Shown here one piece after another: positions 1 to 64,000 of a DNA stretch of 64,000 nt. Positions within the stretch are counted from its first letter, which is position 1, and every line of letters begins with the position of its first letter. Where the stretch lies: positions 49,208 through 113,207 of the IMG/VR virus record IMGVR_UViG_3300028840_002420. One strand, given 5' to 3'. The DNA is from a virus. The translations under genes and the position numbers were made by a program. The notes under the pieces were generated by a model. That model saw nothing but the letters and a program-made list of their open reading frames with translations. It was not told where the DNA came from and did no database searches.

Positions 1-7
1 CCTCCAC

Positions 8-376
8 TTGATCGACATTCTGGCGAGGCTGGGCAATCAACAGCCAAGTGATGACCCGTACAACTTCAAAACGGGGGGTGTCGGGCTGACCGTCAGGGAG
101 CATCGGGTGATGCTGGCGGCGATCTCGTGGCACATGCGTCCGCAAGCGGGAAGGGGGGCACTCAATTCCGCAAAGCTGGCCCGAAAGACCGCGATCTCTC
201 CAAAGAAGATTCCGCAAGTCGTCAATGCGCTGGGCGAAGCCGGGCTGATCGTCAACCTAGCCGGTGATTCGGCGCCGAATTTGGCCCCCAATCCGATCTT
301 GGGTTTTTGGGATCTTCGGAAATTAAAGGAGCTGCGGAAGGTCCGAACGGGCGCCGGGTCGCTGTGGAAACCATAG
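8..376 (+). CDS. Winged-HTH DNA-binding protein, probably 5'-truncated by the window edge; possible replication initiator
   Basis: Frame is open back to position 2; HTH-like segment LNSAKLARKTAISPKKIPQVVNALGEAGLI; followed directly by direct repeats. Confidence 0.5.
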   Translation: MIDILARLGNQQPSDDPYNFKTGGVGLTVREHRVMLAAISWHMRPQAGRGALNSAKLARKTAISPKKIPQVVNALGEAGLIVNLAGDSAPNLAPNPILGFWDLRKLKELRKVRTGAGSLWKP

Positions 377-522
377 CCACCCACGGCGGTGGGTATGAAG
401 CCACCCACGGCGGTGGCTCTAGGAGGTAGGAGTATGTGAAAACACATACTTACAGTTACCTTGTTTATACGGAGCGAAGCTCCGGGGATTCCGCAAATGA
501 AATACCGATCGATTCCGCAAAT
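375..522. repeat. Two pairs of direct repeats with 24-bp period (iteron-like)
   Basis: AGCCACCCACGGCGGTGG at 375-392 and 399-416; GATTCCGCAAAT at 487-498 and 511-522; AT-richer stretch at about 435-470 between them. Confidence 0.8.
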
Positions 523-528
523 CTGCCT

Positions 529-558
529 GCTACAGATCGGCTGGTCAGAGCATAGTAG
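529..558 (+). promoter_or_regulatory. Class A phage promoter motif GCTACA-N16-CATAGTAG
   Basis: One of five copies with conserved spacing; intergenic, upstream of the gene at 651. Confidence 0.7.
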
Positions 559-650
559 AGAAGGAAGCGGCTGCATCTGTTGACCAGGCTTCGCCTGGTC
601 CAGATGCGGGCACTTGTTCGATAGAGAACAACCAAAAAAGGAGACTCAAC

Positions 651-1151
651 GTGGAGACACCGAAGGACGCTCACAAGTACCTGGTCACCTACCAGCTCAA
701 GCACCACCCGAACGGGATCGAGGCTCAGGACGTTCCAGCGATGCACGGGGCCAGTGACGCGTTGATCGTGATTAGCCAGCTCTATCTGGAGGACGGATCC
801 TATTCCCAGTGCACCAGCGGACTGGATGGCCGCACGGGCGGCGACATCGAGCCGGGAGAGATGTGGAAGGCGTGGATGATACTCGCGCGGAGTTTGGCGG
901 TAGAGCATCCCAATCTGTCTCCAGGGCAGCGGCTCAGTGCGTGGACCGCGTTCAGCCTGGCTTCCCAGATGGTACACGGTAAGCAGCCGGAGCCGCCGCC
1001 AGACCTGCAGGCGCTTTTGGGGAAGCTGGACGGCCTGGTCGGCTACCAGCGGAATCCGGATGGACCGCAGGTCCAGGATACGCCGGTACCGGAAGCTCCA
1101 AAGCAAGGTCTGCGAGTGGTGGCAGATCCGACAGAGGATGGAGAGAGCTGA
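651..1151 (+). CDS. Hypothetical protein
   Basis: GTG start with AAGGAG RBS; coupled to the next gene. Confidence 0.75.
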   Translation: METPKDAHKYLVTYQLKHHPNGIEAQDVPAMHGASDALIVISQLYLEDGSYSQCTSGLDGRTGGDIEPGEMWKAWMILARSLAVEHPNLSPGQRLSAWTAFSLASQMVHGKQPEPPPDLQALLGKLDGLVGYQRNPDGPQVQDTPVPEAPKQGLRVVADPTEDGES

Positions 1152-1666
1152 TGCGCGATAACTGCGATCTTTGCGGAAAGGTGATTTCGACCACGGCCGA
1201 TCCGAACAACGTCGAAGGTTGGTTCGTCAGCCTGGAGCACGCCGAGCAGCTCGAAAGCGAGATCGCGCAGGGCCTGGATTATCCGCGCGGCTGGCTCAAG
1301 GAACGCTGCATGCAGTTGATCGTGTGCGCGGACTGTCAGGTTGAAAAGCCGAAGGCTGCACCACACGCGGTCCGATTGAACGTGGAAGGGACGCCGTTGT
1401 GCGTGATCGGTCCGGGAGCAGATGAGGCGGTTCAGGTGATGGCGGCCAGAAAGGCGTTCGTCGATCAGTACGCCGAGCGCAGAGGCTGGGATATGTCCGC
1501 GGGTCCGACGATGGAGCAGATCGCGGAAATCCGACAGCAGCCCGAGTGGCAGCAGATTGGTTCGACTCCGATGGCTCAGATTGATCCGAACGAGCAGATC
1601 GATCCAGCGGCCGGTGAGCAGGGAGCGCCAAGCGGAATTGCTCAGCCGGGGGATGAGGACTATTGA
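1151..1666 (+). CDS. Hypothetical protein with two CxxC motifs
   Basis: CDLC and CADC; TGATG overlap with upstream gene. Confidence 0.7.
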   Translation: MRDNCDLCGKVISTTADPNNVEGWFVSLEHAEQLESEIAQGLDYPRGWLKERCMQLIVCADCQVEKPKAAPHAVRLNVEGTPLCVIGPGADEAVQVMAARKAFVDQYAERRGWDMSAGPTMEQIAEIRQQPEWQQIGSTPMAQIDPNEQIDPAAGEQGAPSGIAQPGDEDY

Positions 1667-1974
1667 GCACGACAGAAGAACAGATCGCTAAATGGGCTGA
1701 GACGTATCGAGAGCGCGGCTGGCCGGTACCTTGTGCGGGCGAGGGCGATGCGGAGGGCTGTGATCGTTGTTGGTGCGCTGGAGGCGGAGACGCCGGGCCG
1801 TACTGTGCTGGAGGAGAGTACAAAATCCTTCGAGCGCAGTGGGTGATCGAGCATGGGCGTGAGTGGCTGTCGTGGTGCGGGTTATGGCTCTATGGCCCGT
1901 TCCCGCCAGACTATCGCCAAAGGTGCATTGTTCGACACGATGCCTGGCAGCTGAAGATCCGAGGTAAAGCCTGA
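1663..1974 (+). CDS. Hypothetical Cys-rich protein
   Basis: GAGGA RBS; overlaps both neighbours by 1-4 nt. Confidence 0.6.
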   Translation: MSTTEEQIAKWAETYRERGWPVPCAGEGDAEGCDRCWCAGGGDAGPYCAGGEYKILRAQWVIEHGREWLSWCGLWLYGPFPPDYRQRCIVRHDAWQLKIRGKA

Positions 1975-3452
1975 TGGGCCGGAAGGCTCAGATACATATC
2001 AACAACGCGCGCAGCCGCCTCGAGAACGTGCGTCCGGAGATCTTCAAGCTGCTGCGTCACGAGCTGTCATTTATGACGGGAGAGCCGGGCTGGCGGCGCC
2101 ACATGCAGGCTGACGGCTCCGTCAAGACGCATTGGTGGGACGGCTATCGCCGGCTGCTGCAGAAGAACGGATCGTTTCCGAGCGGGCTGCTGCCGCGGTT
2201 GTCGCGGCTGATGCACAAGTGGTCGGTGGGCTACGAGGTTAACGATCATCGCCGAAGGCCTCCTGAGAATGTTCCGCTGTGGCGGTTCCGCGATGATTTC
2301 GAGCTGCGGGATTACCAGATTGCGGACTGTGACGCGGCCGAGCGTTGGACCAGGGGTGTTATCGACTCGCCTCCCAGGACGGGCAAGACGGTGATGATCG
2401 CCGAGCTGCTGCGTCGGATCAGCTCGTCACGGGCGGTCGTGACAGCTCCGACCAGGCCGATTGCAGAGCAGACCTATGAAAAGCTGCTCGAGCTGTTTTG
2501 CGATTGGGCCGGGATGCTGCCAGATCTCCACGGAGACTTCTTTTTGCTGGTTGGTGGGGCTCCAAAGAGCGCCAAAGCAAATCGGGCGCTCGATCGAGCT
2601 CGAGTGGTTGTAGCGACGGCCGATAGCGCCGTGGGGATGCCAGATGCGTTCTGGGAGAAGACCGAGGCGCTGATTGTCGACGAGCGTCATCATCAGGCGG
2701 CCAAGACCTACCACAAGCTGTCCGACAAGGCGGTCAACGCGTACTGGCGTTGGGGATTCACTGGGACCAACTACCGGAGCAAAGGCGGAGAGCAGATAGC
2801 GTTGGAGGCATGCTTGGGCCGGACGGTCGCCAGCCACAGTATCCAGGAGATGACTGAGCGTGGTGTGTTGGTGCCGGCAGAGGTGGAGTTTTGGCCGGTC
2901 GACTACGATGGACTGCGGACGGTCAAGTACCAGCGGGCTTATCCCAAGGGCGTGGTGCAGAGTGAAGTCCGCAACGAGCTGGTCGCGCTGGCTGCGTCCA
3001 ATCTGCTCAACGAGGGGCGTAAGGTACTGGTGTTGGTCTATCGGCTCGAGCACGGCGAGCGACTTTCGCAGATGATCGCGGGCAGCCAGTTTGTCAAAGG
3101 CGAAGACGGCGACGAAGTGCGCCGGGCGGTGGCCAAGCTCGATTCGGGAAAGCTGCGGTGTTTGATCGGGTCACCGGTAGTCGGCGAAGGTCTGGATTGT
3201 CCGAGCGCCGACGGCCTGGTCTACGCCAAGGGCAACCAGGCTAAGGTGACGCACGTGCAGGACGTGTTTCGCGTGATGACGGGTCATCCAGGCAAGGTCA
3301 ATGCAAAAATTATTGACTTCGCGGATCGGCACAACGCGAGCCTGATCGAGCATAGTGTCGCGAGGATGCAGCATTACCAAGATATGGGCATGAAGATCAG
3401 CGTTGTCCCGAAAGAGGCCCTTGACACGCGGCAGCTGGATCTGCCAGGGTAG
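1974..3452 (+). CDS. Superfamily 2 DNA helicase (UvsW-like)
   Basis: Q-motif LRDYQ, Walker A PRTGKT, DERH, FTGT, GEGLDCP, IIDFAD. Confidence 0.88.
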   Translation: MGRKAQIHINNARSRLENVRPEIFKLLRHELSFMTGEPGWRRHMQADGSVKTHWWDGYRRLLQKNGSFPSGLLPRLSRLMHKWSVGYEVNDHRRRPPENVPLWRFRDDFELRDYQIADCDAAERWTRGVIDSPPRTGKTVMIAELLRRISSSRAVVTAPTRPIAEQTYEKLLELFCDWAGMLPDLHGDFFLLVGGAPKSAKANRALDRARVVVATADSAVGMPDAFWEKTEALIVDERHHQAAKTYHKLSDKAVNAYWRWGFTGTNYRSKGGEQIALEACLGRTVASHSIQEMTERGVLVPAEVEFWPVDYDGLRTVKYQRAYPKGVVQSEVRNELVALAASNLLNEGRKVLVLVYRLEHGERLSQMIAGSQFVKGEDGDEVRRAVAKLDSGKLRCLIGSPVVGEGLDCPSADGLVYAKGNQAKVTHVQDVFRVMTGHPGKVNAKIIDFADRHNASLIEHSVARMQHYQDMGMKISVVPKEALDTRQLDLPG

Positions 3453-3711
3453 ATATACGGCTTCGGCCGGTAATCCAGGAGGCTCGATGACTGATATCGA
3501 CTGACAACAACGATTGGGCGCAGCAGAGCGATTTGAGGGCGGCCATCGGCATCTTGCAGATGCACCTTCCGGCAGGATGACCATTCCGATGTTCACGCCC
3601 AAGAGTCTCCAACCTCTGCTGATTGCCCTTGTTATGCAACGCAGCTTTCGGTGTTGGCCCGTGCCGGGGCACATGACGCGTGATAACGGGCCTTCGTTTC
3701 AGGAGTAACGG

Positions 3712-3912
3712 ATGGACGCGATAACGATCACGGTGCCCGTCGAATACGCGCAAAAGTGGGTGCGCGGAGATGCCGATCATGACGTGCTGCAGGACGCAAT
3801 AGAGCGTGCGCTGAAGTGCACAAAGCCGACGCGACAAGATGCGGAAGCAGCTATCAAAGTGCTGCACGCGGCTGGTTGGATCGACGACTGCGGGTGCATT
3901 TCCAAGAAGTGA
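3712..3912 (+). CDS. Hypothetical protein
   Basis: AGGAG RBS upstream of ATG. Confidence 0.65.
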   Translation: MDAITITVPVEYAQKWVRGDADHDVLQDAIERALKCTKPTRQDAEAAIKVLHAAGWIDDCGCISKK

Positions 3913-3919
3913 GGACGCG

Positions 3920-4423
3920 ATGTCACCTATCTACAGAACCGGGGCGATCGGCGACAAGCGGAAGCTGATCAAGTTTTTCGCAGCCAAGGAGCACCAAAAT
4001 CTCGTGCTGCGGATCGCTGATGTGCTCGATCTGAGAAATGATCAGCAGGACTGGCTGATCGGTTTGGTCGAGATCGTGAAGTCGGTCCCGCAGCCACCCG
4101 TCCGGAAGGAAGCGACAGGCTGGCGGAAACGCTGGCTGCTGCAGACGTGCCCGAACGGCTATATCGTGCTGCCGTTCGAGGATCTTCTGGGGCCGATGGA
4201 CATGAAGGCCGTCATGCGTCTCCAGGAGGTCTGTTACGCCTACTACAACGTCCGGATGGGCAAGGGCGAGCCGAGCCGGGTCGACAAGTGCGACAAGTGT
4301 GGGGGCAGCAAGCAGGTCGACGGTGCCAAGTGCAAGCAGTGCGACGGCACGGGGATCACGATTACGTTTCTCGAGATGTCCGACGAAGAGCGGCGGTTGG
4401 CGCGGGGCGAGGATGCTGATTAG
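3920..4423 (+). CDS. Hypothetical protein with DnaJ-type zinc finger
   Basis: CDKCGGS...CKQCDGTG; GAGG RBS before ATG 3920. Confidence 0.7.
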   Translation: MSPIYRTGAIGDKRKLIKFFAAKEHQNLVLRIADVLDLRNDQQDWLIGLVEIVKSVPQPPVRKEATGWRKRWLLQTCPNGYIVLPFEDLLGPMDMKAVMRLQEVCYAYYNVRMGKGEPSRVDKCDKCGGSKQVDGAKCKQCDGTGITITFLEMSDEERRLARGEDAD

Positions 4424-4607
4424 CGATAGGCCGCATGGACTTGTCGATGCGTTCTGGCAATTGATCTGCAAGCGGTGCGGATGGTCTCCAGGACCACGGA
4501 CCGCGTGCAAATCGATCTGTGCCGAGTGTCGGGAGCCTTTGACGGTCGTTCACGGGACTGAAGATGAGGTCAAAGGCAGACTCGCAGAGATCAGAGGTGA
4601 AGCATGA
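4413..4607 (+). CDS. Small zinc-ribbon protein
   Basis: CKRC and CAEC; fills the gap between coupled genes. Confidence 0.55.
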   Translation: MLISDRPHGLVDAFWQLICKRCGWSPGPRTACKSICAECREPLTVVHGTEDEVKGRLAEIRGEA

Positions 4608-4864
4608 GTGGTAAAGCGGGAGCTGCGACGGTGAAGGCTAATCGCGAGCAGAAACACGAGCTGGGCAAAAGCGCCAACGCGTGCGCGAACAAGTGGTTGG
4701 CGATGCACCGAGGTGAGACGGTCGCAGTCAGTTATCGCGGGCGTGAGATCGCGCGGGGAGTGCTTGAGGAGTTCGATCTGTACGCGATGATCATCGTGCG
4801 CGAAGAAATTGAACATCCCGCGTTGGTGTTCAAGGGTCCGGGTGTGGTTATCGAGCCGGCCTGA
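4604..4864 (+). CDS. Hfq/Sm-like RNA-binding protein
   Basis: VAVSYRGREIARGVLEEFDLYAMIIV...ALVFKGPGVVIEPA aligns by eye with Hfq Sm1 (G.IESFDQFVILL) and Sm2 (MVYKHAISTVVP). Confidence 0.6.
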   Translation: MSGKAGAATVKANREQKHELGKSANACANKWLAMHRGETVAVSYRGREIARGVLEEFDLYAMIIVREEIEHPALVFKGPGVVIEPA

Positions 4865-5352
4865 TGAGTCTCGAGCTGATCTATACCTACAATCGCCTAT
4901 CGGTGCGTGTAGTCCAAGCGCGGGTAAAGGTGATTCTGCCATCGGCGATCGTGAGGGCAGTCGCTCAAGATCTGCAGGACTGGCTTGAAGAGAACGAGTT
5001 TCCGGCCGGGCCGTATATTGCGAGCTGTTTCGCGAAACACAGTTGGGCGTACGTGCCTGCGTTCGAGGCGTTGGCCCGGCCAAAGTACGCGAAGCACTAC
5101 CGCGACAACGCGGAAGAGGCGGCGATGTGGTGGCGGCAGCACGAGATCGATCGCGAAGCTCACACGCCGCTCGAGTTGTCTCCAGGCAAGGAAATCGTCA
5201 AGTCGCGGTTTCGTTATGACGGGCGGGAAAAGGCCTGTAGGGCTCAGCCCGAGCTGAGCGGTGGGTTCAACCAACTATCGAGGCACTGTCAGACGTGCCC
5301 AGAGAAGGAGGAATGTCGTGCGGGAAGAAACAATGCAAGTGCTCGCCAGTAA
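4864..5352 (+). CDS. Hypothetical protein with C-terminal 4-Cys cluster
   Basis: C...SGGFNQLSRHCQTCPEKEEC; lies upstream of the replicative helicase. Confidence 0.7.
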   Translation: MSLELIYTYNRLSVRVVQARVKVILPSAIVRAVAQDLQDWLEENEFPAGPYIASCFAKHSWAYVPAFEALARPKYAKHYRDNAEEAAMWWRQHEIDREAHTPLELSPGKEIVKSRFRYDGREKACRAQPELSGGFNQLSRHCQTCPEKEECRAGRNNASARQ

Positions 5353-5629
5353 CGAGCTGGATCTGGGAGCTAGTCAAGCAGCGGGCGGCTTCAAGGGAGA
5401 GGCTCGATATGCTGGGGGGCCGCACGCCGGCGAGCTGATTATCCGAACCAAGAATGTCTATCCCACGACATTCGCGGCGATCAACGCGGTGGGCGCGGTA
5501 GCCGACGCTGCTAAGGAAGTGATCAGGCGCTCGGGCGCTGGTTTGGTCAAGATCGATCCGCTCGAGGATCATGAATACGCCGAGGAGCTCAAGCGGCAAT
5601 TTCGCGAAGAGCAGCAGAAGGCCAAATAG
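5333..5629 (+). CDS. Hypothetical protein
   Basis: ORF continuing the operon; ATG at 5333. Confidence 0.6.
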   Translation: MQVLASNELDLGASQAAGGFKGEARYAGGPHAGELIIRTKNVYPTTFAAINAVGAVADAAKEVIRRSGAGLVKIDPLEDHEYAEELKRQFREEQQKAK

Positions 5630-5649
5630 CGATCGAAGAGGAGGGCGCC

Positions 5650-5874
5650 GTGTTGAAGCGTTTCAAAGAGCTGCTGCCGAACCTGTTGTACTACGTCTGC
5701 ATCGTCGGTTTCGTGTGGGGCGTGTCCTATCTCACCCGGTCGTGTAATGAAGATACGGCACGGTGGGTGTACCGCAAGGATCCGCGTACGGGGGTTTGCT
5801 ACGTGCTCAATTGGTGGCGAACGAGCTTCGCGTATATCCCGTGTGAGAAGGTGCCGCGGGGCCAGCTGAAGTGA
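5650..5874 (+). CDS. Small membrane protein
   Basis: One hydrophobic segment LLYYVCIVGFVWGVSYL; GAGG RBS. Confidence 0.6.
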   Translation: MLKRFKELLPNLLYYVCIVGFVWGVSYLTRSCNEDTARWVYRKDPRTGVCYVLNWWRTSFAYIPCEKVPRGQLK

Positions 5875-7340
5875 TCGCGTTTCCGTTCAATAGCGAGTTT
5901 CAGCGGAAGATCATCCGGCTTGCGCTGACTGATGATGGCTTCGCCACGATGGGGCTGAAGTACCTGCAGGCGTCGATGTTCGAGAGCGACGCGATGCGGT
6001 GGGTGTGGAGGCAGGTCGAGCACGAGCGCAACGAAGGGCGCCGGGCGACGCTATTGGTCGTGCGCGATCGGCTGCGGGACATCGACGAAGTTCTGAGGCC
6101 GCGGTACCAGGCTGTCGTCGACGCGATCGAGCAAGAGGTGGTGCGGGAAGAGGCCTTCATCAAAGAGAGGCTCGCCGAGTTCATCAAGCGGAACATGTTC
6201 GTTGCGGCCTACAACGACTCGCAGTCGATCTACAACAGCGGTCGTCCAGAACAGGCGATGCAGGCGATGTATGAGGCCTCGCAGAGCATTCAGCAGGTCT
6301 CGTTTGCTCCGCCCGATCGTGGTTGGTTTTACGATGAGCTGGATACGAGGCAGCGGGCCTATTTGGACTTCGGCCATCGTGAATTCGATTCGATGTTTGC
6401 CACAGGGATCGATGGCGTCGACAAGGTGTTGGATGGGGGACTGTCGCGGGGCGAGCTGGGGGTGTGGATAGCGGACTCCAAGGGCGGCAAGTCGATGATG
6501 CTGCGGTTTCTGGCAGCTCACACGTGTCGGGCGCTTCAGCGTAACGTGCTGCTGATCATCCTTGAAGGTCGGCGGCAGCAGACAGAGGCTCAGCTTGACA
6601 CGCTGCATGCCGGGATCCTGTACACGAACCTGAAGCGGGGCATTATCGATCGGGAGACTTATCAGCAGCTGCAGTCCGAGTATATGGCGCTTCGGCGCCG
6701 GCTGGTGATCCGGGCGATGGTCAAGGACTGGAGCTATACCGCTGCGGACATTCGTGCCGAGCTGGATGAGCTGCGATCGATTCACGGCTGGATCCCGGAT
6801 ATGGTCGTGGTGGACTATGGCGACCTACTCCGAAGCCAGACGAAGGCGTTTTCCGAGGAAGAGCACCAGCGTAATGCCTTCGGTGATCTGAAGAGCCTGA
6901 CTACCCAGGATTTCGGGTATGCGGTGTGGACCGCTAGCCAGGCTCAGCGGCCATCGAAGGAGATGTGGAAAAAGAAAAAGAAGGAGGAGGGCGACGAGGG
7001 CGGCGATTTCAAGGTCTGGGGCAAGCCGGTCATTCGGGCACGAGACATCGCGGACAGCTACAACAAGATCCGTCGAGCGGACTTCATTGGCTCGATCAAT
7101 CAGGACGAAAAGGACAAGCAGGAAAACATCGCGCGGCTGTGGTTGGACCGGTACCGCGACAATGCGGCCGGGCGCCTGGTCCAGGTGAGGCAACATCTCG
7201 ACCGGATGATGTTTGTTGATTTGCTTGATCCGTTGAACCGTCCCGATTCGCCAGACAGGGTGCAGGCCGATATTGAAAAGCGGCTCAAAAAGCAGCAGGA
7301 AGCCGCGAATAAGAAGCAGGAGGCGGCGAACAATGGCTGA
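5871..7340 (+). CDS. dnaB: Replicative DNA helicase (DnaB/T4 gp41-like)
   Basis: TGIDGVDKVLDGGLSRGEL, P-loop ADSKGGKS, VVVDYGD, VWTASQ, IADSYNK. Confidence 0.9.
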   Translation: MIAFPFNSEFQRKIIRLALTDDGFATMGLKYLQASMFESDAMRWVWRQVEHERNEGRRATLLVVRDRLRDIDEVLRPRYQAVVDAIEQEVVREEAFIKERLAEFIKRNMFVAAYNDSQSIYNSGRPEQAMQAMYEASQSIQQVSFAPPDRGWFYDELDTRQRAYLDFGHREFDSMFATGIDGVDKVLDGGLSRGELGVWIADSKGGKSMMLRFLAAHTCRALQRNVLLIILEGRRQQTEAQLDTLHAGILYTNLKRGIIDRETYQQLQSEYMALRRRLVIRAMVKDWSYTAADIRAELDELRSIHGWIPDMVVVDYGDLLRSQTKAFSEEEHQRNAFGDLKSLTTQDFGYAVWTASQAQRPSKEMWKKKKKEEGDEGGDFKVWGKPVIRARDIADSYNKIRRADFIGSINQDEKDKQENIARLWLDRYRDNAAGRLVQVRQHLDRMMFVDLLDPLNRPDSPDRVQADIEKRLKKQQEAANKKQEAANNG

Positions 7341-7929
7341 AGCTTTTCCTTTGTATTGGCCAGAAGGCTGGGATCGGACGAAACGACGGCGGCCGGGGCC
7401 GTACAAGGTGACGTTCGGTGCGGCGCTGAATGATCTGCGTGATGAGCTGAAGCGGTTCAACGCCCGATATCCGGTCATCAGCGCGAATGTCCCGTTGCGG
7501 AATGATGGGCTGCCCAAGGTTTCGTCGGTTGGGGATGGGACGCGATTCAGCGGTGATCCGGGGGTCGCGGTCTATTTTCGGCGGCGGGATCAGGAATTCG
7601 TGTTCGCGTGCGACAAGTACCTCCATCCGCGGGACAACATGCGGGCGGTCTTCCAGACGATCAACGCATTGCGGACGATCGAGCGCTGTGGGGTCACCGA
7701 GCTGACACAGCGGGCGTTCGCGGGATTCAAGGCGCTGCCTCCGCCAGAGAAGCCAAAACGCCCGTGGTGGGACGTATTTGGGCTGCGGCGTGAAGATGCC
7801 ACGATCGAGGTGGTCCAGGCGGTGTATAAAGCTCGTTCACGGAAAGCACACCCGGATTTTGCCAAAGACGATGGCGAGGCCATGAAAGAGCTGAATGAGG
7901 CGTTGACGGAGGCGAAGAAAGATCTCTGA
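7333..7929 (+). CDS. Phage J-domain protein (C-terminal DnaJ domain)
   Basis: FPLYWPEGW N-terminus; WWDVFGL...AVYKARSRKAHPD...MKELNEA with HPD motif. Confidence 0.85.
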   Translation: MAEAFPLYWPEGWDRTKRRRPGPYKVTFGAALNDLRDELKRFNARYPVISANVPLRNDGLPKVSSVGDGTRFSGDPGVAVYFRRRDQEFVFACDKYLHPRDNMRAVFQTINALRTIERCGVTELTQRAFAGFKALPPPEKPKRPWWDVFGLRREDATIEVVQAVYKARSRKAHPDFAKDDGEAMKELNEALTEAKKDL

Positions 7930-8972
7930 TGGCTGGCTCGAGCGCGTACTGGCGGGCGGAAGCCCGCTTTGACTGGCAGCGCTATGTGATTGACGCGGGG
8001 GGTGTGCGCGCGGTCCATAGTCGGCCGGAAGAGTATGTGCTGACGTGTCCGGACTGCTTCAAAGCTAAGTTGGCGGTCAATGTTGAGCGGCGGGCGTGGC
8101 AGTGCTGGACGTGCGGTGACGGCGGCCGGGACGCGTCGAGTCTGATTTCAAAGATCGAGCGCGTGATGTTCCACGAGGCGTTGGACCGGGTGATGACCGG
8201 ACACCAGCAGGCCGTGGGGCGGATCGATGTGCTGGATAAGCGGCTTGCTGGTCACCAGGATCGGCCGCGGGTTGAAGTCCCGAATGCGATGGTTTGGCCA
8301 GATGGATTTCATACACTGGCGCAGCCACCGACAGCGCGTGAGATGGTCGACTGGTGGGTGCAGGCGATCGGCTACTGTCGGTTTCGTGGAATTGAAGAGT
8401 ACGTGGTCCAAGAGATGCAGCTCGGGTTTTGCACCAAGGGGCGGTATCGACGGCGGCTTATCTTCCCGGTGTTCGATTACGGCGGCCGGCTGGTTTTTTA
8501 CCAGGGGCGTGCGATGTGGCCGAGAGTGACGCACAAGCGGTATATCAAGACGCTCAGTCCGAAGCTGGAGGAAGGCTACGCCGGCGCTTCGGATGTGCTG
8601 CTCAATCTGGCCTATCTGGTGGCGCGCGGCATACCAGAGCGGTTGTTGGTTGTTGAGGGGCCGATTGATTGTGCCCATGGCTGGCCGGACTGTGTGGCGA
8701 CGTTCGGCAAGCGGCTGTCCGATCGGCAGATGCAGTTGTTGGTCCGGGCTGGCGTCAAGCAGATCGATCTGGGTTGGGATCCAGAAGAGATGAAGACGAC
8801 AGAGAAGCAAGCCGCGATGCTGACCGATCTGTTCGAAGTGCGGATTGTGCAGTGGCCTTCGGGGAAGGATCCGGGGGACCTTTCGAAAGAAGAGATTGAA
8901 GGGTTTCGCCGACAAGCGCGGGTGTGGGGGAGTGGTGATCGGCTTAGCCGTTTGACTAATGTGCTCAGGTAG
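7929..8972 (+). CDS. dnaG: DNA primase (Zn finger + TOPRIM)
   Basis: CPDC...CWTC; RLIFPV; VVEGPID; ATFG; DPGD. Confidence 0.88.
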   Translation: MAGSSAYWRAEARFDWQRYVIDAGGVRAVHSRPEEYVLTCPDCFKAKLAVNVERRAWQCWTCGDGGRDASSLISKIERVMFHEALDRVMTGHQQAVGRIDVLDKRLAGHQDRPRVEVPNAMVWPDGFHTLAQPPTAREMVDWWVQAIGYCRFRGIEEYVVQEMQLGFCTKGRYRRRLIFPVFDYGGRLVFYQGRAMWPRVTHKRYIKTLSPKLEEGYAGASDVLLNLAYLVARGIPERLLVVEGPIDCAHGWPDCVATFGKRLSDRQMQLLVRAGVKQIDLGWDPEEMKTTEKQAAMLTDLFEVRIVQWPSGKDPGDLSKEEIEGFRRQARVWGSGDRLSRLTNVLR

Positions 8973-8999
8973 GCCTTTTGGGGCCTGAAAGGAGGCTCG

Positions 9000-9470
9000 A
9001 TGATGTACCAGTGGGATCGGATTGTTGGCCAGATCGTGTGGGCTCGGGCTCGAGCTGCGAGGATCTTCGGCCTCCCTCCAGAAGAGTTGATGGCTGTCGG
9101 GCGAGCTGCAGCGGTGGAGGCTGAGCAGTCGTGGCAGTCATCGGGCGGCCGGTCGATGAGCAGTTGGGTGTATCTCAGCGTACAGATCGCGGTGCAGCGC
9201 GCCATGGTGGCCGCTGGTCGTTACGCTGCGGAAGAGGAAGAGGTCGGAGTCGATCCGGAGCCCGAAGCTCAGTATTTTATCCGGGAGGCGCTCGAGTACC
9301 TGGAAGCACGGTTACCCAGCGAGGACTGGGTGCTGTTGTGGCTATATCACGCGGAAGGTCGAAATTGCGTTGAGTTAGCTGAGCGTTGGGGGATCGCGCA
9401 TCAGTCGATGAGGCGGAAGATCAGCAAGGCGCGAAAAAAGGCGGCTACACTTTGCGCGCTGTACGCATAG
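9000..9470 (+). CDS. Phage RNA polymerase sigma factor (short sigma70/ECF-like)
   Basis: Region-2-like EELMAVGRAAAVEAEQSW..SGGRSMSSWVY and region-4 HTH LLWLYHAEGRNCVELAERWGIAHQSMRRKISKA. Confidence 0.75.
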   Translation: MMYQWDRIVGQIVWARARAARIFGLPPEELMAVGRAAAVEAEQSWQSSGGRSMSSWVYLSVQIAVQRAMVAAGRYAAEEEEVGVDPEPEAQYFIREALEYLEARLPSEDWVLLWLYHAEGRNCVELAERWGIAHQSMRRKISKARKKAATLCALYA

Positions 9471-9473
9471 TAG
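9444..9473 (+). promoter_or_regulatory. Class A phage promoter motif GCTACA-N16-CATAGTAG
   Basis: Overlaps the 3' end of the sigma gene; followed by AGGAG RBS and ATG 9489. Confidence 0.75.
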
Positions 9474-9488
9474 AGATAGGAGCGAGAA

Positions 9489-10508
9489 ATGTCGGACGAA
9501 GAACTGCCTGAAATCTCTGATGCTGACTTCGCGGCGATGACGGCTCAGGCTCACGAGCTGGGCATTCATTACACGGGGGTCGATCCGCTCGAGCTGCAGG
9601 CGTTTATCGCGATGGCTCAAGCGGATCGCGGACCAGAGCATCCTGTGCCGTGCTTTGGACTGAGCTACGATCCGAGTCATCGGCCGTGCAGGATTTGTCA
9701 GATGCGGAATCCGTGCGCCGATGCTGACAAAAAGCCGCGGGTTGAGGTGGCGGATGTGCGGCGGCTCGAGCCAGTTCCGTGTGAAGCCTGCAGGAGGGGA
9801 GAGCTGAACATCGAGCTGCAGGATGTCGAGACGCACGAGATTCGGGACTACGGATGCTCGACCCATGGGTGTCAGAATACGCTGGGCATCCAGGTCGGGT
9901 GGGAAAGTGGCAGCCGTCCGACCGAGATTGTGCTGGGTGAGGCTGACGCCGATGAGGAAGCAGCAAAGGTAGAGACGGAGGCTGAAGCGGAGCCAGAGAA
10001 GCCCGCTCTTGAAGTGATCGATGGGGGAAAGTCCAAGCCCAAAAAGAAGGTCACGGTCAAAAAGCCTTCGGCGAAGAAAGCTCCGGCGAAGAAAGCTGCG
10101 AAGGCCCCAGCGAAGAAGGCCCCAGAGAAGAAGGCTCCAGCGAAGAAGGCTCCAGCGAAGAAGGCCCCAGCGAAGAAGGCCCCAGCGAAGAAGGCCCCAG
10201 CGAAGAAGGCCCCAACGAAGGCCGCGAAGAAGGCTCCAGCGAAGGCCGCGAAGAAGGCTCCAGCGAAGAAAATTACAGTCAAGCGAGCTCCGCCCAAGAA
10301 ACCGCGAGCTGGGGCGGATCTGAGCTTCGTTTGGGATGGGCGTACTTACGATTCGCTAACGGCGATTGCGGAAGCAATCACCAAGACGCGGAATTGGAGC
10401 GGGCCGAAGTTTTTCAAAATCCGGTCAGCTGATCTGCAGCCAGGGATCACGCTGAGCCGAGTTTTCGAGGGCGATGAGTACGTCGTCTCAGTGGAGAAGC
10501 GCAAATGA
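9489..10508 (+). CDS. Multi-domain DNA-binding protein: Cys clusters, histone H1-like PAKKA repeats, DUF2924-like C-terminus
   Basis: CFGLSYDP...CRIC....C; CEAC...CSTHGC; many PAKKA units; FVWDGRTYDSLTAIAEAITKTRNWSGPKFF. Confidence 0.8.
   Translation: MSDEELPEISDADFAAMTAQAHELGIHYTGVDPLELQAFIAMAQADRGPEHPVPCFGLSYDPSHRPCRICQMRNPCADADKKPRVEVADVRRLEPVPCEACRRGELNIELQDVETHEIRDYGCSTHGCQNTLGIQVGWESGSRPTEIVLGEADADEEAAKVETEAEAEPEKPALEVIDGGKSKPKKKVTVKKPSAKKAPAKKAAKAPAKKAPEKKAPAKKAPAKKAPAKKAPAKKAPAKKAPTKAAKKAPAKAAKKAPAKKITVKRAPPKKPRAGADLSFVWDGRTYDSLTAIAEAITKTRNWSGPKFFKIRSADLQPGITLSRVFEGDEYVVSVEKRK
10068..10270 (+). repeat. Coding 15-bp tandem repeat (PAKKA)
   Basis: Units of CCAGCGAAGAAGGC(C/T) with variants. 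Confidence 0.9.
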
Positions 10509-11059
10509 ACGGACATACAATCATCCGCGTCAAGAGCTTCGAGGACCTGATCCACAAGGTGATGGCGTTCAGCTCGTTTCGTATTCAGGATCGGCTTTAC
10601 AGCGCGGAGTTATTGGTTCCGCAGCTGGTGATCGACAACAAGGATCTGCTCACCGAGTCGGCGATGTGTGCGGCTTTCGTGTTGTATTGGGGCCGAGAAG
10701 CTGCAGCGGCTCGACGGGCAAAGGCTCGGGTCGAGTCAGCCTATCGGACGTGGCGGGACCGGACGTGGCTGGAGATCAAGCACACGCCGTTGCCTGATAC
10801 AGAAGGCAAGCCGAAGTATCCAACGGATGCTCACGTGGAGCGGCTGCTACACCAGCACCCAGAATACGGGGAATGGCGCGGCCGTCAGGACGACGCTCAG
10901 GAAGCGGCCGAGAACGCCGAAGCGGTGCACCTGGCATTTCAGACCAAAGCTGAGCTGATCAAAAATCAACAGCGTCTGCTGCATGATGAGGCAGGCGGTC
11001 CTTACCAGATCGCGGAGGAGCCGCGACAGACTCAGGCTAGAGAGCCCAAAGTCAGCTAG
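10505..11059 (+). CDS. UvsY-like recombination mediator
   Basis: Helical protein with [16 protein letters not shown]...AFQTK pattern, located before SSB and RecA. Confidence 0.55.
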
Positions 11060-11069
11060 GAGGAAATCG

Positions 11070-12584
11070 ATGTCTGGCGATCAACGTTACCCACAGTACC
11101 CATTGCCTGGGCAGGGCGCTGTTCACGGGGCGGTAGCGCCTCATGGGCATCCCGAGCAGGCTCCACAGGGCCAGCCTCCACAGGGCCAGCCTCCACAGGG
11201 CCAGCCTCCACAGGGCCAGCCTCCACAGGGCCAGCCTCCACAGCAGGCTCCGCAGCAGGGTTATCCGCAGCAGTTTTCTCCAGAGGCCGCAGTTGCCGAG
11301 GGAGTGCTGGCTGGTGCCGGTTATCCGCAGCAGTCGCCGCAGCAGTCGCCGCAGCAGTCGCCGCAGCAAGCGCCGGGACAGCCGTGGAATCAATCGGCTG
11401 ACTTGCCTCCAGAGATGGCGGCAGCGATGGCCGATGCTGTGGATCAGTCCCGTGTCGGCGGGTCCGATGCGGATTTCTGGCGACCGAACAAGCCGAAGAA
11501 CGTCGGAGAGACGGCGGAGTCGGTTGTCCGGGTGTTCCCGAGCTGGACGGGGGATCCGCGTATGCCGTTCTGGCATATGTCGTGGCGGCATTTTTGCATG
11601 GTCCAGCTAGAGGACGGCAGCAAGCGGCGCCAGCCGCGGAATTGCCCAGCCAAGAACGTACCGCCAGGCAGTCCACCGGGTCGTTGTGCTATCTGCGACC
11701 GACGCGAGCGGGCGTTGGCGGCCGGCGACGAAAAGACGGCGAAGACGCTCGAGCCGAAACCGCGGTTCTACATGAACGTGATCGACGCCAATGACCAGGA
11801 CGCTCATTGGAAGGTCGATCCGCAGACCGGGCAGAATGTGCCTGTCGCTAAGGTGTGGGATTGCACGCCGGGGCTGTTCAAGAAGCTGACGAACGTCATT
11901 TCTGCTAAGGGCGCGATTTACGATATGCAGGTCGGGCGCTATCTCAAGGTATTCGCAGCGAAGCACGGCAGCGAGGACCGAGATGTGCGGTTCGATTGCA
12001 CCGACGCGACGGATCCATGTCCGGTTCCGGCTGGATTCGAGCAGACAGTGTTGGTCGCGTTGGACAAGCTCGATTCGGCTCGCTCGTATGAAGAGCTGGC
12101 GAACGATATCGCGGCGACCTATCCCGATCCCCAGGGAATGCCCGTTGGAGGCGCGCAGCAGCCGCCGCAGCAGCCGCCGCAAGCTCAGCCCCCTTATGGG
12201 CCACCAGCGGGTTACGGACAGCCACAGGCGCAGCAGGGCTATCCGCAGCAGGGCTATCCGCAGCAGGGCTATCCGCAGCAGGGCTATCCGCAGCAGGGCT
12301 ATCCGCAGCAGGGCTATCCGCAGCAGGGCTATCCGCAGCAGGGCGCTCCGCAAGGTCCTCCGCAAGGTCCTCCACAGGGCTACCCGCAGCAGGCCGCTCC
12401 GCAGCAGGGCTATCCGCAGCAGGGCGCTCCGCAAGGTCCTCCACAGGGCTACCCGCAGCAGGGCGCTCCGCAAGGCGCTCCACAGGGCTACCCGCAGCAG
12501 GGCGCTCCGCAAGGCGCTCCGCAAGGTCCTCCGCAGCAGGGCGCTCCGCAAGGTGCACCGGGAGGTGATGATGTCCCTTTCTAG
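11070..12584 (+). CDS. Single-stranded DNA-binding protein (T4 gp32-like core) with long Q/P/G/Y low-complexity tails
   Basis: VRVFPS...PFW...H...NCP...CAIC...[11 protein letters not shown] core; acidic tip DDVPF; AGGAGG RBS before ATG 11070. Confidence 0.8.
11161..11243 (+). repeat. Coding 15-bp tandem repeat (PQGQP) x5
   Basis: CTCCACAGGGCCAGC, five perfect units plus a partial one. Confidence 0.95.
12231..12344 (+). repeat. Coding 15-bp tandem repeat (QQGYP) x7
   Basis: CAGCAGGGCTATCCG, seven perfect units, followed by degenerate units to about 12555. Confidence 0.95.
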
Positions 12585-12589
12585 GGGAT

Positions 12590-12795
12590 GGGAGCAGCAC
12601 GCAGGCGCCGAAGCCCCCGGTTGATGGCCGGGGGATTCCGCGCTGCTGGGGCCGTTGGTGGGCCGACGATCGGACGTGTCGAGCTTGCTGGGTGGCTGAA
12701 GCATGCGAGCAGCAATCGCCGGGTGACAAGCCGCTCGAACCAGTCACTGGTGATCCCGCAGATCCTGAAGAATTGGAGCGGCAATTGCGGGGTTG
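12590..12795 (+). ncRNA. Candidate structured RNA / cis-regulatory leader of the recA-like gene
   Basis: Several stems with G-U pairs and a possible 7-bp loop-loop pairing (see findings). Confidence 0.4.
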
Positions 12796-13962
12796 ATGAT
12801 GCCGAAACCTTCCAAAACGACCACCAAGAAAGCTACTAAGAAGGCTACCAAGAAGGTCTCGCCGAAGCGTAAATCGTCGGGCTCAAAAGCCAAGCAGGCG
12901 ACACAGCTGCAGGTGCTCACTGAGGTTCACGATTACTTTTCGAATCACAAGCAATTCGCTGGCCAGCTGATCAAGATGGATTCGCTGGACAATACTGTGC
13001 CCGGCTACGTTTCGAGTCAGAGTCTGGCGCTGGATTGGATAGCGGGCAACGGTGGCTTTCCGATGTCGCGGGTGATCGATGTCAGCGGTGACGAAGGCAC
13101 GGGCAAGAGTACGCTGGGTGATCACATCATGGCGGAAGTCCAGCGGCTTGGGGGTCACGCTTATTTGTGGGATCCGGAGAACGCTCGAGACAACCGCTAC
13201 CAGAAGCAGCTCGGAATCGCTCGGTCGCGAGCGGCTCAGATCGTCAGCCACACGATGGAGGATGGTTTCGAGCTGATGATCGAGATACTGCAGCAGCACC
13301 TGATGAAAGATCCTTTACGGCCTGGGATCATTCTTTGGGATACACCGGCCGGGACGCCAACACGTAACGAGGCCGATCCAGAAAAGACTGACGAGCGGAT
13401 GGGGCCGGCGAAAATTATCCGGGGATACCTGCGTAAGCTGAATCAGATTCTGATGCAGACGCGTTGGGTCCTCTGCGTGATCAATCAGACCTATCGCGGG
13501 CACATGCAGTCCGGACAGACCTACAAAGCTGTGTACGGGGGCGGTGGGATCCCGTTCTATTCGAGTTGTCGGCTGGAGATCAGTCACGTCAGTCGGTTTT
13601 GGCGCAGCTCTACGGACAAGTCGCGGGGAATGCCCCCGTTGGGGCAGACTGCGTGGGTGCGGAATATCAAAAATCGCTGCGGGATGCCGTGGCGGTCGCG
13701 TCAGATCTGCATCGAGTTCGGTCAGGGGATCGATAACTACTGGACGATGTTCGATACGCTCAAGGGCTACGGGGCGCTTGAAGTTAGCTCGAACGGCTGG
13801 GCTGCTTTCGATCCGGACTGTTATCCGGAGCTGGCCAAGGCCGTACCAAAGAAGTGGCAGACCGGGTACCAGGGGCTCAAGCATTTCGTGGCTGAAGATC
13901 CGAATCTGTGGCCGCTGCTGATCGAGGTATATAAGTCGATTGAGGAGAGCTGGAATGTCTGA
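12796..13962 (+). CDS. recA: RecA/UvsX-like recombinase
   Basis: SLALDWIAGNGGFP, Walker A GDEGTGKS, DPEN, ILWDT, VINQ, GGGGIPFYSSCRL, IKNR. Confidence 0.92.
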   Translation: MMPKPSKTTTKKATKKATKKVSPKRKSSGSKAKQATQLQVLTEVHDYFSNHKQFAGQLIKMDSLDNTVPGYVSSQSLALDWIAGNGGFPMSRVIDVSGDEGTGKSTLGDHIMAEVQRLGGHAYLWDPENARDNRYQKQLGIARSRAAQIVSHTMEDGFELMIEILQQHLMKDPLRPGIILWDTPAGTPTRNEADPEKTDERMGPAKIIRGYLRKLNQILMQTRWVLCVINQTYRGHMQSGQTYKAVYGGGGIPFYSSCRLEISHVSRFWRSSTDKSRGMPPLGQTAWVRNIKNRCGMPWRSRQICIEFGQGIDNYWTMFDTLKGYGALEVSSNGWAAFDPDCYPELAKAVPKKWQTGYQGLKHFVAEDPNLWPLLIEVYKSIEESWNV

Positions 13963-14278
13963 CAGGGATGTTGTTGGCGAGCCGCGGATTATCGGTCTTG
14001 ACAGTCCGGAGTCGATTGTCCGGGTTTGTGAGACGAAGATCGACGAGCTGCAGAAGCACTTGGACGCGTTCCCAGGACCGTACGAGCCGCTGAACGGGAC
14101 CGAGTACATTGTCTGGGAACGTCGGGCGATGATGAAGATGGGGATCGCTCAGGGCTGGGTAGCGGCATTGGCTGCGATCAAGGTGCTGCCGTTCGAGATC
14201 GGAGAGCGGCTCAAGCATCGAGCTGTCGGTGTGATCAATCGGGCCGCGGCCAAAGTGCAGATGGGAGAGCGCCGCTGA
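13955..14278 (+). CDS. Hypothetical protein
   Basis: GGAG RBS; coupled to neighbours. Confidence 0.65.
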   Translation: MSDRDVVGEPRIIGLDSPESIVRVCETKIDELQKHLDAFPGPYEPLNGTEYIVWERRAMMKMGIAQGWVAALAAIKVLPFEIGERLKHRAVGVINRAAAKVQMGERR

Positions 14279-14733
14279 TGGTCTGCGTGCAGTGCGGGGC
14301 GCCGATGCCACAAGGTTATTGTCCCCACGGGCACAACCGTGGTGGGTTCGCAGCTCCGCTATCCGTCGAAGGGCAGAAGATCCGCGGGACGCTGCCGCCA
14401 CCTGGACAGTGGCTCGGGTGGTCGATCAATCTGACGCTGCCAGAGCCAGAGCACGTGTTCGAGGTGACGTTTCCTGTACCTCCGATGTTCGACATCTCGA
14501 CGGGGCCGGTGATGGAGGTGGTGTTCTGGTCGGATCTGGTCGCGAGATGGATTCACGGGGTGAGCTATCACTTCGATCAGGGGTTACCAGACGGCCATGT
14601 GCAGGTCGCTGTCGGTGATTTGGAGTGGGTTGGCCAGTGCGCTGATATCGGTGGGCGCGATGGCTTGATTCACGTGGTTCAGCAGCTGGAGGCTTATCAG
14701 CGTGGGATCCCCAGTCCTATCCCAGAGCATTAG
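14278..14733 (+). CDS. Hypothetical protein with N-terminal zinc ribbon
   Basis: CVQCG...CPHGH. Confidence 0.6.
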   Translation: MVCVQCGAPMPQGYCPHGHNRGGFAAPLSVEGQKIRGTLPPPGQWLGWSINLTLPEPEHVFEVTFPVPPMFDISTGPVMEVVFWSDLVARWIHGVSYHFDQGLPDGHVQVAVGDLEWVGQCADIGGRDGLIHVVQQLEAYQRGIPSPIPEH

Positions 14734-16699
14734 CGCGGCCAACGTTCCGTTGGAGAAGTCCGGGATTGACTGGACTGTCTGCCGAACCGTTGAGCAGCTT
14801 GAGCCGTTGGCGCGAGAGGTGGCCGATCAGAGCGTGTTCGGCTGGGACGTGGAGACGAGCGGTCGGTCGCCATGGGCGGGTAGACGGATTATCGGTCATT
14901 CGTTTGCGTGGCGCCGGCCGAACGGGCAGCTTGCGGCGTTTTATGCGCCGTGTCGTCATCGTTCGTGCGGGATGAGCTTGTTCGACGACTTGACGCAGAT
15001 CGAGCCGGAGACGCTGAGCGAAATGCTGCGGCCAGCGCTGGAGGGGCCGGCAGTCAAGCGCGGGCATAACATCTCGTTCGATATCCAATTTGCGGAGACG
15101 GACGGGATCAATGTCGCTCCGCCCGTGTTCGATACGATGCTGGCCTATCGGGTCTACAACGAGAACCTACGGAGCTATCGGCTCGGGCAGTGCTTGCTGT
15201 ACACCGAGGTTCCACATCAGCACGGTTGGAAAAACAGCGTCGAAGACGAGCTGAAGCGTGTCGCTCGGTTTCTGAAGATGAAGATCAGTGTGCTCAAGGA
15301 CCAGCATGGCCACGAGTACGTGCCGATCGATATCGAGGGGCGTTACGGCTGCCAAGACGCGGCCTACGAGTTCATGCTGGGGGATTTTCTCGAAGCTCGA
15401 AACTTCTGGCCAGAGACCACGCAGCTCGAGATGGATCTGTTGTGGTGCTGTCTGGATATCGAGAAGATCGGGGTTCCGCTGGACACAGGGGCGCTGGAAG
15501 AGCTGCGCGAGTTCTGTCGCCAGGAGATGCAAGATCTGTCGCCGCAGATCTGGACGCTCGCCGGCGAGGAATTCAAGATTACGAACGACAACGATTTGCG
15601 TCGGATTTTGTTCAGCAAGCTGAATTATCCGGTCATCAAAGAGACCAAAGGCGGCGCTCGTGGGAACAAACAGCCGAGTGTCGACGATGATTCGTTGTGG
15701 GCGCTCGAGACACGGCACGGGTGTCAGTTGGCGGCGCTTGTGCGGCGCTACAACAGCCACGATAAGATCTATTCGACCTATTCGACGAGCATCGTTGATC
15801 TGACAGACGCTCACGATATCTTGCACGGTGAGGTGAGGCAGTTCGGAGCGCGGACGGGTCGTGTTGCGATGGCGCGGCCGAACCTGCAGAACATTCCGAC
15901 CAGGACGCCGCTAGGTCGGAAAGTCAAAGCGGCGTTTCGTGCGCGTCAGGGAATGATCCGGTATTGCCTCGATTACAGTCAGCTCGAGCTGCGGGTGTTA
16001 GCGCATCTGTCGCAAGATCCGACGCTGCTGCGGATTTATCGTGAGGGCCTCGACGCTCATAAGACGACGGCGATCGAGGCGTTTGGGACGGCCGAAAAGA
16101 TCAATGGCGTGGACATGCGTCGGGTCGCGAAGATCCTCAACTTCGGGGTGTCGTTCGGGATGACCGAAGTGGGGCTGATGGGCAACATCAATAAGGATCT
16201 GCCCGAAGGCATGCCGCCGATTACTGAGGAGCAGGCCAAGGAGTTTCTGACGAGCTTCTATCGGCAGTATTCCGGAGTTGTGCGGTACCGCGATCGGTTG
16301 TTTTACGATATCCGAAACCAGGGCTGCCAGTTTGCGAACATGTTCGGGCGTCCGCGGAGGCTGCCGGCACTCAATCATAAGAGCAACACGGTGAGGCGTC
16401 GGGCGGAGCGGCAAGCGATCTCGACGATGGTCCAGGGCAGCGCGGCCGGTTTGGTCAAGCGCTGCATGCTGGCGACGTGGCAGTACCTGCAGGCACAGAC
16501 GCATTGCGAGGCCTACATGGTGCTCATGGTGCATGACGATTTGCAGTTCGATATGGCGCCGGATGGCAGTGCTCGGACGGTAAGAGAGGTGCACCGGATC
16601 ATGGAGAGCACCTGTCAGAATAAATTCAGCGTGCCGATCAAATCGGACGTGGAGTGGTTCACGACCAATTGGAACGAAAAGAAAGGGATGACGCTATGA
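14702..16699 (+). CDS. polA: DNA polymerase family A (3'-5' exonuclease + polymerase)
   Basis: ExoI DVET, ExoII HNISFD, ExoIII YGCQD; RTGR, NLQNIP, motif A DYSQLELR, motif B RRVAKILNFG, motif C VHDD. Confidence 0.95.
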   Translation: MGSPVLSQSISAANVPLEKSGIDWTVCRTVEQLEPLAREVADQSVFGWDVETSGRSPWAGRRIIGHSFAWRRPNGQLAAFYAPCRHRSCGMSLFDDLTQIEPETLSEMLRPALEGPAVKRGHNISFDIQFAETDGINVAPPVFDTMLAYRVYNENLRSYRLGQCLLYTEVPHQHGWKNSVEDELKRVARFLKMKISVLKDQHGHEYVPIDIEGRYGCQDAAYEFMLGDFLEARNFWPETTQLEMDLLWCCLDIEKIGVPLDTGALEELREFCRQEMQDLSPQIWTLAGEEFKITNDNDLRRILFSKLNYPVIKETKGGARGNKQPSVDDDSLWALETRHGCQLAALVRRYNSHDKIYSTYSTSIVDLTDAHDILHGEVRQFGARTGRVAMARPNLQNIPTRTPLGRKVKAAFRARQGMIRYCLDYSQLELRVLAHLSQDPTLLRIYREGLDAHKTTAIEAFGTAEKINGVDMRRVAKILNFGVSFGMTEVGLMGNINKDLPEGMPPITEEQAKEFLTSFYRQYSGVVRYRDRLFYDIRNQGCQFANMFGRPRRLPALNHKSNTVRRRAERQAISTMVQGSAAGLVKRCMLATWQYLQAQTHCEAYMVLMVHDDLQFDMAPDGSARTVREVHRIMESTCQNKFSVPIKSDVEWFTTNWNEKKGMTL

Positions 16700-16908
16700 C
16701 GTACACGCCGTTGAAACAGCAGGATACTGATCAAATCGGTAGTGCGGCGGCTAAGGTGTTGTTGGAGTGGGCCGCGCGGCATGAGTTGACGTGGATCCAG
16801 TTAAATCAATGTATCGAAGTCGCGCAGAAACAGGTGGCGGTGGATAGCTTAGAGGCAGCTCCTGGGGCTGTCGTGTCTGTTCCAAAAACGATCAGGAGGG
16901 GCCGATGA
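16696..16908 (+). CDS. Hypothetical protein
   Basis: ATGA overlaps with both neighbours. Confidence 0.6.
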   Translation: MTYTPLKQQDTDQIGSAAAKVLLEWAARHELTWIQLNQCIEVAQKQVAVDSLEAAPGAVVSVPKTIRRGR

Positions 16909-17939
16909 TCGTTTTCTCAGATCTGCATCTGCGTGAGAGCAGTGAGGACGTGTGCTTTCGAGTGCTCGAGCAAATCGAGCGAATGGCGCTCGAAGACGAT
17001 CAGCGGATCGTGTGCTGCGGTGACTTTTGGCACATTCGTTACCAGCTGAATGTCCGGCTGCTCAATCGAGTGTCCGAGCTGATGCGGCGCTGGGCTGATC
17101 TGGGGCTCGAGCTCGACCTGGTTCCCGGCAACCACGACCAGGTGGACGTGGCCGGACGGAATGCACTTGAAGTCTTCGAGGGGGACAACTGCGTGGTGTG
17201 GACTGAGCCGGGGATCAGCCACGACGGCCGTTTGGGCTTCGTTCCGTACCGCAAGGATCTGGAAGAGCAGGGTGGTTGTTTGAAGGCGGTTGTTGCTGAA
17301 GCTCCGTGGATCATCTTCGCGCATTTGGGGATCTGCGGAGCGGCTATGAACAATGGGCAGAAGGATCGGGACGGTCTTGATGCAGCGACGCAGCTCGTGT
17401 GTCCCCAGGCCCATTTGATTCTTGGGCACTATCATAAGCGGCAGACGGGAATGGGATGGGAGTACGTAGGATCTCCGTACCAGACAAGCTTCGGGGAGGA
17501 GGGGAACGTTTGCGGTGTTCTCCATTTGGTCCCGGAAACGATTGAGCGGCTGTGGATTCCGTTGGACGTGGGTGCACCGACACACCTGACGTTGAAGTGG
17601 GATCCGGCGAAGCAAGAACAGCCTCCAGTTCCGCGGATGACGTTAGCTCCAGACCGAAATGTGAAGGTGCGCCTCGATATCGAAGCGAGTCACGAGATGA
17701 TCGTTGGCGGGAAGTTCAAGCAGGTTCTCAAGACCGCGGGGCTCGATGGTGTGGAAGTTCGGATTGTCCCGACCAAGGTTGATCGTGAGCACAGGTTTGA
17801 GATTGGTGGGGGCGAGACGCTGTTGCAGGCTGCGGATCGGTTTGCGGCCGAGCGGTTGTCTGGTGGGGAGTGTGGCGCGAAGAGCGCGAATCAGCATCAG
17901 GCGGCAATGGTTGCGTTGCGGAGGTGGGCCGATGGATGA
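16905..17939 (+). CDS. sbcD: SbcD/Mre11-like metallophosphoesterase nuclease
   Basis: SDLH, GDFWH, GNHD, GHYH, GSPYQ motifs; adjacent to the SbcC-like ATPase. Confidence 0.9.
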   Translation: MIVFSDLHLRESSEDVCFRVLEQIERMALEDDQRIVCCGDFWHIRYQLNVRLLNRVSELMRRWADLGLELDLVPGNHDQVDVAGRNALEVFEGDNCVVWTEPGISHDGRLGFVPYRKDLEEQGGCLKAVVAEAPWIIFAHLGICGAAMNNGQKDRDGLDAATQLVCPQAHLILGHYHKRQTGMGWEYVGSPYQTSFGEEGNVCGVLHLVPETIERLWIPLDVGAPTHLTLKWDPAKQEQPPVPRMTLAPDRNVKVRLDIEASHEMIVGGKFKQVLKTAGLDGVEVRIVPTKVDREHRFEIGGGETLLQAADRFAAERLSGGECGAKSANQHQAAMVALRRWADG

Positions 17940-18123
17940 GGCGAGAAGTCTAGTTAGGCGTTTAGAAGAATTGAGGGCGCGTCTTGCTGAGCATCAGGCG
18001 CGAGAGGCAGATCTGCGCGAAGAGGTTGATGAGCTTCTTGCGGAAATAGAAGAATTCCAGAGGACGCCGACAAGGACTCCGGTCATTGGAACGTTGCCGT
18101 TGTTAGTGAGGGGCGCTCGATGA
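17932..18123 (+). CDS. Small coiled-coil protein
   Basis: GGAGG RBS; heptad-like sequence; lies between sbcD and sbcC. Confidence 0.55.
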   Translation: MDEARSLVRRLEELRARLAEHQAREADLREEVDELLAEIEEFQRTPTRTPVIGTLPLLVRGAR

Positions 18124-20084
18124 AATTGCTTGATATTGCGATCGAAGGATTCATGGGCTTCACTGGCGCTGTCAAGTTGGCGCTTGATTCGTTGGGCTTG
18201 GTCCACATCGCCGGAGCGAATGAAGATGATCCGGCCAACGACAGCAACGGTTCCGGCAAGACGACGATCCTGGAGGCGCTGACGTGGTGTCTGTTCGGCG
18301 AGGGGCTGCCGCGGCCGTCTGGTAACAGCGAGCAGGGCGTTCGTGCGGACGAAGTGCTCAATGACCGCCGCAAGAAACAGTGTTACGTGCGCGTGAATCT
18401 GGAGGATGAGGACGGGACGGCTTACGGTGTGGCGCGGTGGCGGAAGTACAAGGGTGAGGGAGATTCTCGTCAGAGTAGCGGAGTGATGCTGGTTGTGGGC
18501 GGAGAGCCGATCCAATCGCTCGATGAGAAGGAGACCAATCGTCTGATCTGCCTGAAGCTCGGGCTCGATCGGGATATCTGGTGCCGTGGGGTGGTGTTCG
18601 GTCAAGAGGCCTCGTTCAACTTCTGCGAAGCGACGGCGAAGGATCGGACCGCGATCCTCACTACAGTGATGGGGCTTGAGACGATCGATACGTGGCTGGA
18701 GCGCTGCCGGGATGAAAAGCGGGCGCTGACGACCAAGATGGCCGAGAGCGGCGGAAAGCTCGAGATCGCTCGCCAGGGGCTGCAGAGGGCTGAGCAGGAG
18801 TCTCCTGAAGCGCAACAGCAGCAGTGGGAGGTTGATCGAGCAGCGACCTTACAGGCGATAGAGAGCGATCTGACGGCTATCGCCAATGAAGGGACAAGCT
18901 TGGTTGCCACGTTGACGGAGCTGGAGACAGCCGGCCGACCGGCTGTGGCTGCGTTCCCAGATCCACCGAGTGACGAAGCTGTCCGGGCCGCTGAACGAGC
19001 GATGCAGGAGGCCTCTGTCAAAACCGGGGTATTGCGGACAGAGCACGATGTGCTCAAGCGCCGTGTGGCTCAGCTGGAGAGCATGCAGATCGGAGAGTGT
19101 CCGACGTGTTTGCAGCCGATCACGGCCGAGCATCGGGATCCGTGCCTGGGGGCCGCTCGTGAGTCGGTAGCAAGCTTGATCAACGGCCAGATGTGGATTG
19201 AGGCGTGGGGGGCGTTCGAGCAGGCTCAGAAGGCCTATGCGGCTGCTCAGGATGCTTACAAAGCGGGGCATGCCGAGACGCGGCGGTTGTCTGAAGAGGC
19301 TCAGAGGACGCAGCAGCAGGCGCTGCAGTGGGATAATTCGGTGCAGGCTCTCAAGAACCAGATCGAGCACGGTCGGAAGCGTTGGACTGCGGAAGCCGCG
19401 CGGAAGCGTCAGGTGCAGCAGCAGAGCAATCCGTTCGGGGAGCTGGTAGCCAAGCATCAGGAGCAGCTCGAGCAGCTTCGGTGGGAGCTGGTGGCGCTTG
19501 AAGACGAGCAGAAGGGGATCGGCGAAGCGCTCGATATTTGTCTGTGGTGGGAGAAAGAGCTGCCCCGGTTCCGTACGTGGTTGTTCGATGCGGTGGTGGA
19601 TACGTTGGCGGCCGAAGCGAATAGGTGGCTGCGGATCATGTCTGGCGGCGTGATCTGGGTTCAAATCTCTACCACGAAGCAGGTTGGCAAGCGGCTCCGC
19701 GATGAGCTGGACGTTCAGGTCTATCGGTGGCAGCCTGACGGCTCTGTGACTACGCGTAGTTATCGCACGTGGTCTGGGGGCGAAAAAAGACGGGTTGCTT
19801 TGGCGGTAGATCTCGGGTTATCTAGGTTGCTCGCGGATCGAGCGTCGAAGGCCTATCGGTTCCTGGCGTTGGACGAAATCGACCGCCACTTGGACAGCCA
19901 AGGCCGTGAAGGGCTGCGCCAGGTGCTTGATGAGCTTCGGCGCGAAAAGGAGACTCTCTTAGTCATCACACATGATCCCGAATTCCGCGCGTCCTTCGAT
20001 ACTGAGGTTCTGGTGACGAAACGTGCAGGTGTTAGCGATTTGGAGGTACGAGGTGCCCAAGCCGAGAGTAGTGGAGCTGCCTAA
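18120..20084 (+). CDS. sbcC: SbcC/Rad50-like ATPase
   Basis: NGSGKT, coiled coil with CPTC hook, WSGGE signature, LALDE, ITHD. Confidence 0.92.
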   Translation: MKLLDIAIEGFMGFTGAVKLALDSLGLVHIAGANEDDPANDSNGSGKTTILEALTWCLFGEGLPRPSGNSEQGVRADEVLNDRRKKQCYVRVNLEDEDGTAYGVARWRKYKGEGDSRQSSGVMLVVGGEPIQSLDEKETNRLICLKLGLDRDIWCRGVVFGQEASFNFCEATAKDRTAILTTVMGLETIDTWLERCRDEKRALTTKMAESGGKLEIARQGLQRAEQESPEAQQQQWEVDRAATLQAIESDLTAIANEGTSLVATLTELETAGRPAVAAFPDPPSDEAVRAAERAMQEASVKTGVLRTEHDVLKRRVAQLESMQIGECPTCLQPITAEHRDPCLGAARESVASLINGQMWIEAWGAFEQAQKAYAAAQDAYKAGHAETRRLSEEAQRTQQQALQWDNSVQALKNQIEHGRKRWTAEAARKRQVQQQSNPFGELVAKHQEQLEQLRWELVALEDEQKGIGEALDICLWWEKELPRFRTWLFDAVVDTLAAEANRWLRIMSGGVIWVQISTTKQVGKRLRDELDVQVYRWQPDGSVTTRSYRTWSGGEKRRVALAVDLGLSRLLADRASKAYRFLALDEIDRHLDSQGREGLRQVLDELRREKETLLVITHDPEFRASFDTEVLVTKRAGVSDLEVRGAQAESSGAA

Positions 20085-20490
20085 GCGGGGCAGCAAGAAG
20101 AAATCCCGCAGCAAGAAGAAATCCCAAAAGAGCAGCCGGCCGAAAAAGCCGCATTGGTACACGATGGAGTCGTTTTTCAAAAGCGACAGTCAGTTGGTGA
20201 TGAAGGTCGGCGACGAAGATATCGTGCTGTGCGGGTGGGTTCCCCCCTATAACGAAGTGGCCGTGTGTCTCGTTCCCTCGTCCATTACACAGCAGCAGGG
20301 ATTGGCGCTGCAGAAGATCCTGGAAGCTAATTTGAGGGCTCCAGTGCTTGTGCTGACCAACAATACCCAGCTCGTGAGGCTGAAACAGATCTCGGAGTCC
20401 GAAGCGATCCGGATCATGAACGAGGGGGATCCTAATGCCATCGTCCACGTCGAAGACGGCGAAGAAAAAGAAGGCCAAAAAACCGACTAA
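20053..20490 (+). CDS. Hypothetical protein
   Basis: GGAGG RBS before GTG 20053; basic N-terminus. Confidence 0.6.
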   Translation: MPKPRVVELPKRGSKKKSRSKKKSQKSSRPKKPHWYTMESFFKSDSQLVMKVGDEDIVLCGWVPPYNEVAVCLVPSSITQQQGLALQKILEANLRAPVLVLTNNTQLVRLKQISESEAIRIMNEGDPNAIVHVEDGEEKEGQKTD

Positions 20491-21010
20491 GGCTCAGCTC
20501 GGTCGTAGGAGTCGGGTCAAGGGTGGGGCTTTCGAGCGGAAGATCGCCGCTGAACTGCGTGTGATTTACGATCCTCCTGAATTGGTCGCCGAGTTGGTAG
20601 CGGCGCTCGAGGCGAAGGACCTGAAAGAGTACAAGCGGTTGTTGAAGGCCTCGAATGTCAGCCGGGGCGAGCAGACGCGTGGAGCGAAACACGCGGACCT
20701 GTTGATCGACGAGTGCCCGTTCTGGCTCGAGCTGCAGGATGCGGGGCCTCAGAAATATAATCCGCGATCCAAGCTCGAACAGGCCGAGCGGGACGTTCGA
20801 GAATCGGAATCGGACAAGTGGCCCGCTGCGGTATGCCATCGGTTGGGGCGTCGTTCGATTCAGGTCTGCATGCGGTATGATGCGTTGGCGTGGATCGCGA
20901 CAGGCTACTGCTTTGCGGACGCGGACGCGGCCGAGAATATCGTGGTGATGATCGACTGGGAGGATTTCAAGGGTCTTCTCCAGGAGCATGAAGATGAGCG
21001 GCGACAGTAA
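20435..21010 (+). CDS. PD-(D/E)XK nuclease, Holliday junction resolvase-like
   Basis: SRVKGGAFERKIA...ADL...FWLELQ...QAERD...AAVCHR. Confidence 0.65.
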   Translation: MPSSTSKTAKKKKAKKPTKAQLGRRSRVKGGAFERKIAAELRVIYDPPELVAELVAALEAKDLKEYKRLLKASNVSRGEQTRGAKHADLLIDECPFWLELQDAGPQKYNPRSKLEQAERDVRESESDKWPAAVCHRLGRRSIQVCMRYDALAWIATGYCFADADAAENIVVMIDWEDFKGLLQEHEDERRQ

Positions 21011-21647
21011 GCGGGATCAGATCAAGGAAGATATCGCGTTCGAGGTGCTGCGGGATGCCGGTAAGAGGCACAACAAAGCCGTCGAGATGCGCAAGGCTGA
21101 GATGTTGGCGCGGAACATGACGCCGGTCGAGACCGAAGCGAGCGTGGAGCGGCTTAAGGATGAAGCCGTTCGGGCGTTCTTCGGTGAGGAGGGGATCCCG
21201 CCCGATTTGAAAAAGGGCTGGGCGATCTACGAGCAGCGGCGAAAGGAACGGGATCGTGTCGAAGCCCCATTGCCGCCAGGGGGCTGTTTGCTTCTGGGTA
21301 GAGAGGCGACGGTTGCGGGCGCGATGGCTGAAGCTCATATGAAGTTGGCGGCTGCGCTCCACATCGACACGAGGGCGATCAAGCTGTCGCTCAAGCGGGA
21401 TGAAGCCAACCGGATCAATCTGATTGCGGATGTGAGTCCACCCGATGACTGGGTGATCCCGATCGCTATCGGCAATCAGGCAGCTCAGACTCCGCAAGAG
21501 GCCGCCAAGGTCTACATCCAAAGCGTGCTGCGGCAAATCAATCTGTGGTTCCGTACCGAGGTCGGGGTGCGGCTGGAGGCCAGCGAGAAGATCAGGCCTG
21601 AACTGAGCCGGCCGGTTGCTCCGTGGGCTGGCCATGGGCAAGCGTAG
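20988..21647 (+). CDS. Hypothetical protein
   Basis: Long ORF in the operon; AGGAG RBS. Confidence 0.7.
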   Translation: MKMSGDSKRDQIKEDIAFEVLRDAGKRHNKAVEMRKAEMLARNMTPVETEASVERLKDEAVRAFFGEEGIPPDLKKGWAIYEQRRKERDRVEAPLPPGGCLLLGREATVAGAMAEAHMKLAAALHIDTRAIKLSLKRDEANRINLIADVSPPDDWVIPIAIGNQAAQTPQEAAKVYIQSVLRQINLWFRTEVGVRLEASEKIRPELSRPVAPWAGHGQA

Positions 21648-22305
21648 TCCACCGAAGGGGCCGGCTGCAGCTCCACCTGACGCGAAGCGTAAGAAGCTGC
21701 AGCGGTGGGAGTATGAGCGGGCGATCCAGTCCGCGGAGGTGGCGTATATCACCGATGAGCGGATGCGTCCGCTCGAGTATTGGTGGGACCAGCTTTGCTC
21801 TCATTGCATGCCGCTACAGCGGTTTAAGAGCCGTTCGAAGATCGGCAGATGGTCCGAGCGGCGGAGCAAATACTGGGAGGCTGTCACTCAGGAAGTTCTG
21901 CGCCAGACCAAGCACAAGATCGTTCATGATCGTGCGGCCGAGCTGCAGCAGATGCAGCGTCTTCGCCAGGCTGCGTACGACGCGGTAGAGCCGCGGCTAG
22001 ATAAGGATGGGCGGTTGGTGTATCCCGTGGCGCCGAAGAGCCTGGAGGGCATGATTACGGCGCTTGTGCGGCTCGATATCCGGGCAGACGACAAACGGGA
22101 TGAGCTTTTGGCGATAATTGATCCTGAGCTGCTTAAGGAGACGGCCGAGCAGCAAGGACAGCAGTTCTCTCCGGAAGATATGCGGACGGTCGCTCGAGTA
22201 CTTCTAACCAAGCGCCGGGAGGCGCAGACGCGGCGCATCAAAGAAAACGAGCGTCAGCTACTCACCGAAGGATCGGGTGAAGACGATGAAGAAACAGATC
22301 TTTGA
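21634..22305 (+). CDS. Hypothetical helical protein, possible terminase small subunit
   Basis: HTH-like N-terminal part ending RSKIGRWSERRSKYW, then long helices, a TerS-like layout; inference only. Confidence 0.4.
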   Translation: MGKRSPPKGPAAAPPDAKRKKLQRWEYERAIQSAEVAYITDERMRPLEYWWDQLCSHCMPLQRFKSRSKIGRWSERRSKYWEAVTQEVLRQTKHKIVHDRAAELQQMQRLRQAAYDAVEPRLDKDGRLVYPVAPKSLEGMITALVRLDIRADDKRDELLAIIDPELLKETAEQQGQQFSPEDMRTVARVLLTKRREAQTRRIKENERQLLTEGSGEDDEETDL

Positions 22306-23716
22306 GATTGATCCGAAAGACATCGTAATCGGTTGGCGGGTGCGGCTAGATCCAGGCGATATTAACGAGCTGGCTGCATCGATTTTGGAGCACGGGCAGA
22401 TGCAGCCGATCGCGGTCAAGACCAACGGTGATAATCGGCTTGAGCTCATCTCTGGCGAGCGGCGGATCCAGGCTTGTCGGCAGCTGCAGCGCAAAGTTCT
22501 CGCGGTTCTGGTCGAGCCGAAGGATGAGCTGCAAGCTCTCGATATGCAGCTGGATGAGAATCTGAGGCGGAAGGATTTTGACGATATCGAGCGTGGGCTT
22601 GGTTTGGCTCAGCGTAAGATGATCTACGAGAAGCTCCATCCAGAGACCAAAGTCGGCGGCGCTGGTCGCGGCCGTCCGAAAAGTAGGATGGCGAAATCTG
22701 ACAACCTGACAGATCCGCCAAGAGAGCCGGCCGAGCGATTCACCAAAGTCACGGCCAAGCGGTTTGGGATCGGTGAGACCAAGGTCAAGGAGATGTTGGC
22801 GATCGTCGGGCTGTCCGCAAAGCCGAAGTTCCAAAAGAGGATGCGATCTGCGAAGGACAAGCCGGTTGCCGAGCGAAATCGCATTTACATGGAGTGTCTG
22901 CAGGAGCACCGTCGGGATAAGAAGATGGAGCGGCTCAAGGCCGAAGCCGATAAAAAGGCCGAGCTGCAGAGTCAGGCCGAGCTGAATGATCAGGGTGAGG
23001 TAGCCGAGACTGAAAACGCGCGGCCGATCCACGTCTATCATGACGACTGCCTGAAGCTGATGGCGACGTGGCCGAAGGAGTCTGTAGATTTGGTGGCTTC
23101 CGATCCGCCGTTTGGACGGGCGCGGAGCCAGATCGCCCACATTGCTCGAGCGAGCATTAATCCGGAAGAGCACAAGTGGGACAAGCTGGATGTCGGCTGG
23201 GTGATGCTGGCCGCTCCGCTGCTCGTGCCGGGTGGGCAGTTGCTGACGTTCTGTCCGCTCGAGAAGGTCGGAGACTACGAAGTAGCTTGCGAAGCGGCCG
23301 GGCTCGACTACCGGATGGCGATTCTGTGGTGCAAGACCAATCCGGGTCCAGCTCATCGGCCGACCTACGTGTCCGCAGTCGAGGCTATCGTGTGGGCCGT
23401 CAAGCCGGGCAAAGCTCCCTACTTCAAGCCGTGGGAAGGCAAGAGCACGGATGGGGACTACCACCCAATGAACTGGTTCGAGTCACCGATTTGCGGTGGC
23501 CGGGAGCGGTTGCATCCGACACAGAAGCCGCTGGCTGTGATGCTGAAGCTGCTGCATCGGCATGCGTCGCCAGAGCTGAATCATAGGGTGCTCGATCCGT
23601 TCGCCGGCGCGGGGACTACGGGTGTGGCTTGTCGACAGATGGGGCTGTCCGCAATCCTGATCGAAAAGGACGAGACCTATTTGGAGATGATCCGAGCGCG
23701 GATGGCTGCGCAATGA
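22286..23716 (+). CDS. ParB-like domain fused to beta-class N6-A/N4-C DNA methyltransferase
   Basis: ELAASILEHGQMQPIAV...ISGERR...DENLRRKD; catalytic DPPF, HPTQKP, SAM motif DPFAGAGTT. Confidence 0.9.
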   Translation: MKKQIFEIDPKDIVIGWRVRLDPGDINELAASILEHGQMQPIAVKTNGDNRLELISGERRIQACRQLQRKVLAVLVEPKDELQALDMQLDENLRRKDFDDIERGLGLAQRKMIYEKLHPETKVGGAGRGRPKSRMAKSDNLTDPPREPAERFTKVTAKRFGIGETKVKEMLAIVGLSAKPKFQKRMRSAKDKPVAERNRIYMECLQEHRRDKKMERLKAEADKKAELQSQAELNDQGEVAETENARPIHVYHDDCLKLMATWPKESVDLVASDPPFGRARSQIAHIARASINPEEHKWDKLDVGWVMLAAPLLVPGGQLLTFCPLEKVGDYEVACEAAGLDYRMAILWCKTNPGPAHRPTYVSAVEAIVWAVKPGKAPYFKPWEGKSTDGDYHPMNWFESPICGGRERLHPTQKPLAVMLKLLHRHASPELNHRVLDPFAGAGTTGVACRQMGLSAILIEKDETYLEMIRARMAAQ

Positions 23717-23991
23717 CCGAGCACCATCGAATTGTGCTGCTCGAGCTGGAGGATGCTCGAGCAGCGGTCAGCGCGGGGTATCTGTCAGATCGGACACAGT
23801 TGAGCATCGGCGCTGTCTGTCAGGCCGGGCTCGAGCTGTGCCATAAGAAGATGGTCAAGAACCAGAGCGTGCGGCATATCGAGCGCGATGGTCACGAGCT
23901 GACGTTGTACACCTATCGGATCACGGGCCGCGGACGGTCGATGTGCGAGCGGATAAGGGCGGCAGCTCACCAGGGAGATCCTCTCCCGTGA
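23713..23991 (+). CDS. Small winged-helix protein
   Basis: SAGYLSDRTQLSIGAVCQAGLEL...YRITGRG. Confidence 0.6.
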   Translation: MTEHHRIVLLELEDARAAVSAGYLSDRTQLSIGAVCQAGLELCHKKMVKNQSVRHIERDGHELTLYTYRITGRGRSMCERIRAAAHQGDPLP

Positions 23992-24278
23992 ACGATCCCA
24001 AGTATCGGCGATTCCGGTTCAAGGGGATCCGGATGCGGGAGACGACGTGGGACGCGATGGAGGTTCTCGATCACGTGTGGCGGCTGATGAATCGCAGCGC
24101 GATCCATCACAGGACGCGGGGAAGGCTGGTCAAATTCGGGTTTGCGGAATTTCAGGACCGTGGAAAGCACCACATCCGCGGCCGGTTGACTGCGGAAGGG
24201 ATCGATTTCCGCAATCGGGTCTATAAAGAGCGGGCGAGGCGGCTCAACTACAAGCTTTGGAAGGACAAGTGGACATGA
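23988..24278 (+). CDS. Small basic protein (wHTH-like)
   Basis: LVKFGFAE...RLTAEG; coupled to neighbours. Confidence 0.55.
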   Translation: MNDPKYRRFRFKGIRMRETTWDAMEVLDHVWRLMNRSAIHHRTRGRLVKFGFAEFQDRGKHHIRGRLTAEGIDFRNRVYKERARRLNYKLWKDKWT

Positions 24279-24568
24279 GCAAGGTCAACGATAAGGCAGC
24301 GCAGCTATTTCAGGCGTGGTCGGACGAAAAGCGGGCTCTGGAGTCATTGCGGAGTCAGGTGCGGGCTGCGGAAACTAAACTGGAGAACGCGGCGAACGAG
24401 CTGGGCAAGCAGTTGGTGCCGAAAGGGGCCAATCCGAGCGAAGAGTTCGCGATTTGGGTGGGCTGTACGGTCGACGGCGAATCGTTCGATGCGCTCGTGA
24501 CAGTCAAGACTCCCAAGCAGTCGGGCGTGGGTAAGTACAAGATCGAAGTGCGGGAAGAGCGGAGATGA
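24275..24568 (+). CDS. Hypothetical protein
   Basis: ATGA overlap; coiled-coil N-terminus. Confidence 0.65.
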   Translation: MSKVNDKAAQLFQAWSDEKRALESLRSQVRAAETKLENAANELGKQLVPKGANPSEEFAIWVGCTVDGESFDALVTVKTPKQSGVGKYKIEVREERR

Positions 24569-24822
24569 TTCAGTACGAGATGAGGCTGCCATTACGGCAA
24601 GAGCCGTGGCCGAACGGACAGAATGAAGCGAGGCCATGCCCGGTTTGCGGGAAGCCGTGGATTCCGTGGGCTGGTTCCAGGTTGCCTTGTCACGGGCGTT
24701 GTTTGTTTCCGGAGCGGGATAGGCAGCTGATGCAGGCGGATCCGCGGACGGACTTGGAGCTGTCCAAGGCGCTAGGTGTCACGACATCGGTGGTGCGCTC
24801 TGCAAGAAAGCGGCGAGGCTGA
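24565..24822 (+). CDS. Zn-finger/HTH small protein
   Basis: CPVCG, CHGRC, ELSKALGVTTSVVRSAR. Confidence 0.6.
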   Translation: MIQYEMRLPLRQEPWPNGQNEARPCPVCGKPWIPWAGSRLPCHGRCLFPERDRQLMQADPRTDLELSKALGVTTSVVRSARKRRG

Positions 24823-25304
24823 TGATCATCCGCGTTCCGGACTTTCCGCCCTTTGACGGCGAGGGCAAGCCTCCACGTCCGCTCGTGCTGCTACTTGGTC
24901 AGGGGGACTGGCAGGCTCGAGCGGCTGCGGAATTGTCGTCGAGCTGCGGCGTGGTGGTCTGTACGGACGGGGTGCTGCCGTCTAACAAGGCGCTCCCAGC
25001 GCTGTGGATCGAGGTGTTGCTGCAGTACATCGATGCGGTGGACGCCGTGGGGATCTGGGCTGCGGACGAAGGGCTCTATCTGGACGAATGGACGATGGGG
25101 GCGTACATCTGCGGACGGATTCCGCAAAAGACGCTGGTCGGTTCCGCACCGGAGCCAGAGCACCCGATGGTCCCCGGATTCATCAATCTAGCGATGCAGG
25201 CCGGAGCGTCCGCATTCGCTCGTTACGAGATATTCATGGCGGCGCTCCGCGATCGAGCGAGGCAGAGCCGTCAAAGAGGAAGGCGTGGGCTGAACAATGG
25301 CTGA
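24822..25304 (+). CDS. Nucleoside 2-deoxyribosyltransferase-like fold protein (divergent)
   Basis: VLLLG...DWQ...W.E...IDAVDAVGIW...E pattern. Confidence 0.4.
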   Translation: MIIRVPDFPPFDGEGKPPRPLVLLLGQGDWQARAAAELSSSCGVVVCTDGVLPSNKALPALWIEVLLQYIDAVDAVGIWAADEGLYLDEWTMGAYICGRIPQKTLVGSAPEPEHPMVPGFINLAMQAGASAFARYEIFMAALRDRARQSRQRGRRGLNNG

Positions 25305-25836
25305 AGAACTGAGACACGTACGCTTCTCATTATCGGACTTGATCTACGCGGTGCAGGCGTTCCGCGGAGATACAACGCCCCTTTCCGCAGACCAGGCGCT
25401 GACCTGGTATTGGAATTGGGCCTCAGATCGCGGATGGAAGCTCAAGATGATCGCCAATCAGATCGATTCCGCAAAGCTGGCCAGCCGTATCGAGTGCGGA
25501 AGTCAGTTTGAGTGGGCTGCGGAAGAATACTGGAATGTGGTCTGGTCCGGAGAGGATATCCAGGCAAGTCCGGACTTGGTTTCCGAAGCAAGCGTTAGAG
25601 ACCTTTCCGCAGCGGCCAAGCTGGTCCTGTCAGAGCTTTTCAAGCGCGGATGGACTGTCCGCAGCCGTATCAATTTGGGCAGCAAGAAGCCGCCCGAAGC
25701 GTGTCTGGTGAGGTACAACGATCAGGGGCCGGAACACCAGATCTTCCTTGATGATGTGATAGCTGTTGCGGACGAGCACGGGGCGGCAGGGACAGCCGTG
25801 AATCTGGAGGATATCGTTTACGACCTGGAGGCCTAA
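25297..25836 (+). CDS. Hypothetical protein
   Basis: Long ORF in the operon; carries a cluster of TGCGGAA/TTCCGCA sites. Confidence 0.7.
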   Translation: MAEELRHVRFSLSDLIYAVQAFRGDTTPLSADQALTWYWNWASDRGWKLKMIANQIDSAKLASRIECGSQFEWAAEEYWNVVWSGEDIQASPDLVSEASVRDLSAAAKLVLSELFKRGWTVRSRINLGSKKPPEACLVRYNDQGPEHQIFLDDVIAVADEHGAAGTAVNLEDIVYDLEA

Positions 25837-25924
25837 AAACATCCACGGTATCGCGCAGTTATAAAAAACAGCCGCTGCGGAATTGGCAGGCCGCAGTCGG
25901 GGGCAATATAAGCTAGGTGAAATC

Positions 25925-26974
25925 ATGAGCGAAATTGTCGAGGTAATCCGCAAGGTAGCAGCGTTTGCGGACAAGCAGGAATCAGAGACCTTCACGCTCG
26001 CCGATGTCCATTTCCGCAAAGGCGAGGTGTACGCACAAAGCATGGTGGGCGGGGCGCTAGAACCAATCGAGCTGGAGCTGAATTGCGGAGTCAATGCCAA
26101 GAAGCTGCTCAAGGCGCTCCAGGCGGTGGGCAAGGCGCCCAAGTTCGAGATGGTCGGAAAGCAGCTCAAGGTCTCCAAGGGCAAGTCCAGGGCGAAGCTC
26201 GAGACCAGCGATCCGAAGCACGCTCCGAAGCTGCACAGGCCTCCCAAGGGCGCTGAGTGGCTGGAGGTGCCTCATCTGCACGAAGCAAGCAGGCTGGTGT
26301 GGGCAGTCTCCACAGATACTACGCGGACGCATATCGCTGGTGTGTGCCTATCGGCCAGGGGGCTGTGTGCGACCAATGGCCACGCAGCGATCAAGCTCGG
26401 AGAGGAGAACTACTGCGAGCTGCTAGGCTGCGGCGAAGCCTCCGCTCCGCTCATTCCGCCAGCTGTGCTCAAGAACCTACCCAACCCGACGTTCGCCTGT
26501 CTTCACCAGGGCAAGCTCTATCTGGCCGCGGAGTCCAAGCCGAAGGCCTTCCGCAGCGCCAATCTGTACGATGCCAGGTTTCCGTCGATGGAGCAGGTGA
26601 TGGAGACAGGGCGCGGTCAGCCGCGGCTGTCTGTGGACCGTAGCGCTCTGGTCGATTTGCTCAAGCGGGCGCGGCTGTCTTCTCATTCCGCAGTGCTCGA
26701 AGTCAAAGGAAAGCGGTTGAGCGTTAGCATCGACGATACACGGCCCGCGGACACGTTGTTTTCGTTTGCGGACAGTGTGGAGTTCACCAAGGTGTCTGGC
26801 GAGGTTCCGGACGGGTTGATCAGCCTGAACCTGAACTACCTGTTGCCCAGTGTGGAGACCTGTAGCGACAAGCAGGTGACGCTGGGGATGCTTCCCGAAG
26901 CAGCCGGGAGTCTCGAGCCGATCTATGTGACGGACGGTGACATCGAAGCGATCATGATGCCTATGCGGATGTGA
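25925..26974 (+). CDS. dnaN: DNA polymerase sliding clamp (beta subunit-like)
   Basis: AVSTDTTRTHIAGV, ATNGH, YDARFPS, LNLNYL and C-terminal IMMPMR typical of DnaN. Confidence 0.85.
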   Translation: MSEIVEVIRKVAAFADKQESETFTLADVHFRKGEVYAQSMVGGALEPIELELNCGVNAKKLLKALQAVGKAPKFEMVGKQLKVSKGKSRAKLETSDPKHAPKLHRPPKGAEWLEVPHLHEASRLVWAVSTDTTRTHIAGVCLSARGLCATNGHAAIKLGEENYCELLGCGEASAPLIPPAVLKNLPNPTFACLHQGKLYLAAESKPKAFRSANLYDARFPSMEQVMETGRGQPRLSVDRSALVDLLKRARLSSHSAVLEVKGKRLSVSIDDTRPADTLFSFADSVEFTKVSGEVPDGLISLNLNYLLPSVETCSDKQVTLGMLPEAAGSLEPIYVTDGDIEAIMMPMRM

Positions 26975-27192
26975 TGATGAGCTACGCTGAGAAGAGAGAT
27001 GAGAAGCTCCGGGATATTCGCGAGCGCCCAGAACGACACAGGCATTCGTTCGGGGCTCTGCAGGTCTGCTGCATGATCGACGGCTGCCTTGATGGGCTGC
27101 TGTTGGAGGCTCACGAAGGCTTGACGGGCAGTAACGGGGGCCGCGGCTGCGATACGACATCGGGGCCGTGTTCGTGCGGAGCGTGGCATTGA
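26971..27192 (+). CDS. Small Cys-rich conserved phage protein
   Basis: C-terminal CDTTSGPCSCGAWH. Confidence 0.6.
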   Translation: MMMSYAEKRDEKLRDIRERPERHRHSFGALQVCCMIDGCLDGLLLEAHEGLTGSNGGRGCDTTSGPCSCGAWH

Positions 27193-27653
27193 TGGGGCAG
27201 GTATGTCTGAAGTGCGGAAACACGGAGTGGAAGCTACTCAGCGAGCTGACTATCTCAGTCCAGCCGGGCTCTCGTGAGGATTGCTGGGCGTGCTCTGGCT
27301 GCCTGCTGCCGTTGGGTAGACCAGGGGATGCCGCAGTGGTCGGGGTGAAGCCTACTACGCCGGTCAAGATCGAGCGCGTGTTCTACCAGTCGCTGCGTGC
27401 GGAGAGCTTCACAGAGCGGTTGCGGAATGAGGCGTTCGAGGCACTCAAGAAGGCTGCGGACCAGGCAATCGAGCAGGTGATCGAAGGCTGTACAGCGTCA
27501 TTCTCAAGGCGGAGCTGTCTGAGCTTGATTGCCAGGACGCTCGATCTGGCTTGGCAGGAGCGCTGGCAGGAAGCTCTCGAAGTCGCGGAGTTAGCGGTTG
27601 CCGAGCTGAAAGGCAAAATTGATCGGCAACACTTTGGCCCCGAAACGCCATAG
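27192..27653 (+). CDS. Hypothetical protein with zinc ribbon
   Basis: CLKCG...CSGC. Confidence 0.6.
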   Translation: MGQVCLKCGNTEWKLLSELTISVQPGSREDCWACSGCLLPLGRPGDAAVVGVKPTTPVKIERVFYQSLRAESFTERLRNEAFEALKKAADQAIEQVIEGCTASFSRRSCLSLIARTLDLAWQERWQEALEVAELAVAELKGKIDRQHFGPETP

Positions 27654-27656
27654 TAG
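27626..27656 (+). promoter_or_regulatory. Class A phage promoter motif, variant GCAACA-N17-CATAGTAG
   Basis: Near match to the other four copies, at a gene end. Confidence 0.55.
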
Positions 27657-27710
27657 GGATATGGCGGGTGTTGAGTAGGCTTGCAGGCTGCCACGGTTTG
27701 GAGAACGAAG

Positions 27711-28214
27711 ATGAATTTGGAAGCGGTGCGGAAGGTCATTGACGACCTGAACGATCGGGGCTTCGAGTACGTAGGTCACGCGTTTTGGTCCGTGTCCTAT
27801 TGCGGAAGCGGGTCCATCGTTGTCGAGGCGATGGGGATCCCGATCTGGGATAGTGAGGAAGACGAGCGCGAGCAGATCGGGACGTGTCCGAAGTGTGGTG
27901 GTTCCGGGGCTGATCCGGATTGGGTGGAGGGCAGTGCTCGCCCCACGTGTCCGACTTGCGGTGGAGACGGCGAAGACGATCTGTGGGAGCCGCTGGCCGC
28001 GTTCTTGCCGCGGCGGTTGATGGAGATTGCTCTCGAGCTGCTGTTGATGGCCGGGCCGAAGTCGGACAGTGAAACGTCGATGGCCCATGACGATCGACCG
28101 GTACCAGATCCGCCGCTATGTCAGGGCTGCGCTCACCAGCAAAATAACTGCTGTGTGCGGTCTAAGACGTTGGGCGTGTTGTCCGGAGCGTGCCCGGATT
28201 TCGAGCAGCAGTGA
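27711..28214 (+). CDS. Hypothetical protein with CxxCxGxG zinc finger
   Basis: CPKCGGSG...CPTCGGDG; GGAG RBS. Confidence 0.7.
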   Translation: MNLEAVRKVIDDLNDRGFEYVGHAFWSVSYCGSGSIVVEAMGIPIWDSEEDEREQIGTCPKCGGSGADPDWVEGSARPTCPTCGGDGEDDLWEPLAAFLPRRLMEIALELLLMAGPKSDSETSMAHDDRPVPDPPLCQGCAHQQNNCCVRSKTLGVLSGACPDFEQQ

Positions 28215-28469
28215 TTGCCGCGAATTGCCATATCGTCGGCTCTGACCAGGTATTCGCTGTGCTCTGTCGGGCTGACGCGATGTGGGGCGATCCGTGGTCC
28301 AAGGGGCTCGCGGATTATCTCAATGCGGTAGCTGAGCGCGAGTGGCGCGAAAGAGAACGGGAGCTCGACCTTGCGCGGCAGCTCGAGCTGTACCCAGAGA
28401 CTGAAGAGCAGGAGCCGGACGTGGTGCCGGCCGAGTTGGTGCTGGAGTGGGACGCGTACGGAGGTACTG

Positions 28470-28826
28470 ATGGAGATTCCGCAAGACAAGCTCGTTGATC
28501 TGATGCAGCGGTTTCCAGCGGCGCGGGAGTGGCTGTATCGGCCGGTGTTGCAGGAGGCGCTCCAAGTGGCCTACAAGCTGGGCTGGTTGGCTGGGCAGCA
28601 GAACGAGCGCGATCAGGGGCCGGCGAAGTCGTTCGAAGAGCTGGAGCAGCGGCGTGCGCGGCGCACGCTGGGAGGCTATTCCGTGCACTGCTGCGATGGC
28701 TGTGGAGAGGAGATCGCACAGAGCGAGGCGGCTGTGGCTTCGAACCATGGTGTTTTTCATGAGCGCTGCTACAAGGCAGATCCGAAGCGCGGACTGCCCC
28801 AGCCGAAAGGGGGACAAGGGCGATGA
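28470..28826 (+). CDS. Hypothetical protein with Zn-binding motif
   Basis: GGAGG RBS; CDGC...HERC. Confidence 0.65.
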   Translation: MEIPQDKLVDLMQRFPAAREWLYRPVLQEALQVAYKLGWLAGQQNERDQGPAKSFEELEQRRARRTLGGYSVHCCDGCGEEIAQSEAAVASNHGVFHERCYKADPKRGLPQPKGGQGR

Positions 28827-29299
28827 ATCAGACAGGGCGCAGCATGATCGCGATAGCGGTCACCAGGGTGCTGCGGAAGTACGAAGATAGCGGACACATC
28901 CGGGCCGGGTGCGGACGGCGCGGTGATCGGCCAAATTGGGCCGCGGGCTGGGTGCCGGGGATGGACGATACCGGGGGGCTCGGACCGATTCCGCAAGGGA
29001 CCATTGACGCCATCGCGGAAGAGGTGGCGCGGAACATCGAGACACAGCTGGACGCGGCTCAGGGCAAGACACCCGAAGCGCCTCCAGAGAAGCCAAAGAA
29101 GCGCGAACGGCCGGATTGGCTGATCGTGGTTGGTGGTGACAAGCAAGGGGAAGATGATGCAGACGACGTTCGATCAGGTGAAGGTATTTTCGGCGACGAA
29201 GGCGAAGGATCGGGGACAGCTGGGCGAGACAGTGACGGAGTGGCTGCGGAAGCAGCCGCGAACGGAGATAGTGGACAAGCAGATCCTCCAGAGCAGTGA
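28823..29299 (+). CDS. Hypothetical protein
   Basis: ATGA overlap; 3' end overlaps the next gene. Confidence 0.5.
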   Translation: MNQTGRSMIAIAVTRVLRKYEDSGHIRAGCGRRGDRPNWAAGWVPGMDDTGGLGPIPQGTIDAIAEEVARNIETQLDAAQGKTPEAPPEKPKKRERPDWLIVVGGDKQGEDDADDVRSGEGIFGDEGEGSGTAGRDSDGVAAEAAANGDSGQADPPEQ

Positions 29300-29555
29300 T
29301 GCCGAGTTTCATTGCCTGACGATCGTCCTGTTTCTGCGGGAGCCGCGGCAGCTGCCTGTGCTGCACTGTCTCAGGAATGGCCGGGCGATGTGCAAAAAGT
29401 TCCGCCAACCGCCCGGCAAGTGGCCGAAGGGTCATCAGTGGCTGTCGATTGCGGACTGGCCCGATGATGCCAGGCCTGGGATCCCGTTTCACGGTCCGCG
29501 CGGGTCGGCGATGATCTGTCCGCGATGCTATGAGGAGTTGAATCGTGCCGATTGA
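29154..29555 (+). CDS. Myxococcota-type small conserved protein with C-terminal Cys extension
   Basis: VKVFSATKAKDRGQLGETVTEWL...EIVDKQILQSSDAEFHCLTIVLF resembles, from recall, a family common in myxobacteria. Confidence 0.65.
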   Translation: MMQTTFDQVKVFSATKAKDRGQLGETVTEWLRKQPRTEIVDKQILQSSDAEFHCLTIVLFLREPRQLPVLHCLRNGRAMCKKFRQPPGKWPKGHQWLSIADWPDDARPGIPFHGPRGSAMICPRCYEELNRAD

Positions 29556-29994
29556 CGCGAAAGAGCATGCAGCTGAGCTGCTGGAAGAATGCCGCCATCC
29601 GTTGGGCTCGAGCAGTATCTTGGCGGCGAGTCCGGACTACACGGCCGCCGTGTTTCGTGCAGCGCTCGAGTTAGCCTACGAGCTGGGTGAGGAAGGCGCC
29701 AAGCTGCCCGAGCCACGGAAGTTCCGAGAGGGTGTTAGTCGGCTGATCGCTGCGCACCAAGGGACAGTGACGGGGCCGGTGACGTTGCGAGATGGGCCGG
29801 TGGAGATCCCGGTGACGGAGGAGATGCTGGGCTTTCGAGGGGCGTCACAGGCTGTTTGCACCCAGTGCGGACGCAAGACGTGGGATGCGGTGCTGATCGG
29901 CCTGACGTGCGGAATGTCGCAGCCTGATGGTACGAAATGCGAGGGGCGCTTCTACACGGAGGAGATGGCGCGCGTGAGCGGGAGAAGGCCGTAG
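29545..29994 (+). CDS. Hypothetical protein
   Basis: GAGGAG RBS; C-terminal Cys motif. Confidence 0.6.
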   Translation: MPIDAKEHAAELLEECRHPLGSSSILAASPDYTAAVFRAALELAYELGEEGAKLPEPRKFREGVSRLIAAHQGTVTGPVTLRDGPVEIPVTEEMLGFRGASQAVCTQCGRKTWDAVLIGLTCGMSQPDGTKCEGRFYTEEMARVSGRRP

Positions 29995-30003
29995 GGGGAT
30001 CAC

Positions 30004-30522
30004 GTGTATTACGACATCATTGGATACGCGCCCAGTCGTGGGAGCATGGGGGTGCACGGGTTCTCGATTCAACTCTATCCCGGCTGGAGGGGTTTGGTTG
30101 AGCGGTCGCAGATGGACCAGGAGCGTGCTGACCACCTGATCAAAAACAGCGGGCGCTGGTGGCTTGACTCGTGCGGCTACGATCGCATCTTCGACCCCGA
30201 CAACTGCGGCATCGACTATGACCCGAAGAAACCACCGGGCCCTGAAGCCGGACCAGCCTACAAGCCTCTGATCGACCTACGCGTGAAGTGGGGGGGATGG
30301 GGTCCGGAGCACATCATGGTGCCGGGCGATGCGTGCGGTCTCGACCTCGACCACCATTCGCCATCGCACGTCGAGGGCGGCGCCGTGCTGCTGCCCCACA
30401 ACGTTGACACCTGGAAGCAAAAGAACCTGCTGATGATCGTGTTTTTGCATATCGCCTACTCGTTGTCGTTCTATAACGAAGCGGACCGTGCGGAAAGAGA
30501 GGCGAAGCGCAATGCGGACTGA
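30004..30522 (+). CDS. Conserved hypothetical phage protein
   Basis: WGGWGPEHIMVPGDACGLD...LLPHNVD. Confidence 0.7.
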   Translation: MYYDIIGYAPSRGSMGVHGFSIQLYPGWRGLVERSQMDQERADHLIKNSGRWWLDSCGYDRIFDPDNCGIDYDPKKPPGPEAGPAYKPLIDLRVKWGGWGPEHIMVPGDACGLDLDHHSPSHVEGGAVLLPHNVDTWKQKNLLMIVFLHIAYSLSFYNEADRAEREAKRNAD

Positions 30523-31237
30523 CCAGATGGTGTGGGTGCTTGAGCTGGCGGAGCGTCATTTGGAAACGATGTTTCGCGATCTGGAAGAGCTGGATGAGCA
30601 GATCGCGGAAACCGACCCGTGGGATTGCCCCGGAGAGGCGGAGTCTCGGCATCAGAATCTGTTTGATGCGAAGACCCGGATCTACGAGGCGCTGCGGGAT
30701 ATCACGGGCACCCACGGGGACATTCCGCAGCAGCTGCTGGAGGCGATTCGGGATTTGCGGAAAGCCTTTCAGGAGTCGCTTAAGCGTAGCTGCGAAGTCG
30801 ATGAGCATGGGTTTACGAACAGTCTCGGGTTCACGGTGTCCTTCCAGCACCCCATGTTGACGAATGCGCCGTCCGCGGAAGAAATCGAGCGGGCGATCCA
30901 TTCGGGCTGGACCAAGGGTAGCGGTCTGGCCATCCGGGAGTTTCTGGCGCGGCCGGAAGTGCTCGAGCAGCTCGAAGCGGTTGGCGCTGTGGAATCAGTA
31001 CCGAGCGGGTCCAACAACCAGGTGGGGGAGACGTGCAGCTGTCATTTGATGGATTGCGGAAAGCGCTGCGCTGTGTGCCTGGAAGCGGAAGCTCGAGTGC
31101 TGGGCATTCCCACGGAAGAGCCGAAGCCGGAGCCGCCGAAGCGGTGCTACTACATGCCGGGCATCTCCTTTGGGCAGAACACAGGCTACTGCCGCAAGTG
31201 CGGAAAGAAGAGAGAGGATCCGATCCATGACCGTTGA
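30512..31237 (+). CDS. Hypothetical protein with C-terminal Cys motifs
   Basis: Long ORF in operon; GAGG RBS. Confidence 0.65.
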   Translation: MRTDQMVWVLELAERHLETMFRDLEELDEQIAETDPWDCPGEAESRHQNLFDAKTRIYEALRDITGTHGDIPQQLLEAIRDLRKAFQESLKRSCEVDEHGFTNSLGFTVSFQHPMLTNAPSAEEIERAIHSGWTKGSGLAIREFLARPEVLEQLEAVGAVESVPSGSNNQVGETCSCHLMDCGKRCAVCLEAEARVLGIPTEEPKPEPPKRCYYMPGISFGQNTGYCRKCGKKREDPIHDR

Positions 31238-31814
31238 GCGGATGGCAGGCCAAGCGCCGTGGACCGTGAGCGTGGCTGTGATGCCGGGCGAAGAGAACTG
31301 TCCCGAGCTGGACAGGCTCGACCAGGGGCTGCGGAAGGACCGTGGTTGGCGGGAGGGCGACGAGTTCATCGCGGTGTGGAAATCGCATATCAGGTGGCCT
31401 ATGGAGCGCTGGTGGCCTCCCAGGCAGTCCGATATCGATGATCTGCGCGAAGCTCTCGAAGCTGGGATGCAGACTCCGCCGATGCCTCGGACGTTTGCGG
31501 AATGGCAGGACTGGTTGGTGCGGATGCTGTCCATGCCGGCCGGTGAGGCCGTCAATCGGGAGTTCGCGCGGCCGGAATACGGCGAGTCGTTGGCGGTCAA
31601 AGCGCTCCGTTCGATGCCGATCAAAGTCGATCCTACGCTGCCGCCCGGTACTGTGGAGTTGCGCGGGCAGGGGAGAGCTGTGCTATTCAATATCGGCGTG
31701 GACCGATCGGACCGGCCTGATGTCGGGGTGAAGACCAAGGTGACCTTGACGAAGGACCTGAAGGTCAAGCTCGGACCGATCATCGATCCGGAGACCGGCG
31801 AAGAAATCTGGTAG
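31227..31814 (+). CDS. Hypothetical protein
   Basis: GAGG RBS; ends just before a class A promoter. Confidence 0.65.
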   Translation: MTVERMAGQAPWTVSVAVMPGEENCPELDRLDQGLRKDRGWREGDEFIAVWKSHIRWPMERWWPPRQSDIDDLREALEAGMQTPPMPRTFAEWQDWLVRMLSMPAGEAVNREFARPEYGESLAVKALRSMPIKVDPTLPPGTVELRGQGRAVLFNIGVDRSDRPDVGVKTKVTLTKDLKVKLGPIIDPETGEEIW

Positions 31815-31820
31815 AGGGCT

Positions 31821-31850
31821 GCTACACTTTGGCCGCTCAGCGCATAGTAG
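31821..31850 (+). promoter_or_regulatory. Class A phage promoter motif GCTACA-N16-CATAGTAG
   Basis: Intergenic; nearly identical to the copy at 36155. Confidence 0.8.
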
Positions 31851-31855
31851 TAGAT

Positions 31856-32012
31856 GGAACGGGCTGGCGTTACGCCGTCCGAGTTGTTGTTTCTCGCAGC
31901 CTCCCGAACCATTGGAGGCCACAAGGCCCTGAAGCACTACACACAGGGCCACGGAGCTTCACGCCCTTGGGGTAGTCAAGTCGAGGTGGCTGCCCCAGGG
32001 GGACTGTGAAAG
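31856..32012 (+). ncRNA. Candidate four-hairpin small RNA or leader
   Basis: Stems 31860-31881, 31899-31919, 31925-31950, 31964-32001, directly downstream of a promoter motif. Confidence 0.45.
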
Positions 32013-32020
32013 GGGTTAAG

Positions 32021-32359
32021 ATGGCGAGTCGATTGCAGCGATTGGGCCGATTCCGCATAACGAACATGGAGCTGTGTGCGTCTGCGGATTTGGATAGTGC
32101 CTATTGTCGGTCGTTGATGGGCCTGATGGGACAGATGATCATCATTCGCGCGACAGACAATCCGTTTCGGGCGTCGATCGACTACTGGGCGATCAGCGGT
32201 TTGTTTGATGAGATCGAAGAGGGCGCGGTTGTGCCGTGGTACGAGATCGAATTCCAGACGGTCGATCATGGCGAGGACTACGCCGAGCAGGGTCACGCGC
32301 ATCAATTCGAGGCAGTGGCCAAGGCGGTCAAGCGGAAAGCTCCGGGCGAGGTGTGGTGA
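32021..32359 (+). CDS. Hypothetical protein
   Basis: YWAISGLFDEIEEGAVVPWY, phage-typical; ATG 32021. Confidence 0.7.
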   Translation: MASRLQRLGRFRITNMELCASADLDSAYCRSLMGLMGQMIIIRATDNPFRASIDYWAISGLFDEIEEGAVVPWYEIEFQTVDHGEDYAEQGHAHQFEAVAKAVKRKAPGEVW

Positions 32360-32652
32360 TGGCGACGAAGCTGGATGAGCCGAAGATGGCGCTATTCGAC
32401 ATCGCCCAGAAGATCGGCAAGCCGGTCCGTGTAACGTGGAAAGGTGCGGACGACGCTGTGAGGGAGGAAGTCGTGGTGCCGTTTACGATCGTCCGGGAGA
32501 GGCCTGCAGCCGATCCGGGTCCGGGAACCTATCGACCGGGGCAGAAGCGGCGGAAGCTGTTTTCGTTGGTGCTGGGCTGCGTGAAGAAAGGCGGAGGCGC
32601 TGTCAATATCGGCTGCGCGCGCATCGTTAGCATGGTCGAAGTCGATGGTTGA
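32359..32652 (+). CDS. WYL-like domain protein (stand-alone, divergent)
   Basis: PVRVTWKGADDAVREEVVVPFTI...LVLGC...IGCARIVSM resembles the WYL-domain pattern. Confidence 0.4.
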   Translation: MATKLDEPKMALFDIAQKIGKPVRVTWKGADDAVREEVVVPFTIVRERPAADPGPGTYRPGQKRRKLFSLVLGCVKKGGGAVNIGCARIVSMVEVDG

Positions 32653-33097
32653 CGAGCAGCTGTGGTGTCCGGAATGTCGGACGTGGACCGGCCGAGACGA
32701 GCAGGGCTGTACGCGCTGCAGCACGAAGCGCGATGTGGAGGTGGCGCGGTCTGCAGCTCGAGCGCGTCGTGAGGGCGAGCAGTCGTTGAAGCGGGCCGCT
32801 CAGATCATCTTCGAGTCCGCAATGGCCGAAATGAGGCGACACATTCAGGCGATCGAAGGCGTGCTGCGTCAGTTGGTCGAGCGCGGCTACGACGTTTCGA
32901 GCATGAGCGTTAATTCCTACGGGCCGCTTGGGCATCGAGAGGAAGTCTGGTGTCAGAACACGTGCGTGTGTGCGGTGAAGCGGACGTGGGAGGGCCTGGA
33001 GATCACAGTCAAGTACGTGGTCTATCCAAACGGGCGGCCGGAAGGCTGGCCCGAGCTGAAGCTGGAGGTGCCGAGTGAAGTTAGCGGAAGTGATTGA
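32645..33097 (+). CDS. Hypothetical protein with zinc ribbon
   Basis: CPEC...CTRC. Confidence 0.6.
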   Translation: MVDEQLWCPECRTWTGRDEQGCTRCSTKRDVEVARSAARARREGEQSLKRAAQIIFESAMAEMRRHIQAIEGVLRQLVERGYDVSSMSVNSYGPLGHREEVWCQNTCVCAVKRTWEGLEITVKYVVYPNGRPEGWPELKLEVPSEVSGSD

Positions 33098-33521
33098 GGC
33101 GCTCGAGCAGTTTGGATTTGGCGAAGGCTATGTCAGGCAGGCGCTCGCCGCTGGTGATTCCGCATTCAACGCGTTTGAAGGCCTCAAGATGCTGCTGCAG
33201 TATCGTTGGCGTGAGATGTGTCAAGAGCTGTCCGCAGAGCGTCAAAAGGAGCTGCGGCCGATTTACGACAAGCTGCAGGGCCTCGTGATGAAGTCGCGGA
33301 TGACGCCGGCTGACAAAGAGCGCCAGGAGCGGGCCAGTTCGGCCAGAATCGCCGATCGGCTGCAGGACCATTTGGAGGTCAGCCGCCGTCGAAATATGCG
33401 TGAGTTCACGCGGATGGTGCGTGATGGGCTTCGGAAAGACAAGCGGGAAGGCAAGCTGGACGCGGCCGGCGAGGCTCGTGCTCGAGCGTTGGGCTTTTTC
33501 GATGCAGATGAGGAGATCTGA
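33075..33521 (+). CDS. Hypothetical protein
   Basis: GGAGG RBS before GTG. Confidence 0.65.
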   Translation: MKLAEVIEALEQFGFGEGYVRQALAAGDSAFNAFEGLKMLLQYRWREMCQELSAERQKELRPIYDKLQGLVMKSRMTPADKERQERASSARIADRLQDHLEVSRRRNMREFTRMVRDGLRKDKREGKLDAAGEARARALGFFDADEEI

Positions 33522-33522
33522 G

Positions 33523-33867
33523 GTGAGGAAAGTTCGAATCAATCGTTCACAGCAGATCTTAGACTGCCTGAATTTGAGTGATGATCCGTGGTGGTCCGCT
33601 GGCGATATCGCGTCCGAGTGTGGCGAGCGGAGAGCCGTGATTGCGGCAACGCTCACGTTGCTTTATCGTAAGCGGCTCGTGGCCAAGAAACGGACATTCG
33701 GGACGGTGGTCGGGAGCTTCGGTCAGACGCACACAGGCAAGCTGACGGTTTGGAGACTGAGCGATGGATATCGAAGAGCTAGATCGGAAGGTCAAGGAGA
33801 TCATGCCGCGGAGCGAAGTCACCGAAGTGGAGGGCTTTGCGGAGCTGCTGTCTCCGAAAGCTCGTAA
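33523..33867 (+). CDS. Winged-HTH protein
   Basis: QQILDCL...WWSAGDIASECG...IAATLTLLYRKRLV. Confidence 0.55.
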   Translation: MRKVRINRSQQILDCLNLSDDPWWSAGDIASECGERRAVIAATLTLLYRKRLVAKKRTFGTVVGSFGQTHTGKLTVWRLSDGYRRARSEGQGDHAAERSHRSGGLCGAAVSESS

Positions 33868-34291
33868 GGTCTATGAGACGCGGCAGACCACGGTCAAAAT
33901 CGAGCTGAATAAGCCTATCGAAGGTGGGGGCTACGAGCGCTACCTTTGCGAGCTGGTCCCGTTCGCCAAGATCTTCGAGCTGTCGGACGGCGAGGAAAAC
34001 GCTCCGCAGTGGGCTCTTCAGAAGCTTGCGGACGTGTTTTCCAGGCTGGTCGATGAGGGCTGGCTTGATCACGGGGTGCTGGGTCCGCTGGTACAGATCC
34101 GTCTGGCTGATCTGCCGGCTGTTCCGCAGTTCATTCGCCGGGTGATGTTGTGCCTCTATCCCTACCCAACGCTGAAGGTGATGCTTGACGAGCGCGATCC
34201 GTGGACGGTGCTCAATGCGGCGGTGGGCGTGGATGCGTTCGCCCCAGAGGGCCGCGCAGCCAATCCTGACGGTTGGAGGGATATGAGGTGA
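33764..34291 (+). CDS. Hypothetical protein
   Basis: GGAG RBS; long ORF. Confidence 0.65.
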   Translation: MDIEELDRKVKEIMPRSEVTEVEGFAELLSPKARKVYETRQTTVKIELNKPIEGGGYERYLCELVPFAKIFELSDGEENAPQWALQKLADVFSRLVDEGWLDHGVLGPLVQIRLADLPAVPQFIRRVMLCLYPYPTLKVMLDERDPWTVLNAAVGVDAFAPEGRAANPDGWRDMR

Positions 34292-34785
34292 TTTTGCATC
34301 TACACGGTGGGCGGAATTATCAAGCGATTCATCCCGTGTCAGCGCGTCAGTTGTTGGATTTAGCGCTGGGGCAGCCGCCGAAGTTGAGCTGGAGTGAGCG
34401 GTGGGGGCGTTTAAAGTGCCGGCTGTTCGGGCACGATTTGGTGTTGGACCGGTGGGTGCGGGCTGATAACCCGATGTGGTTCAAGGATCTGGACTACGAA
34501 ATCCATCTAGGGTGCAGGCGTTGTCGATTCCTGCTGACGTTGCCTCCAGAGTTTGATGACTTGCACGGTCAGGGACGGCTGCGGGATCCGATCGGAGCTT
34601 ATCGAGAATGACTCCGCGGAGGCGGAAGAGCAGAAGGCTGCGCCGGGCGCGGCAGCGGGAGATCCGGGCGTGGCGCGGAATCACACGGCAGTCGAGCACG
34701 ATCCGGTTGGCGAATTTCCGACCGAGCTCGGGCGGGTATTCTGCGGACCTGGTAACCATCGATTGCGTTATTCACGGAGAGACTG

Positions 34786-35358
34786 ATGCGGCCGATTGAT
34801 TGGTTTGCCCCTGTGGGGCTCTGTGTGGCCGGTGCTGGCCTTTGCATTTGGGGGGCGATCGTTAGCTCCGGAGCTGGCCGCGGCGTGTGCCTGGCGACAG
34901 CTGGCGGTCTGGTGGCCATTCTCATCGCGTTTGTCTGGATGAGACTATCGGCTCGGAAGCCTGATTTCACGATCGCCGTGTACGAGGTGCACGTGGTCCG
35001 CGGGAAGCGGAATCGGCCGACTCCGCAAGACGTGGACCGGTGGGTGAAGCGGGTCGTGGCTCATTGGGCCGGACAGAAGATCTGGCCTGATCTGGCCAAC
35101 GGCGTGACGGGCGAGCAGATCACTCGAGTGATCCGCGGGACGACGTTGTTCTATCTCGATAAAGAGAAGCTGACGGTGTGGGGTCGAGCTGTCCGCGGCT
35201 TCACCCAGGGCAAGGATTGCGCGATTGGCTACACGGTCGGAGCGGTCGAGTCGTTGACGATGCACGAGCTGAGCCATGTGGTGCTGGGAGGTTGCGGAAT
35301 CGCGTGGTCTGAGCAGGCGCACCATGATCTGTTCGAGCGGACGAAGCTGGGGGCCTGA
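34786..35358 (+). CDS. Membrane-anchored HExxH zinc metallopeptidase-like protein
   Basis: Two N-terminal hydrophobic helices; HELSH...H. Confidence 0.6.
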   Translation: MRPIDWFAPVGLCVAGAGLCIWGAIVSSGAGRGVCLATAGGLVAILIAFVWMRLSARKPDFTIAVYEVHVVRGKRNRPTPQDVDRWVKRVVAHWAGQKIWPDLANGVTGEQITRVIRGTTLFYLDKEKLTVWGRAVRGFTQGKDCAIGYTVGAVESLTMHELSHVVLGGCGIAWSEQAHHDLFERTKLGA

Positions 35359-35569
35359 GATGTCGAAGCCTCATTGTTTCGATGTGGTCGAGCAGAAGTT
35401 GTTGTGCGGGCGAACGTTATCGGCCGGGCTCGAGCTGTTGCGGTTCGCGTCGTTTTTGTATTTCATGCGCGAGCACCCAACGCGGTGCTGTCCGCTGTGC
35501 GTGAAGGCGTGGCGTGAGCAAAGAATCGGCGAAAGGCTGCTTTCATTGAGGGGATAAAGGACGATTGAC

Positions 35570-35767
35570 GTGGAAGAATATCAACAGCGCGTAGTTGCGG
35601 AGAAGGCCGAGCTGGACGGCAGATTGAAGCGGTTGACTGCGTTTTTGGCGAGCAAGGCGATCGAGTCCGTTGCTCTGGTTGAGCGGAATCGGCTCATCGA
35701 GCAGCAGGGGTACATGGCCCAATATTCGGACGTGCTCGGTAGGCGTATCGCCTGGTTTCAGGAGTAG
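35570..35767 (+). CDS. crAss001_48-like small phage protein
   Basis: YQQRVVAEKAELDGRLKRLTAFL...QQGYMAQYSDVLGRRI. Confidence 0.75.
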   Translation: MEEYQQRVVAEKAELDGRLKRLTAFLASKAIESVALVERNRLIEQQGYMAQYSDVLGRRIAWFQE

Positions 35768-36088
35768 CCCAATGTGTATGTGCGGCGGAGTCATTGAGGT
35801 CGGGATCCTCGGAGCGATCGGCTTGGCGCTGGTAGCTGCCTGGCGTTGGATGGCGCGGAAGCTCCGTAGGTGATCCAAGTCTTACCGATAGTCCGTTGGG
35901 TTGTCGTCGAGCGGCTGTTCGCTTGGCGGATCGAGGTGCCGCTGTTCACGCTAGCCCCAACGGCTGACGAATTACCGAACGAAAGAGCGCCTCCGCATGC
36001 GGGCGTCCCGCAGGCTACCGGGGCCTGGTCGGGGACACCAGCCTGACTGATAACGCAACAATTGAGCATGCGTGAGTGGTAACGGCGC

Positions 36089-36150
36089 GGCGGGCGTCGG
36101 AGTGGCGAGACCCTCAAACTAGGGCGTAGCCGCAACCCGCCTCGATTTTT
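36089..36150 (+). terminator. Long interrupted hairpin with T-tract (terminator or sRNA 3' end)
   Basis: GGCGGG 36089-94/CCCGCC 36136-41, inner stems, then TTTTT 36146-50. Confidence 0.45.
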
Positions 36151-36154
36151 GCCT

Positions 36155-36184
36155 GCTACACTTCGGCGGCTCAGCGCATAGTAG
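36155..36184 (+). promoter_or_regulatory. Class A phage promoter motif GCTACA-N16-CATAGTAG
   Basis: Intergenic copy immediately after a terminator-like hairpin. Confidence 0.8.
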
Positions 36185-36216
36185 GGGTGATGGGGCAAAG
36201 AAGACTGGAGCCGAGA

Positions 36217-36729
36217 ATGATTCCTGTGATCCTTGAGAGTCCGTTTGGCAGTCCCGATCCCAACGTGGTGCAGGCGAACATCGAGTACGCTCGCCGCTGT
36301 GTGAGGGATTGTCTGCTGCGCGGAGAGGCGCCGTACGCTTCGCATCTGCTCTACACGCAGCGGTTGGTACTCGACGACCAGGTTCAAGAGGAGCGGGATC
36401 TAGGAATCCGTGCCGGGTTTGCGTGGCGGCATTTGGCGCGGATGACGGTGGTCTACGTCGACCGTGGGATCACTTCGGGAATGGCCGCGGGGATCCGTAA
36501 CGCGTGCTCGCACAATGTGCCTGTCGTCTATCGAGAGCTGCGGGCGACAGCAGGGGGGCAGTACTTCGGAGTCGATGTTTCGCATCGGCGGTATATGTAT
36601 CAGGTGAGCGGGGAGTGGAAGTACGTGCAGGAGGGGACCTACGGCGATTGTTTGGAATCGCGGGCAGTCGTGAAATGCCATCAGGACACGGTTGAGTTCG
36701 TTGATAGCGAGGATTCTGATGAAGTCTGA
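36217..36729 (+). CDS. Conserved phage protein of the nucleoside deoxyribosyltransferase-like superfamily
   Basis: ILESPF...NIEYARRC..DCLLRGEAPYASHLLYTQ..LDD...ERDLGI...YVDRGITSGM. Confidence 0.7.
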   Translation: MIPVILESPFGSPDPNVVQANIEYARRCVRDCLLRGEAPYASHLLYTQRLVLDDQVQEERDLGIRAGFAWRHLARMTVVYVDRGITSGMAAGIRNACSHNVPVVYRELRATAGGQYFGVDVSHRRYMYQVSGEWKYVQEGTYGDCLESRAVVKCHQDTVEFVDSEDSDEV

Positions 36730-37222
36730 TGAAGTCGAAGCAGAGAGCGTGTTCCGCACCTTCGTTTGTCAGGTGGTGGGCCGGACGCTCGAAGCAGTAC
36801 GGCCGTGTCCGGGGCATCCTGAGCTTTACGAGATCGAGGCTGATGAGTTCCGCAAGCTCGTTGACGGGCTGGTGGAGTCGTTCAAGGCTGGGCTTACTCA
36901 GAGCTTGATCTCTGCCGCAGAGGTCGGAGCTGCGGAAGCAACCAAGCGGCTTGGTACGGGGTCATTGGGTGGGGTGATGCCGCTGCCGACGGGCTTCGTC
37001 GAAGACTCGGAGGCCGCTTGGATAGCGGTGCCGGTCGAGCAGTTCCGCACGCTGCTGTGGCTGTGGTGTAAGGAGTTTGCGGGCAGTATCTACATCCACA
37101 CCTGTAAGGGGCCGAAGGCTTTTTCGGAGATGACCGAAGAGCAGCAGAGGGCCTTCGTAGACGACTGGTACAAGCGGCGTGTGCTGCCCGTGCGGATGAA
37201 GGAGCCGGAATCCGATGACTGA
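36719..37222 (+). CDS. Hypothetical protein
   Basis: GAGG RBS; coupled to neighbours. Confidence 0.6.
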   Translation: MKSDEVEAESVFRTFVCQVVGRTLEAVRPCPGHPELYEIEADEFRKLVDGLVESFKAGLTQSLISAAEVGAAEATKRLGTGSLGGVMPLPTGFVEDSEAAWIAVPVEQFRTLLWLWCKEFAGSIYIHTCKGPKAFSEMTEEQQRAFVDDWYKRRVLPVRMKEPESDD

Positions 37223-37838
37223 CGCGGAGAAACAGAAGGCCTCGCTGGCGCATATGCAGGCGGCGGCCGTGGTGTTCGCCGATCCCGAGAAGGCTGGACA
37301 CGCTGCCCAGCTCGAAGTCGAGACGGTGGATGATGCTTGGGTGTCGATCAGCAAGCACCACATGTTTTGCATCAATTATCCGGCGACCTGGCTCGCCGAT
37401 TTGTGGCTGTGGCTTTCGGTCCGGTGCTGGAAGATGGGCAAAGCCGCTCGGGAGGACCTACCCGACCCGCGTGAAGGTCTTCCAGGGGAAGTCAAGCTTG
37501 ATGTGATGGACCAGGTGGGGTCTGTCCAGAAAGGCCAGTGGAGCCCAGCTCAGGCTGCTGTCATCCGCAAGGCGCTCGCCGGTGAGATGCCGATGACGCT
37601 GTGGAACCTGCAGAACGGTTGGCGTGCGACGTTGCTGCAGCGTCAGGACGCCGAGAATCCGGACAAGGGCAAGGTGCTGGTCGAGGAGGATGGCCAGGTG
37701 CGGACAACTGAGCGTGGTGAGCCGCCGAAGCCGGGCGAAGCTCCTGAAGGGTCGGCGATCGTTGCCGGTGAGCCGCCGAAGCGGAAAAAGAAGCTCAAGG
37801 TCAAGATCAAGAAGCCGAAGCCTCGAAAGAAGAAGTGA
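37215..37838 (+). CDS. Hypothetical protein with Lys-rich C-terminus
   Basis: AGGAG RBS; basic tail. Confidence 0.7.
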   Translation: MTDAEKQKASLAHMQAAAVVFADPEKAGHAAQLEVETVDDAWVSISKHHMFCINYPATWLADLWLWLSVRCWKMGKAAREDLPDPREGLPGEVKLDVMDQVGSVQKGQWSPAQAAVIRKALAGEMPMTLWNLQNGWRATLLQRQDAENPDKGKVLVEEDGQVRTTERGEPPKPGEAPEGSAIVAGEPPKRKKKLKVKIKKPKPRKKK

Positions 37839-38162
37839 TGGACCAGCTATACGAGCATTTGGGGACTGCTGCTGTGATCTTCGCGTTCGCCGTTTTGGTG
37901 TGGGCCTGGAGGCGGTAGTGTTCGGCGATCATTCTGCCAAGGGATTTGAAAGGGAAGCGATGCCTGGACCAGCTCCGTTTGATTATCGTCTCGAGCGTTA
38001 TTGGCACGATCCGATTGGTGGCGCTCGTTGGGCCGTTGTGGAGTTCGGTGATCAGCGGTCAGTGCTGATGGCTTATCACGCGTTGACGCAGCAGCTCGAG
38101 CTGGACAAGGTGCGGTTCCGCGTGGTGCGACCGAATGGTGAGACTGAAGTGGAGACGGCCCC

Positions 38163-38426
38163 ATGAAGAATTGGGAGTGCGCAGCGGCTGCGTTTCTAGG
38201 GTATTTGGTGATGGCTTGGGGCTGGCCGTGGCTAGCTCGATGGATGCGGCGGCGCCGGCGAGCGCTCGATATGCAGATTCTTTGGCCGGAGATGTGCCGT
38301 CAGGCCAAGACGCTGGATCATGCCAAGGCCGCGTTTGCGTTTCATGCCGCGGCTGATCCTGCCTGGACGCGGGATTACAGCCATGACGAGCTGGTGGCCT
38401 TTATCGATAAGTTGGAGTCTGCCTGA
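38163..38426 (+). CDS. Small membrane protein
   Basis: N-terminal hydrophobic helix; DMQILWP...AFAFHA..DPAW. Confidence 0.6.
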   Translation: MKNWECAAAAFLGYLVMAWGWPWLARWMRRRRRALDMQILWPEMCRQAKTLDHAKAAFAFHAAADPAWTRDYSHDELVAFIDKLESA

Positions 38427-38974
38427 TGAAGCGAGGACAGAGGCGTTGTCTCGAGCGCGAAGTTGCCAAGGTGGCTATGTTCCTGAAGAACATGGCCAAG
38501 ACGGGCGCGTTCGACGGGCGCGAGACGCCGGCGAACATGAACTACATGCGGATCTGCTCGTACGACCACCATTTGACGGGGACGCGGCTGATCTTCACCA
38601 GAGACACCGGTCACCATACCAGCGGCTGGTTCAAGAATCCGGACTACGAGCGCTGCTTGCATTTGTCGATGTCCGCAATGCAGAGCCACACCATCGGCCG
38701 GGCCGTGGATATGAGCCCCGAGCTGCAGCGGCGCTATCTGGAGGCGTTCTTTGGAGACGCAGCGCAGCTGGCCTGGAGCGAGACTCCGAAGAGCCCAGAG
38801 GGCATCCGGCGCGGTGTGATGCACTGGCGTGTGTTCTGCGATGAGCGCTGGTTGCCAATCAAACCGCGTGGCGAGGTCTACTCGCTCGAGTTCACCGAAA
38901 AGGGCTGGCAGTCGGCCTCCGAGCTGTTCGAGACGAAGGGCCAGATCATCGAGTCAGTGCTGGAGCCGGGCTAA
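38426..38974 (+). CDS. Conserved hypothetical phage protein
   Basis: GHHTSGWFKNPDYERCLHLS...HWRVFCD...PRGEVYS. Confidence 0.75.
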   Translation: MKRGQRRCLEREVAKVAMFLKNMAKTGAFDGRETPANMNYMRICSYDHHLTGTRLIFTRDTGHHTSGWFKNPDYERCLHLSMSAMQSHTIGRAVDMSPELQRRYLEAFFGDAAQLAWSETPKSPEGIRRGVMHWRVFCDERWLPIKPRGEVYSLEFTEKGWQSASELFETKGQIIESVLEPG

Positions 38975-39170
38975 TGGCCGATCGATTGGTTGGAAACCGT
39001 TGCGCTCCGCGGCGTGCGTACGGAGATTGGCTCGAGCGCGAGCACGATCCGCTCCGTGATGAGAGCAAGGTCATCACGCTGCGGAATGTTCCGGGGCTGC
39101 CCGATGGCGATTACGTGGTGTGCATCTGCCGGCACTGCGGAAGCCTTTACGTGCAGCACATCAGTGACCT

Positions 39171-39401
39171 ATGACGAAGAACAGAGTGTGGTTCCGGTTC
39201 GATCATCCGCTGACGATCGGCAATCCGCTGATCAGCGAACAGACCGGTAAGCAGATCGGGACGATCGTGGGCTGCTACCTCCACCCAGAGGGACATTACG
39301 AGGTCGAATGCCGGGTGGACGAAGAGACCTACCAGAAGCTTGCGGAAGCTCACAACCGCGGCCATAGCATCGGGGCCGTTGCGGAAGGGAAGTTGAACTG
39401 A
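39171..39401 (+). CDS. Hypothetical protein
   Basis: Coupled ORF in operon. Confidence 0.55.
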   Translation: MTKNRVWFRFDHPLTIGNPLISEQTGKQIGTIVGCYLHPEGHYEVECRVDEETYQKLAEAHNRGHSIGAVAEGKLN

Positions 39402-39907
39402 TGGGGAGCCGATGTAGGGGGCAGTGTTGCCAGGCGTTCGTGTTGGGTGGGTACGATCTCGAGTACATCCAGCGTTCGTACGACAACACGATCCGGATGT
39501 GGCTGGGCGAGGACTTCGGGTGGACGAAGCCGGAAGGCTGGCTGCCGACGCTGGTCAACGGGATCTTCAGGTGGTGGCCGTGGATGGTTTACCTGGGGCG
39601 GTTCAAGGCTCATCCGGTGACGGGCGCCGAGCACCAAGAGATGGACTATTTCACTTGCTCGCAGTTTTCGGAGGAGGGCAATTGCTTGGTCTACGATCGC
39701 CGTCCGCATTTCTGCCGGACCTACGGGATCACGACGCCCTGTGAGCACGAGGGCTGTCAGTGGGCCGGAGCCTGGAAGAAAGGTGAGCCTGCTCCTGTCA
39801 GTAGCCCGGAGATGCGGAAAGCTCTGATGGATGAGGTGCAGGAAGTGGATGTGGAGCCGATAGACGTGCTCGGGAAAGATGAGGTGGTTCAACCATGGCA
39901 AACCTGA
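39401..39907 (+). CDS. YkgJ/CxxCxxCC-like Cys-cluster protein
   Basis: CRGQCC...C.....GNCLVYDRRPHFCRTY. Confidence 0.7.
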   Translation: MGSRCRGQCCQAFVLGGYDLEYIQRSYDNTIRMWLGEDFGWTKPEGWLPTLVNGIFRWWPWMVYLGRFKAHPVTGAEHQEMDYFTCSQFSEEGNCLVYDRRPHFCRTYGITTPCEHEGCQWAGAWKKGEPAPVSSPEMRKALMDEVQEVDVEPIDVLGKDEVVQPWQT

Positions 39908-40113
39908 TGGCGTGCAAGATCCCAGGCTGCCCGAACACGATGACGTTTTCGGCCTACAATGTGCGGCCGATCTGTAACGAACACTGGCAACAGTTGCCCG
40001 AAGAGCTGAAAACAGAGATACTGCTGGCACGGCACGAGGGGCCGCGAAGAGTCGCGCAGACGTTGACCGCAGCTCAGCGGGTGTTGACGGAGAGAAAAGA
40101 TGCAGGGGTTTGA
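39895..40113 (+). CDS. Small zinc-binding protein
   Basis: CKIPGC...ICNEHWQQLP. Confidence 0.6.
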   Translation: MANLMACKIPGCPNTMTFSAYNVRPICNEHWQQLPEELKTEILLARHEGPRRVAQTLTAAQRVLTERKDAGV

Positions 40114-40390
40114 TCTCAAGAACGACCAGCCGGAGATTCCGGAGCACTTCAAGGCGCTCTGCCAGGGGCGGATGGTTCGCTACGTCCATCCAAGCGGTGT
40201 GACGCGGCCGGCTGTGGTGGTCGATGTCGTCGACCAGGGGCTGGGCCTGGTCGAGCTCCAGGTATTTGCCGGCGAGGGTTTGGCGATGGCCTCGTACATC
40301 GATGAGACGACGGGTCGAGCTGGCGTGTACGAATACGACGCCAAGGGCGTTGCCGCGAACAGCTGGCATTGGCCTCCGCGCCAAGGTTGA
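40100..40390 (+). CDS. Conserved hypothetical phage protein
   Basis: GRMVRYV...RPAVV...LQVF...WHWPPR. Confidence 0.7.
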   Translation: MQGFDLKNDQPEIPEHFKALCQGRMVRYVHPSGVTRPAVVVDVVDQGLGLVELQVFAGEGLAMASYIDETTGRAGVYEYDAKGVAANSWHWPPRQG

Positions 40391-40394
40391 GACC

Positions 40395-40643
40395 ATGGCC
40401 CGGCTGTCGGCCAATCAGGAGATCCTATTGCTGCTGATGATCGATGAAGCGGACCGCTGGTGGACCGCGGCAGCCGCTCGAGTTCGGTGGCCGACAGATA
40501 GCGCTCCGAATTGCGTAGCGCTCGGAATAGCGCTGCGCGGGCTCTGGAGCCGGGGGTTGACGCATCGGGAGCATGGGCCTCCATCATCGTACCGATTGAA
40601 CCACGGCGGAAAGCTGGCCGCGAAGGAGCTGAAGAATGGCTGA
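40395..40643 (+). CDS. Small winged-helix protein
   Basis: LSANQEILL...LRGLWSRGL...YRLNHGG. Confidence 0.55.
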   Translation: MARLSANQEILLLLMIDEADRWWTAAAARVRWPTDSAPNCVALGIALRGLWSRGLTHREHGPPSSYRLNHGGKLAAKELKNG

Positions 40644-40881
40644 CAGGCCGAAATATTATCCGTTCATGCCGGTCCAGCTCGAGACGATGGACGGTCATCG
40701 TGTAGTGACGGCGTTGATCCCGCCGTTTCAGTCGTTGCCCGAAGTTGTGTCGTGGGGAACGCGGACGTTCAAGCTTCATGCTGATCCGCAGGATAGCTAC
40801 GCGCCGATCGTCTATCGAGAAGTGTTCGCTGTGGCGATTGTGATGACGGTGGACGAATACGCGGGGTCCGCAGATGCGTGA
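40636..40881 (+). CDS. Hypothetical protein
   Basis: AGGAG RBS; IPPF..LPEVVSWGTRTF. Confidence 0.6.
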   Translation: MADRPKYYPFMPVQLETMDGHRVVTALIPPFQSLPEVVSWGTRTFKLHADPQDSYAPIVYREVFAVAIVMTVDEYAGSADA

Positions 40882-41164
40882 TCGATTCCGTGTGGACGCA
40901 CAGGTGCTCGGTGAGGAGTGTTCTTTGGGGACGCTCACCATTTACGGCGAGACGCTCGAAGACGCCATGGTGAGCGTGCTGGGGCTGCTGACACCGCACA
41001 TTCACGAAGGAGCTGCGGTTCAGATCCTTGGGACGGGTGTGTTCTGCGACGAATGCCGAGCTTACCATCCGTGCACCGATCGGCTACTTCAGAAGCACTC
41101 TGCTGATGAGGTTGAAGCGGAGGAAGCTCCGCCTCTGCCAGCTCCGCCCAACGGTTTCAATTGA
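40874..41164 (+). CDS. Hypothetical protein
   Basis: Coupled ORF; CDEC..YH. Confidence 0.55.
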   Translation: MRDRFRVDAQVLGEECSLGTLTIYGETLEDAMVSVLGLLTPHIHEGAAVQILGTGVFCDECRAYHPCTDRLLQKHSADEVEAEEAPPLPAPPNGFN

Positions 41165-41378
41165 TGAGGCTGTGGCCTTGGGCACGTAGGCCGCGATGCT
41201 GCAGGCGCGCGGTCAAGATCATCTATGCCGGGCTGCCAGGCCGCTGGTGTCCGCGGTGTGGAAGGCTTAGCGGTCCCGCGTGTTGGGCCGCTCAGATATT
41301 CTTCACGGGCTGGATGATGACCTACACCGGTAGCTACTGGCTGGCGCTGTGGGAGTGGTTGCGGAATTCCGCATCGAA

Positions 41379-41459
41379 TGCGGAATAGAGGGTTGACAGT
41401 GCGGAGAGTCTCCGCTACCTTCTAATTATCGCTTCGGCGATTCACCAAGGAGACTCACG
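41379..41459 (+). promoter_or_regulatory. Class B (host sigma70-like) promoter cassette
   Basis: TGCGGAATAG; TTGACA 41393-98, 17 nt, TACCTT; TGCGGAG after -35; UUCG hairpin; CCAAGGAGACTCA RBS. Confidence 0.75.
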
Positions 41460-41858
41460 ATGACGACCGAATCTACCATTATCGCAAAGCACGGTGGCCT
41501 CTCTTGGGAAGCCGGAACCTGTGATGCCGGTCCGTATTACCTCAACAACCGGTGGATGATCTTTGCCAGCTTTGGTACTCGGAGCTTGGCAATCAGTCGG
41601 CCGGGTAGTGTGTGGCAGCGCGAAGCGTTTGAGACTTCGCGGGCCGCATTTGAAGCCTGTAAGTTGGTGCTTGATCCTGAGTGCTATAACGCCGAAGAAA
41701 TCCGGCGCGTGGTTCGGGTAGCTACTGTTGCTGCTCGGGCGGAGTGGAAACGGTTCGGCGAGACAATCGGGCGGATCGGTGGTTCTAGCGCTGTTGCGGC
41801 GTATCACGCTGCAACTCTTGATCGGGTGTGCAAAAAGTTGGAAGGGGGCTCCCGATGA
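41460..41858 (+). CDS. Hypothetical (probable early) protein
   Basis: First gene after a class B promoter; AAGGAG RBS. Confidence 0.75.
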   Translation: MTTESTIIAKHGGLSWEAGTCDAGPYYLNNRWMIFASFGTRSLAISRPGSVWQREAFETSRAAFEACKLVLDPECYNAEEIRRVVRVATVAARAEWKRFGETIGRIGGSSAVAAYHAATLDRVCKKLEGGSR

Positions 41859-42175
41859 AGTCCGATAAAACGGTGTTCCCGCTCGAGCCGGGCGAGCTGA
41901 CCAAGATCTTGGAGCGTGGGATCACTGAGGCCGATCGGCGCGGTCCGACGCTGAACCCTTCCTACAATGAGCTGCTGCGTCACTGGGCGGCAACCGGACA
42001 CCCGACCGATCCGCAGTGCGAGATCTGCGGAAAGGACGTGACGGGGCTGGACATCCACGATAGCGGCTACGATTGGCGCTGTGATGACTGCCAGGATGAT
42101 CCGGTGTTCTGCACGGACGAAGACGATCGTGCGGAGCGGTTCTACTTCTCACCCAGGGAGCCGGCCAGTGACTAA
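41855..42175 (+). CDS. Hypothetical protein with zinc finger
   Basis: CEIC...CDDC. Confidence 0.6.
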   Translation: MKSDKTVFPLEPGELTKILERGITEADRRGPTLNPSYNELLRHWAATGHPTDPQCEICGKDVTGLDIHDSGYDWRCDDCQDDPVFCTDEDDRAERFYFSPREPASD

Positions 42176-42806
42176 GCGATACCGTTGGAGCTGCGAGGGC
42201 GGTCATCCGGGCGTGTTGGCGCCGGGAAGGCTCCGCAAGGTGGACATTCGGCGTTATTGCTGGGAGTGCTCCAAGGCCGCGGGTGTGCTGGTCGAGCGGA
42301 CGTGCGGAGTGCTCGAGGCCAAGCGGGCGGCCAAGGCCGAGCGTCGGGTAGCCAAGCGCGCGAAGGCCTCGGAGAAGCGCAAGGCTGCGGCAGCCGTCTA
42401 TCCAGGGATCATTCACGAGCTGTTCCGCAAGTGGAAGCGGTTGCGGGCGTGGGACTGCCCGGACCGTATCAAGCGGGCCAAGCTTCGCAGTATGCGGCGT
42501 CGGCGAGCGGGGGAAGAATCGACGGGGACGTGCTGGGGCGGTGGGATTCCGTCGATCACGTTGACGGTTGGGACGGACGCTGCAGATGGCTACGCTACGT
42601 TGCTCCACGAGCTGGCTCACGCGGGTTGTGTTGTCGGGGAGAGTCACGGGTCCGCGTGGCGCACGACGTTTCTGGAGGCTGCTGAAGAGGTCACAGGCGA
42701 AAAGCTGACGCCGTGTTTCGTCTCGAGTTGCCACGATGTTCACCGAGCCGTGCGGACGGCATTCGAGCGGATGATCGAGCGTGGCGACCTTCCAGGGAGG
42801 GTGTGA
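42168..42806 (+). CDS. SprT-like HExxH metallopeptidase-domain protein
   Basis: GTCW...TLLHELAHA...HGSAW; N-terminal CWEC. Confidence 0.7.
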   Translation: MTKRYRWSCEGGHPGVLAPGRLRKVDIRRYCWECSKAAGVLVERTCGVLEAKRAAKAERRVAKRAKASEKRKAAAAVYPGIIHELFRKWKRLRAWDCPDRIKRAKLRSMRRRRAGEESTGTCWGGGIPSITLTVGTDAADGYATLLHELAHAGCVVGESHGSAWRTTFLEAAEEVTGEKLTPCFVSSCHDVHRAVRTAFERMIERGDLPGRV

Positions 42807-43252
42807 TGCAGCTCGAGCTGGATTTTGGGCGGCCATTCGAGAATGAGGAGCTGCACTGGGTGACGGGTTGCCGGCCGGATTATTCCGCTCAGCCGATGGC
42901 TCAGTACACCATCATGATCCGTGCGGATGATGATCCGGAGCGGAAGCCGCGGCCGAAGGGCGGTCAGAAGGATCGTCGTCCGCATCTGACGATCGCCAAG
43001 TGGTCGATCGAGGACATCAAGGCTAAGCTGCTCGAGCACTTGTCAGACGGCGAGCCGCGGACGTTCAACCGGATCGGTATCGAGCTGTGGGACAAGGGCG
43101 GAGACCTGCTAGCAGGGACGAAAGTGGAGGAAGCTCTGTGGGAGCTGGTCGAAGAGTACGAAGTAGGGTGTACGGTCCGGGCGCCGATCCGGTTCGTGGT
43201 GAATCTGGAATGGCGTTGGGACCACGAGCGGAAGGAGTGGGTTGAGCGATGA
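42806..43252 (+). CDS. Hypothetical protein
   Basis: GGAGG RBS; begins MQLELDF. Confidence 0.65.
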   Translation: MQLELDFGRPFENEELHWVTGCRPDYSAQPMAQYTIMIRADDDPERKPRPKGGQKDRRPHLTIAKWSIEDIKAKLLEHLSDGEPRTFNRIGIELWDKGGDLLAGTKVEEALWELVEEYEVGCTVRAPIRFVVNLEWRWDHERKEWVER

Positions 43253-43809
43253 TGTGCCTGGGTCAAATACGAAAAGCCGCCGCGGAATGTGTGACGTGCC
43301 TAGAACGAGAGCGTTGTGCGGCGATTGCGGAAAGCAGGGCGAGTGCCGTGGATGATCAAGTAATGACAAGGCGACAAGTTTCGATCTTGATCGCCCTCGA
43401 TGAAGACGAGTGGTTTGCCCCAGCGGAAATTCGAAGGCGGGTTGTCGAAGGGAGGGGTGGGGGCGTTCATTCAGCGCTGCAATCCGGAATCGGTTGGGGG
43501 TGGGTAGAGAAGCATGAAACGCGTTATCGGCTGACTGCTAAAGGCCGAATGGTTTTAGAGCGATCGATTAAATATTATGGCGACATGATGCGGGCTGGTG
43601 AGGACATCATCAATCAATTTGTTGCGGCAGCCGTTGCGGACTGGCTGTACGAGCGGCGTGACTGGACCGCGGAAGATGCCGCATTGGAGGCCTCCGATTT
43701 TATCGTGAAGCGGTCGGGGTCGCGCGGGGACTTTGAGATGCAGTCGCGGCTGACTGAGTATCTTCTCGATCGTTTTGAAAAGCGCGAAAAGGCGGCCGAT
43801 GGCACTTAG
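43249..43809 (+). CDS. Winged-HTH-containing protein
   Basis: MTRRQVSILIAL...PAEIRRRV...GWVEK....YRLTAKG. Confidence 0.6.
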   Translation: MMCLGQIRKAAAECVTCLERERCAAIAESRASAVDDQVMTRRQVSILIALDEDEWFAPAEIRRRVVEGRGGGVHSALQSGIGWGWVEKHETRYRLTAKGRMVLERSIKYYGDMMRAGEDIINQFVAAAVADWLYERRDWTAEDAALEASDFIVKRSGSRGDFEMQSRLTEYLLDRFEKREKAADGT

Positions 43810-44038
43810 GAAGTATCAGATTCGTGGTCTGCGGAAGCTTCGAGAGCTGGCGAATTTCGAGCGGGCTCATTTCGAGAGGATCGGGGTCGGTGTGGATGAA
43901 AAGCTGCCTGTGCTCGAGTCGGAGGTGACGGCGTTCATCAAAGAGCGGACGCGTCTTTATCGCCAGACGTGGGTATTGCCGCTGATTGATGCGCTGTTGC
44001 GCGGAGATGTCGAGGCCGTGAACAGGAAGTGTGATTGA
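43799..44038 (+). CDS. Hypothetical protein
   Basis: VTAFIKERTRLYRQTWVLP, phage-typical. Confidence 0.6.
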   Translation: MALRKYQIRGLRKLRELANFERAHFERIGVGVDEKLPVLESEVTAFIKERTRLYRQTWVLPLIDALLRGDVEAVNRKCD

Positions 44039-44343
44039 TGCTCAACGATAAGACGATTGGCGTGTACTACCTTGGCTACGGGCTCGAGCCGTCGCGAGAG
44101 CCGGAAGAGCACGAAGAGATCATCTGCGTGCCGAAGGACGGCCAGGCGGTCGAGGAAGCAGCCAAGGAGATGCTTCAGGACGTGATGGCGATCCATCTGG
44201 AAGGGGGTTTGCCTGGACCGGTACGGTTCGGCAAGCTGGTTTCGCTGTTCACCGAAGCGCTCAAAGCTGTGGAGCTCGAGCCGGTAGACAGCAGTGACCG
44301 CGGGCATTGGTTCGTTCTGCGGTGGGAGGAAAGGACAAATTGA
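44035..44343 (+). CDS. Hypothetical protein
   Basis: Coupled ORF. Confidence 0.55.
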   Translation: MMLNDKTIGVYYLGYGLEPSREPEEHEEIICVPKDGQAVEEAAKEMLQDVMAIHLEGGLPGPVRFGKLVSLFTEALKAVELEPVDSSDRGHWFVLRWEERTN

Positions 44344-44831
44344 AGATTCCGAGGACTGATTGGGACACCTACTGGATGCTGCTGGCACACCTGACGGCGA
44401 CACGGAGCACGTGCGATCGGGGGCCGGAGCTGCTGTTTGACCCTGGACGGCGAGGCGTCGGTGCGGTGCTGGTCCGGGACAAGCGGATGATCGCGGGCGG
44501 CTACAGCGGCTCTGCTCCAGGACAGCCGCATTGCAGCGATGCGGACCATCTGATGGTCGAGGGGCATTGTGTGCGGACGCTGCATAGCGAGGTCAACGCG
44601 ATTCTGCAGTGCGCGTTGGATGGAGTCTCTCCGGCCGGAGCGGCGCTGTATTGCACGGCCAGTCCGTGCTTCGACTGCGCCAAGGCGATCATTCGGGCTG
44701 GAATCGTTCGAGTAGTCTACGGAAGCCCTTACGATTCACGGTATGGCTTGAGCGGCGGTGTGGGGGCGATGCTGACTAAGGCTGGGATCGCTGCAGAAGA
44801 GCTTGCCCTACAGCGGAGCGACTTCGAGTAA
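44340..44831 (+). CDS. dCMP deaminase (ComEB-like)
   Basis: WDTYWM, RSTCDR, VGAVLV, HSEVNA, PCFDC. Confidence 0.9.
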   Translation: MKIPRTDWDTYWMLLAHLTATRSTCDRGPELLFDPGRRGVGAVLVRDKRMIAGGYSGSAPGQPHCSDADHLMVEGHCVRTLHSEVNAILQCALDGVSPAGAALYCTASPCFDCAKAIIRAGIVRVVYGSPYDSRYGLSGGVGAMLTKAGIAAEELALQRSDFE

Positions 44832-44840
44832 ACTGGCGCG

Positions 44841-45701
44841 GTGGAGCGGCAAGCAACAGCACGGCGGCGAGCGCTGATCGATCAGGCTTTGGCGGCATTG
44901 CCCGAGCAGGCGAATCCTACCGAAGGGCCTCCAGAGGGTTCAGTTCGGCGTCATGGTTGCGAGTATGAGAGCAAGTGCATCACAGTCGCTACGGCCGGGA
45001 CCTGGAGGGCTTTGTCATGTGCGGAATGCGAGCTGCGAGCGGTGCCCGTGGATTGGCACAAGGTCGCGACTCCGCCCCGTGGCGGTCAGACCTGGATCGA
45101 CGAACAGGACGGAATCAGGAATCGGGATGTCGGGCCCTTGAAAGCCGCGTTGGATAAGCAGCCGGTCGCTCGGGGGTCCAGTTGGAAAGACGAGCAGGTG
45201 AAGACGAAAAAGCAGGCGCCTACGAAACCCGTGGAGGAATCGATGTCGAGAGCCAAGAGCGTGTTTGAAATGCTGCCCGATGCCGCGCGGCCGATCATTG
45301 GAGAGGCCGTAGGCTCAAGCGAGAGCCGTTTTGCGGAGTGGTACGCAGCGTTGAAGAAGGCCTGCCCGAAATCGCAGCTCGGAAGCGCTGCAGCGTTCAG
45401 GATGTGGATTTTGGGGCAACGGCGGAAGCGCTCGGGCAAACCGGCGCGGCCGGCAACGAACAACACCGGGCGGAAGGCCCCGACCAAGAAGGTGAAGGCC
45501 AAGAAGGCGAAGGCTGTCACGGTCACACAGCCGCCGCTGGTCAAGCCCAAGAAGCGGAAAGCCATTCCGAGTGCTGATCGGTCGCCGTCCGAGCTGGCGC
45601 AGCGGGCAGTGACGATCGTCGAGGCCATAGCGGATTTGACGGAGGACGAACGCTCGAGAGTGATCGGCTCCGTTAACCGTCTGCTCGCAACAGACGGCTA
45701 A
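44841..45701 (+). CDS. Hypothetical protein (Cys motif and basic C-terminal half); a second start at MSRAK is possible
   Basis: CEYESKC...SCAEC; internal GGAGG RBS before ATG about 45243. Confidence 0.55.
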   Translation: MERQATARRRALIDQALAALPEQANPTEGPPEGSVRRHGCEYESKCITVATAGTWRALSCAECELRAVPVDWHKVATPPRGGQTWIDEQDGIRNRDVGPLKAALDKQPVARGSSWKDEQVKTKKQAPTKPVEESMSRAKSVFEMLPDAARPIIGEAVGSSESRFAEWYAALKKACPKSQLGSAAAFRMWILGQRRKRSGKPARPATNNTGRKAPTKKVKAKKAKAVTVTQPPLVKPKKRKAIPSADRSPSELAQRAVTIVEAIADLTEDERSRVIGSVNRLLATDG

Positions 45702-45901
45702 GCCGCGGCGACGTTCCGCACGGGTACCATCTCCTCCAAGCACTCACCACAGTAAGCCACCCCACCATCGAATTGACGGCCGGACGCAATCTCATCTGTG
45801 GAGAAAATGAGCGGAGTTGAGGGCTTACACCCGTTCGGGCATACCGCTACAGCGTCGTGGACCGCGCACCATTGCGCGTATGTTCGAATTGCTCGTTTCA
45901 T
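45698..45901 (-). CDS. Small Cys-containing protein on the minus strand
   Basis: VCPNGC...YCGECL; converges on the upstream operon; TTGACA upstream on the minus strand. Confidence 0.55.
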   Translation of the reverse strand: MKRAIRTYAQWCAVHDAVAVCPNGCKPSTPLIFSTDEIASGRQFDGGVAYCGECLEEMVPVRNVAAA

Positions 45902-45923
45902 GGGTCCAGGTCCGCATCTGCCT

Positions 45924-45953
45924 ACATCTTGATCGCTGATTGCGGAATGTCAA
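45924..45953 (-). promoter_or_regulatory. Leftward sigma70-like promoter
   Basis: Minus-strand TTGACA (45953-45948) directly followed by TTCCGCA; -10 box weak. Confidence 0.45.
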
Positions 45954-45989
45954 GGGATGCGGGTGTTTACGATTGCGGAATTCGTTTTC

Positions 45990-46064
45990 TGCGGAATAGG
46001 GGTTGCAAAGTGCGGAGTCGCGGTCACCATGATCAGTGCCTTTGGGCGAACCCAGGAGACTCAG
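45990..46064 (+). promoter_or_regulatory. Class B promoter cassette
   Basis: TGCGGAATAGGGGTTGCAAAGTGCGGAG...CCAGGAGACTCAGATG. Confidence 0.7.
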
Positions 46065-46310
46065 ATGACGGCGGAAGAGGATCGCGCGTTCGAGCAGGAT
46101 CAGATCATGTCGTGGGCAAGGAAGTTGTGGCCTCGTACTTCGCAGCTCCGGCCAATCAAGACGTTTTCGTCGATTTGCAACGGGCAGCAGTGGTACATGG
46201 TGCTGTCCGATAGCGGAAACAAGCTGGCGATGGCGTTTTTAGACCCGACAAATTTCTTGCCGTGGTTTCAGCCGGTCGGGTCGACGGAGCCCGACGAGTG
46301 CGGAGGGTAG
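46065..46310 (+). CDS. Hypothetical (probable early) protein
   Basis: AGGAG RBS, ATG 46065. Confidence 0.7.
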   Translation: MTAEEDRAFEQDQIMSWARKLWPRTSQLRPIKTFSSICNGQQWYMVLSDSGNKLAMAFLDPTNFLPWFQPVGSTEPDECGG

Positions 46311-46344
46311 TGCAAATAATGCGGAGTGGTGTAACATCTGCGGA

Positions 46345-46656
46345 ATGCCGCAGCTCAAGCTACCTTTCCGCGGGGCGATTTTGTCGCGGAAGCATGGCGG
46401 AACGGCGAAGTGCCGCGGCTATTGCCGGTATTGGAAGACGCGTCCGCGGCAGCTCGAAGATTGGCTGCTTTGCGCTGGTAGTATCGATTGGCCTCCGTGT
46501 CCGGACTATCAGGTTTGTCGGGCCAATCCAGCTCCGCGGTTGGTCATTGTCAAAGACCCGTCCAAGCCGCCACCAAACTACACACTGCGGCCGAAAGGCC
46601 AGAGAGGGGGAGCCAATGCCGAAGACGGCGGGAACCTACCCGATGACACCAATTGA
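46345..46656 (+). CDS. Small Cys-rich protein
   Basis: Begins MPQLKLPF; CRGYC...C...CPDYQVC. Confidence 0.5.
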   Translation: MPQLKLPFRGAILSRKHGGTAKCRGYCRYWKTRPRQLEDWLLCAGSIDWPPCPDYQVCRANPAPRLVIVKDPSKPPPNYTLRPKGQRGGANAEDGGNLPDDTN

Positions 46657-46939
46657 AGATCATATCGCCCGCGCTTTGTCACTCGCTGGGCTGAGTAGCC
46701 GTGAGATCGCTAAGATGCTCGGACGGAGCGATAAGACGATCAGCCTGGCCTTTGAGCGTGCGAGTGCGAGCGAGGATGATCATCCATTATTGCGGATGGC
46801 GTCTCAAAAGGAGGTGCTTAAGTCGCTGTCTGCGAGCGATAAGCGGCTGCTGACGAATATCTTGGGCTTCTCCCAGTGGTTGAGCTCCGGAAGAGAAAAC
46901 GGCTACGTGGCTGCGCTAGTGCGGCTGATTCGAGGGTAA
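46616..46939 (+). CDS. HTH DNA-binding protein
   Basis: GLSSREIAKMLGRSDKTIS; GGAG RBS. Confidence 0.75.
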   Translation: MPKTAGTYPMTPIEDHIARALSLAGLSSREIAKMLGRSDKTISLAFERASASEDDHPLLRMASQKEVLKSLSASDKRLLTNILGFSQWLSSGRENGYVAALVRLIRG

Positions 46940-46941
46940 CG

Positions 46942-47514
46942 ATGCTGCGGTTGATATTCGATGTCGATGGGGTGATCTGCAACTTCGAAGAGCACTGGAG
47001 AGTTCTCGCCGAGAATACGATCGGTCGGATTGACGATCGACAGCGGCCGGGGCATGAGCGAGATTGGTACGTGGAGGAGCGCTACGATTTGACGCCGGAA
47101 GAAGTCACGGTGATCACGAAAGCGCTCTATACGTCCAGTCCGGAATTCATGCCTGCCATCGAAGGAGCGATCGTCAATCTGCGCTGGTTGATGCGGAAGC
47201 ATGACGTTTTCTTCGCGACCACGAGCTTGGTTCCCAATCCGCTGTGGGAATATGGGCGCCGGCGATGGTTCGCGCGAGAGCTGGGAAGTGAGGCTGCGCG
47301 CCGGTTGATCTTCACGAGGTACAAGTACGTGTTGGCCGCGGATGTGTTCGTCGACGACAAGCCCCAGCATATTCAGGAATGGAGGGAGCACCGTTACCCG
47401 CTCGTTGGCCGCCATGCCCGCTCGATCTTGTTCGGTGAGATCAACGGCGATCAGGCCGACGCTACGACGTGGGAGCAGATGGTGTGGATGATCGGGCTGG
47501 TCGATGGTCAATAA
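46942..47514 (+). CDS. 5'(3')-deoxyribonucleotidase (HAD superfamily)
   Basis: FDVDGV, FFATT, K, FVDDKP motifs. Confidence 0.85.
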   Translation: MLRLIFDVDGVICNFEEHWRVLAENTIGRIDDRQRPGHERDWYVEERYDLTPEEVTVITKALYTSSPEFMPAIEGAIVNLRWLMRKHDVFFATTSLVPNPLWEYGRRRWFARELGSEAARRLIFTRYKYVLAADVFVDDKPQHIQEWREHRYPLVGRHARSILFGEINGDQADATTWEQMVWMIGLVDGQ

Positions 47515-48133
47515 GAAGATCCGGAAGCTCGTCAAGGAGGCCCAGAATAAGCGGCGTCGGTTTGTTCGCGAGTTCAACACGAAGGTGCAGAAGCGGAATC
47601 GCGGAAAGATTACGTGTGCGTCCTGCGAGCATCCGTGGTGCTGTTACCAGCTCGTGGCTGCGGGATTGTTCGAGGGGGCGATCATCGCCGATCATCTCAT
47701 GCGGACGAAGCAGGAAGAGCTGTTTGTCGCGGCTGCTCAGCAGGGGACCGAGCAGTTCGAACTGATGGCCGATCTACCGCTCGATGATGCGGAAGGCCGA
47801 TCGCTCGTTTCAGAGCAGTGGTTCGACAGCCGACAACCGTGCGCGTTTCTGAAAGAGGGGCGTTGCTCGATTTACCAGCAGCGCCCTTTGACGTGCTCGT
47901 GCTACTGGGTGATCTCTCCGGCTGCGGATTGCGGACCACCGTCCGGTAAAGATATCTGGGCGGTCAACCATACGGCGCCGGTCGGCTGGGGTATTTCGTT
48001 GGATAGCGCGTTTGCTAAGGCCGTGCTCGGTGAAGACGATCTGGTTGCTCAGATGCCGTTGGGCTACGCCGTGCGGTTGGGCTTCCGTTTGCTCACCGAA
48101 GGCGGCCGAAGCTTGAAACGAGAAACGCGATAA
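47504..48133 (+). CDS. YkgJ family Cys-cluster protein
   Basis: CASCEHPWCC...CAFL..GRCSIYQQRPLTC. Confidence 0.8.
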   Translation: MVNKKIRKLVKEAQNKRRRFVREFNTKVQKRNRGKITCASCEHPWCCYQLVAAGLFEGAIIADHLMRTKQEELFVAAAQQGTEQFELMADLPLDDAEGRSLVSEQWFDSRQPCAFLKEGRCSIYQQRPLTCSCYWVISPAADCGPPSGKDIWAVNHTAPVGWGISLDSAFAKAVLGEDDLVAQMPLGYAVRLGFRLLTEGGRSLKRETR

Positions 48134-48134
48134 G

Positions 48135-48215
48135 TGCGGATTAGGGGGGTTGACATGCGGAGTCCCTTCGATCATAGTCTAAGGAGTTCTTCGGAACGCC
48201 ACCAAGGAGACTCAG
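48135..48215 (+). promoter_or_regulatory. Class B promoter cassette
   Basis: TGCGGATTAG; TTGACA 48150-55, 17 nt, CATAGT; TGCGGAG after -35; UUCG hairpin; CCAAGGAGACTCAG RBS. Confidence 0.78.
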
Positions 48216-48956
48216 ATGCCTCAACTAGCCCTCGTAATCGCAACTCTCCTCACCATCCGCAAAGGCGCATTCGTCCGTTCCTGGAACAGCCCGTACCCTG
48301 AGCGTCGCACCCAGGAGCACTCTTGGGTCGAGGGGATCGTTGAGGACATCCGCCCCAACGATATGTTTCCGTCCACCTGCGATCACTACGTTATCCGGGT
48401 GACTGCGGATTATTGCGAGGGTCGGCGGGTGGTCGGCGAAAACAGCCTGGTTGGCCAGTATGTCTATCCGCCGGTCAACGGTGCGGAAAGCACGACGGGT
48501 CGTGTCGCCGATGGAGTCGAATATCTCGATGAGATCGATTCGACCATCTGGGGCGAGTCTCCGCAAGGCGAAGGCTACATGGCTCCGGCCGGCTATCTTA
48601 CGGTTCGCCAGATCGTTTCGGCGTTGTCCGCTCGGTTGTCCGCGGAAGACCTGATCGACGAGTACGATGCTCTGGGACTGGCCTACAAGTACGAGCGGCG
48701 CGGTCCGGACGGTCTCGAGCCTGCTCTGGATGCGGATGCAGCGCTGCCAGGACAGCCGCGGTTTGAAGTCAGCGTCAACGAGGGGGGCTCTGAGGGTCAC
48801 TACGTTCAGGTGCGGATGTTGGTCCGGGACGACAGCAAGGCCAACTACGAGTACAACCCTGACGCGTCGGAGATCATCTACACGGTCAAGACCTTCACCG
48901 GGTTCGAGGGGGCGTTCCGCATTGCGAAGCGGATCAATCAGCTTCTGGGCTGCTAA
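48216..48956 (+). CDS. Hypothetical (probable early) protein
   Basis: Strong RBS; YPPVNG and GGSEGHYV...VKTF motifs suggest two fused phage domains. Confidence 0.75.
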   Translation: MPQLALVIATLLTIRKGAFVRSWNSPYPERRTQEHSWVEGIVEDIRPNDMFPSTCDHYVIRVTADYCEGRRVVGENSLVGQYVYPPVNGAESTTGRVADGVEYLDEIDSTIWGESPQGEGYMAPAGYLTVRQIVSALSARLSAEDLIDEYDALGLAYKYERRGPDGLEPALDADAALPGQPRFEVSVNEGGSEGHYVQVRMLVRDDSKANYEYNPDASEIIYTVKTFTGFEGAFRIAKRINQLLGC

Positions 48957-48964
48957 CAGTAATC

Positions 48965-48980
48965 GGCCCCTTCGGGGGCC
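48965..48980 (+). other. GC hairpin with UUCG loop between genes
   Basis: GGCCCC-TTCG-GGGGCC, no T-tract, followed by an RBS. Confidence 0.6.
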
Positions 48981-48996
48981 AGATAGGAGACTCGAC

Positions 48997-49305
48997 ATGT
49001 GTTACTGCGGCGGATGCGAACGATGTTTGATGGCTCAAGGCTACTGGCCCGAAGAGACGTGCACGGATTGCGGCGAGGACATCAGCGGCTGCCAGTGCGA
49101 CGAGCTGGACGATCAGGCGTTGGCCGATCAGCAGGCGCTCGAGTCCTACGAGGCGGCCGGGCTGGAAGAAACTGAGGTCGTGTTTGACGAGCTGGTCGAG
49201 ATGGGGCTGGACTTGGCGGATATCGACCTGGACGAATTCCGCCTGTGGGTCGAGAGCCACGAGGCAGCTTACGCGGATGTCGACCGACTGGCGGAGGTGG
49301 CGTGA
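48997..49305 (+). CDS. Small acidic Cys-rich protein
   Basis: AGGAG RBS; CYCGGCERC...CTDC; very acidic C-terminus. Confidence 0.7.
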   Translation: MCYCGGCERCLMAQGYWPEETCTDCGEDISGCQCDELDDQALADQQALESYEAAGLEETEVVFDELVEMGLDLADIDLDEFRLWVESHEAAYADVDRLAEVA

Positions 49306-49465
49306 TGGGACAAGATCAGCTCAAGGAGATGAAACGGCGGGTCGTAGAGAGCTACAAGCGTCGGATTGAAAAGTCGAGGCAGCCGCGCGAGCGGGACGCG
49401 TTGCGGTGGCTGCTCGAAGGCGTTGACCAGGACTTCGATCGTCTTTTTGGTCTGTGGGGGAATCG

Positions 49466-49921
49466 ATGAAACGGTCAATCGGAGAGATTCACGCGAGCAA
49501 GGTCCACAAGACCAAGCGCGAGCAGCTCGTGAAGGCTTGTCTGGGGCACGGATGGACGGTCGAAGGCGACGAGGCGATTTGTCCGCGCTGCGGAGATCGT
49601 ATCCGCATCACACGGCAGGCTGCGATTACCAAGCATCGGTACGGTCAGAGCTTCCGGACGCGTGAATCTATCGAGGGCGAGCTGCAGCATCAGGAGCGCG
49701 AGCTGAATCGACTCAATGGGATCTGCAGCCACCTGCAGAACGTGGTGGACAAGGGCAAAGCAGAGCGGCGGTCGTTCGTGTGGGGTGAGAACGTCGAGAC
49801 GGCCGCTCGGGACCTTCGCTACTGCTTTCGGCCAGCGCGGAAGGAAGCGGTTGATCGGGTGAAGGATCTGAAGCGCCAGCTGCGTGACGGCTGTCACCTG
49901 GTAGACGGAGCGGAATCATGA
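49466..49921 (+). CDS. Hypothetical protein
   Basis: CPRC; coiled coil; ATGA coupling. Confidence 0.6.
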   Translation: MKRSIGEIHASKVHKTKREQLVKACLGHGWTVEGDEAICPRCGDRIRITRQAAITKHRYGQSFRTRESIEGELQHQERELNRLNGICSHLQNVVDKGKAERRSFVWGENVETAARDLRYCFRPARKEAVDRVKDLKRQLRDGCHLVDGAES

Positions 49922-50268
49922 GCGTGACTTTTTCAGCCAAGACCGACCAGACGCCGGGCTACTATTCCGAGCGCGGTCCGAGCTGCAACTTCCATAACCA
50001 TGGGGCTGCGGTCCTTCTGCGGCTGCTCGAGCTGCCTGATGAGCCGGTCGGGTTTCTGGCCAACGGTGCGATCCCGCGGGTGCGCCGGTCGATTGTGCGG
50101 CTGCTGAGTGTGCGTAAGAGCCGCCAGGCTGCCGTACAGCCGGCTGTTCAGCTCGGGCGGTGGTACACAGCGGCGCAGACCGATCAGCGCGTACAGGAGC
50201 GGCTGCGCGAGCTGGACACGGTTTTGGCCCATGCTCAGGACATCGGCGGGCACGTGGTGTGGTCATGA
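49918..50268 (+). CDS. Hypothetical protein
   Basis: NFHNHGAAVLLRLL...RLREL...VVW, phage-typical. Confidence 0.65.
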   Translation: MSVTFSAKTDQTPGYYSERGPSCNFHNHGAAVLLRLLELPDEPVGFLANGAIPRVRRSIVRLLSVRKSRQAAVQPAVQLGRWYTAAQTDQRVQERLRELDTVLAHAQDIGGHVVWS

Positions 50269-50771
50269 GCGAGTGGAAAGCGATTCCAGAGAGTCAGCAC
50301 GGTGGCGAGCGCCGGCGAGCTCCGCAGTCCGAAGATCACGGCCGGTGGGAGTACCGCTATCCGGCCGGGCCGAAACAGACGGCGCTGTTCGCGGCTGAAG
50401 CTGTCAGGCCGGACACGCCAACTGTCAGGCCTGACAAACCGCGGCGGAGGGCTGCCCAGTTGCTGCTGTTCCCGCAGCCCGTTCGAACGCCGGGGACACG
50501 GGTGGACTGGTTGACGGCCGCGGAGTGGCTGGCCGGCTGGCGGGAAATCAGGGGGCGGAAGATCAGCTCGCAGCGGTACCGCCAAGAACGTGCTCATTTG
50601 GATGAGCTGCTGGCCCACAGGGCTGTTATCGAGTCGGAGCGGGACATTGCGGTGCTCGAGCAGCTCCAGGCCGTCCTGAAGGACGAGAGGCCTACCAGAG
50701 GGCGACGAGACGGTCATCCAACGACGCAGCTGCTGTGCTGGACCAACAACCGGTTGAACAAGCTCCGGTAG
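50265..50771 (+). CDS. Hypothetical protein
   Basis: ATGA coupling; last gene before the convergent minus-strand gene. Confidence 0.6.
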   Translation: MSEWKAIPESQHGGERRRAPQSEDHGRWEYRYPAGPKQTALFAAEAVRPDTPTVRPDKPRRRAAQLLLFPQPVRTPGTRVDWLTAAEWLAGWREIRGRKISSQRYRQERAHLDELLAHRAVIESERDIAVLEQLQAVLKDERPTRGRRDGHPTTQLLCWTNNRLNKLR

Positions 50772-50867
50772 GTCTGCTACGGTTGCTGCAGCGAACGAGA
50801 TGGACTGCTGGATCTCATAACTAGCCTTCGCGAGACCAAGCGACACAACACCGAGCCGATAAGGGAG

Positions 50868-50893
50868 GCGCCAGAGCCGCGGTGCTCTGGTGT
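50868..50893. terminator. Hairpin between convergent genes
   Basis: GCGCCAGAGC/GCTCTGGTGT stem next to the stop of the minus-strand gene. Confidence 0.4.
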
Positions 50894-50895
50894 GT

Positions 50896-51489
50896 CTACA
50901 GGTCGCCTTCGTCGAGGATCGTATAGGTGAATTTCGGGCCGTATTTGTCCGCGGAGCGGTAGGCCAAGTCCATCATCGAGCGCTGCTCGTTGCGGACGGC
51001 GAAGACCTGGCAGCCGGCCGAAGCGCTTTTGTTGAGGTCGGCGACATCCGCGGACGTGGTGTCGTGGAGGTTGATCCCGTACCAACCCTCGATTCCTTCG
51101 TCCTGTCCCCAGTCCAGCTGCTTGTCGCGGTTGTTGTCGCGCCAGACCTTGACGGGGGCTCCGTGTTGGACCAGGGCAGGGCGGCCCTTGTGTTTGCCGA
51201 TGATGTAGGCTCCGCGGCATTGCTGCGGGCTGGCGAGGATGGCAGCGCCGGCCTCGTTGATGGGCTTTTCGAGCAGACGTTCGGCGGGATCGGTTGTGAT
51301 GGACCACATGTGGGCTCGCCAGATGTCGTTGACCCGATAGAGACAAAACATCAGGTCATCGAAGTACCCAGCTCGACGGCGATCGGCTCGAACGCCGATC
51401 AAGTTGAGGTTGTAATCGCCGGCCTGAAAGAAAGCGAAGCCTTTCCGGGCGAGTGCGGCGCCGAATGAGTGAACGAGTTGCTGGATCAT
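50896..51489 (-). CDS. Putative endolysin, L,D-transpeptidase (YkuD)-like catalytic motif
   Basis: NLIGVR...FDD...TTDP...GKHKG..ALVQ...VWRDNN...GINLH...SAGCQV; AGGAG RBS on the minus strand. Confidence 0.65.
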   Translation of the reverse strand: MIQQLVHSFGAALARKGFAFFQAGDYNLNLIGVRADRRRAGYFDDLMFCLYRVNDIWRAHMWSITTDPAERLLEKPINEAGAAILASPQQCRGAYIIGKHKGRPALVQHGAPVKVWRDNNRDKQLDWGQDEGIEGWYGINLHDTTSADVADLNKSASAGCQVFAVRNEQRSMMDLAYRSADKYGPKFTYTILDEGDL

Positions 51490-51566
51490 GTCGGAATCTC
51501 CTGTGAAGGTGCCTTCAAGATACCACTGACTAGCGACGGACGCGCGGCTCTGATACCTTGGGCGTA

Positions 51567-52130
51567 ATGGGGGATACGTTGCCGCTGCCGAGTGCCAAAC
51601 CTCAGACGTGGGTCGACGACAGAGACCACCTGGAATCCTTCGCGAAGTCGTTCGATCCTTCCGCCAGGCTGGCAGTCAAGCGGTCGTGGTTGTGGGTGGG
51701 TGGCCTCAAGACCAATGCAACGACGTTGGGTCGGACGGTCTATATCCCTGAAGATTGGTCGGTTGGGGCTGTTGTTCGTGTGATCCCGCACGAAGTCCGC
51801 GGCCACGTGAAGCAGTTCCGTTATTGCGGGCTGGGTATCCACCCGACTCTTGGAATCTTTCCCGGAATGCTCCTGCTGTATGTGTGGGGGCTGCTGTTTC
51901 CGATCTTGTTCGCATGGGGTCGTTATCGGCTCGAGCTGCACGCGGAGACGTGGAGCTGGCGCTACCATTTACAGCAAGGTGCGTATAACGCCGAGGAGGT
52001 GCGGAAGCGGGCTGAGAGGTTCGCGAAAATCGTTGCGAGCTGGGCGTACGTCAAAGCTTGGCCGGAGCGTTGGGCGGTGTGGGGCTTCAAGCGGCGCGCA
52101 GAGAAAGTGATCCGGCAGAGTCGGCAATGA
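51567..52130 (+). CDS. Membrane-associated HExxxH metallopeptidase-like protein
   Basis: ATTLGRTVY...HEVRGHVKQ, hydrophobic segment, downstream ELHA. Confidence 0.6.
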   Translation: MGDTLPLPSAKPQTWVDDRDHLESFAKSFDPSARLAVKRSWLWVGGLKTNATTLGRTVYIPEDWSVGAVVRVIPHEVRGHVKQFRYCGLGIHPTLGIFPGMLLLYVWGLLFPILFAWGRYRLELHAETWSWRYHLQQGAYNAEEVRKRAERFAKIVASWAYVKAWPERWAVWGFKRRAEKVIRQSRQ

Positions 52131-52750
52131 CGAAAGGGCCAAAGGTCGCGTTCAGCATGATGGGAAGCTCAAATGGGGGCTCCAACGGAGATGAGCCCCG
52201 AAGCAGGAAAAAGAATCCGACGCCAGCAACGGTGCGTGTGACGACAGGTTTGGGGCACAAGGTGGTGAAGCCGGAGCGAGAGATGCAGCCAGAAGACCTA
52301 TCCCAGCCGGCTATCGCGACCGTCGAAGCGATCGACTGGAAACAGCAGCCTGCGATTCCAGCGAACAAGATCGATTGGCAGGGGCAGGGCGAGCCGCTGA
52401 TGGTTCGGCCGACGTTTGGGACATTGATGGCGATCGTCACGGCAGCGGTCAGTGTCGTGGGAGCTGGGGCGTTTTTCTATTGGGGGGTGCGTACGCACGT
52501 CAGCGACCAGAGAATCCATCTGAAGCCGAACGGAACGCTTCCAGAGCTGCTATCGGAGCGATACGAGACGCGGACAGAGGCGAAGGCCGCTCGAGCGAAG
52601 CTCGCGGCTCAGGTTGGCGGCAAGGTCGAAAAGGTCGGGACTCGGGTCGACAAGCTGGATAATCGGCTCAAGAAGATGCAGCAGACGCAGGACCGCGATA
52701 TGCGGCGAGTTCTGCGCGCTATCAAAGGTGCCCCAGCGTACAAACCTTGA
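52127..52750 (+). CDS. Single-pass membrane protein with coiled coil (lysis-associated candidate)
   Basis: TM segment TLMAIVTAAVSVVGAGAFFYW then heptad repeats. Confidence 0.6.
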   Translation: MTKGPKVAFSMMGSSNGGSNGDEPRSRKKNPTPATVRVTTGLGHKVVKPEREMQPEDLSQPAIATVEAIDWKQQPAIPANKIDWQGQGEPLMVRPTFGTLMAIVTAAVSVVGAGAFFYWGVRTHVSDQRIHLKPNGTLPELLSERYETRTEAKAARAKLAAQVGGKVEKVGTRVDKLDNRLKKMQQTQDRDMRRVLRAIKGAPAYKP

Positions 52751-52781
52751 TTCACTCCGCAGTTATCGGTAGTCTCTCCGA

Positions 52782-53066
52782 ATGCCGACCTATGTGTATG
52801 AATGCTCGCTGTGCGGCACAAGCCGAGACCACTACCGCAAGATAGCCGATCGCTTTGATAAGCCGGATTGCGAGCAGTGCGGAGGCGAGGCCTGCGGCGA
52901 GCTGGTGATTGGACGAACCAACTACCACGGTGAGCGGGTCGTGGGGGACAAGCGGATCATCCGAGACGAGCGGGAGGTCATCGCCGAGCGTGGCGAGCGC
53001 TGGCGGGACGAAGGGACGACGGGCAAAGAAGGCGGAGCCGGAAAGAAGATCTATGGGCACGGGTGA
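52782..53066 (+). CDS. FmdB-family zinc-ribbon protein
   Basis: MPTYVYECSLCG...CEQCG. Confidence 0.8.
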   Translation: MPTYVYECSLCGTSRDHYRKIADRFDKPDCEQCGGEACGELVIGRTNYHGERVVGDKRIIRDEREVIAERGERWRDEGTTGKEGGAGKKIYGHG

Positions 53067-53163
53067 TCGCTGGCTTCCGATAGTTCGTACCAGTCCGAGC
53101 GGCAAGGCGCTGTTCGTGTGCTTGCTGCAGATTTTCAAGCTCCGCGGACCAACGGTGTGAGGC

Positions 53164-53640
53164 GTGAAAGCGATCATTGCGGCGATTCTGTGGTTGGCTC
53201 CGCACGTTGGACAGCAGCGGGCGGAGGTCTATGCGGAGCTGATTGCGGACGCGGGTGCGTGCTATCGGATCGCTCCGCTGCTGATTGTCGCCAAGATCCA
53301 GCTCGAGACGCGCGGTAGCTGGCGAGAAAACGCGGTCAGTCCGACGGACGACTACGGGCTGGCTCAGCTGCACGTTTCCGCAACGACACATGCGGAATAT
53401 CGAGGGCTCGAGCATCTGCTGTTCGAGCCGGACCGCAATATCTGGATGGCTGCGCGACTGCTGCGCTACTGGCAGAGCTACCACGATCGGCATTGTTTGC
53501 GGACGGGCCGTGAGGACCACCCGTGGTGGGCGCACTACCAGTGGGGGAACAAGGTGCGGAATTTGAGGTCTGCGCGCCGTGTCGGGCGGTTGTATCGGGA
53601 GCTGGTGCGGAAATTCCGCAGAGGGATTCCGCAGTCATGA
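53164..53640 (+). CDS. Lytic transglycosylase (SLT-like) with signal peptide
   Basis: IAPLLIVAKIQLET, DYGLAQL, LFEPDRNI..AARLL, AHYQWG. Confidence 0.8.
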   Translation: MKAIIAAILWLAPHVGQQRAEVYAELIADAGACYRIAPLLIVAKIQLETRGSWRENAVSPTDDYGLAQLHVSATTHAEYRGLEHLLFEPDRNIWMAARLLRYWQSYHDRHCLRTGREDHPWWAHYQWGNKVRNLRSARRVGRLYRELVRKFRRGIPQS

Positions 53641-53843
53641 GGCCGCACGAAGGTGATCCGTGCGTTCATTGCGGAATTCCGCACGATGAGGTGCCGGTGG
53701 GGTCGTGTCCAGGCTGTCCGGAGTGCGGTGGGCGCGGCTACTATCCCGAACCACACGGACCTGAAGATCCGTGGGGTGTGCAGGACGTGCGGGAACGCTA
53801 TTGTAGCTGTCCGGCCGGTAAGCGGCTGAAGGAGGCCGAGTGA
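53637..53843 (+). CDS. Small zinc-finger protein
   Basis: CVHC, CPECGGRG, CSC; coupled to terminase start. Confidence 0.55.
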   Translation: MRPHEGDPCVHCGIPHDEVPVGSCPGCPECGGRGYYPEPHGPEDPWGVQDVRERYCSCPAGKRLKEAE

Positions 53844-55945
53844 TTCCGCGGACGCCGGTCCTTGGCAAACTGCCGACGCTGCTGCTGCGGAATGTGAAGC
53901 CGCCTCCGACACCGGTGATCGATGGGACACCCGTCCGCACGGTCTCCAGTATGCTCGATCATGGATTCACGGACGAAGAGCTGGAGGCTGTTGTCGAGCT
54001 GGCCAGTGTGGCGCCGGAGTCCGATCCCGCGTGGTCCGCAGCCTATCCTGAAGTGCTCAAGTCGAGCTGTGCGTACTTTGCGAGCGAGGTGCTCCGCGGT
54101 CCTTCAAAGGAGCCGTACAATGGTAAGTTTCTGCTCGGGCGCCATCATATCGAGTGGGATGAGCTGATCGCGACGCAGCAGCGGATCAACATCCTGGCCG
54201 CTCGTGACCACGGCAAGAGCTATTTTTTCACGTTTGCCTATCCCATCTGGAAAGCCGGGTTCAACGCTCCGGGCTCCGAAGGCTACATCTTTTCCGCAAC
54301 CGAAGATCAGGCCGTGGCCTTCTTGACGATGATCAAGGAGGAGATCGAGAAGAATCAGAAGCTGCAGCACTTGTTGCCGATCGGTACGGTCCGCAGCAAG
54401 CCGGGGATCTGGAGCCGGACTCAAATCACGTTGCGGAATGGCTCGGTCATCAAAGCTCGAGGGTTTGGGACCAAGGTCCGCGGCGGTCACCCCGATTGGG
54501 TGATCTGCGATGACGTGCTCAACGATGACGATATCTACTCTGACCTGATTCGTCAGCGGAACATCGACTACTTCCTGTCCGCAATCTCGGGCATGGTCCA
54601 TCCGACTGACCAGTTGATCGTGGTTGGAACGCCGATGCACGAGATGGACTTGTACGGGGTGCTTGCGAACACCGAGCAGGTTCTAAAGATTGCTGGCGAC
54701 GTGTCCAAAGAGGACCTGCAGGGCTACGTCTACGAGTGCCGGAAATACCCGTGCAAGGATCCGGAGACGGGCGAGCTGCTCTTTCCAGAGCGCTACGATG
54801 AGAAGGCGCTCAAGCTCAAACGCATCGAGCTCAAGACGGCGGCCAGATTTGCGCGGGAGTTTCTGTGCGAGCCGCTGTCTGATGAGGCCTCGCTGTTTCC
54901 GGCGAAGCTGTTCCGCCAGGATGGAATGCGTCAGCCATACGTGCTCGGGCTTCCCGCGGGTTATTGGGAGAAGCAAGGCTGTTTGCGCTACACGGGAGTG
55001 GACATCGCTCTGTCTGCGGAAACGGGTGCGGACTACTTCGTCATCTTCACGGTCGCGGTCGATCCCAGGGGCAACCGTTGGTTGGCCAATCTGATCCGAC
55101 ACAAGGGTCTCGCATTCCACGAGCAAATCGAGCTGATCAAAGAAGAGAATCTGTTGATGCGGCCGGAGATCATCCACATTGAGGCCAACCAGGCGCAGCG
55201 GGTCTGGACCGATGAGGTGGCACGGACAAGCGATGCTCAGGTGCGGCGGTTCTTCACCACGGGTATCGGTGGGCGTCAGCCGGACAACGCGTGGAAGAAA
55301 GGGGCGACACAGGTCGCGGTTAACAAGCATCACATCGATCGCGGTGTGCCAGCTCTGCGGCTGTCGCTCGAGCACAACAAGTGGAAGATCCCGCGCGGCG
55401 ACGATAACAGCATCGAGCAGACCAACGTCTGGATCAAGGAGATGGGCTGTATCGGTTGGATCGACGGCAAGGTGCAGACGGTTGCTGGCCACGATGACAC
55501 GGTGATGGCGTGTTGGATGTGCGACACAGCGGTTCGGATGGGAGGTGTCGATCTGAGCTATATCGACCACGAAGACGAGCAATCCAAAGATGTGCTGGCA
55601 TCTCCGGTGGTTTCCACGAAGGAAATGCCCGAGCACGACTTTTTGGTTGCGGAACGGCGGGCGTTGGCGGCTGTTCAGCAGGGACGGCGCGTTGTCGATG
55701 TGACTGCGGACGCGTACGAGTCGCGGGTACGTGCGGCAATAAAGGCTTATGCCTCTGATAGTTACGACCAGGATGAATACGCGCGGGCAGCGCGTGCACT
55801 CCAAGAGATCAAGCGTCTGGACGCAGCTTTCGGAGTCCGCAGTGCGGACTTCCCAGTTGGCAACGAAGGCTCAGACGGGTATGTTGAGAGCGATGATTCA
55901 CAGGGTGAAGGCGCTCCTTCATTTGAAGATCTCGGAGTGATTTAA
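53840..55945 (+). CDS. terL: Terminase large subunit
   Basis: Walker A AARDHGKS, VRGGHPD, Walker B ICDD, VGTP, FAREFLC, nuclease GVDIA, IEANQAQ, HDDTVMA. Confidence 0.93.
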   Translation: MIPRTPVLGKLPTLLLRNVKPPPTPVIDGTPVRTVSSMLDHGFTDEELEAVVELASVAPESDPAWSAAYPEVLKSSCAYFASEVLRGPSKEPYNGKFLLGRHHIEWDELIATQQRINILAARDHGKSYFFTFAYPIWKAGFNAPGSEGYIFSATEDQAVAFLTMIKEEIEKNQKLQHLLPIGTVRSKPGIWSRTQITLRNGSVIKARGFGTKVRGGHPDWVICDDVLNDDDIYSDLIRQRNIDYFLSAISGMVHPTDQLIVVGTPMHEMDLYGVLANTEQVLKIAGDVSKEDLQGYVYECRKYPCKDPETGELLFPERYDEKALKLKRIELKTAARFAREFLCEPLSDEASLFPAKLFRQDGMRQPYVLGLPAGYWEKQGCLRYTGVDIALSAETGADYFVIFTVAVDPRGNRWLANLIRHKGLAFHEQIELIKEENLLMRPEIIHIEANQAQRVWTDEVARTSDAQVRRFFTTGIGGRQPDNAWKKGATQVAVNKHHIDRGVPALRLSLEHNKWKIPRGDDNSIEQTNVWIKEMGCIGWIDGKVQTVAGHDDTVMACWMCDTAVRMGGVDLSYIDHEDEQSKDVLASPVVSTKEMPEHDFLVAERRALAAVQQGRRVVDVTADAYESRVRAAIKAYASDSYDQDEYARAARALQEIKRLDAAFGVRSADFPVGNEGSDGYVESDDSQGEGAPSFEDLGVI

Positions 55946-58900
55946 TGCGGAAGGCATTATCGGGCTTTCAGGTCGCCGGTAGATTCGGTATCGAGGGCCA
56001 AGGCCCGAAACTAGTTCTTGGCCGCAATCATCTGAGAGCCCAAACGGGTGTTGATACTTCGGCGCTGTCTGATCTCACCGGACCTGCGAAGCCTCTGAAA
56101 GATCCAGTCGTCCCGTCGTCTCGTGCGGAATTCCGTACGATCACGGAGGTGATCGATGGACTAGGGCTCGATGCGGAAAGTCGCCGAGCGGTTTCGGATA
56201 AGCTTCGGGAGTGGTCCCAGGCCTCCAATCCGCTCGAGTTCCGTAGGAGTCTGTACGGTGGTTTGCGGACGTTTGCTCCGGACAACTTTCCGTTGCGGAG
56301 CGAGCTGGGGAGGCGCTGCATGTCCTATTTTCGCGCGACGGCCGGGGACCGGTTCAGCCGGGCGTTCGGTAAAGAGGGCCAGCGGCTGGTTGTTCAGAAG
56401 AGCGAAGAGCTGTCCAAAGCGAAGCAGCTTGGACTGTTCGATCGGCCGGCTAAGCCGAAGCCTTCTGCTAAGCCAGCTCCGCGGGGCGGGCCGTTCATCG
56501 GTCCGCGCGGTGGGAAGTGGGCGGATCCTCAACACACGATTCCGTGGAAGGAGCCAACGGCCAAGCCGGCGAAAGCTGCGGAAGTTCCGGAGCCGAAGGC
56601 CAAGCCCAAACCACAGGTACATAGCAAGACGTTCGAGCGGACGATCAGCACGTGGGTAACTTCGGACGGGAAGGGCAAGACCAAAGCGGAAGTTGAGCAG
56701 GCGCTGTCCGAACGGCTCGCTGCCCAGAAGAAATCCACGGTGCTCAGCTACAAGGTCGAGCACCAGGGGCGGAAAGCAGCGACGGTTGTCGATAAGGGGT
56801 CGCCGTACGAGTATTGGCTACCAGAGCGGGACGATTGGAAGATCACGATTGATCATCAGGCTGCGCTGCCCGGACATATTTTGGTCGGCCACGTCGAGAC
56901 GGGCAAGCAGGGGCTCATCACGATATTCGACGACCAGACGAAGGTGGCTAAGGCGACGTACGATCGAGCGGAGCACGGTCATTGCGACGTGTGCAAAGCC
57001 AAGCGGGCACGCAACAAGGTGTTTGTCGTCGAGCGCGAAAAGGATGGGAAGCAGATCCTTGTCGGTGGGGAATGCGCCAAGAAATTCAAGGGGGCCAATC
57101 TGGAGGCGCTGGCGCGGAGTATCTCCGGTGACTCGATGGCGCCGGTCAACGACGTGTTGGACTCCGATGACGACTTTTTTGGTGGCGGCGGCAGTCCGGG
57201 GGCGCTCGGTGAGCCTCACGAGGTGTTGGGCGTCGCTCTGTGGTTGACGCGAAAGCGTGGTTACGAGAAGCGGACGGACATGAGCGGAGGTACCGCCGAT
57301 TTTGCCGAAGGGATCATCGGCCGGTACAAGGGCGTTAAGACGACGCCGGAAGAGTGGGCGGAGATCAAAAAGGTCCAAGCAGAGGTTCAGAAGGACCTTC
57401 CGAAGATCAAGGAGTGGGTGCGCGAGCAGCTCGGTGAGGGGACCGATTTGACGCGTGAACAGGCGTTCATGCTGTCAGTGTCGCAGCTGCTCGATCGTGA
57501 TTTCATCGCGGCCAAGAATTTCAGCCGAGTGGCGTGGGTGCCGTACAAGTACTATCGCGTGCAGGCGGCGCAGAAACTCCGAGAGCAGCAGAAATCCTAT
57601 GACCCGCCGAGCGCAAAGATGCACGACTTGCCCGGCAAGTGGACGGTCGTATCGAAAACGCTCAAGGAGTCGGCCTACGGTTCGTACTGGGGCATTACTG
57701 CTCAAGCTGAAGACGGGGCGCGAATTTGGTTCCGGGGGACCAAGGGCTCTGACCAGATCCAGGAAGGGGACACGCTCAAGCTCCGCGGAAAGCTCAAGGA
57801 CAAGAAGGATAAGATCACGTTCATGTCCCACATGAAGGTGACCAACGAGAGCGAGAACGAGCGGAAGGCCGCGGAAGAGGCGGAAGCCAAGAAGCGAGAA
57901 GCTGCGCGGCAGAAGCTGCTTGCTAGCGATAAGCCAGAGGACATAGTTCGAGTCTCGCCCAGCGAGTTTTATGATCATACCGATCCGGAAGGGACGATTA
58001 AGCGGCAGCAGAAGTTCCGTGTCAGGCACGCGAAGGCTGTTCGTACGCTGGCGGAGCGCGGCGCAGAGATTCCCGACGACGCGATCCGTTTGGCGATTGA
58101 TCATCACGATGGCTATAAGGCTCCGGATCCCAACCCTGAGCTTGGACAAGCTCTGCGCCAGTATCGAGCGGTTCAAGATGGCCGTCATCCGATGCAGGCG
58201 AATGAAATGCTGCGATTGTTTCCGAAGGCCGCGGAAAAGCTGATCCGGGAAAAGTTGCCGAAGAAGCAAGCGGACTATGTGCTGCAGGAGAGCGATCCCG
58301 AGAAGGCTTCGTTTCACGGACCGGCAGTCAAGAAGTCCGATTGGGACGGCCAGCTTGATGGCCTTCGGCAGCGGATGCGGCTGACGCTTGATCCGAAGCC
58401 ACTGAGCCTGATTTGGGTGGCGGAGGTCGGCGACGAGCTGCACGAGCGCTCGAGCGAGCGGACTCCGCCCGGATGGCCGAATGAAGGCTCGCTGGTCAAA
58501 GGGGCTGGCCACAAGTACTACAAACGGACGCCACGGCCGGATCCGCCTCCGAAGTACCGGTACTTCTACACGCAGCCGAAGCGCAAAGGGATCACGGAAT
58601 CGAAGGACGTTCAGCAGGGGGCCAAGTTCAAGATCGAGCACGGCGGCCAGCTCGGGCACTTCGAAATTCGCGGGCACGACAAAGAGAGCGGGATCGTCAC
58701 AGTTCGTCATGACGAGAGCGGAAAGACGGTCAACATCAAAGAGCGGGACCTGCATCGGATGATCGCGAGGCATCACGGCCGGCGAACCAAGCGGACTGCG
58801 GAAGAGCGGGCGGAACGCCATCGCGAAAAGCGGGAAGCTCGAGCGCTCAAGCTCCGCGTCCAGCCGACACAGGCTCGATTGCCTGGTACCGAAGCCAAGG

Positions 58901-60729
58901 AGTTTCCCGAGCCTAAGAAAGAGCCTGCTCCTGCTCCAAAGCTGCCGCGGGCGAGCCTCGGTGACTTGGGCAAGGGTGGTTTTGATGACATCGTGGGCTT
59001 CTCGATGGACGCCGGCGAGCTGGAGCGACAAGCGGCGAACATGCGGACGCCGGATCGGGAGTACGCGATTATTCCGCAGACGCAAGGGTTCGTGCTGGCG
59101 TCTAAGGCCAAGGTCGCCGGCAAGGGCAAAGAGGCGATTGGCGACTCGACGGATATCTATCTGCGCGGGGCCGGGCGGAACATCCAGGCGCTGAAAGCGG
59201 AGTGGGCCGTTGTTGAAGCGGACACGCTCGTAGCCAGCCACGATGCTCGAGGGTTTGCGGAGCGCGAGGATTATCCGGTGGGTGTCCAGGAGCGGCCGTA
59301 TCACCGGGACAAGTCCGAGCAGCAGAAAGTGGACGCTATCGCGCGTGATCTGCTGCCGGCGATGGTCGCCAACAGCAACCCCGACGCCATCAATGGAGCT
59401 CCAATCGTTACAGAGCAGGGCGTGGTATTGGGCGGCAACGGCCGGACGATGGGGATGCAGCGGGCTTACGGCCTATATCCGGAGTCTGCGGACAAGCTCC
59501 GCGAGCACCTGACGCGGCATGCTCGAGCGTTCGGAATCAGCGCTCAGCAGGTTTCCGGGATGAAGGATCCGGTGTTGGTCCGCAGAGTCAAAGCGGCCGG
59601 CAAAGATGAGATGACGCGGCTGGGGCGCCGAATGAACGAGGCTCTTACTCAGGGGCTTGATCCGCGAGCTGCGGAAGTGGCGGTCAGCAAATTCGTCACT
59701 CAGGAGGTTGTTGACGATCTGACGCATCGGATGGCGCCGGACCAGACGCTCAGCTCGTTTCTGTCAACGCCGGCGAGCCGTGAGTTCATCCACACGATTG
59801 AGCGGGCCGGGATCATCGACGAGCGGAACCGGAACCAGTTCGTCAATGCGGAAACTGGGCTGCTCAACGAAGACGGCCGCGAGCGGGTCGGTCGGGTGAT
59901 GGCGGCGCGGCTCATTCCGGACAGCGATCTGCTCGACAGCATGAATCAGACGTGGCGCGAGAACATCGCGCAGGCTGTGCCGTATTTCCTGCAGGCCGAG
60001 TCCGCGGGTTGGGATCTTCGTCCGCACCTGGTCGCGGCGGTTCAAGCGGACGCGGACATGCAGGGCAAAGGTCTGAAGCGGACCGCGAAGGACCGCAAGG
60101 TGTATTTGGCTCAGATCGGGCTGCTGGCTAAGGACCAGCGGACGCCGGAAGCTCGGGCGCTGCTGCAGGTGCTGCACGAGCACGGCGGGAAGGCTCGCGG
60201 ACTGCCGGCCGGGTTCAAGCAGGTGGCATTGGAAGCGGACCGGCAGAAGCACGACCACGGTGATCAGGGGAGCATGTTCGCCAGGCCGAAGGTATCGTTG
60301 GTCGAGTCGTTGGCGGCGAGCTTCAAGCTCAAGGGGGAGGATTTGGCCGCGTCGATGAGCGCTCGAGCGGCGCTGGGCGCGTTTCTGGGCGAGGACCGGC
60401 TGCAGAAGGCCGAAGTGGGGGCAGAGGGTCTCGGGCGCTACCTGATGCACGCTGTGCTGTGGGAGCTGGACAATCTGATGCGGGGCGAGCTGGCCGCGGT
60501 GGCGGGCGGCGCCGAACGGATTGACGGGAGCCGGATGCTCAAGCGGCTCAAGCGGTTTATTCGGGCTCAGACTCAGCTGGATCCCGAGTTTGCTCGAGCG
60601 CTCGGAGCACATCCGCTGGATGATTCGACACTTCGGGGACTTTGCCAGGCCGCGGCCAAAAGTCGGGTGACCGAGATTGCGAAGTCGCTATCGCGTTCCG
60701 CACTCGCCAAGTCGCTCCGAATCCAGTAA
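55945..60729 (+). CDS. Large polyvalent (multi-domain) protein with Zn-binding/OB-like module and DdrB-like ParB domain; probably virion-packaged
   Basis: HCDVC...VGGEC module; VVEADTLVASHD...YP..VQER.Y...GAPIV....VLGGNGRT ParB-like domain; lies between terL and portal. Confidence 0.7.
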   Translation: MRKALSGFQVAGRFGIEGQGPKLVLGRNHLRAQTGVDTSALSDLTGPAKPLKDPVVPSSRAEFRTITEVIDGLGLDAESRRAVSDKLREWSQASNPLEFRRSLYGGLRTFAPDNFPLRSELGRRCMSYFRATAGDRFSRAFGKEGQRLVVQKSEELSKAKQLGLFDRPAKPKPSAKPAPRGGPFIGPRGGKWADPQHTIPWKEPTAKPAKAAEVPEPKAKPKPQVHSKTFERTISTWVTSDGKGKTKAEVEQALSERLAAQKKSTVLSYKVEHQGRKAATVVDKGSPYEYWLPERDDWKITIDHQAALPGHILVGHVETGKQGLITIFDDQTKVAKATYDRAEHGHCDVCKAKRARNKVFVVEREKDGKQILVGGECAKKFKGANLEALARSISGDSMAPVNDVLDSDDDFFGGGGSPGALGEPHEVLGVALWLTRKRGYEKRTDMSGGTADFAEGIIGRYKGVKTTPEEWAEIKKVQAEVQKDLPKIKEWVREQLGEGTDLTREQAFMLSVSQLLDRDFIAAKNFSRVAWVPYKYYRVQAAQKLREQQKSYDPPSAKMHDLPGKWTVVSKTLKESAYGSYWGITAQAEDGARIWFRGTKGSDQIQEGDTLKLRGKLKDKKDKITFMSHMKVTNESENERKAAEEAEAKKREAARQKLLASDKPEDIVRVSPSEFYDHTDPEGTIKRQQKFRVRHAKAVRTLAERGAEIPDDAIRLAIDHHDGYKAPDPNPELGQALRQYRAVQDGRHPMQANEMLRLFPKAAEKLIREKLPKKQADYVLQESDPEKASFHGPAVKKSDWDGQLDGLRQRMRLTLDPKPLSLIWVAEVGDELHERSSERTPPGWPNEGSLVKGAGHKYYKRTPRPDPPPKYRYFYTQPKRKGITESKDVQQGAKFKIEHGGQLGHFEIRGHDKESGIVTVRHDESGKTVNIKERDLHRMIARHHGRRTKRTAEERAERHREKREARALKLRVQPTQARLPGTEAKEFPEPKKEPAPAPKLPRASLGDLGKGGFDDIVGFSMDAGELERQAANMRTPDREYAIIPQTQGFVLASKAKVAGKGKEAIGDSTDIYLRGAGRNIQALKAEWAVVEADTLVASHDARGFAEREDYPVGVQERPYHRDKSEQQKVDAIARDLLPAMVANSNPDAINGAPIVTEQGVVLGGNGRTMGMQRAYGLYPESADKLREHLTRHARAFGISAQQVSGMKDPVLVRRVKAAGKDEMTRLGRRMNEALTQGLDPRAAEVAVSKFVTQEVVDDLTHRMAPDQTLSSFLSTPASREFIHTIERAGIIDERNRNQFVNAETGLLNEDGRERVGRVMAARLIPDSDLLDSMNQTWRENIAQAVPYFLQAESAGWDLRPHLVAAVQADADMQGKGLKRTAKDRKVYLAQIGLLAKDQRTPEARALLQVLHEHGGKARGLPAGFKQVALEADRQKHDHGDQGSMFARPKVSLVESLAASFKLKGEDLAASMSARAALGAFLGEDRLQKAEVGAEGLGRYLMHAVLWELDNLMRGELAAVAGGAERIDGSRMLKRLKRFIRAQTQLDPEFARALGAHPLDDSTLRGLCQAAAKSRVTEIAKSLSRSALAKSLRIQ

Positions 60730-60753
60730 GTTGTGGGCAAAGGAGATTCCGCA

Positions 60754-62922
60754 ATGCCTGCCGGAGCGGTCAAGACGCCTGAAGACGAGAAGAATTGGCA
60801 GCGCGCGAAAGATGCGGCGGCCAAGCAAGGCCAGGCCGGCAATTACCGGCTAATTATGCACATCTTCAAGCAGATGCAGGGGTCCAAGTCGTTATATCCG
60901 GACGAACAGACGCCGGATTTGCGGAAAGTCGCCAAAGCCGAAGCGGACGAAGCCAAGATCCGAGCCGGATTGAAAAAACAAGCGAGCAAGCATCGACGGC
61001 TTGCGGAAGAACATCGCCGAGCGAATCCGAAAGGCGGTGGAACGATGGGACGGTGGCGTCAGGAGCGGGCACACGATGACGCTCAGGAAGCTCACCGGGA
61101 AGCTGCGGAAACCAGCGAGGAAGCGATCACGGATACTTCCAAGCGGGATGAAGCTCAGGATACGAGCGATGCGGCATTCACCCATCCGCCAGCAGAGGAG
61201 GTCAAGAGCATGGAGTCAATCAGCAAATCCGAATATGACGCTCTGCCTGTTCTGGAGAAAGCAAAGTACAAGCAGCGGTATCGTGGACCGGGCGGAGAAT
61301 GGCGCTACGTGTACGATGAGTCGGGCAAGCAGCCGCGTGAGGGGATGGTCGAGGGTTTTCCAGGGGAATGGCGTCGTGATCCGAAGCACGGCCAGAAAAA
61401 GCGCGAGAAGCGTCAACAAGCCAAAAAGCAGAATCGAGATGAGTTGGCGCGCCGACAGGCCACACTCGCCGGGACTGGATCGGCGGCTGGATTGACGCCT
61501 CGGCAGCAGGTTCAGACAGCCATCGGGGCTCAGGCGACAATGAGAGCTGCACGGCAGAAGGACGCAGCTGTATTGTCGGCCGCTCAGAAGATTTCCACGA
61601 TGTCGATGGTCACAGGTGCGGAAACCAAGCAGCTTGCCCAAGCGGCTCAGGCTATCCATGGTCTGAGCGGTGCGCGGGATAAGGTTCGTGCGCTGGCCCG
61701 AGAGATCTTGGCAAGTAAAGAGCCGTCGATGGGCGGTAAGGCGAAACAGCTGGCCAAGCTGATTCAAACGACATTGGCCGCGGAGAAATCGATGACTGGC
61801 GCCATTCAGAAGGGGTTGCGTAAGGCCTTCAGCAAGCCCGCGGAAAAGGATCCGAAAAAGGATCCGAAGGCCAAGCCGACCGATGAGGAAGACGAAGCCA
61901 ACGAGCCGGGGAGCCACGATCATCACAAGGATCGGGCGCTCGCTCATTTGCAGGCCGCTCAGGCTCACGCTACGGCCGCTCACAGCGCCAAGAAGGTCGA
62001 GGCGGCCAAAGAGCACAAGCAGGTGGTCGATGCAGCAGAGCAGGCCTCACAGGCTGCTGTGAGTGACACGCCGGACGGTAAGGAGCCGGTGGCTAAGGGC
62101 GGGTTCTACGGAGACAACCTGACGCGTTGGGCTGACCAGTTCATGGGTAACGCCGAGCTGCACGAGCAGGCGTTGAAACTGGTCCGGGACCGCATGGTGC
62201 TGGACGCTCAGCGGCCGAAGTGGGCGGATACCGCCGAGTCGTTGAAGGCGCGGCAAGCTCACGAGGCCAAGAGTCAGAAGCTGCGCGACGAGATGGACGC
62301 AGTGGAGAAGCGGTATCTGGACTTCCGCATCAAAGAAGCCGAGACGCGGAACAAGATGAGCAAGTCCGGACCGACTCTGGTTCGTCCGGAAGAGGATATC
62401 GGGTTCCATAAGTCGCAGATCGTCCACCATCACGCCGAAGATGCGGTGCTCGAGCACTTGGAAGGCGGGGCGGTTATCGGTGGCCAGCTTGCCGGGCTGC
62501 GGCATGATGGCCGGTCGCGGCTGCTCGGGATGCGCGGTGAGCGGATGACCAAGGGCGGAGTCGCTGGCGGTACGGTCTACCAGGGCGAGCACAATGCTCC
62601 GCGCGGTGGCGATATGCGCGAAACCGTCGCTCGAGCTCAAAGCTACGCAGAGACGGTGCAGCTCGATCCAGACGAGACGCGGGGACAGGGGGGCCTTCCC
62701 GAATGGTGGGAGGACGCGTGGCACGAAAATCCGGAGGTCAAGGTACCTGTGGGCCTGGAAGGCAGTCGCGGATTCGCCAAGGGCCAGACGCCGGCTGTCA
62801 ACGTGATCGACGACAGCGATCCAGTGACCAAGGCGCATCGAAGCGACGTGAATCGTGTCGGCCTGGCGGTCGAGATGCGGTATCACGGAGACGGTAGAGA
62901 GACCAGGCGAGACGGCCGCTAA
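60754..62922 (+). CDS. Large modular hypothetical protein, probable internal head polyprotein
   Basis: AAGGAG RBS; N-terminal MPAGAVKTPEDEKNWQRAK module; KYKQRYRGPGGEWRYVY motif; many hydrophobic-x-K-S/A/G sites. Confidence 0.65.
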   Translation: MPAGAVKTPEDEKNWQRAKDAAAKQGQAGNYRLIMHIFKQMQGSKSLYPDEQTPDLRKVAKAEADEAKIRAGLKKQASKHRRLAEEHRRANPKGGGTMGRWRQERAHDDAQEAHREAAETSEEAITDTSKRDEAQDTSDAAFTHPPAEEVKSMESISKSEYDALPVLEKAKYKQRYRGPGGEWRYVYDESGKQPREGMVEGFPGEWRRDPKHGQKKREKRQQAKKQNRDELARRQATLAGTGSAAGLTPRQQVQTAIGAQATMRAARQKDAAVLSAAQKISTMSMVTGAETKQLAQAAQAIHGLSGARDKVRALAREILASKEPSMGGKAKQLAKLIQTTLAAEKSMTGAIQKGLRKAFSKPAEKDPKKDPKAKPTDEEDEANEPGSHDHHKDRALAHLQAAQAHATAAHSAKKVEAAKEHKQVVDAAEQASQAAVSDTPDGKEPVAKGGFYGDNLTRWADQFMGNAELHEQALKLVRDRMVLDAQRPKWADTAESLKARQAHEAKSQKLRDEMDAVEKRYLDFRIKEAETRNKMSKSGPTLVRPEEDIGFHKSQIVHHHAEDAVLEHLEGGAVIGGQLAGLRHDGRSRLLGMRGERMTKGGVAGGTVYQGEHNAPRGGDMRETVARAQSYAETVQLDPDETRGQGGLPEWWEDAWHENPEVKVPVGLEGSRGFAKGQTPAVNVIDDSDPVTKAHRSDVNRVGLAVEMRYHGDGRETRRDGR

Positions 62923-62932
62923 GGGGTAGCGT

Positions 62933-64000
62933 ATGGGCCTCCTTTCACGAGTAGCAGGCGGTCTCGGGTCCGCTCTCGGGGTGGGCGTGGACGCGTTCGC
63001 CAAGGCGACGATGACCGCCGACGATCCGGCCAATCGTAGCAGCGCATCGACAGCGATGTCGCTCGCGGAAAAGCCGGCGAGCCTCCCGCCAGAGCCAACC
63101 GGTGACGACCCGAAAGGGCTGCTGTTCGATCCGTTCGCGTTGATCGATCAGCTGGGGTACCGAGATCGCCCGACAGGGCTGACCTATCAGACGTTGCGCG
63201 AGATGGCCAAGCGTGTGCCGACGTATACGGCCGTGCTTCAGACGCGGCTGACTCAGGTCAAAAACTTCGGGCAGCGCCAGAAGGATCCACGAGAGCCGGG
63301 CTACGGAATCATCCTCCGCGACGAAAAAGCCACACCGACCACGCAGGACGAAAAGCGGATGCGTCAGCTCGAAGACTGGCTGATGCAGACTGGGACGGAG
63401 TGGAGCCACGCTCGGGACAACTTCAAGACGTTCTTGTTCAAGATCACGCGGGACAGCCTCATCCTGGACCAGTGCTGTTTCGAGATTCAGCACAACCGCA
63501 AGGGCGAGCCGTGGGCGTTCTACGCGATGGACGGCGGCCAGATGCGGCTGGCGGATGTTCCGCCCGGTGCGGAAGCCAACACGCCGCTGGATGTCGTCAA
63601 GTACGTCCAGGTCTACGATGAGATGGTTATCGCGGAGTTTGGTCCGCACCAGCTCAACTTCGGCGTGCGGAATCCGCGGACCGACATCCGAGTCAACGGC
63701 TACGGCTATTCCGAGCTGGAGATGCTGATCAACGTCATCACAGCTTCGTTGTGGGCGTTCGAGTACAACAAAAAACAGTTCAGCCAGGGAACGTTTGCCA
63801 AGGGGCTGCTCAACTTCAAGGGTACAGTCCCCGATAAGAAGATCGATGCCTTTCGCCGTCAGTGGCAGATGATGATTGCGGGGGTTTCCAACGCCGGCAA
63901 AACGCCGATGACCAATGTCGATGAAGTGCAGTGGATCGATCTGCACAGCAACAATCGCGACATGGAGTTTTCTGCGTGGATGGACTGGCTGATCAAGATC
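62933..64000 (+). CDS. Portal protein (SPO1/Twort-like), 3'-truncated; missing from the ORF track
   Basis: Manual translation from ATG 62933 is open to the window end: LTYQTLREMA...TRLTQV...RDSLILDQ...VRNPRTD...GYGYSELE...FSQG...FRRQW...GVSNA...RDMEF. Confidence 0.88.
   Translation, partial: MGLLSRVAGGLGSALGVGVDAFAKATMTADDPANRSSASTAMSLAEKPASLPPEPTGDDPKGLLFDPFALIDQLGYRDRPTGLTYQTLREMAKRVPTYTAVLQTRLTQVKNFGQRQKDPREPGYGIILRDEKATPTTQDEKRMRQLEDWLMQTGTEWSHARDNFKTFLFKITRDSLILDQCCFEIQHNRKGEPWAFYAMDGGQMRLADVPPGAEANTPLDVVKYVQVYDEMVIAEFGPHQLNFGVRNPRTDIRVNGYGYSELEMLINVITASLWAFEYNKKQFSQGTFAKGLLNFKGTVPDKKIDAFRRQWQMMIAGVSNAGKTPMTNVDEVQWIDLHSNNRDMEFSAWMDWLIKI

Follow-up and report, generated by a model that had tools for sequence, protein, structure and literature searches.

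Genes and word copies in the window

The window (the whole stretch of 64,000 nucleotides that was analysed) is part of the 113-kb genome of an uncultivated phage, here called G000. In this genome, rated 100% complete, no match to Phage_integrase or Resolvase was found and no immunity repressor was identified. There was no sign of lysogeny, and the phage is probably virulent. The DNA-handling genes common to all four complete genomes with a word of the kind described below are a primase, a DnaB-like helicase and the remaining members of a T4-like set for replication and recombination. The phage has its own recombination module with RecA and SbcC; an SbcD-like nuclease and a UvsW-like helicase are less well supported. 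Approximately 30 ORFs of the word-dense region matched no Pfam family. The elements referred to in this section are:

166..63672, both strands: dispersed word TGCGGA(A/C), within and between genes (108 TGCGGAA and 59 TGCGGAC)
166..519, both strands: cluster of 5 heptamers, 4 of them in minus orientation, around the beginning of the replication module
7929..8972, plus strand: DnaG/gp61-type primase (zinc ribbon, DNAG_N and Toprim, all matches weak), present in all four complete genomes
9000..9470, plus strand: small sigma-like factor of the phage; the word is absent from its likely promoters, GCWACA-N17-CATAGTAG
22277..23716, plus strand: ParB-N/N6_N4 DNA methylase fusion, assessed as a possible reader or modifier of the word
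46616..46939, plus strand: helix-turn-helix (HTH) protein of 107 aa (HTH_38/sigma-70 region 4-like; PHROG 'DNA binding protein'), a weak candidate for the reader
53376..53683, both strands: densest cluster, with 8 heptamers over 308 bp, TGCGGAAATTCCGCA (53606) and TGCGGAATTCCGCA (53670) among them

The heptamer TGCGGAA/TTCCGCA, which the initial annotation had put at roughly 100 copies, occurs exactly 108 times in the window, compared with 12.2 ± 3.6 copies (maximum 23) in 100 dinucleotide-preserving shuffles. A plus-strand majority was also claimed and is present, at 72 of 108 copies (67%) rather than three quarters. The core is the hexamer TGCGGA followed by A or C: the variant TGCGGAC was found 59 times in the window against 14.4 in shuffles, and under a protein-preserving null it is enriched 3.8-fold, TGCGGAA 3.6-fold. 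Only these 6-7 bases are informative, with no extra conserved base within ± 50 bp of the word. One-off variants were not specifically depleted (TGTGGAA, 1.04). The 15 copies of TATCCGCA stand outside the system and encode a (QGYPQ)n repeat in the SSB gene. Another frequent word, CGAGCTG, has 104 of its 130 copies in one frame and is regarded as a codon-pair effect because it is frame-locked.

The word is clumped in G000 (variance/mean 2.9-4.1). Its uneven spread had been noticed before and is real, although the region from 1.2 to 24 kb holds 10 heptamers and not about 7; 93 copies lie from 24143 onward, and the group of five near the left end extends from 166 to 519. One heptamer of this group is followed, 9 bp downstream, by a GCTACA-N17-CATAGTAG promoter. 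The 23-kb replication module is the least enriched part of the genome (2-fold), and the structural genes beyond the window reach 4.8-fold, exceeding the ORFan region. Pairs of heptamers not more than 30 bp apart numbered 19, with 7.3 ± 2.6 expected, and include perfect head-to-head heptamers separated by 0-1 bp; the inverted pairs described earlier are exact at 41360/41367, 53670/53677 and 53606/53614. The densest cluster falls within a 58-aa ORF and the end of an SLT-domain gene, ahead of the large terminase gene by 160-460 bp, and no counterpart of it was found upstream of TerL in the relatives.

The word as a DNA-level signal

Codon-aware nulls were used in which every protein sequence was preserved and non-coding sites were held fixed. 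With independent codons, 25.5 and 10.5 copies of TGCGGAA were expected on the two strands of the window, where 72 and 36 were observed. The enrichment also survived the dicodon-aware null under which the initial annotation had considered that it might vanish (41.5 expected in the window against 108; 29.8 ± 3.4 and 11.7 ± 2.2 on the two strands). For all 168 copies of TGCGGAA the dicodon-aware null, trained on the same genome, gave 55.7. From protein sequences and codon usage 28.3 coding copies were expected and 148 observed, and for TGCGGA(A/C) in the whole 113-kb genome protein sequences predicted 74 copies as opposed to 271 found.

Enrichment under the protein/codon null was 4.6-fold in sense and 6.7-fold in antisense orientation for TGCGGAA, and no strand skew was left after coding bias had been removed. 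All three frames are occupied on both strands, as had been suggested from the differing reading frames of the heptamer. Moreover, all six frames are enriched, including those that require rare codons (41-fold); in the frame xxT-TCC-GCA 19 copies were observed and 0.46 expected. Copies in non-coding DNA had likewise been reported, and this proved to be the most strongly enriched compartment, with 18 copies in 8.4 kb genome-wide compared with about 1.1 expected by our own composition estimate (approximately 16-fold). The TGCGGA word is a genuine DNA-level signal and not an effect of composition or codon usage. Selection on it acts at silent sites, for which silent and even rare codons are used. 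Since both orientations are selected, the pattern suits a word that is recognised in duplex DNA rather than in RNA.

Promoter cassettes and lineage-specific words

Heptamers cluster at promoters, as originally described, at 41360-41406, 45911-46016 and 48135-48161. Three cassettes can be delimited there:

41360..41415, plus strand: cassette 1, with the perfect palindrome TGCGGAATTCCGCA (41360-41373), TGCGGAA (41379-41385), a -35 box TTGACA (41393-41398) and TGCGGAG (41400-41406), the inverted partner ending at 41415
45941..46017, plus strand: cassette 2, with TGCGGAA at 45941, 45974 and 45990, a -35-like TTGCAA (46003-46008) and TGCGGAG (46011-46017)
48135..48178, plus strand: cassette 3, with TGCGGAT (48135-48141), a -35 box TTGACA (48150-48155), TGCGGAG (48156-48162) and a -10 box CATAGT (48173-48178)

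All three have one copy of the word right after the -35 box and another starting 21 bp upstream. In their alignment the invariant blocks are few, and they include the two TGCGGA blocks and part of the Shine-Dalgarno region. An independent promoter scan called TTGACA-17-CATAGT at 48150-48178 with 10 of 12 matches. The cassettes are paralogous, sigma-70-like promoters, and they are probably early ones.

The phage belongs to a clade of sediment and marine phages of approximately 100-110 kb, some of which have TGCGGA and most TCTGGA. TCTGGA reaches 514 copies per genome in G005 and is strand-symmetric there (252 plus, 262 minus), as is the word in a further relative (145 plus, 153 minus); the longer TTCTGGA occurs 336 times in G005. 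To judge from these genomes, TGCGGA(A/C) would be a local dialect of a clade trait, with TCTGGA the form used by most members. The TCTGGA core is retained among relatives of 53-71% G+C, which favours a phage-borne over a host-specific reader. Copies of the word are distributed more evenly in G005 and G006 than random placement would give (variance/mean 0.62-0.87), with fewer close pairs than expected by chance and random orientation of neighbouring sites. Such an even, unclustered spread suggests a signal for coverage, in priming, protection or modification, rather than a set of operators. Fragments of two relatives, L146 and G003, the latter similar in G+C content, showed little or no enrichment of either word. 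Matches in genome collections were MAG contigs from four different phyla, which are probably mis-binned phage.

The link to promoters extends to these relatives. Within 0-3 nt after a -35-like hexamer, TGCGGA was found six times in G000 (1.4 expected), the inverted word TCCGCA six times in G004 (0.35 expected) and TCTGGA 11 times in G005 (0.74 expected). The G005 cassettes have an inverted copy approximately 29 bp upstream as well, and L204, a fragment of a fourth lineage, has two cassettes with its own lineage word in the promoter spacer. In G006 there was one such case only. Because the cassettes within a genome are paralogous, the promoter evidence amounts to about four independent lineages. 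What is new here is that each lineage, three of them and a fragment of the fourth, has its own word in the spacer just past the -35 box of a multi-copy, sigma-70-like cassette. This supports a tie between the word and promoters.

Possible readers and functions of the word

Our best explanation, which we hold tentatively and at a little short of even probability, is that the word is read by a protein of the phage that binds double-stranded DNA, acts at the cassette promoters and marks the whole genome. A phage-determined reader had already been proposed, and two findings point in this direction: the TCTGGA core kept across 53-71% G+C and the lineage-specific word at the same position in the promoter spacer. 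The word would then be a cis-acting element maintained by selection in both orientations genome-wide. A reader bound at the cassettes would overlap the footprint of RNA polymerase and may turn these promoters, which are probably early, off or on; through the hundreds of intragenic copies it could also coat or mark the phage DNA. Against this reading, a site of 6-7 bp with 270-500 copies in each genome would titrate an ordinary regulator.

The proteins proposed as readers fared less well. No small DNA-binding protein common to the four complete genomes was found by blastp. The H1-like protein (9489) and the winged HTH protein (8-376) have homologues only in G004, the nearest complete relative. 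The 107-aa HTH protein has the same distribution and stays a weak candidate: its gene is the third past cassette 2, and its G004 homologue lies directly downstream of a cassette. The ParB-methylase fusion is absent from G005 and G006, the two complete genomes with the strongest word enrichment, and present in G003 and L146, where TGCGGA is little or not enriched; judged by this distribution, it is improbable as a common reader for the family.

The word might instead be a start or recognition signal for the phage replication machinery, most simply for the DnaG/gp61-type primase. It would be read in single-stranded DNA, and its density on both strands would serve frequent lagging-strand priming. 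We consider this unlikely. DnaG-type primases recognise trinucleotides, and a requirement for 6-7 nt would to our knowledge be without precedent among them. Primases with long template sites do exist, e.g. that of NrS-1 (PMC8718748), and the idea gains from the conserved primase, helicase and T4-like set as well as from the even, strand-symmetric distribution in G005 and G006 with its shortage of close pairs. It fits poorly with the clumping in G000, where the replication module itself is only 2-fold enriched, and perhaps with L146 and G003, in which neither word is much enriched. Nor is it obvious what part head-to-head pairs and the fixed position behind the -35 box in several lineages would play in priming.

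A further alternative, which we think rather improbable, is that the word is the target of DNA modification by the ParB-methylase or another enzyme, denser modification protecting against host nucleases. The phage does encode the fusion, enzymes of the N6_N4 methylase class can recognise short asymmetric sites, and the even, symmetric spread in relatives would suit a coverage function. In addition, all variants of the word end in GGA, and an adenine that could be methylated thus has the same position in each. However, neither PF01555 or PF02384 methylases nor homologues of the fusion were found in G005 and G006, where enrichment is strongest, and G003 and L146 possess the fusion with little or no enrichment of TGCGGA. 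The absence of a depleted one-off variant is contrary to what repair-driven gain of the word predicts.

Reading by a host factor, with the phage having adopted a host word, seems more doubtful again. The word could be Chi-like for RecBCD/AddAB, of the uptake type, or a site for a host transcription factor. Like the word, uptake sequences show strand symmetry and are found in every frame. Neisseria DUS, Haemophilus USS and HIP1 of cyanobacteria are hyper-abundant exact words on both strands, in all frames and variable between lineages; they belong to cellular genomes, where they are linked to competence or have no known cause. The likeness is one of pattern only, in that an exact, lineage-specific word is used here too, but as a trait of a virus clade that doubles as a promoter-spacer element. 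Chi sites are asymmetric, 5-8 nt long and can be strongly enriched in phages, the Chi-rich lambdoid phages included (PMC12315714). They are defined by the host and depend on orientation, and in lambdoid phages their enrichment accompanies the lack of an own recombination module (PMC12315714), whereas the present word is orientation-neutral and promoter-linked, in a phage with RecA and SbcC. Regional clusters of TGCGGAA do occur in two unrelated phages of 49-50% G+C, G001 and G002 (45 and 58 copies against 12 and 7 in controls). On the other side, relatives of 53-71% G+C are unlikely to share a host factor, and G003 is almost without enrichment at similar G+C. Finally, a functionless by-product of amino-acid, codon or codon-pair usage, for which one could cite the large share of the Ala-Glu frame xxT-GCG-GAA (54 of 168 copies) and the truly frame-locked CGAGCTG, is refuted by the protein/codon-usage and dicodon-aware nulls together with the rare-codon frames and non-coding DNA.

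If the preferred reading, a phage-encoded binding protein, is followed, several known systems offer partial parallels. T4 MotA boxes, 9 bp long and located at about -30 of middle promoters, take the place of the -35 box and are not dispersed within genes. They share with the cassettes a phage-specific box at or over the -35 region of promoters for the host polymerase, and differ from the word, which is dispersed through genes and accompanies a -35 box. SPO1 TF1 and phi29 p6 coat phage DNA selectively and in addition control early promoters, which is the working mode proposed here for an abundant coating protein. TF1 recognises hydroxymethyluracil DNA and p6 bendability; we know of no hyper-abundant exact word used by either. 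The analogy drawn at the outset was with stoperators of the L5 gp71 type, and these too are asymmetric sites of one protein within genes and at an early promoter (PMC6550527, PMC9283540). Their motif also differs among related lineages, just as the cassettes of G000, G004, G005 and L204 carry their own word. Stoperators of Cluster A mycobacteriophages are, however, 13 bp long, and most of them point the same way with respect to transcription (PMC6550527). Each genome has a few dozen, which serve lysogenic immunity, in contrast to 270-500 copies of a 6-7-bp site in about equal orientations in a phage with no integrase or resolvase detected, so that membership in this class is rejected.

A broader joint reading is possible, though on the whole doubtful: phages of this clade may tag their own DNA every 200-700 bp with a private 6-7-bp word, placed by means of silent and rare codons, and one phage reader may both discriminate phage from host DNA and control the repeated early-promoter cassette. 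Its specificity would have been switched between lineages (TGCGGA, TCTGGA, varying flanks), the promoters being rewritten to follow.

Viral DNA is otherwise known to be marked through modified bases (T4, SPO1) or through long operators numbering a few dozen (L5, P1). Should a phage protein be the reader of the word, this would be a sequence-based self-marking of a viral genome, and the self-mark would constrain codon choice genome-wide. The clade supplies complete genomes in two dialects and a defined promoter context in which to search for the reader, and private words could aid the recognition and binning of its members in metagenomes. The switch of words between lineages, with cassettes that follow, would be a natural system in which the specificity of a DNA-binding protein and hundreds of its sites have changed together.

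Abundance, form and distribution of the word TGCGGAA

The virus record is a single contig of 113,207 bp with 60% G+C, of which the window forms the final 64 kb. It carries a terminal repeat of 144 bp, its completeness is rated 100%, and 143 of the 146 genes that we called lie on the + strand. Its main regions, in genome positions, are as follows.

103-113 kb and 0-45 kb, structural and packaging genes
near 47 kb, tRNAs
50-73 kb, T4-like replication and recombination module
about 30 kb in extent, small-ORF (ORFan) region in which almost every ORF is without a Pfam family

The replication module encodes a UvsW-like helicase, a DnaB-like helicase, a DnaG-type primase of 347 aa, a small sigma factor, SSB, RecA, PolA, SbcCD and a ParB-methylase. 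The identical phage was found in two metagenomes, one from sediment and one from seawater; a diverged strain suspected in run X3 was rejected, as the fragments there were identical and of low coverage. INPHARED held no nucleotide match to the phage, and the DNA polymerase reached at most 30% identity there. A Pfam and PHROGs search with about 60 proteins assigned almost no ORF of the word-dense region to a family.

The initial annotation had reported TGCGGAA and its reverse complement TTCCGCA as strongly over-represented, and this was borne out. The window contains 108 copies (12.2 ± 3.6 in dinucleotide shuffles) and the genome 168, with 108 on the + and 60 on the - strand. Expectations for the two strands were 39 + 16 when synonymous codons were shuffled within genes and 32.9 + 14.2 when codons were resampled with all protein sequences kept. 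The enrichment did not vanish under dicodon-aware resampling either (39.0 + 16.7), a null that was trained on the phage genome itself and is therefore biased against the finding. A codon artefact is excluded as the cause. When only positions at which the protein sequence permits the word were considered, 148 coding copies stood against 28.3 expected and all six frames were enriched. The arrangement xxT-TCC-GCA occurred 19 times (0.46 expected), so that rare codons serve to write the word. The 8.4 kb of non-coding DNA held 18 copies, where our composition estimate predicts about 1.1. Just before the window (genome 48634-48867, minus strand) lies a gene for a small acidic low-complexity protein, apparently secreted, whose Asp-Ser-Ala repeat is coded GAT-TCC-GCA and thus contains five word copies with rare codons.

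At the core of the word stands TGCGGA, a hexamer present 383 times where an order-2 model gives 88. Under a protein-preserving null the seventh base was enriched 3.6-fold for A, 3.8-fold for C, 2.0-fold for T and 1.4-fold for G, and the remaining single substitutions of the word did not exceed expectation; TGCGGAC alone had 59 copies in the window against 14.4. No further conserved base was found within ±50 bp, and TGCGGAA as the -35 box of a two-part promoter was rejected, there being no second element within that distance. A repair-driven origin was rejected as well, since deamination variants show no depletion. Once coding bias was allowed for, antisense selection (6.7-fold) was as strong as sense selection (4.6-fold), so that the signal itself does not account for the 2:1 ratio between strands.

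Observed and expected copies of TGCGGAM (TGCGGAA or TGCGGAC) by genome region
Region, observed, expected
Structural module, 131, 27.3
ORFan region, 103, 32.2
Replication module, 22, 10.3

Copies are distributed in clumps (variance/mean 2.9-4.1 in 2-kb bins), and 19 pairs lie no more than 30 bp apart where 7.3 ± 2.6 are expected. Among them are two perfect TGCGGAATTCCGCA palindromes and a group of eight copies that lies upstream of the terminase gene. A pac-like cluster at that place was rejected as a family feature, none having been found in relatives. In two relatives of the TGCGGA type a 1-kb stretch inside TerL (L133 7001-8000, L135 1001-2000) holds six copies of TCTGGA. In the SSB gene (window about 11070-12584) TATCCGCA/CAGGGCTA occurs 15 times with a 15-bp period; this (QGYPQ)n coding repeat raises hexamer counts on the minus-strand reading.

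A second hyper-abundant word of the phage is the palindrome GCTCGAGC (in the window e.g. 53412-53419), with 76 copies in the whole genome against 11.3 under the protein-preserving null, in all frames and evenly spread. It resembles a highly iterated palindrome; the relatives L146, L153 and L179 have GAGCTC/CTCGAG in its place, e.g. 142 against 25 copies.

Promoter cassettes

The features concerned, in window positions, are these.

41379, promoter cassette 1
45990, promoter cassette 2
48135, promoter cassette 3
46345-46656 (+), 103-aa ORF missed by the gene caller
46616-46939 (+), HTH-107, a 107-aa helix-turn-helix protein
9000-9470, 156-aa phage sigma factor

The three paralogous cassettes have the form TGCGGAW-TAG-G-rich-TTGACA/TTGCAA-(0-2 nt)-TGCGGAG. 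In each, the starts of the two word copies are separated by 21 bp, which places the copies on either side of the -35 box. A common leader ends with the same Shine-Dalgarno sequence. Few blocks are invariant in the alignment, which compares paralogues inside one genome, and those of TGCGGA belong to them. An independent scan predicted a promoter, TTGACA-17-CATAGT, at 48150-48178. The majority of intergenic regions have no word copy. In cassette 1 the spacer copy lies within the inverted repeat GCGGAGA-G-TCTCCGC (41400-41415), of which cassettes 2 and 3 retain the left half and the cassettes of the related complete genome G004 the inverted form; it may represent an ancestral operator. A homologue in the relative G003 (42% over 50 aa) makes it probable that the 103-aa ORF, located between cassette 2 and the gene of HTH-107, is genuine.

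Another arrangement, GCWACA-N17-CATAGTAG, occurs five times (551, 9466, 27649, 31843, 36177) and does not use the word; CATAGTAG itself has 5 copies against 0.1 expected. These sites are likely to be promoters of the 156-aa sigma factor.

Dialects of the word in related phages

With TerL and a conserved structural protein of 355 aa as queries, over 100 related contigs were found, many of them 98-110 kb long. Word enrichment is a family trait with dialects. TGCGGA is the word of G004, in which TGCGGAA is the top heptamer (60 copies against 12), and of L174, L155, L133 and L249. The TCTGGA type is commoner and spans 53-71% G+C. It includes the complete genomes G005 (109.8 kb; 514 copies, 252+/262-, against 89.5, mostly TTCTGGA) and G006 (298 against 51, mostly GTCTGGA), and L204 (139 copies in 20.9 kb). 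Sites in G005 and G006 are spaced more evenly than random, and adjacent ones are oriented at random. The remaining members have other words (e.g. CGATAA in L226) or only GAGCTC/CTCGAG-type palindromes, and G003, with 53% TerL identity, has almost no TGCGGA or TCTGGA enrichment. The top words of L226, L231 and L244/L245 (CGATAA, 86 against 22; ACATCC, 19 against 2.6; CCGATA, 29 against 7) may be more dialects. Of the word sites within TerL and the genes for the 1594-aa and 722-aa proteins, no more than two recur in L134 or L155, so the sites turn over.

Each lineage carries its own word in the promoter spacer, directly past the -35-like hexamer of a multi-copy cassette. G005 has ten copies of TT(G/T)AC(A/G)-(0-1)-TCTGGA, with an inverted word copy about 29 bp upstream, and TCTGGA lies 0-3 nt past a -35-like hexamer 11 times (0.74 expected); L204 has two cassettes of the same kind. 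G004 has TTGACA-nn-(C)TCCGCA, the word inverted, six times (0.35 expected), with a -10 region similar to that of cassette 2. In the phage under study the word follows a -35-like hexamer six times against 1.4.

The phages G001 and G002 (49-50% G+C), related to each other and unrelated to this family, have regional TGCGGAA clusters.

L104/L123 (G001) 3559-4061, TGCGGAA cluster
L109/L128 (G002:45268-51054), TGCGGAA cluster

They include AT-rich intergenic arrays of alternating GCCGGAA and TGCGGAA with 10-bp phasing, which look iteron- or operator-like.

Candidate readers and alternative explanations

What the phage shares with G004, G005 and G006 are structural genes and genes of the replisome and recombination set; blastp found no small DNA-binding protein among them. 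As a reader common to the family the ParB-methylase is unlikely. Like any PF01555 or PF02384 methylase it is absent from G005 and G006, and the fusion occurs in G003 and L146, which have little or no TGCGGA enrichment. A reader in common with G001 and G002 was rejected (no blastp match at 1e-4). HTH-107 is similar to sigma region 4/HTH_38. Its gene sits in a cassette-driven operon, a G004 homologue lies just downstream of a cassette, and G005 has a 108-aa double-HTH protein behind one cassette, unrelated to HTH-107 (the two do not align). This position by the cassettes is no more than suggestive of a candidate reader. The fold model, of modest confidence (pLDDT 67), matched only generic HTH proteins with E > 0.3; an IMG/VR search found no HTH-107 family, and homologues of 60-69% identity exist on contigs. 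Relatives from genome collections lie in MAGs of four phyla and are not informative on the host. Neither TGCGGAA nor TTCCGCA occurs in any paper of the library searched, and a phrase search gave nothing specific.

The best fit, put forward tentatively, is a putative phage protein that binds duplex DNA and would act across the genome as well as at the cassettes. It agrees best with the neutral orientation, the pairs at short distance, the cassette sites that do not vary and the co-variation between lineages. That the word is a priming signal seems unlikely: the primase is conserved and the site pattern is even in G005 and G006, but the word is clumped in the phage under study, the replication module is weakly enriched, and priming does not fit the promoter position. 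A DNA modification target is less probable still, being weakened by which genomes have the methylase. A word read by the host, such as Chi, is improbable as well: the word stays the same in phages of widely differing G+C, it shows no orientation bias, and the phage has a Rec module of its own (cf. PMC12315714). Nor is the system a member of the stoperator family: site length and orientation differ from those of stoperators, no integrase or resolvase was detectable in the genome, and no repressor was found. The mode of action may be partly similar.

The key new link is this co-variation between a word spread over the genome and a position in the promoter; it connects whatever reads the word with these promoters.
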